A DNA stretch of 64,000 nucleotides from an uncultured Nitrososphaeraceae archaeon. GTDB taxonomy: Archaea > Thermoproteota > Nitrososphaeria > Nitrososphaerales > Nitrososphaeraceae. Made by a program: the position numbers and the translations under genes. Positions 1 through 64,000 of this stretch are shown here, one piece after another. Position 1 is the first letter of the stretch; every line of letters starts with the position of its first letter. The stretch covers positions 384,001 through 448,000 of the forward strand of contig CAVZZA010000003.1 in assembly GCA_963779615.1 (NCBI GenBank). The letters run 5' to 3'. The notes under the pieces were generated by a model. It made no database searches, was not told the origin of the DNA, and saw only the letters and a program-made list of their open reading frames with translations.

Positions 1-175
1 CCAAAGTAAAACCAGAACTTTTCAAATCATTCATAATACTATTAAACTCAGAGGGTCCTGTGATATCTACAGGAAGTCTAAAGATTCCAACTTTAGAGCC
101 ATGAGTAGGATATATACCTCTTTTTGCAACCTCAGAAAGCATTACCCAGACTTTATCTGAAAGCAAGAAAGACAT
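1..175 (-). CDS. Hypothetical protein, 5' part only (runs off window start)
   Basis: ATG at 175-173 opens MSFLLSDKVWVMLSEVAKRGIYPTHGSKVGIF... with no stop before position 1; translated by eye. Confidence 0.5.
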   Translation of the reverse strand, partial: MSFLLSDKVWVMLSEVAKRGIYPTHGSKVGIFRLPVDITGPSEFNSIMNDLKSSGFTL

Positions 176-924
176 TTATAATATTGTTTTGAGGTTGAGT
201 ATATTAAAATGTATTTATACATGATTTTTTAAGACGCTGTTAAATTGTAATTGAATATTAATTTGAATTGCCTGTAATATTTTGCATATTCTCCAATAAT
301 ATATCTTCTGATTATATTGGCAATAAAGGCATTGGAGAAATCCTCATTGCCACGCTTTTGTTTTTTGAAGGAGCGGATGCAGTCACCAAACAATTTGCGA
401 ATTAATACATCGTGATGTGAAGAAAAAAACAAGAATATTCAGCAATTATTAAAACAGGCCAGTCTTTATGAGAACCCACTTTTTTCACTTGAAAAAGATG
501 GATAACGGACAAAAAAAAAGACAAGTGATTTAATAAATTACAAATAACCACAGGTTAACCCCAAATGAGGTATAGAAAGATTAGCTCCGATGATTGCCAT
601 TTACAGATACGGCAACTACCCGAAAAACAACACAACGTTAATAAAAATGAAATACCTTTCACAGGTTAATGTTATTGAATTCCTATTCTGCATAACAACA
701 TTTTTTCCATAGTATTGTCAAAAACGGACTGTTTCAACACAACAATTTCAAACCACATAAAATAAACAACAATGAGGTGAAAAAGACATGGTAGCAAATA
801 TTGATTTTGCATGTTATAGACACGGACCAAACTGACTTACTATAATTTGATTTTTGGTTTTACTGCATCAATATATCCAATATCACCTTGTCCCTCCATA
901 TAGCACCTTTGTGTTTCGTAAAAA

Positions 925-1272
925 CTAATCATCAGGACAAGTTATTTCTTGAATTTCACGATATCGCTTTTCCATAACTTGTGCGTTGTTTTCCACTTCT
1001 TGCATTGAAAATTTATTTTTTGGATAATACCATCTGATATTTACTTTATGACCTCTTCCATCCATATCATAAACCACACCTTTATCCGACAAGACATTTT
1101 TTTCCGAGTCATTTGTTTTTTCTTTAACTTCTAATCCACGTTTTGTTTTATCCTCTAATACCCAATTATTAGCATCTTCAAACATAAAATAGAATTTTCC
1201 TTTTTTGAGTAAAGACAAAGAGGGAGAAGGAGAAGGAGGAGAGGCAGATGTTTGAGAATTGGCAAAGTCCAT
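925..1272 (-). CDS. Hypothetical protein co-oriented with the sulfurtransferase (true start may be downstream)
   Basis: 115-aa ORF beginning 14 bp after the sulfurtransferase stop. Confidence 0.65.
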   Translation of the reverse strand: MDFANSQTSASPPSPSPSLSLLKKGKFYFMFEDANNWVLEDKTKRGLEVKEKTNDSEKNVLSDKGVVYDMDGRGHKVNIRWYYPKNKFSMQEVENNAQVMEKRYREIQEITCPDD

Positions 1273-1285
1273 TCAATAAACCACC

Positions 1286-2134
1286 TTATTTTTCTATTGG
1301 GTTTCCGATCATATTGCCCCACTCTGTCCAGGAGCCATCATAATTTTGTACAGATGGATATCCCAAAAGATATTTAAGTACAAACCACGAATGAGATGAA
1401 CGCTCGCCAATCCTACAATAGCATATTATATCTTTATCAGGAGTGATACCGAGGTTTCCGTATAGCGATTCCAATTCTTCAACGGACTTGAAAGTACCGT
1501 CTTCTTTTATGGCCTGAATCCAAGGAATATTTTTTGCCCCGGGAATATGTCCACCTCTTTGCGCATGTTCCATAGGATATTCAGGTGGTGCAGTTATCTC
1601 TCCATTAAACTCCTTTTGAGAGCGAACGTCTACTAATCCGACTTCAACCTTTTGGAAGGAACGTTTAACATCATCTAAATAAGCCCTTATGCCCTCATCT
1701 GGAGCAGCTGCAACATATTTTGAAGGTGTTGGTTGTGGCTCTTCCTTAGTATATTGTCGGTTTTCAGATTCCCACTTTTTTCTACCACCATTCATTATTC
1801 TGATTTTTTTATGGCCAAAATATTTGAAAACCCAAAAAGCAAACGCTGCAAACCAATTATTAAAATCACCATACAACACCAGTTCTGTTTCAGGAAGTAT
1901 GCCAATACGGGACATTAAGCTTTCGAATTGAGTTTTATTTATGATGTCACGGGTTGACAAGTCATTGATATCCTTTTTCCACCAAACCATATAAGACCCG
2001 GGAATATGACCTTCCTTATACGCATTTTCAACATCATAATCGACTTCAAGTATCTTTATAGACGGATTGTCAAGATTGTTATTTACCCATTCTGTATCAG
2101 CTAAAACATCCTGATTAGCATATTGCTTTGTCAT
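1286..2134 (-). CDS. Two-domain rhodanese / thiosulfate sulfurtransferase (CysA/SseA-like)
   Basis: GHIPG motif twice, active-site loop YCRIGERS, C-terminal YDGSWTEW rhodanese signature. Confidence 0.95.
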   Translation of the reverse strand: MTKQYANQDVLADTEWVNNNLDNPSIKILEVDYDVENAYKEGHIPGSYMVWWKKDINDLSTRDIINKTQFESLMSRIGILPETELVLYGDFNNWFAAFAFWVFKYFGHKKIRIMNGGRKKWESENRQYTKEEPQPTPSKYVAAAPDEGIRAYLDDVKRSFQKVEVGLVDVRSQKEFNGEITAPPEYPMEHAQRGGHIPGAKNIPWIQAIKEDGTFKSVEELESLYGNLGITPDKDIICYCRIGERSSHSWFVLKYLLGYPSVQNYDGSWTEWGNMIGNPIEK

Positions 2135-2253
2135 CGGTATTTAATATTTCAAACTAGATAATATATTTACCACATTGACTGTTAGTGGATGCAAAGATTA
2201 TTTAAAAACAATAAAATATGACAATATAACATGATTGATTTGATATTTTAATA

Positions 2254-2346
2254 GGGCCGGTAGTTTAGCCTGGTAGAATACCTGCCTTGCATGCGTATTT
2301 GCAGAGGACACGTGGGTGGTCGTGGGTTCGAATCCCACCCGGTCCA
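2254..2346 (+). tRNA. tRNA-Ala(TGC) with 19-nt BHB intron (2291-2309)
   Basis: Acceptor GGGCCGG/CCGGTCC with G3:U70 (Ala identity), T-arm GTGGG-TTCGAAT-CCCAC, anticodon loop CTTGCAC after splicing. Bulge-helix-bulge: CCTT/GAGG helix with GCA and ACA bulges. Confidence 0.93.
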
Positions 2347-2347
2347 T
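2332..2347 (+). repeat. attL (tRNA 3' end), ATCCCACCCGGTCCAT
   Basis: Exact 16-bp match to 41582-41597. Confidence 0.9.
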
Positions 2348-2398
2348 GTCATTTCTGTATGTTTTTTTAGTTCCATAACGCAATTACTGTTGCTAGAG

Positions 2399-3652
2399 AT
2401 GCAGTCCTATTCCCAACACCAAAGCGACCATGACTTTCAGAACCCGTATTTTAGGTTTATGTATGCCATAAAATCCCCTGAAACCAAGAAAAGATATCCT
2501 GACAGGTTTAAGGCATTTCTGGATTATGTTGGGATAAATGACACTGGTATCGAGGAAAGGCTAATTAACTTTTATAATGGAGCAATACAAAATCCTCAAT
2601 GGCTTCAGAGTTCTCTTATGAACTTTATAATATTTCAGAAAGAGCGGGTCATTAAAGGAGAAATAGAGGCTTCCACCATTTCCAACTATTACAAACCCAT
2701 TAAACTTTTTTGTGACGTGAATGACATTCTTATCAACTGGAAATTTTTGTCAAGAGGCATTCCAAAAGGAAAGCATGCCTCTGATGACAGGGCGCCCACT
2801 CTTGAAGAAATTCAACAATTGTTAAAGTATCCCGATATTCGAATAAAGCCTATCGTTTTATTCATGGTTTCTTCAGGAATAAGAATAGCTGCATGGGATT
2901 TTCTTAAATGGAAACACATCATCCCAATCGAAAATGATAATGGGATTCTAATAGCAGCCAAAGTGATTGTTTATGCAGGCGACCCTGAGCAATACTATTC
3001 TTTTATTACCTCTGAATCATATAACGCATTAAAAAACTGGATGCAATGTCGCGCTTCTTGTGGTGAGAAAATATCTGGAGAGAGCTGGGTCATGCGTGAT
3101 CTATGGAAGACTACAAACATGCCATTTGGTTCAAGATACGGATCAGCAACACAACCTCTTAAACTAAAAAATGAGGCGATTCGCACAATCCTATGCAGAG
3201 CACTTCTCCACCAGAATATAAGAGTCCAGTTAAAAGAGGGTAAAAAACGCCATGAGTTCAAAGCTGCCCATGGATTCCGAAAATACTTTAAAACCCAATG
3301 CGAGAATCTGATGAGGCCCGCCAACATAGAATTGCTGATGGGGCATAACATTGGAATATCAAAGTCCTACTACAAGCCCACAGAGAAAGAGATGCTAGAG
3401 GATTATCTCAAAGCAGCTGACTTGTTAACCATTAGCCAAGAGAACAAATTAAAAACACAGGTTAAAGAACTAACAAAGAAAAACAACGAGAAAGACTACA
3501 TGATAAACGTGGCCATGATGGAGAAGGACAGAGAGGTGGAAAACCTCAAAAAACAGGACAAGATAAAGGAGGAGGCATTGATAAAGCTGTCGGATCAGGT
3601 GATGCTACTTATGAAGGACATGCAGGGAATCAAATCCAATCAAAACATATGA
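2399..3652 (+). CDS. Tyrosine recombinase / integrase with C-terminal coiled coil
   Basis: Catalytic set SSGIR, HGFRK, LMGH, SKSYY. ATG 2399 chosen because the longer ORF overlaps the tRNA. Confidence 0.93.
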   Translation: MQSYSQHQSDHDFQNPYFRFMYAIKSPETKKRYPDRFKAFLDYVGINDTGIEERLINFYNGAIQNPQWLQSSLMNFIIFQKERVIKGEIEASTISNYYKPIKLFCDVNDILINWKFLSRGIPKGKHASDDRAPTLEEIQQLLKYPDIRIKPIVLFMVSSGIRIAAWDFLKWKHIIPIENDNGILIAAKVIVYAGDPEQYYSFITSESYNALKNWMQCRASCGEKISGESWVMRDLWKTTNMPFGSRYGSATQPLKLKNEAIRTILCRALLHQNIRVQLKEGKKRHEFKAAHGFRKYFKTQCENLMRPANIELLMGHNIGISKSYYKPTEKEMLEDYLKAADLLTISQENKLKTQVKELTKKNNEKDYMINVAMMEKDREVENLKKQDKIKEEALIKLSDQVMLLMKDMQGIKSNQNI

Positions 3653-3671
3653 ACATAAAGACAAATGATAG

Positions 3672-5735
3672 TTATATTATGACAAAATCGAATTTGTGAT
3701 TCCTGCATCTTTGACATTGGATATTTTTTGTGTAGCTGTACAAAGCAGCATGAGATTTACCATAAAACAAATACATGACATATATGATTGTTGGCACGGT
3801 AAAATAGGTATATTCATTAACGCAGTTTTCACAAGTTCCCTCTATTACTACCATATTGAATTTATCTCTATTACGGTATCTTTTATCTTCATATTTTGCA
3901 AAGTCATGCACCTTTCTTTCGATTAGCGTATTAAGGTGTGTTCTTATGTGGTTAAAGAACAATTCGCCGTTATGCGCATCTAGACTCATCATCGAGTCTT
4001 TCCATAAATCCATTAATTTTTCGTTTTTTAATTCACTATCCTCAGGCCTTGATAATATCAACCTTGTAAAAAAATCAGCACTGCTATAGACATCTTTGCT
4101 ATATAGAAAATAATCAATGTAATGTTTTACAAACTCGTTGAAGAGTTTTGATTCCTTGCAAGAATGAAAATATTTTTTACAAAATATGTCAAGAGAGAAT
4201 GGATGGTCCTCAAAATACAGGATCCATTCATTGTATATCTCATCACATGTCTTGTCGTTACATTGTTCACTTTGTGCTTTTGAGATTAATGCAACATTAC
4301 TACCCAATCTAGATAATTGATATTCTTCAATCATTAAATTTAATGTATTAGCTTTAACGGGTTTGAATACAACCAAGCCCAGAATTTTGAGACCATTCAG
4401 ATAGCCATCGAATTGATTGTTGTATTTGTTAATGTATTTTTGCGGCTCCTTTGTTGAATCAAAATAAAATGTTTCTGGTTCTTTTGTTAGGCAGTTTATT
4501 ATCATCTCTCTTTTCTTAAAAAACTTGTTTTTATTGCCATGTAAAAATTTCAGTATTGCTTGGTAGCGCTTTGATCTGTTAGTAAAATCGTTATCCCTAT
4601 TTCGCTCAAAAATTGTTCCAAATGTATCTAACTGGGATTCAAAAACTCTAATTCTAATGTCCCTCTTTTTTTTAACCCCGCTAGCAATGGTTTCTTTGAC
4701 AAATTTTGTTTTATTTATAAACTCAAAGTCCAACAATCCGGCAAGGCATTCAGGGTTACGGCATTTTACATCCATCAAATTGGTTTTCTCATTGGTTCCC
4801 GTTTTTGCGTATAGCAAAAAGTAGTCTTTCGTGCTTATTTTGCAAGGTGTATACCTGTTGCAACTCTTGCAATATCCCTCTAACACGGAAACATAAGGTT
4901 CTTGTCTTGCTTGGAATCGAAATTCTTCAAAGCCTTTCAAATCCCTGCTTTTTCTTTCATTTATCTCCTCCAGGCTTAATTTGAGATTGTAAAACAAAAC
5001 TTCATACTTTAACGGATATGTGTTATCCATGTCAACAAACGATTCACAAAGTTTTTGCCATGAATTCTTGCCCCATATTGGATTTGGGTTGTTGATTCGG
5101 TATATGAATAGCTCTTTATCAGCCGTTGCGGTTTCCAATAAGTCAATGAGAGCTTCCATCAGTTCCTTAAAAACAGGAGTGTTATGACATTTTTTAAGAA
5201 AAACGGAAAAAAACTTTGCTTGAGAATATTCCATTCCTTCGTAAAAGTCAATGATTTGTTGATAAAGATTTTGTGAAAATATGATCCTGCGATCCTTGTA
5301 AGACAGTAATAAGCCTATTAGCCTACCTAATTTAGCAAATGTGTATTCTTTTGTATTCTCTTTATTATGCGATATAACGTCCCTAGAAATAATCAAACCT
5401 AAATGTTCCAGATTCTCCAAGGCGTCCTTGATGCGATCTTTTATGTTAAATGCTCTGACATCGTGTTTGGTTTTACCTCTGTCACCACTATACAAATCAA
5501 TATAAACTTGACAATTGTGAATAACCCATTTTTCGCTAATTTCCATGACTTTAAAGTAATGATCCAAACCAATCGTTGTACAATACTTTAGGATTGATTG
5601 ATAGATAAGAGCATCATCAGTGTATTTTTTTTGTATGTGTTTTGTGGACTGAAAGGAATTGTATGACTGATCATCAAACTCTGCTACTTCTTTTTTTTCT
5701 ACCAATGAGTTAAACCCTATCTGATCATTTAGCAT
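3672..5735 (-). CDS. Hypothetical protein made of two homologous halves, each ending in Cys-pair (zinc-binding) motifs
   Basis: 687-aa ORF; YQSILKY..LGLI..EGYCKSC..CRNPEC mirrored by YQAILKF..LGLV..EGTCENC..CQRC. Confidence 0.8.
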   Translation of the reverse strand: MLNDQIGFNSLVEKKEVAEFDDQSYNSFQSTKHIQKKYTDDALIYQSILKYCTTIGLDHYFKVMEISEKWVIHNCQVYIDLYSGDRGKTKHDVRAFNIKDRIKDALENLEHLGLIISRDVISHNKENTKEYTFAKLGRLIGLLLSYKDRRIIFSQNLYQQIIDFYEGMEYSQAKFFSVFLKKCHNTPVFKELMEALIDLLETATADKELFIYRINNPNPIWGKNSWQKLCESFVDMDNTYPLKYEVLFYNLKLSLEEINERKSRDLKGFEEFRFQARQEPYVSVLEGYCKSCNRYTPCKISTKDYFLLYAKTGTNEKTNLMDVKCRNPECLAGLLDFEFINKTKFVKETIASGVKKKRDIRIRVFESQLDTFGTIFERNRDNDFTNRSKRYQAILKFLHGNKNKFFKKREMIINCLTKEPETFYFDSTKEPQKYINKYNNQFDGYLNGLKILGLVVFKPVKANTLNLMIEEYQLSRLGSNVALISKAQSEQCNDKTCDEIYNEWILYFEDHPFSLDIFCKKYFHSCKESKLFNEFVKHYIDYFLYSKDVYSSADFFTRLILSRPEDSELKNEKLMDLWKDSMMSLDAHNGELFFNHIRTHLNTLIERKVHDFAKYEDKRYRNRDKFNMVVIEGTCENCVNEYTYFTVPTIIYVMYLFYGKSHAALYSYTKNIQCQRCRNHKFDFVII

Positions 5736-5844
5736 TTAATATTATGATTGATGGTGAAGGTGGTAAAACATAAAAATTTTTTCAATGCATTAAAGTCTGT
5801 TTTAGGATTTTTCAATAATCATACTCCCATTAAATCTACTATCC

Positions 5845-6054
5845 ATGCTAGGATTAAGTAACATAATAAAAGCATTGGAAGGGGATGAGAGCATCCTCTT
5901 AATCCTTCCAAAAGACGCCTGTAGGGAATTAGACATAGCAAATCAGGACCTTCTAAAGTTTGAAATAAAGAACAGTGAGCTAATTATTAAAAAAATAGAC
6001 TTTGGAAATAGAAGAATCCTACCAATGACAACTGGAGGCCCAGACTTGATTTGA
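5845..6054 (+). CDS. AbrB/MazE/SpoVT-like DNA-binding protein
   Basis: LILPKDACRELDIANQDLLKFEIKNSELIIKK fits the swapped-hairpin pattern. Confidence 0.75.
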   Translation: MLGLSNIIKALEGDESILLILPKDACRELDIANQDLLKFEIKNSELIIKKIDFGNRRILPMTTGGPDLI

Positions 6055-6157
6055 TCATTAAAAATTCCGCAGATATCTTTTATTATAAGCGGTATAGAAC
6101 CTTGGTCCTCAATTTCCATTTCCACCATATCAAGACCATAGCAATAGGGAAAGGGCT

Positions 6158-6625
6158 ATGAGTTCTACAAATTCTCTCGATAATGCATCCAATCCTAATG
6201 ATGTTTGGAGTCCCGGATATTTGGCTGACAGCATCTTTGTCAGTCTGATGGAAAATGGATATGATGAGAATACAAAGTCCAATGAATATATCATTCAGTT
6301 TGTAGAGAAATTCAGATTCCTTAGAATTAGGTCTAATTCCACATTTTTTGAAATCAACACAAAAGATCTGGACAAAGACACAATATCACAAATCAATGAT
6401 TATGCAAAAGACTGTAGAACAAGGGAAGAAAGATATCACAGGTTAAATGGAGTTATTGTAGAGGCAATTGCGCTAATAGCCAAACAGGCAGAGCCTTTGA
6501 TTTTATCATCCATCGCAAATGAAGAACTAATATGGACTAAAACTTCTCTCTATCGGGTTAGAGAGACCCTCTCTCAGAAATGGAAGTTAGTAGGAGTTGA
6601 TAAAAATAATGAGCGAACCAATTGA
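6158..6625 (+). CDS. Hypothetical protein overlapping the rep start
   Basis: 155-aa ORF whose stop overlaps the next gene's start. Confidence 0.65.
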   Translation: MSSTNSLDNASNPNDVWSPGYLADSIFVSLMENGYDENTKSNEYIIQFVEKFRFLRIRSNSTFFEINTKDLDKDTISQINDYAKDCRTREERYHRLNGVIVEAIALIAKQAEPLILSSIANEELIWTKTSLYRVRETLSQKWKLVGVDKNNERTN

Positions 6626-8591
6626 TGATCTAATAGGTTACTTCCCTTCTTCTGATGACACTTCCCAAACAAAAGATAAAGATATTGCAATGTCCATTAC
6701 AAATACATCTAAACCCAAAAAAGAAAAAGAAGATTGGGAACCAATAAGAACCCAACCAGAAATATTAATGGAAATTGCTGAAAAGAGCATAGATGTTTTA
6801 TTCAAAGACCAACACAATGATGGCCTTGCCACTGTTTCCATAAATTCTCATTATGAAGTTGTTCCATTAACAAGCAGTAGATTCACAAGGCTTTTGGCAA
6901 AGACATACCATGACAATACCGGAAAATTTGCAAATAACGAATCCATAAAGAACGTTGTAAACACACTGCAAGCCAAGGCAGAATTTGGAGACACACAATA
7001 CCCGCTATCACTAAGGGTGGCCAAACATGAAGGGGACATATATTATGACTTAACTAATGAAAGGCATCAAGCAGTTAAAATATCACAAAATGGAAGATGG
7101 GAAGTGATAGACAAGACACCTGTGCCACTATTTAGTAGATACAACCAAACACCACAAGCCCTGCCATTTGCGGATCCCTTGTCAGATGATGAACAGGACC
7201 CTCTTGAAGACTTTCTTTCAAAACTGACAAACATCAAAGACGGGGAAACAAGGTTGCTTGTCAAGGTGGCGTTGATTTCTTGGTTTATCCCGGATATCCC
7301 CCACATACTTTTGATAGTTCATGGAGGAAAGGGAAGCGCCAAATCCATGTTTTTGACTTTGATCAAATCCCTTGTGGATCCCGCCAAACCCTCTCTCTTG
7401 ACCATACATGATGACAAATCAGAGTTTATTCAGCAACTTGCGCACAACTATTTGGCTGCCTATGACAACCTAAAATACAATCCAAGATGGCTTTCAGATG
7501 AAACTTGCAAAGCCATAACGGGAATAGGTCATACAAAAAGAGCACTATATACCAATGATGAAGACAAAATATACGAGTACAAGCGTTGTTTGATGTTCAA
7601 TGGAATTAACATCGCGTTTTCTGAATCGGACATTCTAGATAGAAGCATCCCTATCGAACTATGTGAAATAAAGCCGGAGCACAGAAGGACCGAAAACGAA
7701 ATACTTGAGGAGTATAACAAACTAAAACCGAAAATACTAAAACAAATTTTGGATACATTGGCAAAATCCATCACAATAAAAAAAGGTGTTAATGTAAAGA
7801 ACTTGCCAAGGATGGCCGACTCTGCCATATGGGGTGAGGCAATTTCGAGGGCCATGGGCTACAAGGAAAACGGGTTTCTTGACGCATATCATAACAACAT
7901 CAGGTTACAGAACGCCGAGGTAATTGACTCAAACCCTGTAGCGTTTGCGATAAAGAAGTTTGTTGAAAATGCAACAGCTTCTGATGATGGTGCCTTTAAC
8001 TTCAACTCCAACAATCCAATCTTTAAGGGCACACCCGCTGAATTGCTTGATAGACTAAATGAAGTGGCACTAGAGAACAAGATAAGCACTTACTCAAGGG
8101 AGTGGCCAAAGGACAAAAAATGGCTTGTGAGGAGGATAAAAGAGATAAAGCAAAACCTGCAACAGGATCTTGGCATTGATATAATAATAGAGAGAGACTC
8201 AAAAAACACCTCCATAGTAAAGATAGAGAAAAATGTCTCCAGTGACTCCGGTGAGCACAAAATGTCTCCGGAAAACGAGAGTTTAACTCCGTATTTGGAA
8301 GAAATGTCTCCGGAAAAAGACAGGATGTCTCCAGACAATCATGACGATACAAGCACAGAATCTATCAAGTCCGGAGACAATGGAGACAATGGAGACATTT
8401 CCCATATATCCATAGAGGGAGATGATAAAACTAAAGACAATGTAAAAGAAACCGAAGGGTCAGACATAGACCAAATGATAGGGTTTAGAGAGCCATTTCA
8501 TTACTGCAAGAAGCACCCCCACGTCCAAAACATACATCGGGAAGAGATAGAGCACCATATCCGATATTCCAAAGAACATGGTGGAAATTAG
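6609..8591 (+). CDS. Putative replication protein, SF3 (D5/P4-type) helicase-like ATPase
   Basis: Walker A variant HGGKGSAKS, Walker B AAYDNL, motif C LMFNGIN, DILDRS. The low-complexity tail encodes the DNA repeat and ends in a CxxH..HH motif. Confidence 0.8.
   Translation: MSEPIDDLIGYFPSSDDTSQTKDKDIAMSITNTSKPKKEKEDWEPIRTQPEILMEIAEKSIDVLFKDQHNDGLATVSINSHYEVVPLTSSRFTRLLAKTYHDNTGKFANNESIKNVVNTLQAKAEFGDTQYPLSLRVAKHEGDIYYDLTNERHQAVKISQNGRWEVIDKTPVPLFSRYNQTPQALPFADPLSDDEQDPLEDFLSKLTNIKDGETRLLVKVALISWFIPDIPHILLIVHGGKGSAKSMFLTLIKSLVDPAKPSLLTIHDDKSEFIQQLAHNYLAAYDNLKYNPRWLSDETCKAITGIGHTKRALYTNDEDKIYEYKRCLMFNGINIAFSESDILDRSIPIELCEIKPEHRRTENEILEEYNKLKPKILKQILDTLAKSITIKKGVNVKNLPRMADSAIWGEAISRAMGYKENGFLDAYHNNIRLQNAEVIDSNPVAFAIKKFVENATASDDGAFNFNSNNPIFKGTPAELLDRLNEVALENKISTYSREWPKDKKWLVRRIKEIKQNLQQDLGIDIIIERDSKNTSIVKIEKNVSSDSGEHKMSPENESLTPYLEEMSPEKDRMSPDNHDDTSTESIKSGDNGDNGDISHISIEGDDKTKDNVKETEGSDIDQMIGFREPFHYCKKHPHVQNIHREEIEHHIRYSKEHGGN
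8231..8400 (+). repeat. Iteron-rich quasi-palindrome R0 (inside rep; putative origin)
   Basis: Ends AAATGTCTCC...GGAGACATTT; several direct TGTCTCC units converge on three inverted GGAGACA units. Confidence 0.85.
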
Positions 8592-8620
8592 AAAACAAAG
8601 GTAGATGATGATGCTTATTT

Positions 8621-9580
8621 TTATCTTCCACTACTCATATGGAATATTTCATTCAAACTAACCGCTGAGCCTCCAGGGTGTGGACCACCGCCAATAACGT
8701 ATATCTTGTCACCGATGGAAGCAGCTGCAAGTCCATGCCTTGCTGTTGGCATAGGTGTCTCCATAGTCCATTTGTTGTTTGATGTATTGTATTTTTCGTT
8801 ATTGCTGAATGTGCCAGATGGTTGCTCGCCCCCAAACACATAGATGCTCCCGTTCACTGCCGCAGAGGCCAAGCCACCTCTTTTTGAGGGCATCGGCTCC
8901 AGCGTGGTCCATTTGTCTGTTGCTGGGTCATAGGCCTCATTGGCATTGACGTTATAGGACATCCCATTGCTTCTTCCGCCGATAACGAATAGTTTCCCGT
9001 CAACAACCGCAGAGGTGAGGTGTTCCCTTGCTGTCGACATGGGTGCTTTTTCTGCCCATTTGTCCGTAGCAGGATTGTATGCCAAAGTGCTTGCCAGTGT
9101 TTTTTCAGAATCCACTCCGCCAGCCACATACAAAGTCCCGTTGATAAAATTGGCTGTTAACGCGCCACGGGCAGACGGCAGGTTTGCCCCTTGGGTCCAT
9201 TGGTTTGTATGTGAGTCATAGATGAACAGTTTGTTTGACAAAGCGTTTCTGTCAAGGTAACCTCCTCCTACCACATACAGTTTTCCGTTGTAAGACGCAG
9301 CAGCAGTGTGGTCCAATGGTTGTGGCAATGGGGCCACGATTGACCATTTATTTGTAATGGGATCTTAAACTTCCACAGCAAAAGTAGGACTGCGACCGTT
9401 TTCAAAGCCACCAATAACATATATCTTGTTATTCAAAACGGCACTTGTGACTTCAGATCTGGCCGTTGGCATGGGTGCTCCATTAGTCCAATATGTTTCG
9501 GCAGATACGTATGATATATGAGAAATCAGCAACACAGGCAGAACCAAAAATAAAAGCAGAACACTCATTCTTAACATCAA
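8621..9580 (-). pseudogene. Secreted Kelch-repeat protein, frameshifted near 9362
   Basis: Signal peptide plus first Kelch blade in 9365-9580; the remaining GG..Y..W blades are in 8621-9337. Confidence 0.85.
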
Positions 9581-9635
9581 CTATTTTTCACCAAGCAATT
9601 ATAAAATAAAGTTACAGATTGATATAAAGATGGAG

Positions 9636-9750
9636 AATATCTCTCCGATGACTCCGGTATCTCCAGAGGAGCATAAATTGTAATCCAAAATCCGGACATA
9701 TTTTATTTCTTAATCAATTTGTCTCCGGTTTTGCAAAGTTATGTCCGGAA
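9636..9750 (+). repeat. Repeat R1 (right arm missing)
   Basis: CTCTCCGATGACTCCGGTATCTCC...CCGGACATA...TTGTCTCCGGTTTTGCAAAGTTATGTCCGGA matches R2-R5. Confidence 0.85.
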
Positions 9751-10053
9751 ATGAAAGAAAGAGTTAAGGATTATCTGTTGAAAATATCATATTGTGCTTA
9801 TCGCTATTGCATTGTTAATTGAAAGTTGTTGCTACTAGTCGTCAAGCCAAGTTGAAGGTCAAGGGTGTCCACGAGGTGGGGACACAGAGGAGACAGCGTT
9901 GTTTTACAGACCTTGCAGTATTTCTACCAAACTGCCCTTACCTTCAAAGGATACTATATATGCACGATTATATTTCTGGGTTGGTCCAAACCATATCATG
10001 ACAAACGAGATGCTTTCTGATTAGCAGGTGCGCTCCGAATTAAAAGAATACAT

Positions 10054-10728
10054 TCATTTACAGAACTTTTTAGCATCCTCCGGCGAGAGATTATTACCTT
10101 TGCATATCCCCACAGGATAATTGATAATGTCTTGATTATCAGTAGAATTGCTTTGAATCTCAAAAGAATCGATCATTGTTTCTATAGGGGAAAGGTATTG
10201 ATTGTATTTTCCTTTTTCGGCAAGATATATGATGACATAGGCTTTGCCATCCTTTATGGTCCAAACCTCTAATGCCTGTAGTCCTTTATTATTGCCATAT
10301 GTCACATTGGTGCCAGGATAATTTGCAAGGGTAGTATTATCCGATTTGATGCTGGTAAGAGATTTGTTCTTTAAGTAACCAACTTGCATACTGCTATAAT
10401 CTTCTAGAGTTAGATTTGCGACTGGTAATTTATGGACATATATTCCAAGGCCTACAGCATATTTGCCAGAAGAGTCTGCAGGTGGGCGAAATGCAACAAC
10501 ATTGTCAACCCCTAAATTTTTTTTAGTCCAATTAGAAGGATATTCTATCTTTATTCCATGATTGGAGTTTTCGTATAACATGAAATCATTTCGTGTTGTA
10601 GTTTGAGCTAATGCCTGATGGGAATAATATACAAGTATGGGAGAAATCGAATAAAATGCGAGTAAAAAAAATAAAATTATAAAAGGGTGCAAAAATACAA
10701 CTTTTCCAATCCGTTTCTGCTTTGGCAA
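10054..10728 (-). CDS. Secreted PsbP-like protein
   Basis: N-terminal hydrophobic segment; YENSNHGIKIEYPSNW...MIDSFEI pattern. Confidence 0.75.
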   Translation of the reverse strand: MPKQKRIGKVVFLHPFIILFFLLAFYSISPILVYYSHQALAQTTTRNDFMLYENSNHGIKIEYPSNWTKKNLGVDNVVAFRPPADSSGKYAVGLGIYVHKLPVANLTLEDYSSMQVGYLKNKSLTSIKSDNTTLANYPGTNVTYGNNKGLQALEVWTIKDGKAYVIIYLAEKGKYNQYLSPIETMIDSFEIQSNSTDNQDIINYPVGICKGNNLSPEDAKKFCK

Positions 10729-10978
10729 TCCAGTTATAATTTGGTATAATGCATATTAATGCATTTTTGTTATTCTGGTATCAAAAAGAAATGCTTTGTA
10801 CCTATTCCGTACAACCTTTTTTTTATTGCTATATGTCTGTCATTCCAGCCATTTTTCGACTTATATTTTCAATGACTGACCTGGCCTTCGAATATGAAAT
10901 CAAATGAAATGCATTTTTTTACTTTTACGTGTGATGCTATATGGATACATTAAACCACTGCAGTTTAGGTTTTAACAC

Positions 10979-11431
10979 CTATACTATCATAGACATCAGA
11001 CCTAACGAGTATTTTAGAGATAGACCGACAAAATCCATCAGTGGCTGAATGTTTCTAGTATTAAATTCAGAAATATCTTTTGAGACGGTAAAATGGAGTT
11101 TAGAATTTGGAGGTATTATGAATCCCTTCAAAGGTTTTGTAAGCTCAGGTGTTTTTGGACTTTGTGTAAGCTCAGGTGTTTTTGGACTTTGTGTAAGCTC
11201 AGGTGTTTTTGGACTTTGTGTAAGCTCAGGTGTTTTTGGACTTTGTGTAAGCTCAGGTGTTTTTGGACTTTGTGTAAGCGGATGATTTGTGATACCTTTT
11301 GGAGGTGTAATTGGTTTTACTTCACGTTGAGCATCCGATTTGGTAATGATGTTGTTTGTTAGCAGCATCAGCACGGTTAAAATTAATAATGTTGTCGCTA
11401 AAGCCATAATCTCAGAATTGTATTTACTCAC
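10979..11431 (-). CDS. Secreted protein with TQSPKTPEL repeats (possibly truncated)
   Basis: Signal peptide followed by five 9-aa repeats. Confidence 0.55.
   Translation of the reverse strand: MSKYNSEIMALATTLLILTVLMLLTNNIITKSDAQREVKPITPPKGITNHPLTQSPKTPELTQSPKTPELTQSPKTPELTQSPKTPELTQSPKTPELTKPLKGFIIPPNSKLHFTVSKDISEFNTRNIQPLMDFVGLSLKYSLGLMSMIV
11139..11279. repeat. 27-bp tandem repeat, about 5 copies, coding
   Basis: GTAAGCTCAGGTGTTTTTGGACTTTGT head-to-tail with no spacers. Confidence 0.95.
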
Positions 11432-11633
11432 GCCCTATTGCATTCACAACTTCAAGATTGATAAGTATTGTCTTATTTTTAATAATAATTCGTTCTTACA
11501 CGCGATATTTCGTATGTCTTACTTCTTATTCGGACTGTCAAAACATGGGCTCTGAAATAGCCGTTAACAACAGCTAAAAATGGTCGACTTGACTAATTTT
11601 GTGTCATGTGGTTCATGCAGTAATCTTTTGGCA

Positions 11634-14078
11634 TCAACTCCTTTGGTTATTTTTAATATTTTCTAAATCTTGCTGAGCTATCTTTGCATCTGGAAGATTA
11701 AGATCTTGAAGTATACGATGCGCTTCTGATGTACAGTTAATGGCCTCATCATCCTTTTTTTGCTTGAGTAGAACTTTCCCCATATTCCACAAAGTAAAAG
11801 CTATACCAGACTGATTCCCTAGTTGCTTCTCTATGGATAGCCTCTCCTTGTATGCCTCTAACGCCTTGTCATAATCCCCCGTATAATAATAAACGCTGGC
11901 CATGCCATGCAATGTTTCAGATACACCTAATTGATTGCTAGCCTGCTTCGCTATTGACAAACTCTCTTTTAAGTGACTTAACGCCTCGTCATATTCCCCT
12001 CTGATTCGAAGAATGTTAGCAATATTATATAATGATGAATACAGGTATAATTGAATATTCGTAGTAGATCCACCTGGTTGATTGCTAGCCTGCTTCCATA
12101 TTGACAAGTTCTCCTTGTATATTTTTAACGCCTCGTCATATTCTTCTCTATCCTCATATATCGTAGCTCTCATATGATTTACCGCTGCGATACTGTATTC
12201 ATTCCCTGATTGCTGCTCAATCTGCATCTGATCGTCTAAAACTTTTAGCGCCTTGACATAATCTCGTTTCATATAGTGCATTTTAGCTATGCTGGACAGC
12301 ACATTGGCTCTGCCTTGGTCATTTTTGACATCTGAATAATATTTTAAAAGTAGTTGGTAATTGTCACCAGCATCCTCGTATCTTCCCCATACGACGAAAA
12401 CATAATTAGTTAAATCCAAAATGAGATTCATTTTTTTATCTTCAAAACCTTCTATGTGTTCTGAATCATCGATTGCCCTTTTGTAGCATCGTTCTGCAAG
12501 GTCAAGGTCTCCTATGCTAGAAGCATACCTCCCAATCTCGTTATTGCGACGGTATGATTCTTTAAGAGATTCAAGAGACCTTTTGGACATATGAAGATGA
12601 TATGCAGCTGAAATAGCTATCTTGTAACCATCCTGTGTTTGTAAGTTGCCATTGTCATCATGATCAGAATTGTCATGATATTGTTCATCTTTTTCTTCTA
12701 ATCCTGTTGTTCTTTCCATGTTATTTTTCTGTAATTCAATGAAGAACTTTGCAGCCAGATCATGGTATTGCCTATTTAATGAGTTGCCGAGGTCATCTTC
12801 AAAGCATCTTTTTATCAAATCATTTTTAAACCAGCTGTCAGTGTAGTTTTTGCTGTTATTTTTGACCAATGGATAAAAGATCCTGTTTTCAATGAGTTTT
12901 TCTATAAATGGATGCAGCTGAAATAGATCGCTTATTTCCAGATATGAGGCTAGTATCTCATCGTCACTGAAAGGTTGTTGCAGTATGGATAGGCGATACA
13001 GACTTTTTTCCATGTCGCTAGATAGTCCATCCTTTAGTTTGGTTATTTGATTACATAGTTCTTCTCTGTTTATGGTCTCATGGTCCTTACAGTCCGCAGA
13101 TGTTCTTATCCACTCCTCCAAAAGTATAGGCAGACCTGCCGAGTTCTCCTTTATTCTTTTCAAATCGGGAATCATGGGGAGGGAGATACCTCTGACCACC
13201 TGTATCCATTTGCCTATGTCTACGTCAGGCAAGCCCTGCAACTCCATTATTTTGCCATGGATCTCTCTTTTTACTTTGTCTCTTAACTCTTCAAACAGGG
13301 CTTTAAGGGAAGAATCCAGTATTACTCTTTCATCGGTGCTAAAAGACACTATGATGTGAAATCTTTCTTCAATCATCAAAAACTTGGCAAAGTTTAAGAA
13401 AAAGTCAATCGAGGCCTTGCCTACATACTCAAACTGATCAAATATTAATACAAACTTTCAATCCTTAAATTCATCCAAAAGAGTTTTAAATATTTCTATA
13501 ATTGATTCCCTGGCCTCGTCTTTGTGCTCTGCTACATAACTTTGAGCTAATAACAGGCCTGTCTTCTCCGCTCCTATGGATTTGACTATATTCTTTCCAA
13601 CTTCAAATGTTTGCCCAAAACCTGCTTTCTTGGCTACATCTTCCAATACTGCGAGCCCTATCTTTTTTCCTTGCTCTTTAGCAGACTTTAGAAATCCATT
13701 CTTAACTCTGGTTAGGGCAGTGTCTATTCTTTCGCCAAGATTTTGAGATTCTTTTGCTGTTTTCGCCAGGGTCTCTAAAGCAATTTTGAAAGGATAGATT
13801 AGTGACTCGGACTCGGCTATCAGGGATTCCTTTCTGCTGTAGTAGCCTACAAATGTGTTGTTTATTAGATTGTGGTCATTGCCTTTATTTGTAAGCCTTC
13901 TATAAATCTCATCCAAAAGTGCAGACTTGCCTATGCCCGAATCTCCCGTTACAAGCCATGCACTGGTGCCTTGGTCATTCTGGATGCCATCAAGTAATTC
14001 AGAAATCTCATTATTCCTGCCAAAAAGTAAACTCTTTGCAGCCACATCATCATCGGCAGAGGCGACATTATTAGTCAA
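11634..14078 (-). pseudogene. P-loop NTPase (AAA_16/STAND-like) plus TPR protein, one in-frame TGA at 13458-13460
   Basis: FGRNNEI..VTGDSGIGKS Walker A; FDQFE Walker B lies after the stop; GLPILL; C-terminal TPRs. The paralog has CGA at the stop position. Confidence 0.85.
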
Positions 14079-14384
14079 TTAGGATCACCATATGTTTTCT
14101 GTAATTGTTGCCAATGGCATAAAGATTGCTGCAATACCCAAACTATTAATAGAAGTGGTAATAGTGATGTCAGGATAGTTCAATTAAACTCTAAAAAATT
14201 GTCTTAACGGCTTCTGTGGGTACGTAAATACTTGGATTACCATAAGAGGAATAGATAATCAGCATCATCCGGAAACATTCCTTATTTAAGAGGCATTTTC
14301 ACATTAAAATAATTATTTGTAGTTTTTTTTCTCATTTTTAGTCTAAATATATATGTTGTTACTAAATTCATAACAAGGTAGGAA

Positions 14385-14562
14385 ATTTGTCTCCAATATC
14401 TCCGGTATCTCCGGGTAAGCACAAATATGCACAAAAAACCCGGACATAACTTATCTCCTAAACAAGTTGTCTCCGGTTTTGCAAAGTTGTCTCCGGACAA
14501 TAACCGATAAAACAAGCACAAGTTCACTATTTCCGGATACACCGGAGACATCGGAGACATTT
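14385..14562 (+). repeat. Repeat R2
   Basis: TTTGTCTCCAATATCTCCGGTATCTCCGG...TCCGGATACACCGGAGACATCGGAGACATTT. Confidence 0.95.
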
Positions 14563-14947
14563 TTGGTATACTCTGGGAGGACACTAAGAAACAGTAAAGA
14601 TTGGGGTTCAACAATTGCAATTTTTATGAATCATCATCAGTGTAAGATATTCAAACCAAAGACACTAATCGATTGTAAAAAATAACCGCTTAATCAAAAA
14701 AGCTATGTGCCATTTCAACATATTTATAAACATAACCTTGGCATTTTCTTCAAAGAATTCTGAATATTCCAATGGAACAGACGAAGACATGTTTGGCAAC
14801 AAGATAAGAATACTAAGAAGGTAAAATCATAAGACTTCTAATTAGAACAAAGAGTGAACGATGGATAAGCTGGCGCAGTTTTTACAATGAAAATCTTTAT
14901 TAAGGATTATTCAACCTTTGAGAAGGTTTATTGATAAAACTGGTTGT

Positions 14948-16534
14948 TTACCATTTTATTGGCCTTCCTACAGTAGTAGAAGAATCATCCTTGTTTTGAG
15001 ATGAATTATCATTGTTTTCTATATCTGTAGCTTTAGCACTCTTTTTGTCTATACCGGCGTTTTCTTCTGCTTTGTTGTCCTCTTGTTCACTTTTTTTTCT
15101 ATAGAATACTCTGGTCTTCAATAGAGAATGGACGTTGTCTCTTATCTCCCTCAATTCGTTCATTTCAATGCGAGGTAACCTTTTGCTGATCGAAGGAATA
15201 CTGGAAATCTTGTGGTCCGCACAATAGAACCTGGAGTCCTCATTGATGATGTGCTTACTGCAGACTGCCGCTCCACACATCTCGCATACGGCATATGTCT
15301 TTCTGGCTTCCTTTTCAGGATCCTTTGAGCACAAATCTATTTCATCCTTAAACAGAAAATTGGTGCTGGCAATGGACTCTCTTTTATATGTTAAACCTAG
15401 TGTTTCAATCACCAAAGACCATTTAGGCACATAAATTTCATCATATCCCAAAACATTGACAGAGCTGTAATCAACCTTTTTTGAGTCCACTATCTCCTCC
15501 ACTATTCTTCTCTCGGCCGCTTCAATGGGATAAGCCGGGTTATGCACAACAATATTGTATTGAACATTTTTCTTGACTTTGTAGTTTTTCCTTGGTGTTG
15601 TATTCATGATTGAATGTATTATCAGGTTTTCCTCATGCCTTGTCATTTCCTCGCCTATCTCAGAGTCAACGTATTTTCTATTTCCTTTGGAAAACATGAA
15701 GGGCTTGATATCTTGACTAAGGTCTGTTTCATACAGTATTTTTCCATCTATGGCGTTTACTATGTATATCTCGTCTTCAACAAATAGCTCTTTTTTGCCC
15801 AGCCATTTCTTTTTCTCCTCCTTTGTGGAAATCTTTATTGTATAAAAAGGAAAGAAGATCAATTCTGATTCTGCTATGGTTGCCTGTTGCGGGTTCACCA
15901 GCTTGATTTTCTTTATCATGTCATACTGGATGAGAATTGGGAGAGAGTTTTTTACTGTGACCTCATCATCGGCGTCGGCATCATCTTTAATGATGTTCGG
16001 CTTGGTGCTTCTGTTTGCATACTGGTCATTGTTTAGCCTGCCTATGGTTGACAGATAATGGATTTTGCTCAGGTTTTCGCCATCCCACAATCGAATGTTG
16101 TAGTGGTTGGCATAGTTAGTTGCCTCGGGTGTAAATCTAGAGTTAGTTACAAAAACGCCTTCAGAAATGTGTGGAAGATCGTCAAGCTTGCTTTTGAAAT
16201 CCCTTATTTCTTTGATGCTCACGGGAATATTGTAGTTCTTGCACTCAAATGCAACAATGTTTGTTCCATTGTATGCGAGAATGTCTATTTCATGATACGT
16301 TCCACTGGTTCCTATCATCTTTTTCCTTTTTTCCGTGTTTAGGTAACCAGTCCTCAATATGGTGTCCTCCAAAAAGTTTTCAAGGTTTATCCCCAGGTTG
16401 TATGTCCTTGATTGCTCCCCAAGACTCTTTAAACCGTCTTTTAAGTTGTTTTTGTTCGCCAGACTGCTGTTGCAGTTATAACATACCAAAGCGGTAGGCT
16501 GAATCACTTCACCACAGCTGGGACAAAAACTCAT
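14948..16534 (-). CDS. Zinc-ribbon plus Mrr-like PD-(D/E)xK restriction endonuclease domain protein
   Basis: CPSC..CYNC; EIDILA..FECKNY..VTNSRFTPEA..LWDG; C-terminal CEMC..CSKH..CADH finger. Confidence 0.85.
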   Translation of the reverse strand: MSFCPSCGEVIQPTALVCYNCNSSLANKNNLKDGLKSLGEQSRTYNLGINLENFLEDTILRTGYLNTEKRKKMIGTSGTYHEIDILAYNGTNIVAFECKNYNIPVSIKEIRDFKSKLDDLPHISEGVFVTNSRFTPEATNYANHYNIRLWDGENLSKIHYLSTIGRLNNDQYANRSTKPNIIKDDADADDEVTVKNSLPILIQYDMIKKIKLVNPQQATIAESELIFFPFYTIKISTKEEKKKWLGKKELFVEDEIYIVNAIDGKILYETDLSQDIKPFMFSKGNRKYVDSEIGEEMTRHEENLIIHSIMNTTPRKNYKVKKNVQYNIVVHNPAYPIEAAERRIVEEIVDSKKVDYSSVNVLGYDEIYVPKWSLVIETLGLTYKRESIASTNFLFKDEIDLCSKDPEKEARKTYAVCEMCGAAVCSKHIINEDSRFYCADHKISSIPSISKRLPRIEMNELREIRDNVHSLLKTRVFYRKKSEQEDNKAEENAGIDKKSAKATDIENNDNSSQNKDDSSTTVGRPIKW

Positions 16535-16674
16535 AATGGATATTGAGAATTGTTCTATTAAACAATTTCTTTTTCTTTGTGATTAAATAATATTTTCACA
16601 AGAACTAGCTTCGTGTTGCAATAACGTTTTACTTCATGGAACTTGACATATGCTAATATCCATAACAACACAAA

Positions 16675-16852
16675 ATTTGTCTCCAATGTCTCAGGTATCT
16701 CCGGGTAAGCACAAATATGCACAAAAAACCCGGACATAACTTCTCTACTGATTAATTTGTCTCCGGGTTTCCAAAGTTATATCCGGATTAAAAAAAATAA
16801 ATTTAAGCATAAATTTTAGTATTCCGGAGACAGCGGATATAGCGGAGACATA
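16675..16852 (+). repeat. Repeat R3
   Basis: TTTGTCTCCAATGTCTCAGGTATCTCCGG...TCCGGAGACAGCGGATATAGCGGAGACAT. Confidence 0.95.
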
Positions 16853-17136
16853 TTCAAGAAACTGGAGGAAGAAGGAGAGGATAAAATCAAAGGCAGCTCA
16901 GGTGTATCTACAAATTCTAATATGGACCGTCTAATTGCATACAGGAGCCCTTTTATTATTGCAAACAACATCCTATAGTCCAAAATATTTACAAAGAAAT
17001 AGGTTTCATGTCCTACATTCCACGATGCATAAATTCTCTGGATAGCGGAAGTGCCAATAGGAGTCCTATAGGGTGTAGAATTAGTATTTACATGACATGT
17101 TCACGGCCTCTTGTCGTGGACTTCTTCGGGCATGCC

Positions 17137-18486
17137 TCATTTTGGGTTACGGTGCTTATCTAGTTCCTTTATTATGTCATCCAGGTAGTGTTTGGCATCT
17201 TCTTCTGAAAGACTTGGTTGTACACCAACCTCCCCAACCACCTTGTCATGGTGTTCTTTAACCAGGTCTGCCACCTTATCTTCCAGTAGGGCATTCATTT
17301 GTGCCCTGCCTATACTGTCTAACAGTTTTAACTCCTTTACAGCTGCTCTTCGTATCGACTTTAGTAATTTTGCGTCCTCCGATATTGAAATTGCTGATGA
17401 GTATAATCCCACATAGAAAACAAAAGACGCCAACCCTAAAGACGCGCCCGTAGCCATTCCAAATGGCGGGTATGGGATAAACAGGATATTGGCAATAATG
17501 GGTAGAAACAGCATGGCCACACCATAACCAGATATATCAAGAAAATCAGCAACAATGCTTTGTCGAATTTGGCGTATACCTCTTGCTAGCGCCAAAAATG
17601 AGACACCAAACAGCATCCCTCCAGCTATAGTGGCCAAAACAGTTAGAACCCTGAATAAAACTCCATCCTGTTCATAAAAGGTAAAATTGGCATTTGGGAT
17701 TCCAATCAAGGTATGGACCTGCCCTATCAGGACAAAAACTGGAGGAAGAAAGATAACCATCCAATAGGCCGTGGATTTTCCTAATCTGCGAGAGTACCTG
17801 TAGAGCAAAACTGCAGAAACAACCCACAAAAGCAGAAAACTGGTGATCAAAAGTATCACTGCTGCATTCAATAAATTGCCACTGATATCTGTCGTCAAAT
17901 GAGACGAATTATCAATAGACAAGTCATCCTGGAATTGCACTGATGATGATTTTTTCATCACTGGGGCATTCAAAAACACACCAGCCACACCGGTGTCCAA
18001 TGCGGTGCTGCCAATCAGCATAAATGCAATTGCCACGCCATACAAAAACACAATAGTGTTTTGTTTACTGGACCTGTACCATGAAAAGAATCTGCATGCC
18101 AGTAGCCCCAATGAAATGTAAAACGGTATGGAACTGACTACTGAAGAGATTATTAGCAATGGAGTAAAATATTGCGATGTTGACACCATTTGGATAACCG
18201 TAAAAAGAAATATCGCGATAATCAATAACTGTACTATAACTGTTAACTCGTATACTTTATTGAATGCCGAGTTAGTTGTTCTAAGGTGCTCACTTTGCTT
18301 TTTTAAAGGTCCCAAAAGAAGGATTAGCCCAACAACAAGTATAATGGCTGAAACAGATATGAAGAATGCTAGTCCCCAACTAGAATCCACCTCCCTACTG
18401 ATAAAGTCATAAATGTTAGAGGTTATGGTATCGATTATTAACGCACCAATCAAAATCAGCATTATGATAAAGGTTGTTATGTTCAT
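17137..18486 (-). CDS. Multi-pass membrane protein of unknown function
   Basis: 449 aa with about ten hydrophobic segments and a charged helical C-terminus. Confidence 0.85.
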   Translation of the reverse strand: MNITTFIIMLILIGALIIDTITSNIYDFISREVDSSWGLAFFISVSAIILVVGLILLLGPLKKQSEHLRTTNSAFNKVYELTVIVQLLIIAIFLFTVIQMVSTSQYFTPLLIISSVVSSIPFYISLGLLACRFFSWYRSSKQNTIVFLYGVAIAFMLIGSTALDTGVAGVFLNAPVMKKSSSVQFQDDLSIDNSSHLTTDISGNLLNAAVILLITSFLLLWVVSAVLLYRYSRRLGKSTAYWMVIFLPPVFVLIGQVHTLIGIPNANFTFYEQDGVLFRVLTVLATIAGGMLFGVSFLALARGIRQIRQSIVADFLDISGYGVAMLFLPIIANILFIPYPPFGMATGASLGLASFVFYVGLYSSAISISEDAKLLKSIRRAAVKELKLLDSIGRAQMNALLEDKVADLVKEHHDKVVGEVGVQPSLSEEDAKHYLDDIIKELDKHRNPK

Positions 18487-19126
18487 GTACGGTAATCTCC
18501 TCTATGGATAATAGTACAGATTCCCCCAAATATGAGATCGCATTTTCCATCACCGTTAGCATCGTCATCAAATCCTGTCTCATTCATAAGGAATACTCAT
18601 CATAATTGAAGGGAACGTTTATCACATTCTTAACTGGGTATGCCCCAAGAGGATCATCGCGCTCTGATTTATAATAATGACTTTTTGAGACATCGTAACA
18701 ATAAAAGAACATCCATGTTGTAAAGGCTTGGGGCGCCAGCATGTTGTCTTCAGGATTGTACAGATTGTAAAAATGCACCGATGGTAAGTTTGTCTTGGTG
18801 AATCATGCTTCCGTCTGCTGTACCAAACGACCAGCGGGTGGATGCATTAAAATGATAAGCCTGTGCAAGAACGCCATCTATCGAATAACTAACTGTCAGT
18901 AACATTAGCAGGGGGACAAATAATGCACAAATAATTGAGACGTATCCAGATTTTTTATGTTTATGGAAAAGCCATGTTTTGTACAAATCAATGTGGTTGT
19001 CACTATTGTTTGTATTTGGGTTCAATTCCACTTTTATACATTATTAATCCCTTATCTTAAACTTTTATTTTTGAAAGATATGATTGGGAAGTTACATTGG
19101 GTATATTACATGTTGAGCATTGAGAA

Positions 19127-19302
19127 TTTTGTCTCCAATGTATCCGGTACCTCCGGCTGAGCACAAATAGTCACAGAAAATCCGGACATAACTTATCTCC
19201 TGTTTAACTTCTCTCCGGACTTATAGGTTATCTCCGGCTAACAACACAGATTTAAGCGTAAAATCTATAGTTCCGGAGACATCGGACACACCGGAGACAT
19301 TT
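19127..19302 (+). repeat. Repeat R4
   Basis: TTTGTCTCCAATGTATCCGGTACCTCCGG...TCCGGAGACATCGGACACACCGGAGACATTT. Confidence 0.95.
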
Positions 19303-19434
19303 TTGGTATACTCGTGGGAAGATGACAGGATGAAAGTTGCGGATTAACAGAATGTTTTCAGGTGAGCGGGCAAGTAAGGCTACTGAGGATATAGTAGACT
19401 ATTCATTCAAGATTAAAATTTAAATTTAATATAA

Positions 19435-19582
19435 AGACCTCTTGCGTAATTAGAGAGGGGCCAAAACTTTACAAATTTCTTGTGCTTTTTAATAATATTT
19501 ATAATTTTAAGTCTGAATTCTAGTCAATAAGCAGGCATTGTTTTAGATATTTTTCTAGTAGTGCTAATTACGCAAGAGGTCT
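19435..19582. mobile_element. 148-bp MITE related to the IS5-family elements in this window
   Basis: Perfect 19-bp terminal inverted repeat AGACCTCTTGCGTAATTAG, TAA target duplication, no ORF; the IS left end is AGATCTCTTGCATAATTAG. Confidence 0.88.
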
Positions 19583-19601
19583 TAATTAGATCTCTTAAAA
19601 C

Positions 19602-20882
19602 ATGTCCATAAAGTTAGTTCCGATAAGTATGTTATTACTCTCGATAACAATAGTGTTAGTAGGGACTTTTTTATTTGAATATCCCTTATTCCATCCAGTC
19701 GCAGCTATATCACAATCGCCGCCATCATTATATCCACCATCACAACCACAATCATCAAAACAACAGACCTTACCTTCCAACACCTTCTCCCACACTCCTG
19801 TCACCCTCCCCATCAACATCACCAACACTACATCCAACACTATCAACGGCACCACATTATTCAATTTACAAAGCCATCTCCTTAACTCGGTATTCAACCG
19901 GGTCCAGAATTCCATAGTTCAGATAACTTCCAAAATGCCTGCCATTACACCATCAAACCCTTCTCCTCCTTCAACCAATCCTAATGAAGATCACAATGCA
20001 ACCGCGTTGGGTTCGGGCTTTGTATATGATACCAAAGGACACATAATTACCAATTACCATGTAGTTAGCAATGCCAAAACAGTTGATGTCACATTTATAG
20101 ATGGAAACAGGTATACTGCCTCCATAGTGGGCAATGACACACTTGGCGATTTGGCAGTTATAAAGATTGTGGAAAAGTTGAACAAACCCGTTGTTCCCCT
20201 CAGCATTGCCAATTCTTCTAGTCTTAAGGTAGGAGACCAAGTCATAGCAATAGGAAACCCCTATGGTTTAGACAACACTATGACAACAGGGATAGTAAGT
20301 CAGACAGGGCGCCTAATTCAGGAACCTTCTGAAATCTCAATCACCGATGCCATTCAAACTGATGCATCAATAAATCCGGGTAACTCTGGAGGTCCGCTGC
20401 TGAACATAAAGGGACAGGTTATTGGAATAAACACAGCAGGCGAATCTGAAAGGGTAGCATTTGCAGTATCTTCCAACACCGTCCTAAAAGAAGTACCCAT
20501 TCTTATACAAAAGGGGAACTTTACTCACTCTTACATAGGAATAAATGGCACCACACTTACTTCTGACCTATCCTCACAATTTAAGAACATATCAAAAACT
20601 TTCAGAGGGGTGCATGTCAACACAATTGTAAAAGACGGACCAGCTGATAAGGCGGGATTGCGTGGTGCTATAACAGATTATTACGGCCAAAAGCATGGTG
20701 GAGACATAATTACAGCAGTCAATAACCAAAACATGGCAGAAGTAGACCAATTGGTTACGTATATCGATCAGCATACTAGGCCTGGAGATGCAATAACATT
20801 AACGGTATACAGAGATGGACACCTTACAGATTTGAAAGTAAATACCATGGCAAGACCTTTATCATCAATATCCCCTCAATAA
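19602..20882 (+). CDS. HtrA/DegP-family serine protease with PDZ domain
   Basis: GSGF..ITNYHVV..DLAV..QTDASINPGNSGGPL; N-terminal TM segment; C-terminal PDZ. Confidence 0.95.
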   Translation: MSIKLVPISMLLLSITIVLVGTFLFEYPLFHPVAAISQSPPSLYPPSQPQSSKQQTLPSNTFSHTPVTLPINITNTTSNTINGTTLFNLQSHLLNSVFNRVQNSIVQITSKMPAITPSNPSPPSTNPNEDHNATALGSGFVYDTKGHIITNYHVVSNAKTVDVTFIDGNRYTASIVGNDTLGDLAVIKIVEKLNKPVVPLSIANSSSLKVGDQVIAIGNPYGLDNTMTTGIVSQTGRLIQEPSEISITDAIQTDASINPGNSGGPLLNIKGQVIGINTAGESERVAFAVSSNTVLKEVPILIQKGNFTHSYIGINGTTLTSDLSSQFKNISKTFRGVHVNTIVKDGPADKAGLRGAITDYYGQKHGGDIITAVNNQNMAEVDQLVTYIDQHTRPGDAITLTVYRDGHLTDLKVNTMARPLSSISPQ

Positions 20883-21399
20883 CCCACCTGCAATCAACAG
20901 AACAGAAACAACAAAGAATTGGGAGAATATCTGCAATATAGGTAGTAAGCAGTATGGGTCATCCACCGCATAAGGCAAAGGAATTGTGGCCTTGGGGACT
21001 GCAGAGTTTTTCTTTCTCCCTCTCATCTTTCAGAGCCCCTGTCTTTGGCTGCGGCTATGGCTCCAGTGCCTTGTCTGTCAGTCCATTCCCTTCAAACCGA
21101 CCTTTCTATTGATATGTCTCTGATGACTACAGCGGTCGGTTTAGATGTTCAAAGGGAACACCTTGCATCGACAGTCATATTTTCATGTATCCGGTCCATT
21201 AATAGAATGAAAATTCCAATCAATGCCGTTCCATCTGTTAGCAATCTATGACCCATAAAACCGATTTTTGAGTATCTTTCGAGGTGACTTTTTTCTTTGA
21301 AGGCCAGTATAATGAAGATGAGATATATACCTGCTTTACTTTTTATGCCTTCAAGTCCCTTGTAAGGAGGTAATCGAGCCTTAATACGTTATCCAGAAT

Positions 21400-22160
21400 A
21401 TAGGCGTTGTTGCTTGCAAAACGTCATTACGAAGAGATTCAATCATTTGGGCATCTTTGAGCATTTGGATGGTCTGTATTAACGAGCTGGATTTTATGCT
21501 AGACATTTTCCACCAGTGATTGGGACTCGAGACAGGTTTATTCCCCGCTCCACGTTCAGTGGATGTTTTTTACACTGTTGCCAAGACGTTTTTGTACAAC
21601 TTCAGGAATTCCCCATAGCATTGGAGAAGGTGGTGGTGGTGGTGGTTGTGATGGACCATGGGCGTTAGGATAATAAGGCATGTATTTTGCCATCGCTTCA
21701 AACATTCTCCAATTTGCCAGTTCAGGCGGCCACGTTGCAAATGCAATACGGTCACCACCCTTTTTGTAACTCGTAGCATTCCTTTATTGCTATTTCGGGG
21801 TAAGGAGCAAACATGTGTCCAAAGCTTGATAACACCACATCAAATGATTCATCCTCAAAAGGAAGATCTTCTACATTTTCTTCTTTCCATTCTATATCAC
21901 CAGCTTCCGCCAAAGATGCTTCCGACTTTGCTTGGGTTAGCATCTGGTGAGTGATCTCTATGCCTGTTACCTTGGCGCCTTTTCTTCTAGTGGTTATTGT
22001 CATATTTCCAGTACCACATGCTACATCCAGAACACAATTATCAGGAGATGTTGCATAATTTTACCAAGTGCGCAGAAACAGGAAGAAGGAAGAGCAATTT
22101 CGTTGTGAGAGCCTAGACTCTATACTGTCTTTGACTTTGGTAGAGGCTCATCACCCATAT
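21400..22160 (-). pseudogene. Class I SAM-dependent methyltransferase remnant
   Basis: VLDVACGTGN and EDLPFEDESFDVVLSSFGHMFAP spread over broken frames; boundaries approximate. Confidence 0.75.
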
Positions 22161-22372
22161 TGTAAATCAGTTTTTTCTTTCTTTTAGTATTTGATAAACT
22201 GATGGCGCCAAAACCCATGAGCAAAGGATGGGTCAGTCTCATGATCATGAAATGTGGATATAGTTATTTTGGCAAATTCAATATTCTAATTCTATCATGA
22301 TTTAATCTGTCAAGACAAACATTAAAGATTTAAGGAATGTAGATAAATGCAACAAAATTATTTGTAAACATT

Positions 22373-23425
22373 AGATCTCTTGCATAATTAGAAACAGCAT
22401 GCTCTGTCAGTTTGGCAATGACTGATGATGTCAATCTAAAAAGACGACAATGTTCTGTAGTTTACCAACCCCGATACTATATCGGATATATTGTCATAAT
22501 TTCTCAACCTGTTTCTGAATGTGTCGCCCATTATCCTGTACTTTTACATCCTGCAAATAGTATGCTCTATCACTATCCTTTTTCTAGAGTGATTATGGTT
22601 GCACTCCTTTTCCTCATGGGACAAATCTTTTTGGCCTCTCTTCTTTCTGTTTGGCAGGGACGATAGTTGCTCTGGAAAGTCTTTCCCAACCCCAAGGTAT
22701 CCGAGGTCAAACACGCTGACAACCTGCTTTGGGGTTACCGGGTGATTCTTCTTGTAGATGTCATAGTCATGCCTTTTTCCTTTCTTATGGCCTGTTTTGT
22801 GAATAATGACACCCTGGCTGTTAACCGTGAGCTGTGTCTTTACGGTATGCATTTTCTTTCTTTCCTGAATAATACATTTTCCTTCTTTCTTTATTCTTTG
22901 GTCTTGGAATCTGCTGCTCTGTACAATCCACGAAAGCAATAAAACCCGGAAAGTACTTTTCAACTTCTTCTGGTGTACGCAGCCTTTTTGCTACTTTGTA
23001 CATCTTTTGTGGAATTGGCACGCACTTTCTTATCAACGACTCAATTTTTTGAATATCTCTGCAAATGTTACTCTGATCCAAATCAAACAAAAAGCCAGCC
23101 AGAGTGTAGGTTATGTAAAGACGGTAATAGTATACCAAAAGCATCAGAAACCTGTTTTTAACATCCAGATTGAAATGTCTTCCTCCAGCATCTATGGATC
23201 GTTCTCTGTCTTTTCTTTTGGATAACCGCTTGATCTCATGCTTGCCGTATCTTTTTATTATCTCTTTTTTGTAAATATCATCAAACTCTTTTACTGTTGC
23301 CTCCAGTGAATGATTTGAAAAGAAATGGTTATCTGGATAACCTTTCATACGAAAGCAAATAAAGGACATGAAATTTATGAACTGATGGTCATAAAGCTGT
23401 TTAGTAGCAATTATGCGAGAGATCT
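22373..23425 (-). mobile_element. IS5-family insertion sequence (1053 bp) with frameshifted DDE transposase
   Basis: Ends AGATCTCTTGCATAATT / AATTATGCGAGAGATCT, ATT target duplication; VDCTEQ, DLGYLG and RIVIEH motifs in ORFs 22821-23369 and 22544-22963. Confidence 0.9.
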
Positions 23426-24065
23426 ATTATATAAAATCCGTATTCAGGATAGATCCATTACCAGTACGTGGATTTAATACCGTATCTGCAATTGTACTCT
23501 TATTATTTTTATTATATAAGATAATGTGGTATACTATAACTGTAAAACAGAAAAATCTAATCCGAAATCAATAAAGTATATGATTGGAACTTGGTGACAT
23601 GAGATTCAGATAAAGACAAGGAATCTGGAATTATGACCAAGCCTCAGATATATAGACAGAGCCTTGATTGGTTGTATTCACCTTTATAACTTATCTCAAC
23701 TGTTTGTAAATTCAGACCTTTCATCTAGAGATTGTAAGAGGGAAAAGCAAAAGTGTAGAGAGGAATTTATCAGATGATACATTGCAGATATAGCTGTAGA
23801 GTATGCTATTTCATCTGGTTCAGTTCTTTTTCTTACCTGACTTATAAATTATATTCCAGACATAAATCTATACCTTTTTTCCTTAACTTTAAAGAGCGGT
23901 TAAATATATCCGAGATAATTTGACAAGTTAAGTTTGTTTATATAATAGACATCTTTTATAAAGGTATTGGCTTATTTAAGATCCATTTCATTAAATCTGT
24001 TTCTAATTTGCGTTGGTTTAATGGTGGATGAAATTACAATTTTTCCATATACTCGATTACAATAG

Positions 24066-24356
24066 GTGGGATATAGTATAAAAGGAGTTCGCGATAATTT
24101 TACAAATTCACCTGACAATACCAATGGTCCAACGGCATATGTATTATTAAACTGTGACTCGGGTTCTGAAAACGATATAATAAAAAAAATCGAACTGATA
24201 CCTGAAGTAGAAGAAGTCCATAGAATATTTGGAGCTTATGATGTTATCGTTAAGCTGCAATCGCTTGATATGGATAAACTCCGAGAGATTATAACTTGGA
24301 ATATAGGAAAAATAGATAAAATACGCTCAATATCTACATTGATTGTAAATAAATAA
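24066..24356 (+). CDS. Stand-alone Lrp/AsnC ligand-binding domain protein
   Basis: AYVLLNC..EVHRIFGAYDVIVK..IRSISTL. Confidence 0.85.
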   Translation: MGYSIKGVRDNFTNSPDNTNGPTAYVLLNCDSGSENDIIKKIELIPEVEEVHRIFGAYDVIVKLQSLDMDKLREIITWNIGKIDKIRSISTLIVNK

Positions 24357-25077
24357 CAAGAAAAAGGGTAAACATATACTGATTGACATATATTCGCTAT
24401 TCAGTTCTCAACAGATACTTTACTACATCTAGGTTAAATCGTCTTTATCGTCGTATCGTTGTTATTGTAGCATCCTAGGGGCTGTTAAATGTATACTTAC
24501 GACGATACTACGGTTACTACGGTATTTTCCATACTTTAACAAAAAATTATGAAATTAAGATGCCCTATAAAATTTAGGAGGACTTTATAATATATAACAT
24601 AACAAGATTTAGTTTTATTGTCTGTGCTGCAATTGATGGCCTATTATAACAGAAAAATGTATTAAAATTTAATTTAGTGTCATTTAAATGGTAACATAAA
24701 AAATATCTCACATAATCCAGTTTATGGATTAAGGCAACCTAGAATTGTTTATTATTTCTTCCATCTCTCCACCATTAAAAGTGTCTTTTGATTCTAGGTC
24801 AAAAATGTTGTTGTAGAGTTATGCATTCAATACATTGTCTTGGAGCCTGGATAGTAATAATTGTTGCAATCGGTGTAAATTGGTTAATCCAACAGGAACA
24901 CTTACCGCCTGAATCCCAGCGTTATTGAATGTTTAATCTCCACCGGGATGCTGGGATGGCACACTTCAAACTTGAAAAGTTGGGAGTTAGGCATTTTTAT
25001 GAAGAGTGTGATAATGGATATATGTATATCATCTGCAGGCATGGTGTTTTTGTTTCCAGAAAAGAAGGGGCGCTAGA

Positions 25078-25648
25078 ATGAGGTTTCATGCAGAGAAAAA
25101 AGGCATCCGTGTATTAGGAATAGCTGAAATCTTCAGAAAAACTAGTGCTTGTTCCACGCTAGCGGGAATAGTAATGCGCCGTGACCTGATAATTGACGGC
25201 ATGGTTTTTGGGAATGTCGCGATTGGAGGAAATGATTCTACGCAAAACATCCTGTCCATGTACAGGTCATTAAAGAGAAATGACATTAATTGCATAATGC
25301 TTGATGGCCTTGTTATCAGCATGTACAACATAATAGATGGTGAAGAACTTGGAGAAAACACCAATGTTCCAGTTATAGCGATATCATTCAAAGACTCGGA
25401 GGGACTGGAAGGTGCCATACAACACCACTTTTCCAATGACTCCAATCCTAAATTAGAACAATACCGTAAACTAGGGCAACGAGACAAAACTCTATTAAAG
25501 ACGGGGCAAGACTCTGTTCGTACGGTACTGGGGAATAAGCCCAAAAGAAGCATCCACGATCATTGATTGCTTTACACTCCAAGGTTCCATTCCAGAGCCG
25601 ATTAGAGTAGCAAAACTTGCTGCTCGTGCCAGCATGCGAAGCAAATGA
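25078..25648 (+). pseudogene. DUF99-family (endonuclease V-like) protein, frameshifted near 25510
   Basis: IRVLGIAE..GGNDST..MLDG..YNIID; the C-terminal GSIPEPIRVAKL is in another frame. Confidence 0.8.
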
Positions 25649-25949
25649 CTCGGACTTAGGGCATCCCACCATAATATTATCTGTATTTGGTCCAAATGAT
25701 ATTTCCATGATACTCTGGGAAGGGGGTGCGATCATATAATAGCCATTATCCACTAAAACTATTACGGAATTACATGTCTGTTTAGGTGGGATTAACTTCT
25801 TGATGGTATGCTGGACTGATTGAATTTGGATAATATGATTACCATAATCAATATCAACTACACATTCTGTACATATTCCTGTTGGCTATTCTAACGGATA
25901 AGCATAAAAAAATAAAACCATTACAACAGCATCCATAACAAAGTAGGAA

Positions 25950-26127
25950 AATTGTCTCCGATGTATCCGATGACTCCGGCTGAGCACAGCTATACGCAGA
26001 AAACCCGGACATAACCTCTTTTCTTAACCAATTTGTCTCCGGTTCTGCAAAGTTATATCCGGATAAAAGCAAAAATTTAGTGCTTAAAATCTAGATTTCG
26101 GAGACACCGGACACACCGGAGACATTT
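25950..26127 (+). repeat. Repeat R5
   Basis: ATTGTCTCCGATGTATCCGATGACTCCGG...TCGGAGACACCGGACACACCGGAGACATTT. Confidence 0.95.
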
Positions 26128-26413
26128 TTAGTTAATTGGTAAGAGATGCTGGGAAGTTTAGGGATAGGAATTTGCGAAAAAAGTATGGATAATATATGGA
26201 CAGAAAATAAAATAATGAAAAAAAATTGTTGATTCGTACAATCACAGCCCTCTCATAAAATAAAGACCAAACTTAATACCTCATCAGTAATAAGACATAG
26301 TAGGATTGAGAATATAAAAAAAGAAACAGGCAACCTCGTTCGCTGCATTTTGTGATTTGGTTTTTGATAAGGGCTTTATGGTTGGCAAAACAACAGTTCC
26401 CATGACTCATTCG

Positions 26414-26977
26414 TCAAAAGAGTTTTCGGTTCTTTAAATCGTAATATTTGTTTTTCATTTTGTCGATTTCCTGATGATAATACTTTAAAGTCTCTTTTGA
26501 GTTGAATGTGTCGACATCGAGTCGGTCCTTTTCCAACTTGTAGTTTTTATTATCCCTTTTGATGTCAACTATTTCTTTGACATCCTTCAAGCTGAGGTGG
26601 CCTTCCCTTAAATAGTGAAGCAATTCCAAAAACTCAGGTTTGTTTCCATTTTCAGACAATACGGAAACAACATCGTGCCGATTTTGTAATGCCAGATAGT
26701 CAGAATGTATTTTCAGGGCCTGGTCCGGTGGCAGGTCAAGCCCAATTGCGACCTGGATGATGGACTTGCCCGTTAAAAACAGCCTAAAGGCCTGGGATGC
26801 AATTGACAGGGGATTTTTCTTTTTATCATCTTCATTAACCTCGCCAGTTAGTTTGTTTCTTATCTTCTTGATTTCGGTAAATGAGACATGGGCCTGCTTC
26901 GCAATCTCCATTGCCGTAAGTCCTTAGTTGAGCATATCAATGACCAACGCCTCCTAGTCCTTTTCACTTAAAATCAT
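26414..26977 (-). pseudogene. HTH/coiled-coil protein (paralog of 40560-41114) with two early stops
   Basis: MILSEKD*EALVIDMLN*GLTAMEIAKQAHVS.. aligns with MILKRQQKEDLVIKLAEEGKSTRFIAEAAHVS. Confidence 0.7.
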
Positions 26978-27375
26978 GACACCTCACATTGTTATCATGT
27001 TTATTTATAAAGAAATGATTTTGCTATTCCTGTTACTGTCTTCTTTCACATACTTTTGTTTGTGACACATATTGACATCTTATCTAGTAAGCATCAAAAG
27101 TTGCCAGAACAAGATGTAATTTCTATATTGTCTCAATGCTTGGAGGAGTGCAATAAGGTAAGTAAAATTAGATGCAAATATCGTTAAAGAATTATGGAGC
27201 TGTAAGATATGATAAGGGTTGTTGGCCTATCAGCATAGAAAATATGAAGAAAGAGAATTACGTGGCTATAGAATTGTTCAGAATTAACTCAATAATTAAT
27301 AACAATTACATTCTAATTCTTATTTCTAATCATGATAAAAAAAGAATATTAGATCAATATTATGAATATTAAAAA

Positions 27376-28798
27376 TTGTCTATCACATTATTTGTAGCGC
27401 ATAGTCAAAGGGATGCTGAGTTACGCGGAATCCTTTCACAAGCATTGTCTATAAAGGGCATCAAACCCAAACTAATGGAATTTGAAGATCTTGGTAGAAG
27501 ATATCGCGGTTTTGAAATCAGCAATAGCATCAAAGAAGACTCGGATGGACTCGTAGTCCTTCTCGGAACGAATGTATTAAATCCACAAATGAGAAATCCT
27601 CAGTTTACCCGAAACTGGGTAGCGTTTGAAACAGGCGTCTCGGTTGGTGCCAATAAAAGAGTATGGGTAATAGAAGAAAACAAGAATAAGATCAGTTTTC
27701 CAATTCCTTATGTTACAGATTATATAATAATCAAAAACGTAGAAGAGGATATAAAAATTATTGGAAACATATTTGAAAATGTTTATTCAAAGACATCTGA
27801 AGAAGTAAAGAGTGTTAAATATGTGACAGTAACATGTCCATTTGAGAACTGTAACGCAAATTTTAGATTCTGGACAGTTTTTAAAAATAATTAGTTGTCC
27901 TGTATGCAGACAGCAGATGGACCTAGGCTTATACGATTTGAATACACAAAATGTCAAATCAATAAAAGCGAATGTAAAGATACCTAAATTAGTAGTTGAA
28001 TATGATGACAGAGAATATAATGCCAAAGTCCTTTATCGCGTCATTAGAAACACAAAGGAACGCTTTGAACATATAGGATCGCCACATAGAGACGATCCTA
28101 TTGATTTACTTTTGAAGAATCAAAGAGAATTAATTTTTAGAATCGAAAAAAAACCTAGACAAATAATTCCTCTTCTAGTTGACTTTGATGGTGATATTGT
28201 ATCTTATTGGTATATTCAAAAAACTAATGATAATAAATATATCCTGGACTTTAGACATAGGGTTCCAAATCACAATTTTCAAATTTATACCATCTTTGAG
28301 AATTACGAGATTGCATTCAACTTTTTTGTAACACTGGAAAATAAAGAAACCGGATATCCATCTTATAGTATTCAAAAAATAAGTTTTGTTCATGCATCAA
28401 AAGAAGATCATAATAACAAAGCTTCAAACGTCATGACTTATGAGAAAGATACTATATGGATAAGTGAAGGAGATGATTCATGGATAGAATTGGAATTAGA
28501 GAATGTGACTGAGATAAATTATCTTACAATAAAATGGACTAGCAATACGCTTCTTATTAATCGTTTTAGCATATCCTTATCTTTAGATGGAAGAACATTT
28601 GGTGATCAAATGTACTTTGTAAGTGAATTTGTTTCCAGGGAAGAGAATTTCTTTATAGAGAGCACAGAACCTAAATATGGAAAATTCGTCAGACTGTCAT
28701 TTCAAAACAAGGAAAAAAATGGTCGTGTTAACATTTCTCATATCAAGATTTTTGGAATAGACTCATCGGTTGGTCATGTAGGTTTATCTAGCGTATAA
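27376..28798 (+). pseudogene. TIR-like domain plus Zn finger plus discoidin (F5/8C)-like protein, frameshifted near 27885
   Basis: LFVAHS..SDGLVVLLG..NWVAFETG (TIR-like); CPFENC and CPVC on either side of the shift; WISEGDDSWIELEL..SLDG..FVRL (discoidin-like). Confidence 0.7.
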
Positions 28799-29110
28799 TT
28801 GCAAATAAATCAGTATATAACGATTATTATGGAAATAAGGTTGGTTTATAAAAGAAATAATGCCTAGATCTCTGCTACATTATTTTACCTCTGTTACATA
28901 TGTTATTTTTTATGTTGTTTTTGGAGGATTACAGCTATTGGGAGATCTTCGAACTCTTGAGGCCCCCACGGGCCACAAGCTTTAGCTGGTCTGGGCATAT
29001 CATTATCCACCTCAATATGGGAACTATGGCAACTGCCAACCTTTTTTTTACTGATTTTGGTAGGTTGGTTAAGGATTTTTCATGGTTGACCTTGCTGAAT
29101 TTAGTAAGAT

Positions 29111-29289
29111 TTGTGTCTCCAATGACTCCGGTAACTCCGGTGAGCACAAAATGTCTCCGGAAAACGAGAGTTTAACTCCGTATTTGGAAGAAATGTCTCC
29201 GGAAAAAGATAAGATGTCTCCAGGCAATCGGGATGATGCAAGCATTAAATCCAACAGTTCCGGAGACACCGGACACAGCGGAGTCATTC
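29111..29289 (+). repeat. Repeat R6 (same subtype as R0)
   Basis: Close match to 8231-8400, with one additional 9-bp unit in the left arm. Confidence 0.95.
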
Positions 29290-29480
29290 CCTATATATCT
29301 AAGGAGGAAGTTGACAAAACTAAAGACGATGTAAAAGAAACCGAAGGGTCAGAAACAGATAAAATGATAGGGTTTAGAGAGCCATTTCATTATTGCAGGC
29401 AGCACCCCCATGTCCAAAACATACATCGAGAGGAGATAGACCACCATATACGATATTCCAAAGAGCACGTTGGAGAGTAG
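29111..29480 (+). pseudogene. Orphan duplicate of the rep 3' tail
   Basis: SGEHKMSPENESLTPYLEEMSPEKD...IRYSKEH matches the Rep C-terminus; no rep homology upstream of 29111. Confidence 0.92.
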
Positions 29481-29622
29481 AAAACAAATGATGATGATAT
29501 TTATTTTTACAAGCAAATCCTAACTCATTTATTTTGGCGATACTTGTTCTCTTCATGTCATCTGTTGGTGTCCAAGATAAAAGAATTTAAGTAAATGCTC
29601 AAAGTCCTAGTCTAATACAATC

Positions 29623-31281
29623 ATGAACGTAATGGATTTCGGAGCCAAGGGGGATGTGAAATTGGGCTTTAATGGATCAATTCCTAAAGAAGATCTTGAT
29701 AAACTGTGTGTGCATGATGCTGCCTTTAATGCTAACGATATTGGCAAAATCATCAGCATTGCAAAACCGGGGGATAAAATACCGGTACTTAAAACAGAGA
29801 TTAAAGGTCTTGTTAGTAGTGACGTGGTCATTCTAAAATCACCCTCGTCTGGACCGGCAATGGATTTAGATGTCATGTGGGGAACAAGCGACACATTGGC
29901 TGTACAAAGGGCGATTGACAAGGCAGGTAAAGGAGAAACCATCTTCTTTCCTCCTGGCATATATTGCGCTCACGATTTATACCTTAAACCCGGGATTTCA
30001 CTCGTTTCCTTGGAGGGGTCTCTCATGTCTGTGGGCACATCCGATATTCCAGAAAACTGCGTTCCAAAGATCTTGCTGGAAGGAGCTATTATGACGCAAT
30101 TTATTGGAGACAATTCTACCTTCTTTTTTAGTGATAGCAATCGGCCCAATAGAGGCAAGCTGACAGGAGTCAGATTCAAAGGACTGATATTTGATGGCAA
30201 TATTGATCACAATAACAAATCATGTACGCTACTTTATCTAGGAAATGTTGACGGTCATTTAGGGGTTGACTTCTTTGACTGTGAGATAAAGAACTTTAGC
30301 TATGGCATACATGTACGGGGAGCTAATCATTCGTCATTTGAGTTCAACGGCTGTAAATTCAAGAAAAATGGCGGTACTTGTATAGCATTCGACAATACTA
30401 GCACAAATGACATAAGAATCACAGACTGCAAATTTATTGACTGTCTTGATGGCATTCAGATTTATCCCAATAGTAAGTTGCCTGAAGGTGAAGTAGAATT
30501 AGTTACCTGGAACACTTGCGATCAAGTCTTAGTTGAAAGATGCCATTTTTCTGGCAAGATGAGAAACCCAATTAAATGTGCAGGGGGTTCTTTTAAAAAT
30601 CCAAAGCTTAAACGTAAACCAGATATTAGACTTGCAGCAACTCATGTAACTGTCAAGGGGTGTACAGTCGTTGGGCCTGCCAGGTGGTGGTGGGATTATG
30701 TCAGTAAAGGTTCAGCAGATCAAATTGCACTGTATGGTGTAGACCACTTTACGGTTACCGGAAATGTGTCGAATAAAGGAGGCGATGGGGGAATTGTGAT
30801 CCAAGAAAGTCAGCACGGAACCATAGCGGGTAACACATGTTGTGAGAATTTTGGACCTGGAATATACATATTATCAGTAGATAGATCATCATCCTTCATC
30901 AATGTTAATGGCAATAATTGTATCAAAAATTGCCGTCGAGCTACGCTACCAGTTAGATGTGGAGACGAAGGTAAGAGAATAATTAACCACCCTGCAGGCA
31001 TAATGCTGTCTGGCTGCAACGATGTTCTAATTACGAATAATCTTTGCTACGATATTGCACTGCCTCGTACAAAGGCAACTCAGCTTTATGGTCTTTCTAT
31101 TAGCGACAGTACCAAAAATGTCGCAATTGGATCTAACATTATCGGTTCTAATCTTTTATTGGGTGTACCGGATTCTGGACGCGGAGGAGGAGGGGACGTC
31201 TTTGTCGACAGTCTTTCCACCTATGAAGTATTAAAGTCCTATAGCGAATATATCTCAAAAATTGAAGTCATCGGTGATTAA
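29623..31281 (+). CDS. Right-handed parallel beta-helix protein (pectate-lyase-3 / tailspike-like)
   Basis: NVMDFGAKGD..SDTLAVQRAID..TIFFPPGIY, followed by I-x-GN beta-helix rungs. Confidence 0.85.
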   Translation: MNVMDFGAKGDVKLGFNGSIPKEDLDKLCVHDAAFNANDIGKIISIAKPGDKIPVLKTEIKGLVSSDVVILKSPSSGPAMDLDVMWGTSDTLAVQRAIDKAGKGETIFFPPGIYCAHDLYLKPGISLVSLEGSLMSVGTSDIPENCVPKILLEGAIMTQFIGDNSTFFFSDSNRPNRGKLTGVRFKGLIFDGNIDHNNKSCTLLYLGNVDGHLGVDFFDCEIKNFSYGIHVRGANHSSFEFNGCKFKKNGGTCIAFDNTSTNDIRITDCKFIDCLDGIQIYPNSKLPEGEVELVTWNTCDQVLVERCHFSGKMRNPIKCAGGSFKNPKLKRKPDIRLAATHVTVKGCTVVGPARWWWDYVSKGSADQIALYGVDHFTVTGNVSNKGGDGGIVIQESQHGTIAGNTCCENFGPGIYILSVDRSSSFINVNGNNCIKNCRRATLPVRCGDEGKRIINHPAGIMLSGCNDVLITNNLCYDIALPRTKATQLYGLSISDSTKNVAIGSNIIGSNLLLGVPDSGRGGGGDVFVDSLSTYEVLKSYSEYISKIEVIGD

Positions 31282-31778
31282 GTCCTAACCTTTTTTCACT
31301 AACATAGACATCTACGCCCCAATTGGCCAATCCCTGTTGATTACCATTATGCAAACCATTTACCATAATTGATTAAAAAATAAATTTGAATTTACTGTTG
31401 TTTTCTCCATAAATGGGATTGGTAAATATAATTAGTAAAAATAAAGAAACTGTTATAAAAGAACTTGTTTAATTTTAAAAAGTTAGAGATAACGCATTTT
31501 TTTAAAGTCACTTGATGTAGTTTGCTTTTTATACGCAATTAAATACACTAATTTCTTCAAAAGAAAATAACTTTAGTAGATATCATTTTCTATATTGCTA
31601 AAACAAACATACTTTACCACTATTTGTATTTTAACTGTGGACTAAAGACAACGTAATCTACAAACAAACCGGTCAGTATCAACGACATTTTTATTATATT
31701 TTACATTAAATGAACTGCAGGAAAAATTGATTTCATCAATACAGTGGCCATATGACAACATTCAAAACATACTTGGAA

Positions 31779-31954
31779 ACTTGTCTCCAATGTCTCCATT
31801 ATCTCCGGATAGGCACAAATATGCACTGAAAACCCGGACACAGCTTCTCTCTTTGCAATTTATATCCGGTTTTGAAAGGTTATCTCCGGATATTAACAAA
31901 GGTTTAAGCACAAGATTCATAGTTCCGGAGACACCGGACACACCGGAGACATTT
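31779..31954 (+). repeat. Repeat R7
   Basis: TTGTCTCCAATGTCTCCATTATCTCCGG...TCCGGAGACACCGGACACACCGGAGACATTT. Confidence 0.95.
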
Positions 31955-32108
31955 TCGGTATACTCTTTAGGAGGATAGAACCCAACAAAGATTCAAATAT
32001 AAATAAAGCAAGTTTAAAATCCATTATTAACCATAAAAGATATTCAGCATATTCTAAGGTTTTCGCAGGCATTATCATATTTAATTACAGGCTATATGTC
32101 ATAGATAT

Positions 32109-32228
32109 ATGAGTAATGCTGAAGCAGAAAAAGAAGAGATGAATGATGAATCTCATGATTTAGAAGACAGTCAACAGGATGAAGAGGATGAAGAAAATGA
32201 GAATGACGCAGATTATCAGAAAGAATAA
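32109..32228 (+). CDS. 39-aa highly acidic small protein (not in ORF track)
   Basis: MSNAEAEKEEMNDESHDLEDSQQDEEDEENENDADYQKE, followed directly by a T7 run. Confidence 0.55.
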   Translation: MSNAEAEKEEMNDESHDLEDSQQDEEDEENENDADYQKE

Positions 32229-34488
32229 GGTTTTTTTGGATCACCATTAGTTACATCATTTGACAATCCCTGTCACTACTCTTTAGATAACACATAGATA
32301 CGTACAATAATGACAAATAGGGTATAGATTGTCTTTTATCCCACCTGTCTGTGCCTATTAGAAAAAGTTGTTGGTTGTTCCTGCTTCAACAATGAATACA
32401 GTTGACCTTTTGAAATGTCCTTGATAGGATCGAGTATAGCACCTTATTCTTGCGGCGGCAGTAGGCTAGGGACTGCTGTTTTGGATGGTGCCGCAAATGC
32501 AGCCGTTCCGTAGTTGATGCAGTTCCACGTTAAAACGGGATGGCCTCATAACTTGTTATCTTCAAACACCGATAAACATGACATCAATCTGTGCTGTATC
32601 CCTTCGGCACGAACACCAATCGACTGATGCATTCCTCGTCTCTTCTTTTACAGATACAGTTACCAGTGGCCGTTCTTTGCAGATGCGTAAGGCAATGTAT
32701 CCTATTGCTTATTCCTGCGTTTTGAATAGCTGCGTCATGCATCACTCGTCGAATATAAGCCTTCTAGCCCATCAAATCGTAGATGTCCTCGATCACATTG
32801 TCAATGTACACCGACATCCTTCACCTGGGGCCACTAGCATGAATGGGAAAAATCTCTTTAGAGTCACCCCGTAACCATTTCACACGCGTCTGGTAAGCGA
32901 TATGCTTCTGTAGCTCGGCATACCCATGAATGCTTGGAGCCGTAGCCTGCAACCTCCAGTTCACTATCGCAAGCGCGTCTGCATCCGACCGATGTATCAC
33001 CTTAACCTGTAAGCATTCCTCGTAAATTGGATTCATATTCACATTAAAGTCATCATAGCCAAAGTGAAACTCAAGGCTGTTGTAGAAATGGAGGATACAG
33101 AGGAGGCAGCGTTGTTTTATAGACACCTTGAAACATTTCAGCCAGGCTGCTATGAGTTCAAGGGATCTAGCGTATCAGCAGATAAGGCAAGTCGTCAGAG
33201 AAGACGATGGCGCCCCCATGCTATTAACAGAGGCAACTACAAAGGCCTGTGAAAGAGATCAAATTGTAAGGTTTTATCTGCTGGGAAAAGATAGCAGCAA
33301 CAGCCATGACAATTTAAAGTTGAGTAAAAGTTGGCATCTTCAGGAGACATTAGGCCGCCTCCGAAAGGATGGCTGCATACAACTCACCAGTGAAAAACCA
33401 ATAATGATTATAAGGAAGGTAGATGAGGATAAGGCCGAAGATAAAGAGCGAAGTGGCTTAGAAGAGCCCTGATCTAAGTGATGTATGTGATGAAGGTTGT
33501 GGTTCAGTAAAATCGGAATCTAGTTGTTTCCTGTCTACGCCATCCTTGTCTTCTACTGTTTATCTTTTACATCGATGGCCTCACATTCATCACACTCAAA
33601 GACACCAAATCATTAATGCAATGTCTATTCTTCAGACATCTGATAAATGTGATGTATAAGATGGAATAAAAAATTTTAGCTTCATGCTCTAGTCTTAAGA
33701 TAGAAAATAATGACAGATTGGTTATGATTAAAACAATGTTCGCAACTCGCTAGATTAGCCAGGTACCATCCATCCCCAACTGAACGGTTTGCCATATAGT
33801 TGGTCAGCACAGATCCAAACTCATGGAGGTGGCCTGAAGGCAGGGCTTGAGAAATCAACGTGGTGATGTGGCCCATGGCGAACGTAAACGCCTATAAATT
33901 TGCTAAAAATAAGCAAGTAGAGGTACCTGATCTGACACCTTTAAGAGTTGTCGGTTCCATCGAGCGAAACTATCGCAAGGAGATGGAAAGGTCACATACG
34001 TTTCTAGGCATACATTTCTATCATATTGGCGGCACTATTATCAAAGTAGACATACGCAAGGAAGCGACTCTTAATATCAAGGTTGAACAGGAACAGAGCA
34101 AAAGCAGATCAATGTATATTGGGCGGTTTCGCCGACAAGGATAGATTATCAAATACCATTTAACCCAACGTTCCCTGACAGAAAGACGCATAACCATGTA
34201 TGAACAGGCAGCATCAATTGGCCATTTCAATACCGCCATTAGTTTATTTGACGATAACGAAAAAAACTCCTCTCTGGTTCATACAATATACAATGATTAA
34301 TTTTTCATGCAAGTGATCTTTTCGATGAGGAGTCTAATAGTATACATTAATCGTTGATTGTAGTAGTATTCAGAATATTCTTTTATCTCTGACCAATCAT
34401 ATTTTATATAAATGACTATTCTTTATTTCAAAGCAAAGCAATTATAGGCAAAGAACTATTGAACAATGGCAAGAGGAATCATCATAAC

Positions 34489-37223
34489 CTAATTATTTTG
34501 CCGACTGTCTAGTTTCCTTTTTACTTTCTCTTCCAGTATAATAACATCATCTATTCCAATTTTTTTTTCAATATTGGATCGTATATGAAGCGACCTTTTA
34601 AATCCTAGAACATCAAGCCCTTTTGGTATTTCTTCATGAGCTTGAAGTATATAATAAAGAGCATCTTCATACTCGCCTTCTTCATAATATGTTTGAGCAA
34701 TATTGTTCAAAGTATTGCCAATCTCAGAGTTATGCTCTAACTTTTCTTTTATCTTCAAGCTTTGTTGATACAGCTTTAACGCTTGGTCATACTCTTCTTT
34801 GCCAAGGTATGCTGAACCCATATTGTTCAAAGTATTGCTAATTCCCATTTGGTCACCTAACTTTTCTTTTATCTTCAAGCTTTGATGGTACAGCTTTTAA
34901 CGCTTGGTCATACTCTTCTTTGCCAAGGTATGCTGAACCCATATTGTCCAAAGCTCTGCCAATACCTTCCTGGTCACCTAACTTTTTCGCTATATCTATA
35001 CTACGATTGTACAGCTTTAACGCTTGGTCATACTCTCCTTTGCTTGCGTATATCATACCTACATTGTTCAAAGTCAAGCCAATCCCATAGTTATTCCCTA
35101 ACCTTTTTGATATCTTCAATCTCTGATTGTACATCTTTAACGCTTGGTCATACTCTCTTTTGCCAAGGTATGCTGAACCCATATTGTTCAAAGTATTGCT
35201 AATTCCCATTTGGTCACCTAACTTTTCTTTTATCTTCAAGCTTTGATCGGTACAGCTTTAACGCTTGGTCATACTCTCCTTTGTTATAATGTATGATAGA
35301 TATATTGTCCAAAGCATTGCCAATCCCAGGATCATCCCCTAACCCTTTTGATAACTCTAAACTTTGTTGATACAGCTTTAACGCTTGGTCATGCTCTCCT
35401 TTGTTTTTATGTATAATACCTATATTGTTTAACATTGTTGAATACATTAACTGGTTATTGGAATCTTGGGAATATTCTAGTGCAGATTTAAAGATCGATA
35501 AAGCCTCATTGTATCTTCCCCATATGGAATAGACTTTGGTTGCCAAGTCATTCAAAAGCCACATTTCTTTTGCCTTTAAATTTTGAGTGTTATTTTCTGC
35601 AGATTTACTCTGACTTAGTTGTTGAATGTCTTTAACAGATCTTTTATAACACCTTTCTGCGAGATCAAGATCTCCTTTTCTCGCTGCGTAATCTCCAATA
35701 TCCCTATTGCGATTATATGACTCTTGAGGAGACTTTCTTGACATATGTAGATGATATGCAGCTGAAATTGCAATTTTATAATTATCCTGTATTTGTAAAT
35801 TGTCATTCTTATAAGTAGTAGTATTATTATATTCTTCTTCTTTTTCTGCTTCTCCTCTGTGATTCTTTTTTTCTAATGCAAGAAAGAACCTAGCTGCCTT
35901 ATCATGATAGTAATTTCTTATATCCATGCGAAGATTATCTTCAAAACATCTTTTGATTAACTCATGCCTAAACCACCAGCTATCGGTGTCATCATTGTTG
36001 TCCTCTTTCTTCAGTGGAGAAAACACTCTATTTTCAACAAGTCTTTCACCAAGTGATTGTATCTCAAAAGGATCATCTATTTCAAGATACGAAGCAAGTT
36101 TACCATAATCATCGTTTCTGAAGGGTTGTTGTAGTATGGACAGGCGATACAGGTTTTTTTCCATGTTGGGAGGCAACCCGGACTTTAGTTTGGTCAACTG
36201 TTCACACAATCTTTTTCTGCTTATGCTCTCATAGTCATTAAGGTCCGCAGATGTCCTTATCCACTCCTCCAAAAGCATGGGCAGCCCTGCGGTGTTTTCC
36301 CTTATCCTCTGCAAATCAGGTGTCATGGGAAGTGATACACCCCTGACAATCTTTATCCACTTGCCAATTTCTTCCTCGGGCAGGCCATGCAAATCCATAA
36401 TTTCGCCATGTAGTGCTCTTTTCACTTTATCTTGTAACTCTTTGAATTTAGCTTTAATTTCCGGTTCCTGTATTATTCTTTCATCTGTGCTAAAAGACAC
36501 TATAATATGAAATCGTTCTTCAAACATCATAAACTTGGCAAAATTTAAGAAAAAGTCAATTGAGGCCTTGCCGACATGCTCAAACTGATCAAACATCACC
36601 ACAAACCTTCGGTCCTTAAACTCGTCCAAAATGGCTTTGAAAATTTCCAAATATGATTCTCTTGCCTCGTCTTTGTGTTCTGTCACATAGCTTTGAGATA
36701 ATTGTATTCCCGACTTTTCTTCCCCAATTGCCTTGATAATTTCCTTTCCAACCTCAAATGTTTGCCCAAGGCCTACTTTCTTGGCAGCATCTTCCAATAT
36801 GGCAAGCCCTATCTTTTTTCCCTGCTCTTTGGCAGACTTAGAAAATCCTCTTTTAATCTTGGTCCAAGTGGTGTCCATCCTTTCACCACTGGTTTGTGTT
36901 TTCAGTACATCTCGCACCAAACTTCCTAAGGCAATGTTGAACGGATAAACCAATGATTCTGATTCAGCTATCAGAGATTCCTTTCTGCTGTAATAGCCTA
37001 CAAAGGTGTTTTTTTTTAGATCGTCTACGTCGTTTGTAAGCCTTCTGTAAATCTCATCTAGAAGAGCCGACTTACCTATACCTGACTCTCCTGTTATAAG
37101 CCAAGTACTGCTTTTGACATTCTGAATGCCATCAAGCATTTGGGAAACTTCCTTATCCCTTCCAATAAGTATATTCTTTGAATCTACTTCGCCAGCATAG
37201 GCAGCAACAGTATTATGGACCAC
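34489..37223 (-). pseudogene. P-loop NTPase plus TPR protein (paralog of 11634-14078), two +1 frameshifts in the TPR array
   Basis: ITGESGIGKS and FDQFE motifs; 120-bp near-identical TPR units; extra bases near 35248 and 34897. Confidence 0.88.
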
Positions 37224-37456
37224 TGATAGTCACTATGGTTATCATAGATATTGGCAAGAAAATAAAGTTAACTACAATTACAAAAACAATATTTTTAACA
37301 AGGCTTAACCGATCGACAGGCCTAAATTGCATAAACAACCAAATACTTGTAATTCTACAGCCATGTGATGTATATGATGTATATGGGACCTTTTTAGATG
37401 CACCAAAGCCCAAGAGAAGTAGCAACTCGTCGTTGCCTTATATACATTTTGTCACT

Positions 37457-37714
37457 ATGCCTATAGTAGCAAAATTGATAAAACAGTATTATATCCAACC
37501 TTACCTGGTTGGAAAGGACAAGCGTTCATTGGCCATGGTCTTGCCATCAGAAATGGTTAAGTCACTCGATATCGACCCCCTTACCATACTCTTTTTGCTA
37601 AAGGTTGAAGGGCACGATGAGTTGCAGTTAAGGATCATCAGACAGGAGCACCTGGAAAAGAAGGATACCGAAAATGCGATACCTGTCATCGAACAGGAGG
37701 TCGGCCACCAGTGA
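37457..37714 (+). CDS. Small AbrB-like / hypothetical protein
   Basis: SLAMVLPSEMVKSLDID pattern; stop overlaps the next start (GTGA). Confidence 0.6.
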   Translation: MPIVAKLIKQYYIQPYLVGKDKRSLAMVLPSEMVKSLDIDPLTILFLLKVEGHDELQLRIIRQEHLEKKDTENAIPVIEQEVGHQ

Positions 37715-38625
37715 AAAACTTTGAGGATGAGCCTCGGGACACCAACAACGCTCCTAACGAAGACTTTGTCGATCCAACTGAAACTGGGGAGACTGTTGAC
37801 AAGAAACTCGATGCAGAGGTCTCTGGGTTATTTGAGGATGCAAGGGGCGAACTTGAAAAGATAGATGCAAATGCAGAACGCCAGAAAAAGCAAATTGTCA
37901 TCGATTTGGCAAAAGACCTGGAAGACAAAATCCGAACTGACTCTATATGCATGGAGATAATTGATGCATTGCGGGGACGAGTATCTCCGGGGTTCATACG
38001 CGAATGCCTTGATGAGAAGTACAAGCAGAAGCATCGAATAGCAAACGCAAGAAAGCAGAAGCGACAACAGCAACAGGAACCCGACCCCATTGACAATTCA
38101 GCGAAGGCAACCACGCTAAACCAGGAGGCCGAAAAGAAAAAGACCATTATCCTTGGCGCTGATGGGCATGCAATGCTTCAGGAGGAAGAAGACAACCCGG
38201 TTGATGAAGGTGCGGACGAGGAACAGTCCACCATAACCATTGGGTCTTCAATCACAAAGGATGGAGTGCAAACGAATCACCGTCAAGAGCAGCAGGAAGA
38301 ACCAGAGCATTACAAATATTCTTATGATTACCTTAACATGAAGGGCCCTAGTGTGGAGGATGTAGAACTGGATGAAGAGGGTATGAAATCAACTCAATCC
38401 ATCGGTCAGGACGAGGCTGTTGACATAACCACTCATGACAACAAACTAGATCCGCCTTCAGGTGATTACATGAGCTTTGAGTTCCCATTGGTGTTCAGGG
38501 ACCTCCGAAATCATATGGCTACAATGTTTAAAAAAGAGGGTGACAGGGGAAAGGTTTGGTTTAGCGGAAAAATAAACAAAAGGACAGGAAAGGTTGTAGA
38601 TGCAGGTTTCGGAAAAATAAGTTAG
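37711..38625 (+). CDS. Hypothetical acidic protein
   Basis: 304-aa ORF translationally coupled to the previous gene. Confidence 0.75.
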   Translation: MKNFEDEPRDTNNAPNEDFVDPTETGETVDKKLDAEVSGLFEDARGELEKIDANAERQKKQIVIDLAKDLEDKIRTDSICMEIIDALRGRVSPGFIRECLDEKYKQKHRIANARKQKRQQQQEPDPIDNSAKATTLNQEAEKKKTIILGADGHAMLQEEEDNPVDEGADEEQSTITIGSSITKDGVQTNHRQEQQEEPEHYKYSYDYLNMKGPSVEDVELDEEGMKSTQSIGQDEAVDITTHDNKLDPPSGDYMSFEFPLVFRDLRNHMATMFKKEGDRGKVWFSGKINKRTGKVVDAGFGKIS

Positions 38626-38739
38626 TTGGAATAGGGTTTGTCTGGAACAAAGGATCAATGCGTACAATGCCTGTGAAATACTTCGCTGATCCTTTGTGGA
38701 AGGCTGTAAGCCGCCTCGTTTGATGTGCATTTTTCACCA

Positions 38740-39260
38740 TCAGGCCTTCAGCAACGCCATGTCGATCACAATGCGATACTTCACATCACTTTTCAGCATC
38801 CGCTAATTTGCTTTATTGATGTCCAGAATCTTGATCATCTCGATATCTGCTGTGATGCCATGCTCGCCGCAGAAATTGACAAGTTCCTGCGTTTCAGCAA
38901 TACCCCCGATGAGCGAGCCAGAGAGGCTGCGACGCTTGAACAGAAGGCCAAAGGCCGAGACGGCATAGGGCTTGTCAGGTGCGCCGATGAGGTAAGGTTG
39001 CCGTCGGGGCGGAGCAGTTGTAGGTATGCGTTAATGTCGTGCTCGGCTGAGACCGCATCGAGGATAAAGTCGAACCTGCCTGAATGCTTGCTGATCTCAT
39101 TGGCATTTCGCGAAATGATCGCGTCATCCGCGCCGAGGAGAGGCGGCAAAGACCACGACATGGACCCCAAGCGCATGGGCAAACTTTACCGCCATGTGGC
39201 CCAGGCCGCCAAGACCCACCACACCGACCTTTTTGGCTTTAGTGACACTACCCATGCCAC
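38740..39260 (-). pseudogene. Zn-dependent (cinnamyl-type) alcohol dehydrogenase, 3' fragment
   Basis: [30 protein letters not shown] and DVKYRIVIDM in broken frames; locally GC-rich. Confidence 0.85.
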
Positions 39261-39414
39261 ATGGGCGAGTATGTCAATAACCAATCAGTTAGGGTTAAAG
39301 GAAGGCGACAAGCTACTATAGAAGATTGAAATCGAGGACAATAACTGATAATAAAAAAAGCCTTTGGAATAGTATAATATAAGTGTTTATAGCTTTGATA
39401 AGGTTAATAACTAT

Positions 39415-39747
39415 GTGGAACTAATTTCCGAACCCATAAATCAACAGGAATGGCATAAGCAGGTTCTGACCCATTATAACAGACCAAATATAAAATATGT
39501 AAGAAGAACCGATACAATGTCAATAAAACAAATATTAGACTTATACAGGGAAGGATTAATTCCATGTGATACATGTGAGCAAAACATGCCGATTAAGCCC
39601 GCTATTGATTTAGCACAACATATTGCACATGCTATCAATCCCATGGTCTTGTGGAGTTGTGACAGGTGCATTCAGGAGGACTTTAGGAAGGTAAGAATTA
39701 TAGCGGGTTTTCCCAAACCTTTTGAAACATCCTTAAATACGAAATAA
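39415..39747 (+). CDS. Hypothetical zinc-binding protein
   Basis: CDTC and CDRC pairs. Confidence 0.5.
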   Translation: MELISEPINQQEWHKQVLTHYNRPNIKYVRRTDTMSIKQILDLYREGLIPCDTCEQNMPIKPAIDLAQHIAHAINPMVLWSCDRCIQEDFRKVRIIAGFPKPFETSLNTK

Positions 39748-39761
39748 TCTCCTGTTTTTTT

Positions 39762-40022
39762 ATGGAAGAACAGGAGCATGAAATAACATGTGTTCAACAT
39801 AATGATGGAATTATTACCCATGTTGATGTTAAAGGGGGTGGTAGACAATCAGTTAATGTAGTCGCACGTTTAATTTCTGAAGGGCACTACTTTTTTACGG
39901 ATAATAATGGAATTCAAACAGCGGTATATGCTAGCCTTTCTGAAAACGGAGAGCCGTTTCTAACAACGGACCCTGATAGATCAGATATGAATACTCTTGA
40001 TCGTTTACAAGAGTGTCGCTAA
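39762..40022 (+). CDS. DUF3892-like protein
   Basis: ITCV..ITHV..FFT..FLTTDPD..NTLDRLQEC pattern recalled for this family. Confidence 0.65.
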   Translation: MEEQEHEITCVQHNDGIITHVDVKGGGRQSVNVVARLISEGHYFFTDNNGIQTAVYASLSENGEPFLTTDPDRSDMNTLDRLQECR

Positions 40023-40145
40023 AATAATTAAATAGAACCATTCCATCCGACGACTTTTTACAGCTGTTTTAAGAGATGTCATCAGACGTAGACTTGGCAG
40101 CCATAAAAATCCTTAAATAAACGTTATAGCAAACTTTGGGTTAAC

Positions 40146-40439
40146 ATGACAGATAACAATGAAATAGACCATTTAACTGCAAGAACAATAAATGCAAAAT
40201 TGGTAATTATGGCGGCGACATTAATGATGACATTGACGGCAATTAATGCATATGGATATGTTTTTGCACAAGATTCATCGGACTCGGATGATTCGGATTC
40301 ATCGGACTCCAGTGATTCAAATTCTCAGGATGATCAACCACGGGGCTCTGGTGATGATTGCCATTATATTCATGGCAATAGTGGTGTGTTGTCCCCTTGT
40401 CACCCAACTGCTGGCAATCCACCAATCTCAGTAAATTAG
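40146..40439 (+). CDS. Small secreted protein with Ser/Asp tract
   Basis: Hydrophobic leader ending VFAQ, then DSSDSDD; T-run after the stop. Confidence 0.6.
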   Translation: MTDNNEIDHLTARTINAKLVIMAATLMMTLTAINAYGYVFAQDSSDSDDSDSSDSSDSNSQDDQPRGSGDDCHYIHGNSGVLSPCHPTAGNPPISVN

Positions 40440-40559
40440 AGAATATACCTTCCCTCTTTTTTTAAAATTTTTAGCATTAATGTAAGTAAACTCATTCTTT
40501 TAATTTGTTAAATATGTAAATGGAGTTTTTCTTACCGAGCGGTTTCCATCAAATACACA

Positions 40560-41114
40560 TCATGGTAAATATATTAACTTCTTTTGCAACTCCTCAACCT
40601 CTCTTTCCAGCTGGAACTTGACAGAGTTCAGCCTGCCAATGTCAGCCGCCGTTTCATATAGTTCGCAGTTTAGGCTATTGAGTTTGCCTGCCATCTGGAC
40701 AATGTTGAAAATGTCCTGCTTGTTACAAAGACCTTCATTCTTTAGATCATGATAGAGATGCTCCAGAAGATAGATGTCATTTCCAATCTCATTATAGATG
40801 ACAATCAATTTTTGCAGGTTCAGCAGTCGTAGATAGTCAGAATACATGCCTAACACCTCGTCTGTATCGATATTCAGCGCAATTGCGACATCGACTAGGT
40901 TCGTGCATTTTTTAAACAGTTTGAAGGATCGTGAGTTTATGGATAGGGCGTTATCTTGATACCCTATACCTTCGTCTTCCCCGGTATACCTTCTGATTAT
41001 TGTACCGATATCCTTTAGCGAGACATGAGCAGCTTCAGCTATAAACCTAGTGGACTTGCCTTCTTCAGCGAGCTTGATCACAAGGTCCTCCTTTTGCTGT
41101 CGCTTTAGAATCAC
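40560..41114 (-). CDS. HTH/coiled-coil protein
   Basis: GKSTRFIAEAAHVSLKDI HTH-like segment; paralogs near 26414 and 47430. Confidence 0.75.
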   Translation of the reverse strand: MILKRQQKEDLVIKLAEEGKSTRFIAEAAHVSLKDIGTIIRRYTGEDEGIGYQDNALSINSRSFKLFKKCTNLVDVAIALNIDTDEVLGMYSDYLRLLNLQKLIVIYNEIGNDIYLLEHLYHDLKNEGLCNKQDIFNIVQMAGKLNSLNCELYETAADIGRLNSVKFQLEREVEELQKKLIYLP

Positions 41115-41581
41115 TTTAAGACATCTGTATATAGGGGAAAGAACTTAAAAAGCCCTGATTCCCCTGATTCCCCTGATTCTTTTGGTTAAAAAAGGACATG
41201 AGGAGACAGCGTTTTAAAACCGTCTCACCACAAATCTAGTTAATAACGATAAGAAATTATTTCCTAAAACTTTTGCCATACTAGAAGAGATGTAGAATCG
41301 ATAAAAAAACACAGCATAATAGACGGTGGTTCGTGTCCGACAGGATACTTTGCGCTAATTAGAACAATTAGTTTATAGACCTCATCCATAAATATTTTTG
41401 AAATTATAGCAGGTGTTTTGGTTGTGACCTCCACACATGCTATGATAATAATGTGTTTAAAGACATAGAAGTAGCAAAAATCAAGGAGCCGACTATTGCT
41501 ACTACCACAACATTACTAGTTTTCCAGCAAAACAAAGCTATAAACTTTTAGAAAAAAAGTTCCATGCCATTTTTGCCGCAT

Positions 41582-41597
41582 ATCCCACCCGGTCCAT
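41582..41597 (+). repeat. attR
   Basis: Exact copy of 2332-2347. Confidence 0.9.
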
Positions 41598-41810
41598 ACC
41601 TATAACGGTTCTTTTAAGTGGGTTCTACGACTAGCAGGTGTTAAAAAAGGCGGTAAGACAAAACAACAAGCACTAGGCCTTTGGTCGCTGTATTTATTCC
41701 GCTAAAGTCGACGATAACCATGGAAAAGCTTGAAAAGGCCGTTATGACGACTCCGGTATTTAGAGAAAATGAAAAAAATGGGTTTTCTGTTTTTCTTCCC
41801 TATGTGTTCG

Positions 41811-42525
41811 TCATCCCTGTCCGGGGAATGCCATGATTATGGTGTTTGTAATACTACATGTTTGAGCTTCGCCTGCTGATATGGTACCATTGAATAAAAC
41901 TCCATCAGTTAGTCCCTCAGGGTTAGAAGTAAAGTCTACAAAGCCACAACCCCCGCTAAAATCTACTCCAATGCCAGTAACAAACTGAGGTATAGATTCT
42001 CTAAAGGTATAAGTTCCCGGAGCCACTGTGACGGCGGTGCATCCCTCATTGTCCCCCTGGAAGGTGCTGGGGTTTGCAGGGGTAATGAAATTAAACGTAA
42101 AGTCGGAAGGCAGAAAAGTTAGTCCTGGTACCTGATTAACTACCGTTTTGCAAATGTTCAACGTTCCTGTAGTTGGTGTTGGCGGCTGGTTCGGTGTTGG
42201 TGTTGGGGGTCAGAGCCTGCTGCTGGATGTTCTTGCTTTGGTCGTTGAATCCCTTTGCCTCGTTGTCCTTGCCCACTATTTGCTGTCCCTGGTTTACTTG
42301 CTCACAGTCGTCGCTCCTGTAGCAGAAGTTGTCCTGGTCCTGGTGTTGGCTTGCGGTCTTTTTGTCTGATTCTGAGCTTGCTGTTATTGAGGATTTAAAG
42401 TCCTTGGTTTTTTTGTGGTCGTCATTGTCCCTGTCTGCATATGACTGCATTGGGATAACGCTTGTTCCCATAACCAGTGTTGTTGCGATTATGGCCATAA
42501 ATAACAAATTTCTTGTGTTTTTCAT
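41811..42525 (-). pseudogene. Secreted protein with Pro/Thr linker and Cys-containing beta domain, frameshifted in the linker
   Basis: Two overlapping ORFs that together match the paralog at 53245-54014. Confidence 0.75.
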
Positions 42526-42849
42526 AATTGGAACTCATAACCACATTATAGTATATCTAAAATAGGACTTGGAATTTCCTATGTTAATTTTAAGTTTATT
42601 AAACTGAAAAAATAAGCATAACATCAACACCAAATATGGGAAGAGGAATGTTTAGCATGGTTTAGTATAATAATTTAAGCAAAACCCTCAACAGTGACAA
42701 AATATTGACAAAAATAGTTTTTTTTTCAAAAGAAGCAACAATGCTGCTATAGAAGATACATCTGAATGAAATTGACTAACTGAATCCCATACATGAGTAG
42801 GAAAACATTTTTTCTTTTTCTCCACGAAAGGTGCAGGAAATCGCCCCAT

Positions 42850-43230
42850 TATAACTCCTTATTTCAGCATCCAAGGCATTACTACATGTGTTGTTTTTTA
42901 TGTGGTTTTGATGGAGGACAACATATTCTTTAATATGTACACAAAGCAATTATTTGCTGAATATTATCGTGATTATGGATGTTCCAATAAAGGTTGCGGT
43001 CCATTATATCCACAGATTTCACACCATTCCCCCTGACAACAAGGCAGAGGCCAAGGACTTGACAGGGTTCATTGACGCTCCAGATATAAATGCCAAAAAG
43101 AATATGTCCAACCCAACCATAGCACCAATAACTTTACCGCCAAAACCTCTCAGGCCCTTTGGATATACAACCACCTCAATGTCAGCAAACTTTAAACGCG
43201 TCGCATCAATTGATTGATAACATTCTGATA
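42850..43230 (-). pseudogene. Aquaporin/MIP 3' fragment
   Basis: FISGASMNPVKSLASAL (second NPA box region); boundaries approximate. Confidence 0.7.
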
Positions 43231-43235
43231 ACAAA

Positions 43236-45143
43236 ATGGTGACTGAACCTCTTGAGCGCTCCGTCTTGTCATACTTGCATCACGGGTTCATTGTTTTGGA
43301 TGATGATACCGATGCAGCCAGTGCAGTCAAGCAAATGCATCGTGAAAAGGCCGAAATAATCATTGTCAAGCAACAGAGGGATGGCAAGTCTGTTGGCATT
43401 GTGACTGACAGCGACCTTTTGGACAAGGTCGTGGGAAGGGGAGACGATTCTGACCGGGTGCTGCTGAGGGACATAATGTCATCCCCGGTCATCACGATTT
43501 CGGCAAAAGCAAACGCAAGACAAGCGCTTGAGCTTATGAGGCTAAACGCGATAAAGCGGATTCCAGTCACAGACAACATCAGCATCTTGGGAATCGTATC
43601 ACGGGAGGGGCTGGCCCACGCAATCCAAATATCAGTCTTGGAAAAAACATTCAGGCCCTACAGGGCCATAATAAGGGAGCACTACAAGCCAATTTGGGGC
43701 AACCTTGGATTTATCCTGCAGTTTGCGGGAGTGCTGATTATAGCACCCGGCCTGTTGGCCGCGGCATTGGGGGAGGCCGTCTCAGCCACCGGGATATTCC
43801 TTGGAATCACATTTATGTTTTTGACAGGTTTTGCGCTGAACGTCTATGGTGAGAAAACACCGCTAAACCTAAGGCAGGCATCGGTTCTCATGGTGTCAAG
43901 TTTTGTGCTGCTGAGCTTCTTTGGAAGTATTCCCTACATGTATGTCAACCCGTTCTACAAAGGCATTGACCCACTGTCCCTTTTTGTCAACAGCTTCTTT
44001 GAGAGCGCATCCGGTTTCACCACCACGGGCCTTTCCATGATTGGCCATCCCGAGAACTTGCCAAACAGCTTTGACTTTTACCGCTCCTTTACCCAATGGA
44101 TAGGCGGCCTTAGTTTCGTGTATTTGATAATCACCTTCTTTTATCCGGAGAGAAAACTGGCCCACATGAGGGGCATGATTGGGGGCGGCATCCTGAGGCT
44201 GAAACAGTTGCTTTTGACAATAAGCGTCATCTTTTCGGTTTACACCCTGACTTTGAGCCTGCTGCTGTATCTGTCCGGAAGCACCAACACCATATACAAC
44301 GTTTCGTTGGTGCTCAGCACCGTCACCGGCGGGGGCTTTCTTCCCACCTCCACATCGCTGGCTCCCGAAAACACCGTTCAGCTCCTCACCCTTATGGCAG
44401 GCATGACGATTTCAGCACTCCCCTTTGCGTTTCACTATGCCGTTTTCAGCAGGGAGCTAAAAACAACAAGGATGCGCCCCGAAATCTATGTTTACATTGG
44501 CATGATGTTTGCATCCATCCTTGTGTTTTATTTTTTCATTGCCACAACAGACACGACACCAAGGCTGATGACATCGGCATTCCATGTCGTAAGCGCCATG
44601 ACAACCTCTGGATTTCAGTTTGCGGACATACCATTGCTTCCTGCGGAGGGAAAGGTAATGCTGATAACCCTAATGCTGATTGGGGGGACAGCGTTTTCCA
44701 CAGCGGGCGGAATCAAGGTTGGGAGAATGCTCCAGATAGTCCAGAGGATGACAAGGAGAAAATTCACCGCAGACACCTCAACCAGGTCAATATCGTCCGC
44801 ATCCTCCCGGTACAACAGCTCTTTCAACACCCACGAACCCAAGACAGAAAAACTCAAGGAGGAGAAAACGTTCAACGAGGCATTAATGGTGATAGCCCTG
44901 TTTGTTGCCGTTTCCTTTGTCACGGCTGTTGTGCTGTGGCATATGGAGCAAAAGGACTTTCTGGATTCTCTGTTTGAGTCTGTATCCGCCCTGACAACCA
45001 CGGGTATCACGGCCGGGATAATTTCAATGGACATGGGCCTTGTCTCCAAGGCATTTCTTGTTGTCAACATGATAGCCGGCAGGTTTGAGATTATTGCGAT
45101 AGTGTACCTCTTTCTTGAGATCTCAAGGAGGAAAAAAAAATGA
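43236..45143 (+). CDS. trkH: CBS-pair plus TrkH-family potassium transporter fusion
   Basis: N-terminal GIVTDSDL..IMSSPVITI CBS pair; pore motifs FFESASGFTTTG, GGTAFSTAGGIK, FESVSALTTTG. Confidence 0.88.
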   Translation: MVTEPLERSVLSYLHHGFIVLDDDTDAASAVKQMHREKAEIIIVKQQRDGKSVGIVTDSDLLDKVVGRGDDSDRVLLRDIMSSPVITISAKANARQALELMRLNAIKRIPVTDNISILGIVSREGLAHAIQISVLEKTFRPYRAIIREHYKPIWGNLGFILQFAGVLIIAPGLLAAALGEAVSATGIFLGITFMFLTGFALNVYGEKTPLNLRQASVLMVSSFVLLSFFGSIPYMYVNPFYKGIDPLSLFVNSFFESASGFTTTGLSMIGHPENLPNSFDFYRSFTQWIGGLSFVYLIITFFYPERKLAHMRGMIGGGILRLKQLLLTISVIFSVYTLTLSLLLYLSGSTNTIYNVSLVLSTVTGGGFLPTSTSLAPENTVQLLTLMAGMTISALPFAFHYAVFSRELKTTRMRPEIYVYIGMMFASILVFYFFIATTDTTPRLMTSAFHVVSAMTTSGFQFADIPLLPAEGKVMLITLMLIGGTAFSTAGGIKVGRMLQIVQRMTRRKFTADTSTRSISSASSRYNSSFNTHEPKTEKLKEEKTFNEALMVIALFVAVSFVTAVVLWHMEQKDFLDSLFESVSALTTTGITAGIISMDMGLVSKAFLVVNMIAGRFEIIAIVYLFLEISRRKKK

Positions 45144-45235
45144 CCTTGCAAAAAGAATGTGTGTTGGCTTAAGCATTCAGTCTTGATTTAGGGCAAACCC
45201 GAAACTCATATTTGACATATGGGTTATATAGTGCC

Positions 45236-45589
45236 ATGTCCAAAGCAGATGTTCACCAGAAGCTGGATAGGGCAAACGAGATAACACTCAGCGTTAAAGG
45301 CAGAAAATCGGGTGGAGACATTAGCAGGCCGGTGTGGTTTGTGCATGAGAGTGGCTTTATGTATTTGCTCCCAGTTCAGGGCTCTGACACCAACTGGTAC
45401 AAGAACATGCTGGCCGACCCAACGTTGAAGGTTTCAGTGGATGGCGTTGAAACAGCTGCAATAGGCAAACCAATGACAGACCGCAATGGTGTTGACGAGG
45501 TCGTGAGAAAATTCAGGTCCAAATACGGTGAAGGGGACGTAAAAAAATACTATGCTAAACTTGATGTGGCCGTTGAATTTCCGCTATAA
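45236..45589 (+). CDS. Deazaflavin (F420)-dependent nitroreductase-like split-barrel protein
   Basis: LSVKGRKSG..PVWFV..NWYKNMLADP. Confidence 0.8.
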   Translation: MSKADVHQKLDRANEITLSVKGRKSGGDISRPVWFVHESGFMYLLPVQGSDTNWYKNMLADPTLKVSVDGVETAAIGKPMTDRNGVDEVVRKFRSKYGEGDVKKYYAKLDVAVEFPL

Positions 45590-46140
45590 CATGACTTGCC
45601 AGAGGAGGAGGAGGGTATAAGCCTAGCAGTTGCTTTACCATGCGAGTGGTCAACAATTAACTTTGCATATAGCGTATGTTTGGGAGGAAAATGTCTGTTT
45701 TTTTTAGTACGTTCAGCACCAATCTCCTTTGTCATTTCATAAAGTTCGCAACTTGGGAGGGTATGGGAGTTACTTGACAAAGACGAAGTTTCCCACATGG
45801 CATAATCAAGCATTGGGAACGATGTGGCTATGTTTTCATAGACCACACAAAAATTTAGACTGTTCATTTTTGTATCGCATGCCACCAGGCCCTTAATCAT
45901 ATGGGTTAAATAATTTTTCTCTTCAGCTAACCTTTGAAGTGACAGGAAGGCGGCATTCGGTCAAATGGGACTTGCGGTGAAACTTTAAACCAAAATGATA
46001 AACGTCAAGTCTAAGGTGTATCAATAATGCTCCAGAATGATGTGCAACCGTTATGAGAGTTGGTTAATTTTCTGTAAATTAGTGGAATTAAAAACCGTTT
46101 GATACCGGTCTTTATATAGGATGGTAACTCATACAGAGTA

Positions 46141-46788
46141 ATGTCAAAGAAAATAGAAACAAATGAAAGTTACTCACATAACACCAATAACCAAAATAAC
46201 AATTTTAACAACAATACCAATGACTTCAAAGAGTCAGTCAACAGGTCACTTGACGAGGCAAAGGACAACATCAAAAAATCCATAGACGAGTCAAAGAACC
46301 AGATTCCCCGAATCAACAACATCGTTAACAGCTACCAGGAGCAATCACTCCAAACCGCAAAAGAGGTTTCAGAGGAGTACATCGACTCACAAAAGGAAAT
46401 CATCAGCTCACTCCAATCAGCATGGGCACCATACAGCGAAAGCTTTAATGGTATGGTTACCTGCTTTGCCGCCCCTGACGCAGCAACCAAGGCATACGCA
46501 AGATTTGTCAGCAATGTCGCAGACAACACAGTGTCAGCAATCAGACTCACAAACAACATGATATTCTCAAACCTGGACTCATGGAAAACAGTGATGCAAC
46601 AGGCAAAGGACAACTCAAAGCACCTGTCAAACATGGGCGTAAACACGGCAAAAACATTTGAGCAAAACTCAAGACACCTGACAGCGGCAGCCAAAGACGC
46701 GGCAGCAGCAAACTCTAGCGTCAGTGTGTCCACACCTGCATCATCCACAGACTACAGCAGCACAACAACAACAACAAAAAAGCAATAA
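46141..46788 (+). CDS. Hypothetical alpha-helical protein (possibly phasin/LEA-like)
   Basis: 215-aa ORF; TTTATATA about 25 bp upstream; hairpin and T-run downstream. Confidence 0.75.
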   Translation: MSKKIETNESYSHNTNNQNNNFNNNTNDFKESVNRSLDEAKDNIKKSIDESKNQIPRINNIVNSYQEQSLQTAKEVSEEYIDSQKEIISSLQSAWAPYSESFNGMVTCFAAPDAATKAYARFVSNVADNTVSAIRLTNNMIFSNLDSWKTVMQQAKDNSKHLSNMGVNTAKTFEQNSRHLTAAAKDAAAANSSVSVSTPASSTDYSSTTTTTKKQ

Positions 46789-47429
46789 CAAAACAATCAG
46801 AACCTCTAAAGGGTTCAGCCAATTTTTTATTCCATTTGCAGTAGTTTAACGGACTGGTGTAAAAGGAAACCCCACTTCTTTAATGAATTCCATAAACAAG
46901 TATGTTTTACCATTGCCTGAAGGACCAAAAGAAAACACCAAAGTCCTATGAGTACAAGTTAAAGTCCGTCATCAAGAAAAAACTATCCAAGCTAATGGAC
47001 ATGGAACTTCCACTGGCATCATCCCTATTCCCCAACCTTAATCTTTACCCTGCCAAAAACAGTCAAGCAACTCGCCTCCTCAATGTGATAGACGTCTGTT
47101 CAAATCCCGCACTTCACTCTCTTTCTGTTGTTCTCATTTTGTTTTTTGATGAAAAACAAACCAACCACCCTCGGAAAGAAAAAGTTGCTGAAAACCTGGT
47201 GCATAAGTCTCCCTTTTTAAACGAAAAGTTGGCATGGCAAATGTTTACGGCAGTTTCTTGCACCAAATCACAACTGCAATCTTATTTTGTGTTTATTGTC
47301 CTGCAAAAAGTAGAATTACACTTACACTAAACACGGTATAGGAAATGTTTTCGCATTCCCCTAAATCTGACAATACAATGTATAGCCACCCTTGACAAAC
47401 AACAACCCTTGGCAGCATCTTTAAATGTC

Positions 47430-47790
47430 TTGCCTGCCGACTCCTTTCCAAAATCATCGCATCGTATTCGCCTATCTTTTTGTTAGTTCGTCCACATCCA
47501 TTTTAAGGTTGGACCTGAAGAAGTTTAGCCTGCCGCTATCGCTGGCAGTCTCAAGGAGGGTTTGGTCCAGGTTCCAAAGTTCCACTGCTGCCCCTATAAT
47601 CCTGTGAATGTCCTTTTTGGCGTAAGGCCTTCCCATTTTAACTGGTTGTAAAGGTAGTAGAGAAAATAAACGCCATTATTCCCCAACTCCTTGTACATGG
47701 TTGTCAGTCGGTCCAATGACAAAAGCCGCTGGTAGTCCTCATAGATGTAAAACACCTGATCTGCATCTATGCCCAGAGCCTTTTCATTTC
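47430..47790 (-). pseudogene. Fragment of the HTH/coiled-coil family (40560-41114)
   Basis: ALGIDADQVFYIYEDYQRLLSLDRLTTMYKELGN aligns with ALNIDTDEVLGMYSDYLRLLNLQKLIVIYNEIGN. Confidence 0.75.
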
Positions 47791-48535
47791 ATCAAAAACT
47801 CTAGAGAAACATATAGGTCTAGTTAATTTTTAGGGACAGCATGTAATCATTTCCAAGAAAACGACTTTATCAAATATTGCCTAGTCAAAATGTTCTACCA
47901 AGGGACAAAATCTGTTGTGTTTCTACAATAGTGATGTTATTTTCATCAAGTCAGCCAGCCCAGAATTAGATGTTAGAATATTTCTTGACGAACATTAATT
48001 GGTTGTTTTCAATTTTATTGGGTTTTTCAGAAATAATAAAATTTTTTATCTGAAATAGAGAAAATGCCGTAATAGTTTTGAGACAACCATACAAAAACCA
48101 ATAGTGATCATAATGATTAAAATTGGATGCTTGAAAATAATGGCGATGTCATGATAAAAAGGGTTTTGCGATTAATCTATTTAAAGACATTAGGCATATT
48201 CGCAAATCTTGTATTGCTTTTAATAAGTAATTTGATGTTGCAAAACAATTTGATAGATTGCAATCCAAAATTGTATCTCATGATTGCAGACGTAATCAAT
48301 TAGGAATTCAGAACAAACCACTTCTGTCCCCACTTGAATGTAATAATCTCAATAGATAAGACAATTTATTACTGAATGAAATTTACAGACGAAAATTCAC
48401 TGATACCGACGTTTTGAATCATCTGCCCTGCTGTTTTAATGTGTTTTATGCCAGATTGACATGAAGAATTTAATGTTGTGAATATTTTACGTTTATTTAT
48501 ATTAGTTTAAATATATTCAAGATTTATTGAATTGT

Positions 48536-49162
48536 ATGAAAATAACTACTAAAGATATCCTATTAATTGCAATATTAGCAACGCTGATTACCATTACACC
48601 TTCAATTATATCCAGTAACACTTACCTGGTACATGGCACAACCGAAACCCCTACAACCCCCCCCTCGACTGCCAGCTCGGGAACGACTGACACTTCAGGA
48701 ATACCCCGTGTGACAGGAGAGTCGATCAAAAAACCATCTGATTTCATCCCTGAACCCATTGAGCGACCATCCTCATTCGTGGACCCTGAACATCTTGGAG
48801 ATGCAATCCTACCCAACTATCCAGGTGATTCTGAAGAACCTGAAGAACTGGATGTAGCCATTACTTCGCCGCAAGACGGTGAAACTGTTGATGCTGGAAC
48901 TTTGACTATTACTGGAACATCCACAGATACCTCAAATACTGATTGTCAGGTTTATGCAAACTGGAATGAGGAGCCCTATCAAACAGTGACTCCACAGAGT
49001 CAAGGTGATTATTCAACATGGACATTTTCATATACTAGCGCATACCATCTCATAACGCCGGGAGACACTAATGAATTAACTGTAGAGTTATCTTGTGGTA
49101 GTAGTGAAGATTTGGATGATTCGGATTCTACATCCGATAGTATAGATGTCATAGGACAGTAA
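48536..49162 (+). CDS. Secreted protein with Ig-like domain
   Basis: Signal peptide; VAITSPQDGETV..LTITGTSTD; DYSTWTF. Confidence 0.8.
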   Translation: MKITTKDILLIAILATLITITPSIISSNTYLVHGTTETPTTPPSTASSGTTDTSGIPRVTGESIKKPSDFIPEPIERPSSFVDPEHLGDAILPNYPGDSEEPEELDVAITSPQDGETVDAGTLTITGTSTDTSNTDCQVYANWNEEPYQTVTPQSQGDYSTWTFSYTSAYHLITPGDTNELTVELSCGSSEDLDDSDSTSDSIDVIGQ

Positions 49163-49573
49163 TGTTGGTGGGTAGTAGTTGCAGTAAGTAGCAACTAAAA
49201 CAATGTTTTAATTATTTAACACATATGTGTAAACATGTTGTAATACTATACCATGTTTTAATATAAAAGCAAAAGTTTTTTCAGTTTTTGTATTTGTATA
49301 TAATAATTTATAACAGGATTTAATCTCGTTGAAAATATTTTTTGTCATCTGATGAATATACAGTTTCACAGTTACCCTATCATCACAATGAATTTTATCT
49401 TCCTAAGGACATTCAGACATAGCAGCATTGTATTTCAAATCAACGCATATTTGATTGGATTAGCCAGACTTTCAATAGGAACTCTTGATTTTTTGTGATG
49501 GTTGTTTTAGTAATGGGTGATAATGAGTCCATATTGGAATAATCTTTAAATCAGGACATATCGATACAAATTC

Positions 49574-50044
49574 ATGTCAAATAGTGACAATTCCACAATA
49601 GCCAACACAGAGGAAACATCACCTTCTAGTAGAGATGAGATAATCAAGGGACTGAATGAAGATCTGGCAAGAGAATATAAAGCGATTATTCAGTATGTTG
49701 TCTTTAGCTCAACATTGAAAGGTGCAGAATATGGAAACATTGCAGAACAGCTGCAAAAACATGCATCGGATGAACTGGCACATGCCCTAAAGGTGGCCAA
49801 ACAGATAGATTATTTGGGAGGAGAGCCTACAATGAAGGGTAAAGAGGCTGAATATTCAGATGATTCAAAGACAATGCTTGAGATTGACCTTAGAGCTGAA
49901 CAAGAAACGATCAAAAACTATAGAGAAAGAATCCATCAGGCTGAACGCTCAGGTGAATTTGCGCTATCGGAGATATTGAGAAGCATTATCGTACAAGAGC
50001 AAGATCACGAGATAGATTTAAAAGATGCCCTTGGATTACGGTGA
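49574..50044 (+). CDS. Ferritin-like / bacterioferritin-type protein
   Basis: LAREYKAIIQY..DELAHA..AEQETI..QEQDH diiron ligands. Confidence 0.9.
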   Translation: MSNSDNSTIANTEETSPSSRDEIIKGLNEDLAREYKAIIQYVVFSSTLKGAEYGNIAEQLQKHASDELAHALKVAKQIDYLGGEPTMKGKEAEYSDDSKTMLEIDLRAEQETIKNYRERIHQAERSGEFALSEILRSIIVQEQDHEIDLKDALGLR

Positions 50045-50958
50045 TTATATATTCAATTATATATCAACGTATTCATAAAACAAACATAATGTGGGCTCCC
50101 AATGGTGAGTATGATGTTTCTATTGACGATAGCACAATAGCGTTGTACAAATTTATTGTTTATGGTTTGTAGTTATATTTTCTCGGTTTGTCATTTAGAA
50201 ATGCTGCAAAGGTATATGCATATTTTGCAAACAGTAAAGAGATTGCCATGTGAAAATTGTTTATATCGGGTAATTCAAATTATATTTTTTTTTAAATCAT
50301 TTTAGATCCATTCATCTAGTAACCGTTTTAATCAGGCCAAGTTTCCCTGTTCCACAATTTCATTATTGCATGAACAGATAGTTTTCAATTTTTGTATAGA
50401 GTGATGATTACCTTTTTGAAAGTTGTCGCGCAATAGTTGTGATTGTGACGTTATGAATGAGATGTATCCCAAATATTAAAATTTAATCCATGTCAGAATC
50501 AAAATAACAATTGTAATCTATTTCAATATTGTTTTTATATTTGTATATTAAGATTTCGCATGAAATGTATTGATTAGGATAACAGGAACAAAATCCTCTT
50601 CCATTTTTTGTGCGTTTTACCTGCTCATTCAATCCTGCAAGTTCAAACATGACTTTAATCTGTAACAACATATTGTTTTTCATTCCAAAAGCGACATATT
50701 TGGAACAAACTGAATGTTACTTCCACACTAGAACCATTCATTATTTCCAAACTGTAAAAATCACATAATTGAGCAGAGGCATGAGAGAAATAATATTGGG
50801 TTAAATCATGGACGAATTTTTAGATTAATCCAAAGACTATCCAAATTTATGTCAAATCCAATTATCAGTCCTCTTCACTATATAAAAGCATTACATCTAT
50901 TGATATGTTATACAATGTTTATTCAAATCCTTGATATAGGTAACAACATAGGTAATCT

Positions 50959-52443
50959 CTAGGCAAACACCAACACAACAAACAGGTAATAGACGGCAAT
51001 GTTCACTGCCGTCACTATTGCTCCAATTTTAAGAAATTCAAAAAATGAGAAGGCCTTTAGGCCTTTGGATTCTGCCGCCTCTATGATTATTATGTTGCTT
51101 GCGGCTGCCAATATTGTAAGATTTCCGGCAATGGTGCTAGCGGCAGCAAGCATCATCCATTGGTTGACATGTCCACCCTCGCTGCCAATTGGGGCACCTG
51201 CAAATCCATTGCTTATCATTATGTGGCTATAAAAGACAACAAAAGGGACATTACTCAAGACCTGGCTTAGTGCTATGCTGATAACCGATATCACTGCATT
51301 ACTTTGAAACATGTCGTGTTTATCTGGAGTGGGGAAATACGATACCATTTGGGAAATGATGCCGGAGGACCATAGCGCAGAGGTAAATACAAACATTGAA
51401 GCAAAAAATACGAGAACGCGATAGTTTACACTTGACAGTATCTCTTTGCGCTCTTTGCTAAGAGCATACAAAGTAGTGGCGCCCAGCATCGCAATAATGC
51501 TCAGGCTGAAATTAACGGAAAAGTGAAAAGCAAATTGCACTGTCTCAGATAAGACAAATCCAGAAATGGTTAAAAGCAAAACAGCAATTGAAGTTTTTGC
51601 CAAAAGTGGGTTTACAATTGCATCATCATCATCATCTTTTTCTGCTGCTGATGATTCTGCTTTGTGGTGACTGGGAAACGGAATCGGCTCATGCTTAGAA
51701 AAATAACTGTGCCGAATCTTTAGGTTATTTCTCTTTGGAGTGTGAGAATTCTGCCGCTTTTGCAGTTGCTGCTGCTGCTGTTCTTGCTTTCGATTTATTT
51801 GGTTTGGTAGTAACGCAGGTGACAATACCAAATCCCTTTTAAAATAGGTTTTTAGTATAAAAAAAGTTGCAAACAGGTTAACTACAGTTGGAATGCCAAG
51901 CACCTTGACAAATGTCAAAAATGGCAATGGAATGCCGCTTTGAAGTGCAATCAAAAGGTTTTGGGGGTTTCCTAAAGGGGTCATTGTGCTTCCTATGGTT
52001 ATTCCAAAGGACAGAGCGATAAGGAATACCTGCGGCCTAATTCCAATTTGCCATGAGATATGCGCAATAATGGGGATTGCCATTACAGCTATAGTGTCAT
52101 TTACCAAAAATGCTGAAAGCAATCCCATGCCAACAACAAAAACCATCAGTACCAAGTCCGGATGGCTGTTTGTCTTTGACAACATCTTTAACGCCACCAT
52201 CTTAAGTACTCCCGACATGTCCAGCGCAGAAACAATGCTGAACATCCCAAAAAGAAATCCCATCACATCCAGGTTGATTGATTTAAATGCAGATTCTATG
52301 CTAATGACCTGAAAGCCAACCATAAGTGCGGCACCTGTCAGCATTGAGGCCCATATTGGAACTTTAAATTTGCCTCTTCCGAATATGATGAGAAAATATA
52401 CTGCAGCAAAAATGACTATTGCAATATAGGGGTGTTGCACCAT
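50959..52443 (-). CDS. ArsB/NhaD (SLC13/CitMHS-like) anion permease
   Basis: SAFLVND..GSTMTPLGNPQN..SQVLSNVP..STIAGNLTILAAASN. Confidence 0.9.
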   Translation of the reverse strand: MVQHPYIAIVIFAAVYFLIIFGRGKFKVPIWASMLTGAALMVGFQVISIESAFKSINLDVMGFLFGMFSIVSALDMSGVLKMVALKMLSKTNSHPDLVLMVFVVGMGLLSAFLVNDTIAVMAIPIIAHISWQIGIRPQVFLIALSFGITIGSTMTPLGNPQNLLIALQSGIPLPFLTFVKVLGIPTVVNLFATFFILKTYFKRDLVLSPALLPNQINRKQEQQQQQLQKRQNSHTPKRNNLKIRHSYFSKHEPIPFPSHHKAESSAAEKDDDDDAIVNPLLAKTSIAVLLLTISGFVLSETVQFAFHFSVNFSLSIIAMLGATTLYALSKERKEILSSVNYRVLVFFASMFVFTSALWSSGIISQMVSYFPTPDKHDMFQSNAVISVISIALSQVLSNVPFVVFYSHIMISNGFAGAPIGSEGGHVNQWMMLAAASTIAGNLTILAAASNIIIIEAAESKGLKAFSFFEFLKIGAIVTAVNIAVYYLFVVLVFA

Positions 52444-52998
52444 GGTTTGGTGACGGCCATCTTTAATTTTATTTCTTGTTTGAAAAAAATGAGAATCATC
52501 AAGTTTAGAAAAAAATTGGAATTGCAGGATAACCCCTATTCTAACAAATGGAAATGAGAATCAAATAGGATTTTTTATAATAGCATTAGAGACAAAATCC
52601 CTTGATTCTATTGTTAAAAAAGGATAAGGTGAGAAGCACTTTATATCTATCTCCTCATCAATCCTGTAAATAATGATAACAAAGGTTTTAGGAAAAAAAT
52701 CCTCATACTAGAGAAAAATGTAAAATTGATTAAAAAATACCAGCACGATAGACAAAAGGTTAAAATGCCATTTTGGGACCCTACTAAATTTAACAATATG
52801 TTTATGGATCTATGCATATGATATTTTTTGTAAATTATAACATGCTTGATTTTGATATCTGCACTTGCGATCATAACAATGTGTTTAGAGATACAGAAGC
52901 AGTGAGAATGAGTATACTACCGGTAAAACTTTAATAATACACACATAAAACAAAACTAAAAGATTTTATTAAAAAGTTACATGTCATTTTTGCCGCAT

Positions 52999-53012
52999 AC
53001 CCCACCGTCCAT
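52999..53012 (+). repeat. Degenerate second att-like copy
   Basis: ACCCCACCGTCCAT in the same TTTTGCCGCAT... context as attR. Confidence 0.7.
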
Positions 53013-53244
53013 GCTCATAATGGTTCTTTTATTTGGATTCTGCAAACATAAGGTGTGTAAAAAGGTGATGATAGAGCAAAATGAGAATAAGGAACCAGGT
53101 TTATGTTCGCGGTATTTATTTGAGATAAAGTCGCCGGTGACAGGGAAAAGTACAGGAAAAGGTAGATATGACGATTTTATTACTCCAAGAAAAAAGGGAT
53201 AAAAATCGGTTTTTTTGTCACTTTTCCTTATTTGTTCGTCATCA

Positions 53245-54014
53245 CTATCCTATGATTACCGTGGTTATGGTGTTTGTAACAGTGCATTTTTGAGTTCCGC
53301 CTGCTGCTATGGTGCCATTGACTAAAACTCCATCAGGGCCAGAAGTAAAACTTACAAAGTCACAACCACCGCTAAACAATACTGCAAAGCCAGTAACAAA
53401 CTGAGGCACAAATTCTGCAAAGGTATAAGTTCCTGGAGCTACTGTGATGGCGGTACATCCCTCATTAGCACCTTGGAAGGTGTTGGGGTTTGCAGAAGTA
53501 CTGAAAGTAAATGTAAAGTCTGAAGGCCGAAAAGTTGCTCCTGGTGCCTGATTATTAACCGTTTTACAAATGTTCAATGTTGCTGTTGTTGGTATTGGTC
53601 GTTGGGTTGGTCGTTGGGTTGGTCGTTGGGTTGGTCGTTGGGTTGGTCGTTGGGTTGGTCGTTGGGTTGGTCGTTGGGTTGGTCGTTGGGTTGGTCGTTG
53701 GGTTGGGGTTGCGGTTGCAGCCTGTTGAACATTGAGGCTCTGGTCATTGAAGCCTGAAGCCTATTGTCCTTGCCCACTACCCGTTGGCCTTCATTGGCCT
53801 GTTGGCAATTGTCGCCTCTGTAACAGAAGTTGTCCTGGTTCAGTCCTTGTTTTGCGCTCTTTTTGTCCGATTCGGTGCTTGCCTTTATAGAAGATCTAGA
53901 TTCCCTGTTATTTTTGTCCTCCACAGCATAAGACTGCATTGGGATAACGCCTGTCCCGAGAATCAGTGTTGTTGTGATTATGGCTACTAACAAAATGTTC
54001 TTTGTGTTGTTCAT
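53245..54014 (-). pseudogene. Secreted protein (paralog of 41811-42525), frameshifted near 53757
   Basis: Shared QDNFCYR..C and NICKTV..EGCTA.TVAPGTYTF motifs. Confidence 0.75.
53595..53702. repeat. 12-bp tandem repeat x9 (TQRP linker in the frame joining the C-terminal domain)
   Basis: TTGGTCGTTGGG head-to-tail. Confidence 0.95.
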
Positions 54015-54426
54015 GGATAAAATCCAGTTACAGTTTTAGTTCTATCTGGAGTAGGATTTTTGGCACCTGAAGTCTTATTTGTATTTGTTATCCTGAAAAG
54101 AGATGCATAATCCTAATACTATAAATATAGAGATGAATGTTAAGCATAACTTTACCTTATAGTAAGTGTATTTTTTATACATACTTTCAATATCAATAAT
54201 GAATACTATAATGACTTGCATAGTTTTATACTTGTGAAAAAAAAGGATATTGTATTTTTATAAATTGAAAACTATATCCTTAACAGTCCCAATAGGGTTA
54301 GAATCTACTTTAAAGGACCGATATCGGTACCAAGTCCATCAGGCCCATTGTTCATAGGGTATCTAATAATCAGTTATGGATAAAACAGAAGGAGAATGAT
54401 AAGATTGATTATAATCACATTTCTGG

Positions 54427-54921
54427 TTACACTATTCTATTTAGCCTTCCTGTCTGGGTATCATAAATGCATCCATACACTGGAATATGCTTTGGAATGA
54501 ACGGATTTGTCTTTATCTTTTCAACCTGCGCCCTTACATTTTCTTCCAGGTTAGCAAATGTATAAAATTGCAATTCACCAGGGTCCTTGTGGTACTTTTG
54601 TTTGATGTTGTTACGGATATGTTCATCTGAAAATTTTTGCATTCCACAGTCAGTATGGTTTATGATGATAAATTCTTCAGTTCCTAAAAGCTCGTGTGAT
54701 ACAATGAGAGAGCGTATTGCGTCCTCTGTTGCTATACCCCCTGCATTTCTTATAATGTTTGCTTCCCCTATGTTTAATCCAAGCATATCCTCTATCAACA
54801 ATCTGGCATCCATACATGCCAATACTGCAATTTTTTTTGAAGGCATTGGTTTTAAATGCGAATACCTATAATCCTTAACGTATTTTTCATTTGAGTTAAA
54901 TACATCCTGTATTTGGCTCAT
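54427..54921 (-). CDS. Beta-class carbonic anhydrase
   Basis: ACMDAR, RNAGG and HTDCG zinc ligands. Confidence 0.93.
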   Translation of the reverse strand: MSQIQDVFNSNEKYVKDYRYSHLKPMPSKKIAVLACMDARLLIEDMLGLNIGEANIIRNAGGIATEDAIRSLIVSHELLGTEEFIIINHTDCGMQKFSDEHIRNNIKQKYHKDPGELQFYTFANLEENVRAQVEKIKTNPFIPKHIPVYGCIYDTQTGRLNRIV

Positions 54922-55054
54922 GTTTTATGATTTATGGAATTGGTCTTTAATAATTTAATTTAATATTAAACTTATACATGACAATTACAAAACATCAAGT
55001 ATTTGGAATTATTGTATCATAGCAAATCTATAAATAAAATGTGGCTAAATTATT

Positions 55055-56040
55055 AGATCTCTTGCATAATTAGAAACAATATACTTCATTCAGTATGGCT
55101 GTGGATGAAGTCTATCTAAAAAGATGATAATATTCTATAGTTTACCAATCCCGATACTATATCCGATATTCCGTCGTACTTTCTTAACTTGTTTCTAAAT
55201 ATGTCTGCAAGGATTTTATATTTTTTAATTCTGCAGATGGTGTGCTCTATTATGACCCCTCTCTCTAGCATGGTTTTGGTTGTACTCTTTTTCTCCTATA
55301 GATGTCTCTTTTTGGTCCCTCTTCTTTCTGTTTGGCAGAGAGGACTTCTGGTCAGGAAAGTCTTTCCCAACTCCCAGATATCCAAGGTCAAACACGTTAA
55401 CAACATATTTGGGAGCAACAGGGCGATCCTTTTTATAAATATAATAATCATGTCTTCGTCCTCTCTTATGACCTGTTTTATGGATGATGAGGCCTTGGCT
55501 GTTAACCATAAGCTGTGTCTTTACGGTATGCCTTCCTTCTTTCCCGAGTAGTATATCTTTCGCCTTCTCCTATTTTCAGGCCTTGGTATCTGCTGTTCTG
55601 TACAGTCTATGAAAGACAGAAAGCCTGGAAAGTACTTTTCTACTTCGCTAGGTGTCTGCAGCCTTTTTGATAATCTGTTGTATACCTTTTGAGGTATTGG
55701 TACGCATTTTCTTATCAGCGGCTCCATCTTTTGGATATCCCTACAAATGTTACTCTGGTCTAGGTCAAAGAGAAAACCAGTTAAGGTGTAGGTTATGGAA
55801 AGACGGTAATACACCAAAAGCACCATAAGCCTGTTTTTTATGTTCAACTTGAAATGCCTGCCTGCCCCTATAGACCATTCTCTTTCCTTTCTTTTTGCTG
55901 ATAAACGCTGCATCTCGTGCTTGTCATATCTTTTTGTTATCTCTTTTTGTAAATATTATCAAACTCTTTTACTGTGAGTCCGATGAAATACTTGAAAAAG
56001 CATTGGTTTTCTGGATAACCTGTCATATGAAAGCAAAGAA
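55055..56040 (-). mobile_element. Second IS5-family copy, degenerate, one end not found
   Basis: Left end AGATCTCTTGCATAATTAGAAACA identical to 22373; transposase in pieces; similarity stops near 56040. Confidence 0.85.
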
Positions 56041-57073
56041 TTAGGTCAACAGGCAACTGATAGAAGAATTCTTTTGTTACCTGACCAGTGCTGACACGCC
56101 AGAGCTCCCAAAATGGACTGCCCAGTGTCTTGACAAGACATCCGGAATAGCCTTGTGGTATTCCTTGGCCACTGAAAAACATGATGGTGCAGGGCGCTGC
56201 TCCCTCCCTTCAGCAATTTGTTGCTAACCGCATGGTACTTCCCTCATCCGTGTTTCATGTACACCATAACCATCACCATAACATCCCCACGCAAGTGCAT
56301 GAAGGTATTTCCTGCTGCCTGCCTGGGTCTGGATGACCTCGGCATGCGGCACACGCCAAAGCATGGGCATCGATCTCCAAATCAAAAGCGGATGGACTTG
56401 ACCCCTTCCCTTCCGTGAGCAGACATCCTTCACGTACCCCTGGGCGAGGTTGACCCGCTTTGGGGTTGCCCCATAACCATCGCTGGGGTCGAAAGGCAGG
56501 AGATGCCTCTATGCGGCACGGCATACCTTACAAAATAAGAACGAAGCCATTGCCAAAATATTTATATATAAGTATAGAGGGGAAAGTTGTGTATTTTTAT
56601 AAACTTGTGTATTTTTATACACTGAACCCTGAGGAATTACCCATATATATCTATGGCGTGAACTTATATAACGAAATACAGAGTAGGATGTGCATTTGCC
56701 AAAGCCATTCGTTTGGGGATGGGGGGTGTTTTTCTGTTACCACTCACATAGGCCCCTTTTCGGGCTGATACGGCATTTTGGCCCTGGTGTTCGGATACCC
56801 ATCCACCATGGCGGCAGCATACACCATACCGCCGCTGGTTTGGACCCATGATACAGTTGTGGTTGTTAGACTGGTCTTTCTGCAATGCGCCATGTCGACG
56901 GTGCGGTGGCGACGTGCTTGTCTTACTGCCGCAAAAACGTGGGCAAGGCAAGCCCCCCTGGAAAGACAGTCTGCCTGCCTTCAATCAATGTGACTGGCTC
57001 ATGTGTTACTCCCTGGTGGTGAGCGTTATCGATAGCCATGGCCAAATGCCCTCGGTCCCAAGGTCAAGGTCAT

Positions 57074-57330
57074 CTAGATCTGCGCCATGCCCCCATCGAC
57101 GAACAGCTCAATGCCGGTGATGAAACTGCTGTCGTCTGACGCGAGGAATGTGGCGGCTTTCGCTATTTCGTCAGGGCTTCCCATCCACACCCAGCAGCGG
57201 CACAGCGTTCACGAGGTTTGCCTTTAACTACTAGCCTGGTCCCTCTTTGGACCATGCCGCTGGTCATCGGTGTGCCTTTCGGACCGGGGCTTGTGGCGTT
57301 GACGCGGATCCTGTGCTTTAGCACGACAGA
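57074..57330 (-). pseudogene. SDR oxidoreductase 3' fragment
   Basis: IRVNATSPGP and [36 protein letters not shown]. Confidence 0.8.
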
Positions 57331-57749
57331 CTAGCCTGCCATCGGCAAGGGGCGATGGCGATGACAGAGAGGGGAAAGGGGCTGTGGAAGGGAATAAATG
57401 TGAGGGTTTTGGGACTTGAGCCACAAGGCCTAGGGGTGTTGCCTCAAGCGGCATGGCCCACTGGTTTATATATGTATAGATATAAGCGAACACGCGATAG
57501 ATATAATGATGGGACCTTAATTACAGTTTGGTGTCCCTAAAGACACTGCAATTGCTTTTGCTTTCGGCAGGCCAAAATATGTGGGAAGGGCGGTATTGCG
57601 TGCCCCCTCCACCATAGCATATCGCCAAGACGCTAATAAGTAAACGGCGCACCGCTTTTGTGCCGTATCCTAAAGGGCAGATGGACCCAACTTTAACAGT
57701 CTATACCATCTATTGACTTTAACATCCTTTTAAAACCATTTAGTGGATT

Positions 57750-58520
57750 TTAGTGAAGGGCCAAGGGGCAGTAGAAATCTACAAGTCCCAAAATCCACCC
57801 TTGGCGATTGTAAAGGGTGTTCCAGTCCCGGTTCAGTGTGTCAATCATGGATCCTGGCCGCTGCACAGCATCGCACGGGTGACCATGCCTTCCAACACGG
57901 GCCAATGAAGGTTACAATAGCAAGGCCCACCACTTGTGCGGGTACAGCGTGCTTTGTGTTTGAAGCAATTCAGGGGCGACCGTCCAACTGCCATTAAAGG
58001 GGGGCGGGCCGGGCTATGTAGTGGCGATACTTGGGATTGGCGGACTTGGGCATCTGTCATTCAGTTCGCCAATAGGATGGGCTTTAATGCCATGGTCGTC
58101 AGAAGAGGGAATGACAAGAAGGCCATGGTAAAAAGGCTTTGTGGTTGCATTGCATTGACAGAAACGTGCAGAACGCAGTTGAGGAACCTGTCAGGTATGG
58201 AGAGTAGGATGGGGAGACGGATGTGGAGGCACAAAGGTGATACTTGCAACAGTGCCAGGTGAAAAGGCGATGATCTCTTTTTGGGTCGGGCTGTCAGCGA
58301 AGACTGGGTTATAAGTGCCTCTGACGAACTACTTCTAGTGCCCCCAACCCTACTTTTGTCAAAACGTCTGTCGATCACGGGCTGGCCTAGTGGCCCATCG
58401 CTAGACTCAGGACACGCTCGCCTTCAGCATGTTTTCTGGTGTGAGGTCCATGAATGAGGTCTTTTCTCTGTAGCGTGCAGCAGCATAAGCCAACGATCTA
58501 ATGTTGAGTGGCAAGGCATG
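57750..58520 (+). pseudogene. Zn-dependent alcohol dehydrogenase remnant
   Basis: GIGGLG, QFANRMGFN and ITGWPSG fragments in broken frames; boundaries approximate. Confidence 0.65.
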
Positions 58521-58935
58521 ATTTGGGGCGGGCCTTACAGCAGGGCATTAACCATAATAATTCGAAAATGCCTTGAAGACTGTATTTGTGAGTTAAAATC
58601 GCCATTGACCAGGGAGAAGTACTAAAGAAAGATGGGGAGAATCATTTTTTGATTTTATGAAACAAACCGGCACTATCACAGGCTTTCAGGATCTTTTTTG
58701 GGTATTGCAAAACTTGCAGCACTAGTGAAAGGACGGCTCCGGCGCCCTTTAGAGAATCCCTGTAACCCTAAATGGTTGTCCCAAACTCGATCAGTTTTTT
58801 GGAAAGCACCATGTTTTCTTGGATGAAGGGAAGGGGTACCCGTGGGGCTGTGGAGTCGCGGTACAATAAAGCATCGGGTTCATGTTCAGGTTGCCCCCTC
58901 ATCTCTTGTGTCGGCCGCATCGCCTTCCTCCCTCT

Positions 58936-59784
58936 CTATCCCCTTACGGACCCCAGCGTGAATCCCTTGATCATTTGCCTTTGAAATGCAATGACGAGGA
59001 CAATCACTGGCAGGATCGCAACAGTGATTCCCGCAGCCAAATAACCCCATTCTATCCTATACAGGGAAATAAACTGATAAAGCGCTACCTGAAATAGTGT
59101 GGAGTCCGGAGAGTTTGCGAGCACAACTGGAAGGACAAATTCATTCCAGGAAAAGATAAATGAGAATATTGATGCGACCGCAAATCCAGGCATAGATAAC
59201 GGTATAGTAATCCTTCTCAAAACCCCTATCTTTGAGCATCCATCGATTAACGCAGACTCCTCTAGTTCCTTTGGTATCGTCTCAAAATAGTTTTTTAGCA
59301 GCATGACGTTTAGTGGTATTATCAGTATTTGAAATGTAAGGATTAGAGAAATCAGGGAATTGAGCAGCCCCAGTTTTGCAAGAATGCTGTATAGGGGTAT
59401 TATGTTAATGACAATAGGTATCATAAACAAACCCAGGATAAGGTAAAAGAAAACATTCTTCGCCTTGAATTGAAACCTGGCTAGAGCATACCCGGCAAGG
59501 GCGCTAATTGTAACGTTTAAAATCATGCTCCCAAAGCTGACTATTAGGCTGTTGTACAGGCTCTTTATTATGGCAGAATTCGTAAACACAAAAAAATAGT
59601 TTTCAAGCGTGACCTTTTCAGGAATCAACTTTGGAGGAAAACTCATTGCCTCATCATTTGGTTTTAGGGATGTGGTGAAAACCCAAATCAAGGGAAACAA
59701 GGTGAGGCCTATAAATACAGATATCGCGACATAAACAAATGATTTTTCAATCTTTTCAATTCCCTTGTTGGAGAGTCTGCCCAT
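58936..59784 (-). CDS. Carbohydrate ABC transporter permease (MalG-like)
   Basis: EAA loop IPKELEESALIDG; FSWNEF. Confidence 0.93.
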   Translation of the reverse strand: MGRLSNKGIEKIEKSFVYVAISVFIGLTLFPLIWVFTTSLKPNDEAMSFPPKLIPEKVTLENYFFVFTNSAIIKSLYNSLIVSFGSMILNVTISALAGYALARFQFKAKNVFFYLILGLFMIPIVINIIPLYSILAKLGLLNSLISLILTFQILIIPLNVMLLKNYFETIPKELEESALIDGCSKIGVLRRITIPLSMPGFAVASIFSFIFSWNEFVLPVVLANSPDSTLFQVALYQFISLYRIEWGYLAAGITVAILPVIVLVIAFQRQMIKGFTLGSVRG

Positions 59785-59791
59785 GTCTATG

Positions 59792-60658
59792 TCATCTCCG
59801 TTTTAATGCAAGGATATACACGATAGCAACCGTTATGTTGATGAATAACAGCATTATTCCTGCTGCTGAGCCTTTCGACAAGAGCCCAAATTCAAATGCC
59901 TGCCTGTACATGTATAGTGAGGCAGGGGTGCTTGCATACAGGGGATTGCCCCCGGTCATTATCAAAGGTATTTCAAAAAAATTTACAGACCAGATTGTTA
60001 TCAGAATAATGTCTATTATTATGAACGACTTTAGCAGAGGAAGGGTCAGATAAACAAATGATTTGATTTTTGAGGCTCCATCCACCCTTGCAGATTCATA
60101 AATAGAGGGATTTATCGACAATAACCCTGCAGTGAGGAATAAAATGGTAAATGGCGTTCCGTACCAAACGTTTGCTATCATGATAGACCATACAACGATG
60201 TTTGGATCAGATAGCCATGCAACAGGGGAAAATCCGAGATAATTTAACATGTAGTTCATGATTCCGAAACTGTTGTCAAAAATAAACTTGAATGAAAAAG
60301 CAGCAATCAATCCTGAAGTTACCCAAGGAATCATAATGACGGCCATGAAAACTTGCTTTCCTTTAATGTTCTGATTCAGCAGGGAGGAAATGGCAAGGCC
60401 GATTAGAAACTGAAACGCCACTGATCCTCCAACAAATATCATGGATGTCTTAACCGATGTGTTAAAATTCGGATCACTCAGAACCTCAAAGAAGTTATCC
60501 AGCCATGCAAATTCCCATTCCTTGAGAATTGTGGTTATAGAGACTTCATGTAGGGAGATGTAAACATTCCAAAAGAACGGAAACAGCAGAAATACAAATA
60601 ATATTGATAGTGCCGGTAAGAGGTAAACATATGGCTCATATTTTGCTATGGCGCGCAT
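59792..60658 (-). CDS. Carbohydrate ABC transporter permease (MalF-like)
   Basis: EAA loop IYESARVDGAS. Confidence 0.93.
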   Translation of the reverse strand: MRAIAKYEPYVYLLPALSILFVFLLFPFFWNVYISLHEVSITTILKEWEFAWLDNFFEVLSDPNFNTSVKTSMIFVGGSVAFQFLIGLAISSLLNQNIKGKQVFMAVIMIPWVTSGLIAAFSFKFIFDNSFGIMNYMLNYLGFSPVAWLSDPNIVVWSIMIANVWYGTPFTILFLTAGLLSINPSIYESARVDGASKIKSFVYLTLPLLKSFIIIDIILITIWSVNFFEIPLIMTGGNPLYASTPASLYMYRQAFEFGLLSKGSAAGIMLLFINITVAIVYILALKRR

Positions 60659-60690
60659 TTCAGGAAAAAATAAAATGGGTTTTTCGGGGT

Positions 60691-62040
60691 TTACCGCCAG
60701 CCAAGAACATCAGCAGTCCTTTTGGCCGCATCGTCCAAAGCCTGCTTGGGTTCCTTGATGTGGTAAAAGACCTCGTCTATTGCCTGTTTTATGTTCTCAG
60801 CTATTTGTGGATATTCGGGAATGTTTGGCCTGCTGTGTCCCTGCGGTATCATGGAGACCAGTTCAGAGTAGTAGGGTATGGTGCTGTTAAGTTGGGATGC
60901 ATATCTTCCCTCACCTATTGGTTTTTGGGTTGGGAGGTAGCCTTCTTGTTGCAGCATTGGTGTCAAAATGTCCGGATTGACCATAAGTGTCAAAAGCTCC
61001 CATGCTAAATCCTTGTGTGGTGATGCTTGAGGGATACTCAACTCCCACCCTCCCATCATTGTAGTTGTGTTGACGTGGGAGGATGGAGTTGGAAACAGCG
61101 GAAGCATGCCTATTCTTTCATCCAATGTATTCCATTCGCTTCTAGGAAAAGTCCCCAACAACCATGATCCTTCCAACATGACTGCAAACTTTTTATCTGC
61201 AAATTCCTGCCCCCAAAAGTGGTTTGGCTGGGGTGCAATACCTGCATCTACCTGTTTTTTTAGGAACCCTAATGCCTCTACTCCCTGTGGGCTATTGAAA
61301 GTGGGATACCAGTATGACCCCTTTTCAGGATGGTTCGGTCTTTGTTCAAGTATTTGACCTCCAAGCATCCATAAATATGGGTACCACATGTCAGGCGAAT
61401 GAGCCGCTCCAACTAAATGCACCCCTTGGATTCCGCGGTCCTTCAATACATTGTTTAGTTTTTTGGCAGACTCTATATAGCCGTTCCATGTAGTCAGGTT
61501 TTCGGGGTTAATTCCGGCTTCTTTTATTAGGTCTTTCCAATACCACAATGCCCGCACGTCAGTCCATGACCAAATGCCATATGTTTTGTTGTTGTACTTG
61601 CCTCCTTCCCAGTTGGTCGGATACCATTCATTGGCTCTGCCCCAGTCTTTTGCCCTGTCGGTCAAGTCCATGAGAAAGCCACCTTCTGCAAATTCTCCAA
61701 GCCATATTTGATCTACGGATATCAAATCTATTGGGGTTTTCCCCGCCAGGGAAGTCAATATCTGTGTTCTGGTTGTGTCATATGGCAGCACACGATGGTC
61801 GATCTGGATATCCAGTTCTGGATGGTTTTGCCTCAACTTGACTAAAGCCTTTTCAAACAGGATATCCCATCTTTCCTTGGGTTCGGCAACAATTGCAGTG
61901 AGTTTTACTTGTTGCTGGCCGAATACTGTTTCACAATTATTTTGCATGTAAACAGACACAAAGACAATTAAAGCTAATGCAGTCAGTGAAGATGCAAATA
62001 ACTTCATTAGTCTTATAGCTATAGCACCTTTTTTAAGCAT
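60691..62040 (-). CDS. Sugar ABC transporter substrate-binding protein
   Basis: Signal peptide; DQIWLGEFA, FAVMLEGSW and MGGWELSI motifs. Confidence 0.9.
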   Translation of the reverse strand: MLKKGAIAIRLMKLFASSLTALALIVFVSVYMQNNCETVFGQQQVKLTAIVAEPKERWDILFEKALVKLRQNHPELDIQIDHRVLPYDTTRTQILTSLAGKTPIDLISVDQIWLGEFAEGGFLMDLTDRAKDWGRANEWYPTNWEGGKYNNKTYGIWSWTDVRALWYWKDLIKEAGINPENLTTWNGYIESAKKLNNVLKDRGIQGVHLVGAAHSPDMWYPYLWMLGGQILEQRPNHPEKGSYWYPTFNSPQGVEALGFLKKQVDAGIAPQPNHFWGQEFADKKFAVMLEGSWLLGTFPRSEWNTLDERIGMLPLFPTPSSHVNTTTMMGGWELSIPQASPHKDLAWELLTLMVNPDILTPMLQQEGYLPTQKPIGEGRYASQLNSTIPYYSELVSMIPQGHSRPNIPEYPQIAENIKQAIDEVFYHIKEPKQALDDAAKRTADVLGWR

Positions 62041-62138
62041 TACTCGTAGTAAAAATCCCCAACTGCCTCATTTCCAGAATAATAACCTGTTTTAAATGTT
62101 CATTAGGTTATGGGACAATGAACCGTTAGGCGCGACAA

Positions 62139-63224
62139 TCAATCTACCCTCATTCCTTCTTGGTTGAAACAATGTATCTTTGAATACTCAATTCCCAGTT
62201 CTATTTTTTCACCAGGATGGAAGTTGTTTGATATGGTGTTTGTTGCAACAAGTAAATTATTTGATTCAACATTTACCTCGATTATAGTGTCATCACCCAG
62301 CATTTCAATAAAAGTTACAACTCCCTGGAATCTTATCTCTGCCGTCACATTTGCTCCTTTAGCGATAATTATGTCCCTTGGTCTTACTCCAAGAACAAAT
62401 TCTGTTGGCATATTTTTCCCCAGTAATGACTTGTCGGCAAGTGGAATAGATACCGATCCCGAAAATAAATGCATTGACTTGTCACTGACTGACCCCTTGA
62501 TTAAATTCATAGGCGGGTTGCCGATAAACTGGCCCACAAATGTATTCTTGGGATGGTTATAAACCTCATCGGGAGTTCCGATGTGCTGTATCATGCCGTT
62601 TTTCATTACGGCAATCCTATCAGCCATGCTCATGGCCTCAACTTGATCATGTGTTATGTAAAGGGTGGTTATTCTAATCTTCTTTTGGAGTTTCTTTATT
62701 TCTGTCCTCATGTGCGTTCGAAGCTTTGCATCCAAATTACTCAGTGGTTCATCCATGAGAAACAATTTGGGTTCCCTGACCAAAGCTCTACCTAGGGCCA
62801 CCCTTTGCATCTGTCCACCGCTTAGTTCCTTTGGTTTTCTCCCCAAAAGTTCTCTTATGCCCAAAAGTTCTGCCATGTCAGTGACTTTTTCTTGAATGAG
62901 GGATTTGGATTTCCTTCTCATTTTTAGCGGGAATGCAATGTTGTCATAAACCGACATGTGCGGGTAAAGAGCATAGTTTTGAAAAACCATTGCCACATCT
63001 CTGTCCCGGGGAGACAGTTCATTTATTTTTTCATCCCCTAGAAATATTTGTCCACTCGAGGGTGATGCTAAGCCTGCTATGCACCTTAATGCGGTGGTCT
63101 TTCCGCACCCAGATGGACCCAAAAGCACCATGAATTCTCCAGATTGGATGTCGATGCTAAAACCATTCAGTACGTTCGCATCTCCGTACTTTTTGGTGAG
63201 TTTTTCTATCTTGAGATTGACCAT
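62139..63224 (-). CDS. Carbohydrate ABC transporter ATPase (MalK/UgpC-like)
   Basis: GPSGCGKT, VFQNYALYPHM, LSGGQ, DEPLSNLD, THDQ. Confidence 0.96.
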   Translation of the reverse strand: MVNLKIEKLTKKYGDANVLNGFSIDIQSGEFMVLLGPSGCGKTTALRCIAGLASPSSGQIFLGDEKINELSPRDRDVAMVFQNYALYPHMSVYDNIAFPLKMRRKSKSLIQEKVTDMAELLGIRELLGRKPKELSGGQMQRVALGRALVREPKLFLMDEPLSNLDAKLRTHMRTEIKKLQKKIRITTLYITHDQVEAMSMADRIAVMKNGMIQHIGTPDEVYNHPKNTFVGQFIGNPPMNLIKGSVSDKSMHLFSGSVSIPLADKSLLGKNMPTEFVLGVRPRDIIIAKGANVTAEIRFQGVVTFIEMLGDDTIIEVNVESNNLLVATNTISNNFHPGEKIELGIEYSKIHCFNQEGMRVD

Positions 63225-64000
63225 GTCTAGCCTTGTCTGAGGTTTATTATAATTTGTACCACAATAAAGAATTACGTCAGAATGATTGATGAAAGCATTC
63301 TATAGCATAGAGCGGCATATAAAAAGTTCTCGACAAATGATCTTAAAACTTTCTGTGGGTGATGCTTCTACAGCCGGCAGGGGATTACAAAGAATATCAG
63401 AACTTGTATTGCAAATCGGTGACTTTTGTGTAACGTGCATCTCCAGCAGCGTTCATCTGGGATACAATTAGCCTATTCACACATATTTTGTATTTTTATC
63501 AAAATGGAATGCAAAAATACTAGAACCAAGAGATGGAATAGGCGGTCACTAAATTCCCAAATATACAAATATGTCCATCAATTCATAGGACATCATCAAA
63601 AGTAAGACACCCCAGGCAGCGATTGAGATTGATGAAGATTCTAGAGCATACGATCTAGCTAAGACGCAACCTAACACACAGGGTAAACATGAAATGTCCT
63701 AAGCAAAATCACCGATTGATATCCAACTAAAACAGTGACAGAGGTTTTAGGCAGCATTAAGAATTAGAAAAGACGATTCTTTCATACCCATGATTTCATA
63801 TCCGGAATAGCTCAATTTTACAATTGGAATTAAAATACAAATTGCTAAGGGCCATTGTTACTTGAATTCGGGTAAATCCAAATTCCATTGTTCTATGCAA
63901 TCTCATGTTTGGAACAAAAATGGAATTATAATAAATATTTCTTGTCTGTTGAAGCACGGGGAAGTGGGTCCGAGTAATAGAAATACATATAGCAAGAATT

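What the first reader, a model, noticed from the sequence alone, without database searches (positions are those of the whole stretch)
8231..31954. Array of cargo blocks delimited by eight co-oriented origin-like palindromes: a candidate archaeal cassette-capture system
Seen: eight copies of a ~175-bp repeat at 8231, 9636 (partial), 14385, 16675, 19127, 25950, 29111 and 31779. A full copy has two or three direct TGTCTCCGG-like 9-mers, conserved internal units (GCACA, TGTCTCCGG, AAGC) and three inverted 9-mers. All eight point the same way (1/128 if random). None was seen outside 8.2-32 kb and no target duplications are evident. They separate 1.2-6.6 kb blocks of unrelated genes; three intervals hold essentially one gene (Kelch, Mrr-like nuclease, beta-helix protein). 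Known: integrons stack cassettes between co-oriented imperfect palindromes (attC), and phage or satellite replication genes often carry iterated origins. Inference: each block may be a 'site plus cargo' circle that is replicated or recombined using the element's Rep and/or integrase and stacked downstream of rep.
Basis: partly seen in the sequence, partly recalled or inferred. Interest (0 to 1): 0.93.

Follow-up and report, generated by a model that had tools for sequence, protein, structure and literature searches.

The report
Replication-origin repeats stacked with cargo genes
An integrated plasmid-like element of a soil ammonia-oxidising archaeon carries eight same-direction copies of what looks like its own replication origin, with unrelated genes between them, and related elements show smaller versions of this layout, so it may be a way such elements collect genes.

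Summary
There are exactly eight co-oriented copies of a ~230-250 bp repeat at 8.2-32 kb.

The repeat is not integron-like. It is the iteron palindrome in the 3' end of a D5/Cch-like helicase-initiator gene, rep (6597-8591). Homologous rep genes in several Nitrososphaeraceae genera carry it at the same place.

Evidence that the copies are protein-binding sites:
- In the non-coding copies the 9-mers are conserved far better than the spacers: 0.85 against 0.62.
- The 9-mer sequence changes in concert within each lineage.
- The arms show no hairpin covariation.

The copies are mosaics of one another.

Smaller co-oriented sets downstream of rep occur in three other elements, and the same genome holds a rep-less three-copy array.

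The whole array lies inside a ~39 kb element at tRNA-Ala.

Best reading (0.42): these are cognate origin copies, accreted with cargo by recombination at the origin. In relatives most copies are solitary rep-3' remnants, and two pairs are in opposite orientation. I rate it a new variant of a known kind, with moderate to high interest.

The parts
2254..2346 (+). tRNA-Ala(TGC). Its last 16 nt (2331-2346) are the putative attL core.
   Evidence: ARAGORN and Rfam; att search.
2291..3652 (+). Tyrosine-recombinase-like integrase ORF. The true start is probably downstream of the tRNA.
   Evidence: Weak Phage_integrase hit, E=1.8e-4, below the Pfam cut-off. Paralogues elsewhere in the genome.
3672..5735 (-). 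687-aa ORF with no family assigned.
   Evidence: No hit in Pfam, NCBIfam or PHROGs.
6158..6625 (+). 155-aa ORF upstream of and overlapping rep. It is conserved next to rep in relatives.
   Evidence: tblastn hits next to rep in L034 and L048 and on C1.
6597..8591 (+). rep: a 664-aa helicase-initiator with a Walker A motif. Some homologues are fused to a PrimPol domain. Residues ~537-610 are encoded by repeat copy 1.
8204..8434 (+). Repeat copy 1 (type A), inside rep. It encodes a predicted disordered acidic linker.
8621..9337 (-). Cargo block 1: Kelch-repeat protein.
   Evidence: Pfam Kelch_1, E=1e-52.
9608..9830 (+). Repeat copy 2 (type B). The right arm is degenerate.
10054..14078 (-). Cargo block 2: a PsbP-like protein, a 150-aa ORF with 27-bp tandem repeats, and a STAND NTPase-TPR gene split into two ORFs.
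14355..14593 (+). Repeat copy 3 (type B).
14948..16534 (-). Cargo block 3: zinc-ribbon plus Mrr-like nuclease.
   Evidence: Pfam Mrr_cat, E=7e-14.
16645..16998 (+). Repeat copy 4 (type B) followed by a frameshifted remnant of the rep C-terminal domain.
17137..19031 (-). Cargo block 4: ORFs of 449 aa and 93 aa, no family assigned.
19103..19336 (+). Repeat copy 5 (type B).
19602..25566 (.). Cargo block 5: an HtrA-like protease, an IS copy (22332-23426) and a frameshifted Endo_dU gene.
25920..26163 (+). Repeat copy 6 (type B). Together with Endo_dU it is 84% identical to C5:213957-215209.
26414..29120 (.). Cargo block 6: a 165-aa ORF (multi-copy family that lies downstream of repeats elsewhere), a 172-aa ORF, an F5/8-type-C protein, and a 210-bp tRNA-adjacent-type sequence (28903-29120) that abuts copy 7.
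29082..29509 (+). Repeat copy 7 (type A) plus an intact 132-aa ORF. This is a duplicate of the rep 3' end: 86% nt identity to 8232-8623, with homology starting at the repeat's left edge.
29623..31281 (+). Cargo block 7: beta-helix / NosD-like protein.
31747..31981 (+). Repeat copy 8 (type B).
41581..41596 (+). Putative attR: a 15/16-nt repeat of the tRNA-Ala 3' end. It would give a ~39.3 kb element.
   Evidence: 2 matches against 0.25 expected by chance.

Best explanation
**What the repeat is.** The repeat is the iteron-type replication origin of a family of plasmid-like elements integrated in Nitrososphaeraceae genomes. The elements have an integrase next to a tRNA gene, a small ORF, and a D5/Cch-like helicase-initiator, Rep. 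In this family the origin lies inside the 3' end of rep, where it also encodes a disordered acidic linker. It carries about five direct and four inverted 9-mers (TGTCTCCGG type). I infer that these are bound by Rep, through its winged-helix-like or small C-terminal domain.

**What the array is.** The eight copies in the window all lie inside one ~39 kb element at tRNA-Ala. Copy 1 is the working origin in rep. The other seven are extra cognate origin modules interleaved with cargo genes.

**How I think the array was built (inferred).** Recombination at the origin itself built it. A DNA circle carrying one origin copy plus cargo (a deletion derivative or a looped-out block) crosses over with a resident origin copy. 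Such a crossover always leaves two direct repeats flanking the insert. It therefore explains the co-orientation, the fixed repeat boundaries and the mosaic copies. Any two copies can loop a block out again, giving a circle with one origin copy that Rep could replicate in trans.

**Shown:** the anatomy, the link to rep, selection on the 9-mers, mosaicism among copies, and recurrence of the layout.
**Inferred:** Rep binding, origin activity, circle formation and re-insertion.
For: **1. Link to rep**
- Copy 1 lies in rep.
- The model finds the repeat in the 3' end of rep homologues in G064, G019, G013, G052, G015, L068, L070, L071, L073 and L077.
- DNA identity across six rep genes is 0.61-0.75 over the repeat. 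That is as high as over the ATPase core, although the repeat encodes a segment with pLDDT below 50.

**2. Rep is an initiator-helicase**
- Foldseek's best hits are the SCCmec Cch helicase, poxvirus D5/E5, ASFV PrimPol and PriRep1 (E about 2e-4, prob 1.0).
- Some homologues are fused to PrimPol (PF09250).

**3. Protein-binding sites, not hairpins**
- Among eight non-coding copies, iteron columns are 0.851 identical and spacer columns 0.622 (Mann-Whitney p=5e-9).
- The 9-mer changes in concert per lineage...CTCCGG here...C[GC]CCGG in G052...CTCCAC/GTGGAG in G015. The downstream copies share their own rep's variant.
- The arms show no covariation (74% of cells paired; 453 of 500 shuffles reach this).

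**4. The layout recurs**
- L070: rep-R, one subtilase gene, then R.
- G052:C45: int, rep-R, R, cargo, R.
- G015:C21: rep-R, then R after 7.8 kb.
- G000:C5: three co-oriented copies.

**5. Recombination among copies**
- 4 of 28 type-B pairs have a max-chi-square p of 0.0015 or less. Two of the four pair a C3 copy with a C5 copy and show most of their differences in the right part of the repeat; a third C3-C5 pair shows the reverse pattern.

**6. Fixed unit boundaries and no whole-element relics**
- Type-B copies share fixed boundaries.
- No att copies lie between blocks.
- No int, orf155, orf687 or rep-5' remnants lie inside the array.

**7. Precedent**
- SaPI Reps bind iterons that lie immediately downstream of rep, in two opposed sets (PMC9371898, passages).
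- The pRN1 origin lies within 166 bp downstream of orf904 (PMC4234260, abstract).
Against: - No excision product, circle or strain-level cassette difference was seen. Public runs hold only small shares of the region, and their 'joints' between repeats are short-sided alignments of diverged copies.
- No close relative shares the array.
- Of the rep loci with at least 5 kb of downstream sequence, most show no extra copy. L069, L074, L075, L077, L081, L082, L086, L087, L090, L091 and L092 have none by R1 or self-BLAST, and both methods have limited sensitivity for distant loci.
- In G064, G096 and G019, most copies are solitary 'repeat plus rep C-terminus' fragments on different contigs, and about half of them carry stops. 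Two pairs are in opposite orientation (G064:C9 and G019:C72).
- Copies are only 72-80% alike, which is poor substrate for homologous recombination.
- Some cargo is decaying: a frameshifted Endo_dU, a split STAND-TPR gene and an IS insertion. That also fits a graveyard of old elements.
- The Endo_dU+R and R+BNR modules shared between arrays have one boundary at a repeat. The other boundary falls at a gene edge, not at a repeat.
- Rep binding and origin activity are untested.
Confidence: 0.42

Rival explanations
1. Graveyard of old elements. Each block is what remains of a separate related element that integrated or recombined here. The origin and rep 3' end survive longest, and the array has no present function.
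For: - Copies 4 and 7 still carry rep C-terminal coding sequence.
- Solitary 'repeat plus rep C-terminus' remnants are common in G064 and G096.
- Homologues of the 165-aa ORF lie downstream of repeats in L001 and L043 and, by weaker or more distant matches, in L058 and L070.
- Some cargo is pseudogenised.
- A tRNA-adjacent-type sequence abuts copy 7.
- Copies are only 72-80% alike, so they are old.
Against: - No att repeats lie between blocks.
- No int, orf155, orf687 or rep-5' remnants lie in 24 kb.
- The 9-mers are selectively conserved in non-coding copies. Relics should not show this.
- The unit boundaries are identical among type-B copies.
- The type-B copies form one clade, with support 1.0 for the branch that separates it (together with three copies from other genomes) from the other copies; it also contains the downstream copy of another species' element. 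This argues against independent arrivals.
Confidence: 0.2
2. Extra iteron clusters kept for control. The downstream copies arose by local duplication. They are retained because they titrate or handcuff Rep (copy-number control), or because they exclude related incoming elements (incompatibility decoys). On this reading the cargo is incidental.
For: - Selection acts on the 9-mers in non-coding copies.
- Downstream copies carry the iteron variant of their own rep in three genera.
- A rep-less array persists on C5.
- A free-standing ORF encodes only the linker and the small C-terminal domain (29082-29480).
- That extra iteron sets beside rep control copy number in iteron plasmids such as P1 and F is recalled from memory and was not looked up here.
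Against: - It does not by itself explain the strict co-orientation, or why the copies are spaced by 1-7 kb of unrelated genes rather than clustered.
- Most rep loci have no extra copies.
Confidence: 0.17
3. MITE-like non-autonomous transposon. It derives from the origin, uses its 27-bp triple-9-mer arms as terminal inverted repeats, and inserts preferentially nearby.
For: - It is a discrete ~250 bp unit with inverted ends.
- Copies occur on three contigs of this genome and are dispersed in relatives.
Against: - No target duplications were seen.
- 8 of 8 and 3 of 3 copies are co-oriented in the two arrays.
- The same sequence is a conserved coding part of rep in several genera.
- No transposase is associated with it.
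Confidence: 0.06
4. Integron-like site-specific cassette system. The element's integrase recombines the repeats as attC-like sites.
For: - The repeats are co-oriented imperfect palindromes between cargo blocks, and three intervals hold a single gene.
- Integrons have been reported in Archaea (10.1101/2022.02.06.479319; search listing and start of abstract only).
Against: - Sequence, not structure, is conserved, and there is no covariation.
- The unit is ~250 bp long.
- Cargo orientation is mixed and some blocks hold several genes.
- The integrase lies ~4.5 kb away at the tRNA, with its own att.
- The repeat travels with rep, not with the integrase: solitary copies carry the rep C-terminus.
Confidence: 0.05

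Closest known systems
SaPI / PICI replication module (pri-rep-ori) of staphylococcal chromosomal islands
   Same: Both are integrated elements with an integrase at one end and a self-loading helicase-initiator. In both, short iterons lie at the 3' side of rep in two opposed sets, and in SaPIs they are recognised by a C-terminal winged-helix domain (PMC9371898, passages). A Foldseek hit to PriRep1 and to the related SCCmec Cch helicase supports the comparison.
   Different: Here the origin lies inside the rep reading frame and uses 9-mers. It is present in up to eight co-oriented copies separated by cargo. No helper phage is implied. The host is an archaeon.
pRN1-type archaeal plasmids (ORF904 primase-helicase; origin downstream of rep)
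   Same: Both have an SF3-type replication protein, which in some homologues here carries PrimPol. In both the origin lies at the 3' end of rep: 166 bp downstream of orf904 in pRN1 (PMC4234260, abstract).
   Different: The pRN1 origin is a ~100-nt stem-loop whose structure is required. Here the arms show no covariation and the 9-mers look like duplex binding sites. pRN1 has a single origin.
Integron attC cassette arrays
   Same: Both show co-oriented imperfect palindromes separating unrelated genes, with some single-gene intervals.
   Different: attC sites are short and are conserved in structure rather than in sequence (recalled). This repeat is ~250 bp, is sequence-conserved and shows no covariation. 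It is part of rep. Cargo orientation is mixed.
IS26 translocatable units and pseudo-compound arrays (recalled from memory, not looked up)
   Same: Both form arrays of directly oriented copies of one element interleaved with cargo. In IS26 the arrays are built by circles carrying one copy plus cargo that recombine with a resident copy.
   Different: IS26 encodes the transposase that does this. Here the repeat encodes no enzyme, and the recombination route (homologous or other) is unknown.
Cryptic integrated elements of Thaumarchaeota (Krupovic et al. 2019, PMC6563490)
   Same: Both are integrase-bearing elements at tRNA genes with short att repeats, and some have PrimPol-S3H replication proteins (passages read).
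   Different: The main text of that paper has 0 occurrences of 'origin of replication'. 'Iteron' appears only in its reference list. Its supplementary tables were not available to me.

Membership tests
Iteron-type replication origin of a helicase-initiator element | Several short repeats in direct and inverted sets | tested here: met
   About five direct and four inverted 9-mers per copy. The window has 52 matches against 5.7 expected.
Iteron-type replication origin of a helicase-initiator element | Physically linked to the cognate rep gene | tested here: met
   The repeat lies in the rep 3' end here and in at least 10 homologous rep loci.
Iteron-type replication origin of a helicase-initiator element | Iteron sequence co-varies with the Rep lineage | tested here: met
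   The variant is CTCCGG here, C[GC]CCGG in G052 and CTCCAC in G015. It changes in all sites of a lineage, including the downstream copies.
Iteron-type replication origin of a helicase-initiator element | Rep binds the repeats and replication starts there | not testable with these tools
   This needs EMSA or footprinting and a replication assay.
Integron | attC: short sites conserved in structure but variable in sequence | tested here: not met
   The unit is ~250 bp and sequence-conserved. Arm pairing shows no covariation (453 of 500 shuffles reach the observed value).
Integron | IntI-type integrase with attI and a promoter next to the first cassette | tested here: not met
   The only integrase lies at tRNA-Ala, ~4.5 kb upstream and separated by three genes. 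Its Pfam hit is weak. I did not look for the IntI-specific insertion.
Integron | Cassettes are mostly single co-oriented ORFs | tested here: not met
   Cargo lies on both strands. Only 3 of 7 intervals hold a single gene.
MITE | Target-site duplications and dispersed copies in random orientation | tested here: not met
   No duplications at nine copies. 8 of 8 and 3 of 3 copies are co-oriented in two clusters.
Tandem array of integrase-inserted elements | att repeats and core-gene remnants between units | tested here: not met
   There are only two att-like sites, at 2331 and 41581. No int, orf155, orf687 or rep-5' remnants lie in the array.
D5/Cch-like (SF3-type) initiator helicase | P-loop ATPase fold like that of MGE replicative helicases | tested here: met
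   Walker A motif GGKGSAKS. Foldseek hits to Cch, D5/E5, ASFV PrimPol and PriRep1 (E about 2e-4, low TM 0.2-0.4, model pLDDT 62.9). No Pfam or PDB sequence hit.

The most novel reading that the evidence does not exclude
The origin copies are the joints of an origin-based cassette platform. Any block flanked by two copies can loop out as a circle that carries one functional origin. Rep amplifies that circle in trans as a satellite replicon, and it re-enters any origin copy in this or another element. In this way these archaeal elements would collect, shuffle and spread host-derived genes (secreted proteins, nucleases, STAND NTPases) without a dedicated cassette recombinase.
Probability: 0.2. 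Interest if true: 0.85.

Novelty: new variant of a known kind. Interest (0 to 1): 0.62.

Why it matters
Soil ammonia-oxidising archaea of the Nitrososphaeraceae have large, duplication-rich genomes. How they move genes is poorly known, and none of their plasmid-like elements has a defined origin.

This finding gives two things:
- A concrete, testable origin for one widespread element family: a 9-mer iteron palindrome inside rep. That could seed a replicating vector for a group that has no genetic tools.
- An unusual architecture: several cognate origins interleaved with cargo, seen in three genera.

If the blocks really cycle as origin-bearing circles, this would be a cassette system that works through a replication origin rather than through a recombinase site. 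If they do not, the extra copies are still a natural experiment in iteron-based control or exclusion in archaea.

Tried and rejected
- **Public reads.** The eight runs found hold only 5-9% of the sampled words. When four runs were laid on 12000-31990, X1 gave a few exact fragments and no joints. The repeat-to-repeat 'joints' in X2-X4 have sides of 20-40 nt with extra letters between them, and are alignments of diverged repeat copies. I draw no conclusion from them.
- **Close relatives.** A DNA search of 34 genomes of the genus (G000 included) found only single cargo genes and IS copies scattered on other contigs, with no shared array. Neighbours of Endo_dU in six relatives share nothing but the gene.
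- **Metagenome scan.** A scan with the single protein returned one locus, L068.
- **IMG/VR.** No rep relative was found. The triple-9-mer pattern hit nine contigs, but R1 matched only the short pattern there, so they are unrelated.
- **Self-BLAST of rep 3' regions in 21 loci.** This found extra copies only in L072. The L080 hits are A/T low-complexity sequence.
- **Family searches.** Pfam, NCBIfam, PHROGs and a PDB sequence profile gave nothing for Rep, orf687 or orf155.
- **Hairpin reading.** One copy folds better than shuffles as ssDNA (z=-4.3), as any palindrome would, but there is no covariation.
- **Supplementary tables of PMC6563490** could not be read. They may list this or a related element.

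**Claims that something is not in print rest on** searches and on passages read.

Full report
**1. Observation**

The repeat family is real.
- An nhmmer profile over the whole 3.17 Mb genome, and a sequence-only covariance model (R1) run over the window with filters off, find exactly eight copies in the window.
- All eight are on the + strand at 116-171 bits. The reverse strand scores at most 44 bits at the same places.
- The 9-mer TGTCTCCGG (up to 1 mismatch) occurs 52 times against 5.7 expected. By my count 43 of the 52 lie in the eight copies.
- Each full copy has three direct 9-mers, GCACAA, one inverted 9-mer, two direct 9-mers, AAGC, then three inverted 9-mers.
- The copy at 9.6 kb lacks the right arm.
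- The conserved unit is about 245-260 bp with sharp edges, and I saw no target duplication.

The repeat is not confined to this island. Contig C5 has three co-oriented copies within 4.2 kb, and C4 has one weaker copy.

**2. Setting**

The nearest homologues of the large ORF are named Candidatus Nitrosocosmicus or Nitrososphaeraceae by their sources.

The window's left part reads:
- tRNA-Ala (2254-2346);
- an integrase-like ORF;
- a 687-aa ORF;
- a 155-aa ORF;
- a 664-aa ORF with a Walker A motif.

The last 16 nt of the tRNA recur (15 of 16) at 41581-41596 and nowhere else in the window. That suggests one ~39 kb integrated element containing the whole array. Short att repeats are usual for thaumarchaeal elements (PMC6563490, passages).

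**3. What the repeat is**

Copy 1 lies inside the 664-aa ORF and encodes residues ~537-610.

*The ORF is a replication initiator-helicase.*
- It has no Pfam, NCBIfam, PHROG or PDB-sequence hit.
- Some homologues carry an N-terminal PrimPol domain.
- An AlphaFold model is of moderate quality (pLDDT 62.9). Its best structural matches are the SCCmec Cch helicase, poxvirus D5/E5, ASFV PrimPol and staphylococcal PriRep1 (E about 2e-4, low TM).
- The model leaves residues 548-620 disordered. It places a helix-helix-hairpin unit before them (476-545), which I take to be winged-helix-like by inference only. A small confident domain follows (621-664).

*The repeat travels with rep.*
- The model finds it in the 3' end of rep homologues in other genomes of the genus and of other genera.
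- In a family scan, 16 of 101 genomes (this one included) and 7 of 18 genera had a match.

*The constraint is on the DNA.*
- Across six rep genes the repeat region is 0.61-0.75 identical at the DNA level. That is as high as the ATPase core, which is odd for a disordered linker and points to a constraint on the DNA.
- In eight non-coding copies the 9-mer columns are 0.851 identical and the spacers 0.622 (p=5e-9).
- In G052 and G015 all 9-mers of a copy, direct and inverted, carry a lineage-specific variant.
- The arms show no compensatory change.

Together this is the signature of duplex binding sites that co-evolve with a protein, that is, iterons of an origin.

*Precedents.*
- SaPI islands have 6-12 iterons immediately downstream of rep, in two opposed sets, bound by the Rep C-terminal winged helix (PMC9371898, passages).
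- The pRN1 origin lies just downstream of orf904 (PMC4234260, abstract).

**4. The array**

*Two kinds of copy.*
- Copies 1 and 7 (type A) cluster with rep-embedded copies of other Nitrosocosmicus genomes.
- Copy 7 is a duplicate of the rep 3' end: 86% identical over 392 nt, starting exactly at the repeat's left edge, with an intact 132-aa ORF.
- The other six window copies, the C5 and C4 copies and the downstream copy of L070 form a second group (type B). The branch that separates it, together with three copies from other genomes, from the remaining copies has support 1.0.
- Copy 4 still carries a frameshifted remnant of a rep C-terminal domain. Type B therefore also descends from a rep 3' end.

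*Inside the array.*
- There are no att copies and no remnants of int, orf155, orf687 or the rep 5' part.
- Cargo lies on both strands: Kelch, PsbP-like, STAND-TPR (split), Mrr-like, HtrA, an IS, Endo_dU (frameshifted), F5/8-type-C and beta-helix.
- Several cargo genes are 77-84% identical paralogues of genes elsewhere in the genome.

**5. Recurrence**

| Locus | Layout |
|---|---|
| L070 (another Nitrosocosmicus; rep 81% nt identical) | rep with a type-A copy, one subtilase gene, then a co-oriented type-B copy |
| G052:C45 (another genus) | integrase, rep with repeat, a second copy 0.9 kb on, a third 9 kb on, glucose/sorbosone dehydrogenase genes between |
| G015:C21 (a third genus) | a broken rep with repeat and a second copy 7.8 kb on |
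| G063:C24 | two copies; the orientation call is ambiguous |
| G064:C9 and G019:C72 | one pair each, in opposite orientation |

- Most other rep loci with 5-10 kb of downstream sequence show no extra copy by my methods.
- G064 and G096 carry many solitary 'repeat plus rep C-terminus' fragments, and about half of them contain stops.

**6. Recombination**

- The left and right halves of the repeat give conflicting relationships. For example, copies 3 and 4 are 91% alike on the left and 69% on the right. Copy 8 and C5c are 66% and 83%.
- A max-chi-square test on 101 polymorphic columns gives p of 0.0015 or less for 4 of 28 type-B pairs. Three of those four pair a C3 copy with a C5 copy.

So the copies have exchanged sequence with breakpoints inside the repeat.

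**7. Interpretation**

I am fairly confident that the repeat is the family's origin.

For the array, I favour accretion by crossover at the origin between resident copies and circles that carry one copy plus cargo. That route alone yields direct repeats, fixed unit edges and mosaic copies.

It is not shown. I found no circles, no deletions at repeats and no strain comparison.

The main rivals are:
- a graveyard of old elements. This fits the rep remnants, the decayed cargo and the solitary copies in relatives. It does not fit the selection on 9-mers or the lack of other relics.
- extra iteron sets kept for copy control or exclusion. This fits the selection, but not the co-orientation or the spacing.

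A MITE and an integron are unlikely, for the reasons given in the membership table.

**8. Novelty**

Iteron origins beside initiator-helicase genes are known, and thaumarchaeal integrated elements are catalogued. I found no description of an origin in these elements or of multi-origin arrays:
- searches;
- PMC6563490 has 0 occurrences of 'origin of replication' in its main text, and 'iteron' appears only in its reference list. I could not read its supplements.

I rate it a new variant of a known kind, with interest 0.62.

Noticed in passing
window 28903-29120; L066 (C5:409726-410078); L067 (C5:428251-428463): A ~210-bp sequence abuts the left edge of repeat copy 7. It recurs twice on contig C5, once directly after a tRNA gene (Rfam, 43 bits) and once after a tRNA 3'-end-like stub. 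It contains an inverted partial copy of that tRNA. It may be the end of another kind of integrated element.
   Followed up: partly
window 41584-41728: The sequence right after the putative attR resembles the regions next to integrase paralogues on C4, C5 and C3. It may be the start of an older, decayed element in tandem.
   Followed up: partly
G000:C1:503001-518000 (L093): This is a second, related element remnant. It has an orf155-like gene, a rep fragment covering residues 400-553 that stops about where the repeat would begin, a Lactamase_B paralogue and a paralogue of the 165-aa ORF. R1 finds no repeat there.
   Followed up: partly
window 22332-23426 and 55047-56040: An IS with HTH_Tnp_4 / DDE_Tnp_4 ORFs is present in dozens of 70-82% identical copies across all five contigs. 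The copy at 22.3 kb sits inside cargo block 5.
   Followed up: no
window 11108-11323: About eight tandem 27-bp units lie inside the 150-aa ORF 10979-11431 (minus strand). They would encode a 9-residue protein repeat.
   Followed up: no
window 53571-53738: About 14 tandem copies of a 12-bp unit (TTGGTCGTTGGG). The flanks are 72-82% similar to 41169-42416.
   Followed up: no
window 11634-14078 and 34489-37223: Two paralogous STAND NTPase-TPR genes, 73% nt identical. The copy inside the array is split into two ORFs. The outer copy is followed by 120-bp TPR-coding tandem repeats (34667-35488).
   Followed up: no
window 29082-29480: An intact 132-aa ORF encodes only the acidic linker and the small C-terminal domain of Rep. 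Open frames of the same kind occur in G096 and G019, so it may be a free-standing origin-binding or regulatory protein.
   Followed up: partly

Follow-up and report, generated by a model that had tools for sequence, protein, structure and literature searches.

The 3' end of the rep gene of an integrated element in an uncultured Nitrososphaeraceae archaeon occurs a second time 21 kb downstream, where it is joined to unrelated DNA at the edge of a repeat module. We prefer to read this second copy as what is left of a rep from a sister element after truncation at the repeat, and not as the outcome of a DNA block inserting into rep, and we give this reading about an even chance of being right. The window, meaning the whole 64,000-nt stretch of DNA that was analysed, is G000:C3:384001-448000 of a 3.17-Mb genome with 36% GC that is assembled in 5 contigs. 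Coordinates preceded by w are positions in the window, C1, C4 and C5 are other contigs of this genome, and features of the window lie on the forward strand unless stated otherwise.

An intron-containing tRNA-Ala (TGC) gene at w2254-2346, detected by ARAGORN and Rfam, forms the element's left attachment site, and a candidate right attachment site at w41582-41597 matches the 3' end of this tRNA gene at 16/16 positions. Both w41584-41739 and w53009-53162 resemble DNA near att and int in a metagenome relative (L041) and in a decayed C5 element, and att-like sites lie in tandem at ~w2332, w41582 and w53009. Because the copy of the tRNA 3' end at w41582 is followed by att- and int-proximal DNA, the window can be read as a ~39-kb element integrated at tRNA-Ala and then the remnants of further elements at the same site. 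A family of att-proximal sequences (72-78%) is found after each tandem att-like site, at w41169-42525 and w52598-54014, and also at C5:411572-412091 and C5:428776-429269, beside the C5 copies of the R6 flank described below.

The gene order of the element is integrase, 687-aa protein, 155-aa protein, rep and cargo. The tyrosine integrase (w2291-3652) matches PF00589 with an E value of 1.8e-4, under the Pfam cut-off; its ORF as listed begins within the tRNA gene, and the real start probably lies downstream of the listed one. Integrase paralogs that are 41-61% identical occur elsewhere in G000, and homologs that are 45-57% identical adjoin rep in L034, L039 and L041. The 687-aa protein with CxxC pairs (w3672-5735, reverse strand) is assigned to no family, with no match in Pfam, PHROGs or NCBIfam and a best atlas match of 0.84. 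It was considered as a recombinase candidate and dropped, since these searches and the atlas comparison were uninformative. The 155-aa protein (w6158-6625) has homologs immediately 5' of rep in G064 and G019, and its ORF overlaps the start of rep by 29 nt (w6597-6625) in another frame, an overlap that is also seen in G019.

The rep gene (w6597-8591, stop codon w8589-8591) encodes a 664-aa protein without a PrimPol domain; an N-terminal PrimPol domain (PF09250) is present in 5/14 aligned members of the family, and relatives of rep occur in 55/151 genomes of the Nitrososphaeraceae. Searches with the single rep sequence returned no match in Pfam, PHROGs, NCBIfam or PDB, and a rep profile gave at most weak P-loop matches to PDB sequences. 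The AlphaFold model (mean pLDDT 71, confident for residues 50-547) has Foldseek matches (E ~1e-8) to SCCmec Cch, poxvirus D5/E5, NrS-1, SaPI5 Pri-Rep, PriRep1 and ASFV PrimPol, SaPI5 Pri-Rep being among the best (TM 0.42/0.60), and a P-loop is present in both the model and the alignment. Given these matches to SF3/D5 helicases of mobile elements and viruses, the protein is predicted to be an SF3/D5-like, self-loading replicative helicase of mobile elements, and the name Rep is justified. The confident part of the model ends with two helices (H480-493 and H507-525) and two strands (E527-533 and E539-545), and on the secondary structure of the model residues 480-545, a helix-helix-hairpin arrangement directly before the repeat, look like a winged helix. 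Residues 548-647, which are encoded by the repeat, have pLDDT values below 50 and are predicted to be disordered, and the C-terminus consists of a linker and a small Cys/His-rich domain. In-frame stops interrupt the closest rep homologs L002/L021 (G064:C2, one TAA) and L003 (G019:C72, two TAA), and in another close homolog, L031 (G157:C20), the gene falls into two ORFs; pseudogenization, errors of sequencing or recoding may explain these interruptions. A Cys/His-rich tail also ends ORFs of 641 and 665 aa in L039 (G054:C24) and L038 (G128:C2), respectively, whose bodies gave no match to rep with the query used, and this tail may be a shuffled module.

Toward its 3' end, rep contains a ~170-bp repeat module, R, whose copy within the gene, R0 (w8232-8400), carries two left 9-mers, two internal ones and, on the right, three inverted ones. 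The eight window copies can all be aligned and have three direct 9-mers (two in R0), two internal and three inverted ones in ~175 bp. The core motif ATGTCTCCRG is present 12 times in the window against 0.11 expected, a count reached in 0/100 shuffles, and in the genome as a whole hardly any copies fall outside the window locus and a second array, on C5. In distant rep homologs the protein homology ends at ~residue 545, and at that position they carry 7-9-mers of their own, in 4-8 copies and on both strands (GGAGATA/ACTGGAG in L006 and L012, CCGGAGA in L013, GACGATA in L015 and L019, CGAACGA in L014). Counting the weaker clusters of L008, iterons are found at this place in 7/13 homologs examined, often with a Cys/His-rich domain after them.

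In the published description, a SaPI origin has two sets of opposed iterons at the 3' end of rep, which the Rep winged helix reads, with AT-rich DNA between them (PMC9371898). R shares much of this design, in that at least two iterons per side, in opposed directions, lie at the 3' end of a rep whose helicase fold matches, the helicase core ends in a domain predicted to be of DNA-binding type, the repeat sequence varies between Rep lineages and the element, which is integrated, has a tyrosine integrase. Unlike in SaPIs and related PICIs, the rep ORF runs through the iterons into the Cys/His-rich tail, the units are 9-mers, ten more full or truncated R copies are spread across the cargo, and the host is an archaeon. 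Nor is the interior of R AT-rich, its AT content ranging from 57% (R0) to 69% (R3) against 63.7% for the genome. Since lineage-specific, two-armed iterons at the 3' end of rep reproduce the layout of a SaPI origin, R is, from its design and position, most probably the element's origin or control site, to which Rep would bind. In iteron plasmids such as P1 and F, additional iteron clusters serve as control loci. Here too, several clusters of repeats predicted to bind the initiator lie outside the candidate origin on one replicon, but each cluster is a whole two-armed module and the modules are set between cargo genes over 24 kb.

As the original prediction had it, the 3' tail of rep is duplicated at 29111-~29510, for w8232-8623 and w29121-29509 are 86.0% identical over 392 nt (E 7.6e-129). 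The duplicated stretch comprises the repeat (R0 or R6), the last 119 codons of rep (residue 546 corresponds to w8232), the stop codon and ~30 nt more. The first tail, consisting of the linker and the Cys/His-rich domain, occupies w8401-8623 including the ~30 duplicated post-stop nt. The second (w29291-29509) keeps an intact frame to its stop at w29478-29480 and is likewise followed by the ~30 duplicated nt. R6 (w29111-29290) is a rep-type, coding module with three left 9-mers where R0 has two, a 9-bp in-frame difference that had been noted correctly, as had the abrupt onset of homology at the 9-mers: identity is 145/168 in the repeat, 165/191 in the tail and 18/21 after the stop, against 36/88 (41%) in the ~100 nt upstream and 25/45 past the post-stop block. 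Next to the junction, R0 and R6 share a 76-nt block without a single difference (w8245-8320), which at the observed divergence has a p value of ~1e-5. This identity suggests gene conversion or exchange between the R0 and R6 sites, and would also fit active R-R recombination.

When the breakpoint was aligned, the join was placed at w29110 +/-3 from both sides. The left flank of R6 (w28903-29110, 208 nt) belongs to a family found next to tRNA-like att fragments on C5 and is 82-83% identical to C5:428251-428461 and C5:409859-410068, both of which lie directly after a tRNA-like 3' fragment. This homology ends at '...GGTAAGATTT', where the C5 copies diverge and the window enters R6. The junction at w29110 +/-3 thus lies between unrelated DNA and the 3' end of rep, and the edge of the repeat is a true rearrangement boundary. 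A decayed second rep upstream, which the original prediction had named as the finding that would count against it, is absent: a family profile run in six frames over w8601-29200 and w29401-45000 gave no homology to the rep body (all E values above 1), the positive control giving 1e-245.

The sequence between R5 and R6 (w26139-29110, no strand assigned) is a mosaic of a module with a 165-aa ORF, a ~50-nt motif, two inserted ORFs and the C5-like 208 nt. The module of 165-aa ORF and ~50-nt motif (w26447-27027 and w28868-28924) occurs at no fewer than six places in G000 and also in G157, several of the G000 copies being near int or rep fragments, and in the window its parts are separated by 1.85 kb with two ORFs (w27376-28798). 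It is found 3' of rep in G157 and in a C1 element of G000, and just 5' of the att site at w41582 there is a weak paralog. The ORFs of 165 and 184 aa that we take as the right-end modules of two sisters are only ~40% alike. We also considered that R6 might be a hybrid, intergenic-type at its left end and rep-type inside, and rejected this, as the C5-like sequence explains the left flank and R6 may equally well be a rep-type R that has three 9-mers. On the other side of R6 and its tail lies a gene for a beta-helix protein (w29623-31281; PF13229, PF05048), which is present in 1/34 genomes of the genus, namely G000 itself. A metagenome scan recovered one relative (L041) among 127 candidate stretches, and it does not carry the beta-helix gene.

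The two tails are equidistant from the outgroup G157, with identities of 140/188 for that of R0 and 141/188 for that of R6, and L041 gives a similar result. Overall, the tails have a dN/dS ratio of 0.40; the C-terminal domain taken alone gives 0.15, computed from 7 synonymous and 6 non-synonymous changes. Purifying selection of this strength on the tail points to an origin of the second copy in another functional rep and not in decay in situ, and taken together the 86% similarity, the equal distance to the outgroup and the dN/dS ratio argue that the tails diverged within functional genes of sister elements. Because both tails are equally far from G157, neither can be called old or new, and the pairing of the rep body with the R0 tail appears no better supported than its pairing with the R6 tail.

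R is not limited to the two rep tails. An nhmmer search recovered eight copies in the window locus and three on C5 (E 1e-35 to 5e-57), together with a partial one on C4, and their orientation is uniform within each array (8/8 in the window locus, 3/3 on C5). Beyond R0, the array in the window consists of R1 (w9613-9768), which is without a right arm; R2 (w14361-14573), intergenic with canonical flanks; R3, which is followed by a third rep tail (w16651-16998 together); the intergenic R4 (w19103-19313); R5 (w25926-26138), preceded by an Endo_dU gene with which it spans w24880-26138; R6; and R7 (w31755-31965), the last repeat of the array. The third tail (~w16870-16998, found by tblastn) is decayed and frameshifted, and in sequence it is more similar to the G064 and G096 tails than to the R0 or R6 tail. 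The intergenic type of R has three left 9-mers, a common interior and fixed flanks of ~25-30 nt on each side, measuring ~245 bp; the flanks are homologous to rep coding sequence on either side of R0, and the type also occurs in G157 and G096. These fixed, rep-homologous flanks and the presence in other genomes argue that the intergenic copies stem from the 3' region of a rep and have long been conserved as non-coding sequence, as opposed to being independent products of decay.

Cargo between the R copies includes Kelch, PsbP-like, STAND/TPR, Mrr-type nuclease, membrane protein, HtrA, Endo_dU and F5/8-type genes and a split IS. The second array (C5:212597-216770, minus strand) has three R copies and no rep, lies near an integrase fragment (C5:221587-221864) and att-like sequences, and looks like a decayed sister element. 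The segment made up of the Endo_dU gene and R5 is common to the two arrays (84% over 1262 nt). On the left it ends at w24880, away from any repeat; on the right, the last right 9-mer lies within a few nt of the point where the identity of R5 to the C5 copy drops from ~80% to ~40%. An earlier description of R5 as being without the canonical right flank was accordingly narrowed to R5 and its C5 counterpart losing homology at the edge of the arm. No R array follows rep in G064:C2 (17 kb covered) or L041 (2.2 kb), and the second R copies of G019 and G064:C9 are inverted. The arms of R pair as a hairpin with z values of -2.4 and -4.7, as any inverted repeat would. We rejected the possibility that R is a MITE or other non-autonomous transposon: the ends are inverted, but any duplication at the arm edges or canonical flanks is at most 4 nt long, and the copies are confined to two loci and one fragment.

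Several other repeated sequences were seen in and around the array. STAND-ATPase/TPR genes are duplicated at 73% between a cassette of the array (w12478-14073) and the region after R7 (w35641-37215), and in the cassette copy the ATPase part (206 aa) and the TPR part (581 aa) are separate pieces. An IS with DDE_Tnp_4 is present in two copies (77%), at w22370-23362 and w55052-56040, the one in the array being split into two ORFs. A tandem repeat at w11108-11323 has a coding unit of 27 nt that produces peptide repeats in a 150-aa ORF, and further tandem repeats lie at w53571-53738 (12 nt, ~12 units) and w34667-35488 (120 nt, TPR-coding).

Orphan rep tails are found in at least six other genomes of the genus, and 8/11 start at rep residues 529-556, counts that draw on kin genomes and paralogous copies and so overstate independence. 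At six of nine loci examined, the tail is a clear orphan with no rep body upstream, while the other three (G096C3, G096C189 and G144) keep rep-body homology upstream. Since all six clear orphans have stops, frameshifts or a lost tail, they are best regarded as relics. The left limits of orphans lie ~0 (R6), 6, 13-20, 27, 50, 85, 110 and 290 nt 5' of the first 9-mer. Junctions were sought from both sides in three other genomes: the G109 paralog ends ~50 nt before the first 9-mer, the G096 orphan has no flank paralog and the G064 paralogs stop 90 nt or more before R. Such limits fit a protected, protein-bound module, or imprecise breakage nearby, better than a fixed point of strand exchange. The proposal that the repeat is a crossover point is therefore retained in part: the repeat edge is a rearrangement boundary at R6, but the limits in relatives scatter over 0-290 nt.

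Under the reading we favor, R6 and its tail would be the 3' end of a sister rep that was ~86% identical and functional until recently, and that lost its body and became fused, at the outer edge of the first 9-mer, to other mobile DNA. The route would be that sister elements accreted at the same tRNA site and that a deletion followed, with its right endpoint either guided to the protein-bound iteron module or confined there by selection. As the locus visibly holds stacked elements and one deletion is enough, this route is the most economical. Points against it are that a random endpoint within ~5 nt of the first 9-mer is improbable unless directed or selected, that the 76-nt identical block points to conversion or exchange between the two sites, and that the two ORFs taken as right-end modules have so little in common. 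Truncation is favored with modest confidence.

The event originally proposed was different, namely that a 20.9-kb segment with its own repeat and rep tail recombined into rep, restored the gene and displaced the resident tail downstream, by the logic of att-site replacement. We consider this unlikely. The part of the proposal that stands is the junction at the repeat edge. The block is flanked by direct repeats of the 3' end of the gene, and rep stays open through the upstream one; homology begins on the left at the first 9-mer, with the 76-nt identical block alongside, and the third tail after R3 could be a tail left behind on an earlier occasion. Elements that integrate into tRNA genes are reported to replace the 3' end of the target gene and to form tandem arrays at one att site (PMC6563490). 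The present locus is alike in having the 3' end twice in direct order around a block, with the upstream copy completing the gene, and in the tandem re-use of the tRNA-Ala site. It is unlike such replacement in that the copies are 14% diverged instead of near-identical, other mobile DNA lies directly left of the downstream copy and related orphans start at scattered positions. Moreover, apart from the split DDE transposase, no integrase or recombinase was found in the block (ORFs of at least 80 aa were scanned, and no int paralog lies at w8.6-29.1 kb), so that the likeness to att-site replacement extends to the direct repeats at both ends and not to a site-specific recombinase. The outgroup, as seen above, does not pick out a resident tail; a decayed R3 tail between two intact ones does not suit simple serial displacement; and the breakpoints in relatives are spread over 0-290 nt. 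A donor circle would also need an R already orphaned beside a C5-like fragment, which moves the problem one step back. It is because insertion calls for this pre-existing orphan donor and for a block without a recombinase, and because a 165-aa module of right-end type lies to the left of R6, that truncation of a sister rep is favored.

Integrons have been reported in Archaea (10.1101/2022.02.06.479319), and R could by analogy be a recombination site with rep-borne and cassette-borne forms, at which a recombinase of the element or host swaps the cargo bounded by R; R6, its tail and the beta-helix gene would then be a captured cassette. Several features recall such a system: sites in one orientation (8/8 and 3/3) and imperfectly palindromic, with arms that, like those of any inverted repeat, can form a hairpin, bound variable and partly defence-like cargo (Mrr-type nuclease, STAND/TPR, HtrA) beside a platform gene, the intergenic form with its fixed flanks is kept across genomes (G157, G096), and the Endo_dU cassette is common to two arrays with a break at the arm edge. 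There is, however, neither IntI nor attI here and no recombinase tied to R, the nearest integrase being a weak PF00589 match 4.6 kb from R0, beside the tRNA gene and tRNA-directed. The sites measure 190-245 bp and consist of 9-mer iterons derived from rep coding sequence, the cassettes are multi-gene with mixed orientation, and the left end of the shared cassette (w24880) is away from any repeat. An insertion of R6-R7 into the C5-like sequence should have left the rest of that sequence beside R7, but it was not found there, and a search for it gave weak inverted matches at w46920-47015 at most. The lack of arrays 3' of rep in G064:C2 and L041 and the inverted second copies in G019 and G064:C9 also speak against this explanation, which we regard as distinctly improbable.

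That no recombination at the repeat took place, and that R6 and its tail are a free-standing small gene or a duplication that drifted in situ, is very improbable. An ORF of 132 aa (w29082-29480) is indeed open with an ATG, and dN/dS is below 1. However, the ATG (w29082) and first 10 codons come from the C5-like flank, and the reading frame after this ATG is not kept in the two C5 copies, where it runs for 175 aa and 31 aa, so the ORF appears to be a chimera; moreover, 6/6 clear orphan tails in relatives are broken. A drifting duplicate would be a single decaying copy, whereas both tails have changed equally since the split from the outgroup. Finally, two tails collapsed or mis-joined from different cells or elements can hardly account for the junction, for although the 76-nt identical block might mislead a short-read assembler, the junction lies ~20 nt to the left of it in unique sequence, the copies differ at 52/370 positions, and in this genome of 5 contigs any path through the block leaves one tail on the C5-like flank.

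Integrated elements of soil archaea are poorly understood, and no origin or mechanism of cargo exchange is known to have been defined for them. The module described here provides a concrete candidate origin for a Rep family present in 55/151 genomes, and its junction, mapped to within a few bases, makes the module edge the place where parts of the element join. An array with origin-like modules between cargo genes is an architecture not known from SF3-Rep islands, and no comparable repeat arrays were found in passages of the main survey of such elements (PMC6563490). Beyond a role as an origin, we tentatively raise the idea, though we think it unlikely, that cargo units of an archaeal cassette system are exchanged at R. 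Origin-type modules derived from the 3' end of rep would mark these units, and Rep or a partner bound to the 9-mers would excise, copy or swap them between sister elements, leaving displaced tails as scars. If the modules are active exchange sites, they would represent a new mode of cargo assembly in archaeal mobile DNA; if they are protected relics, they would still delimit the functional bounds of the candidate origin.
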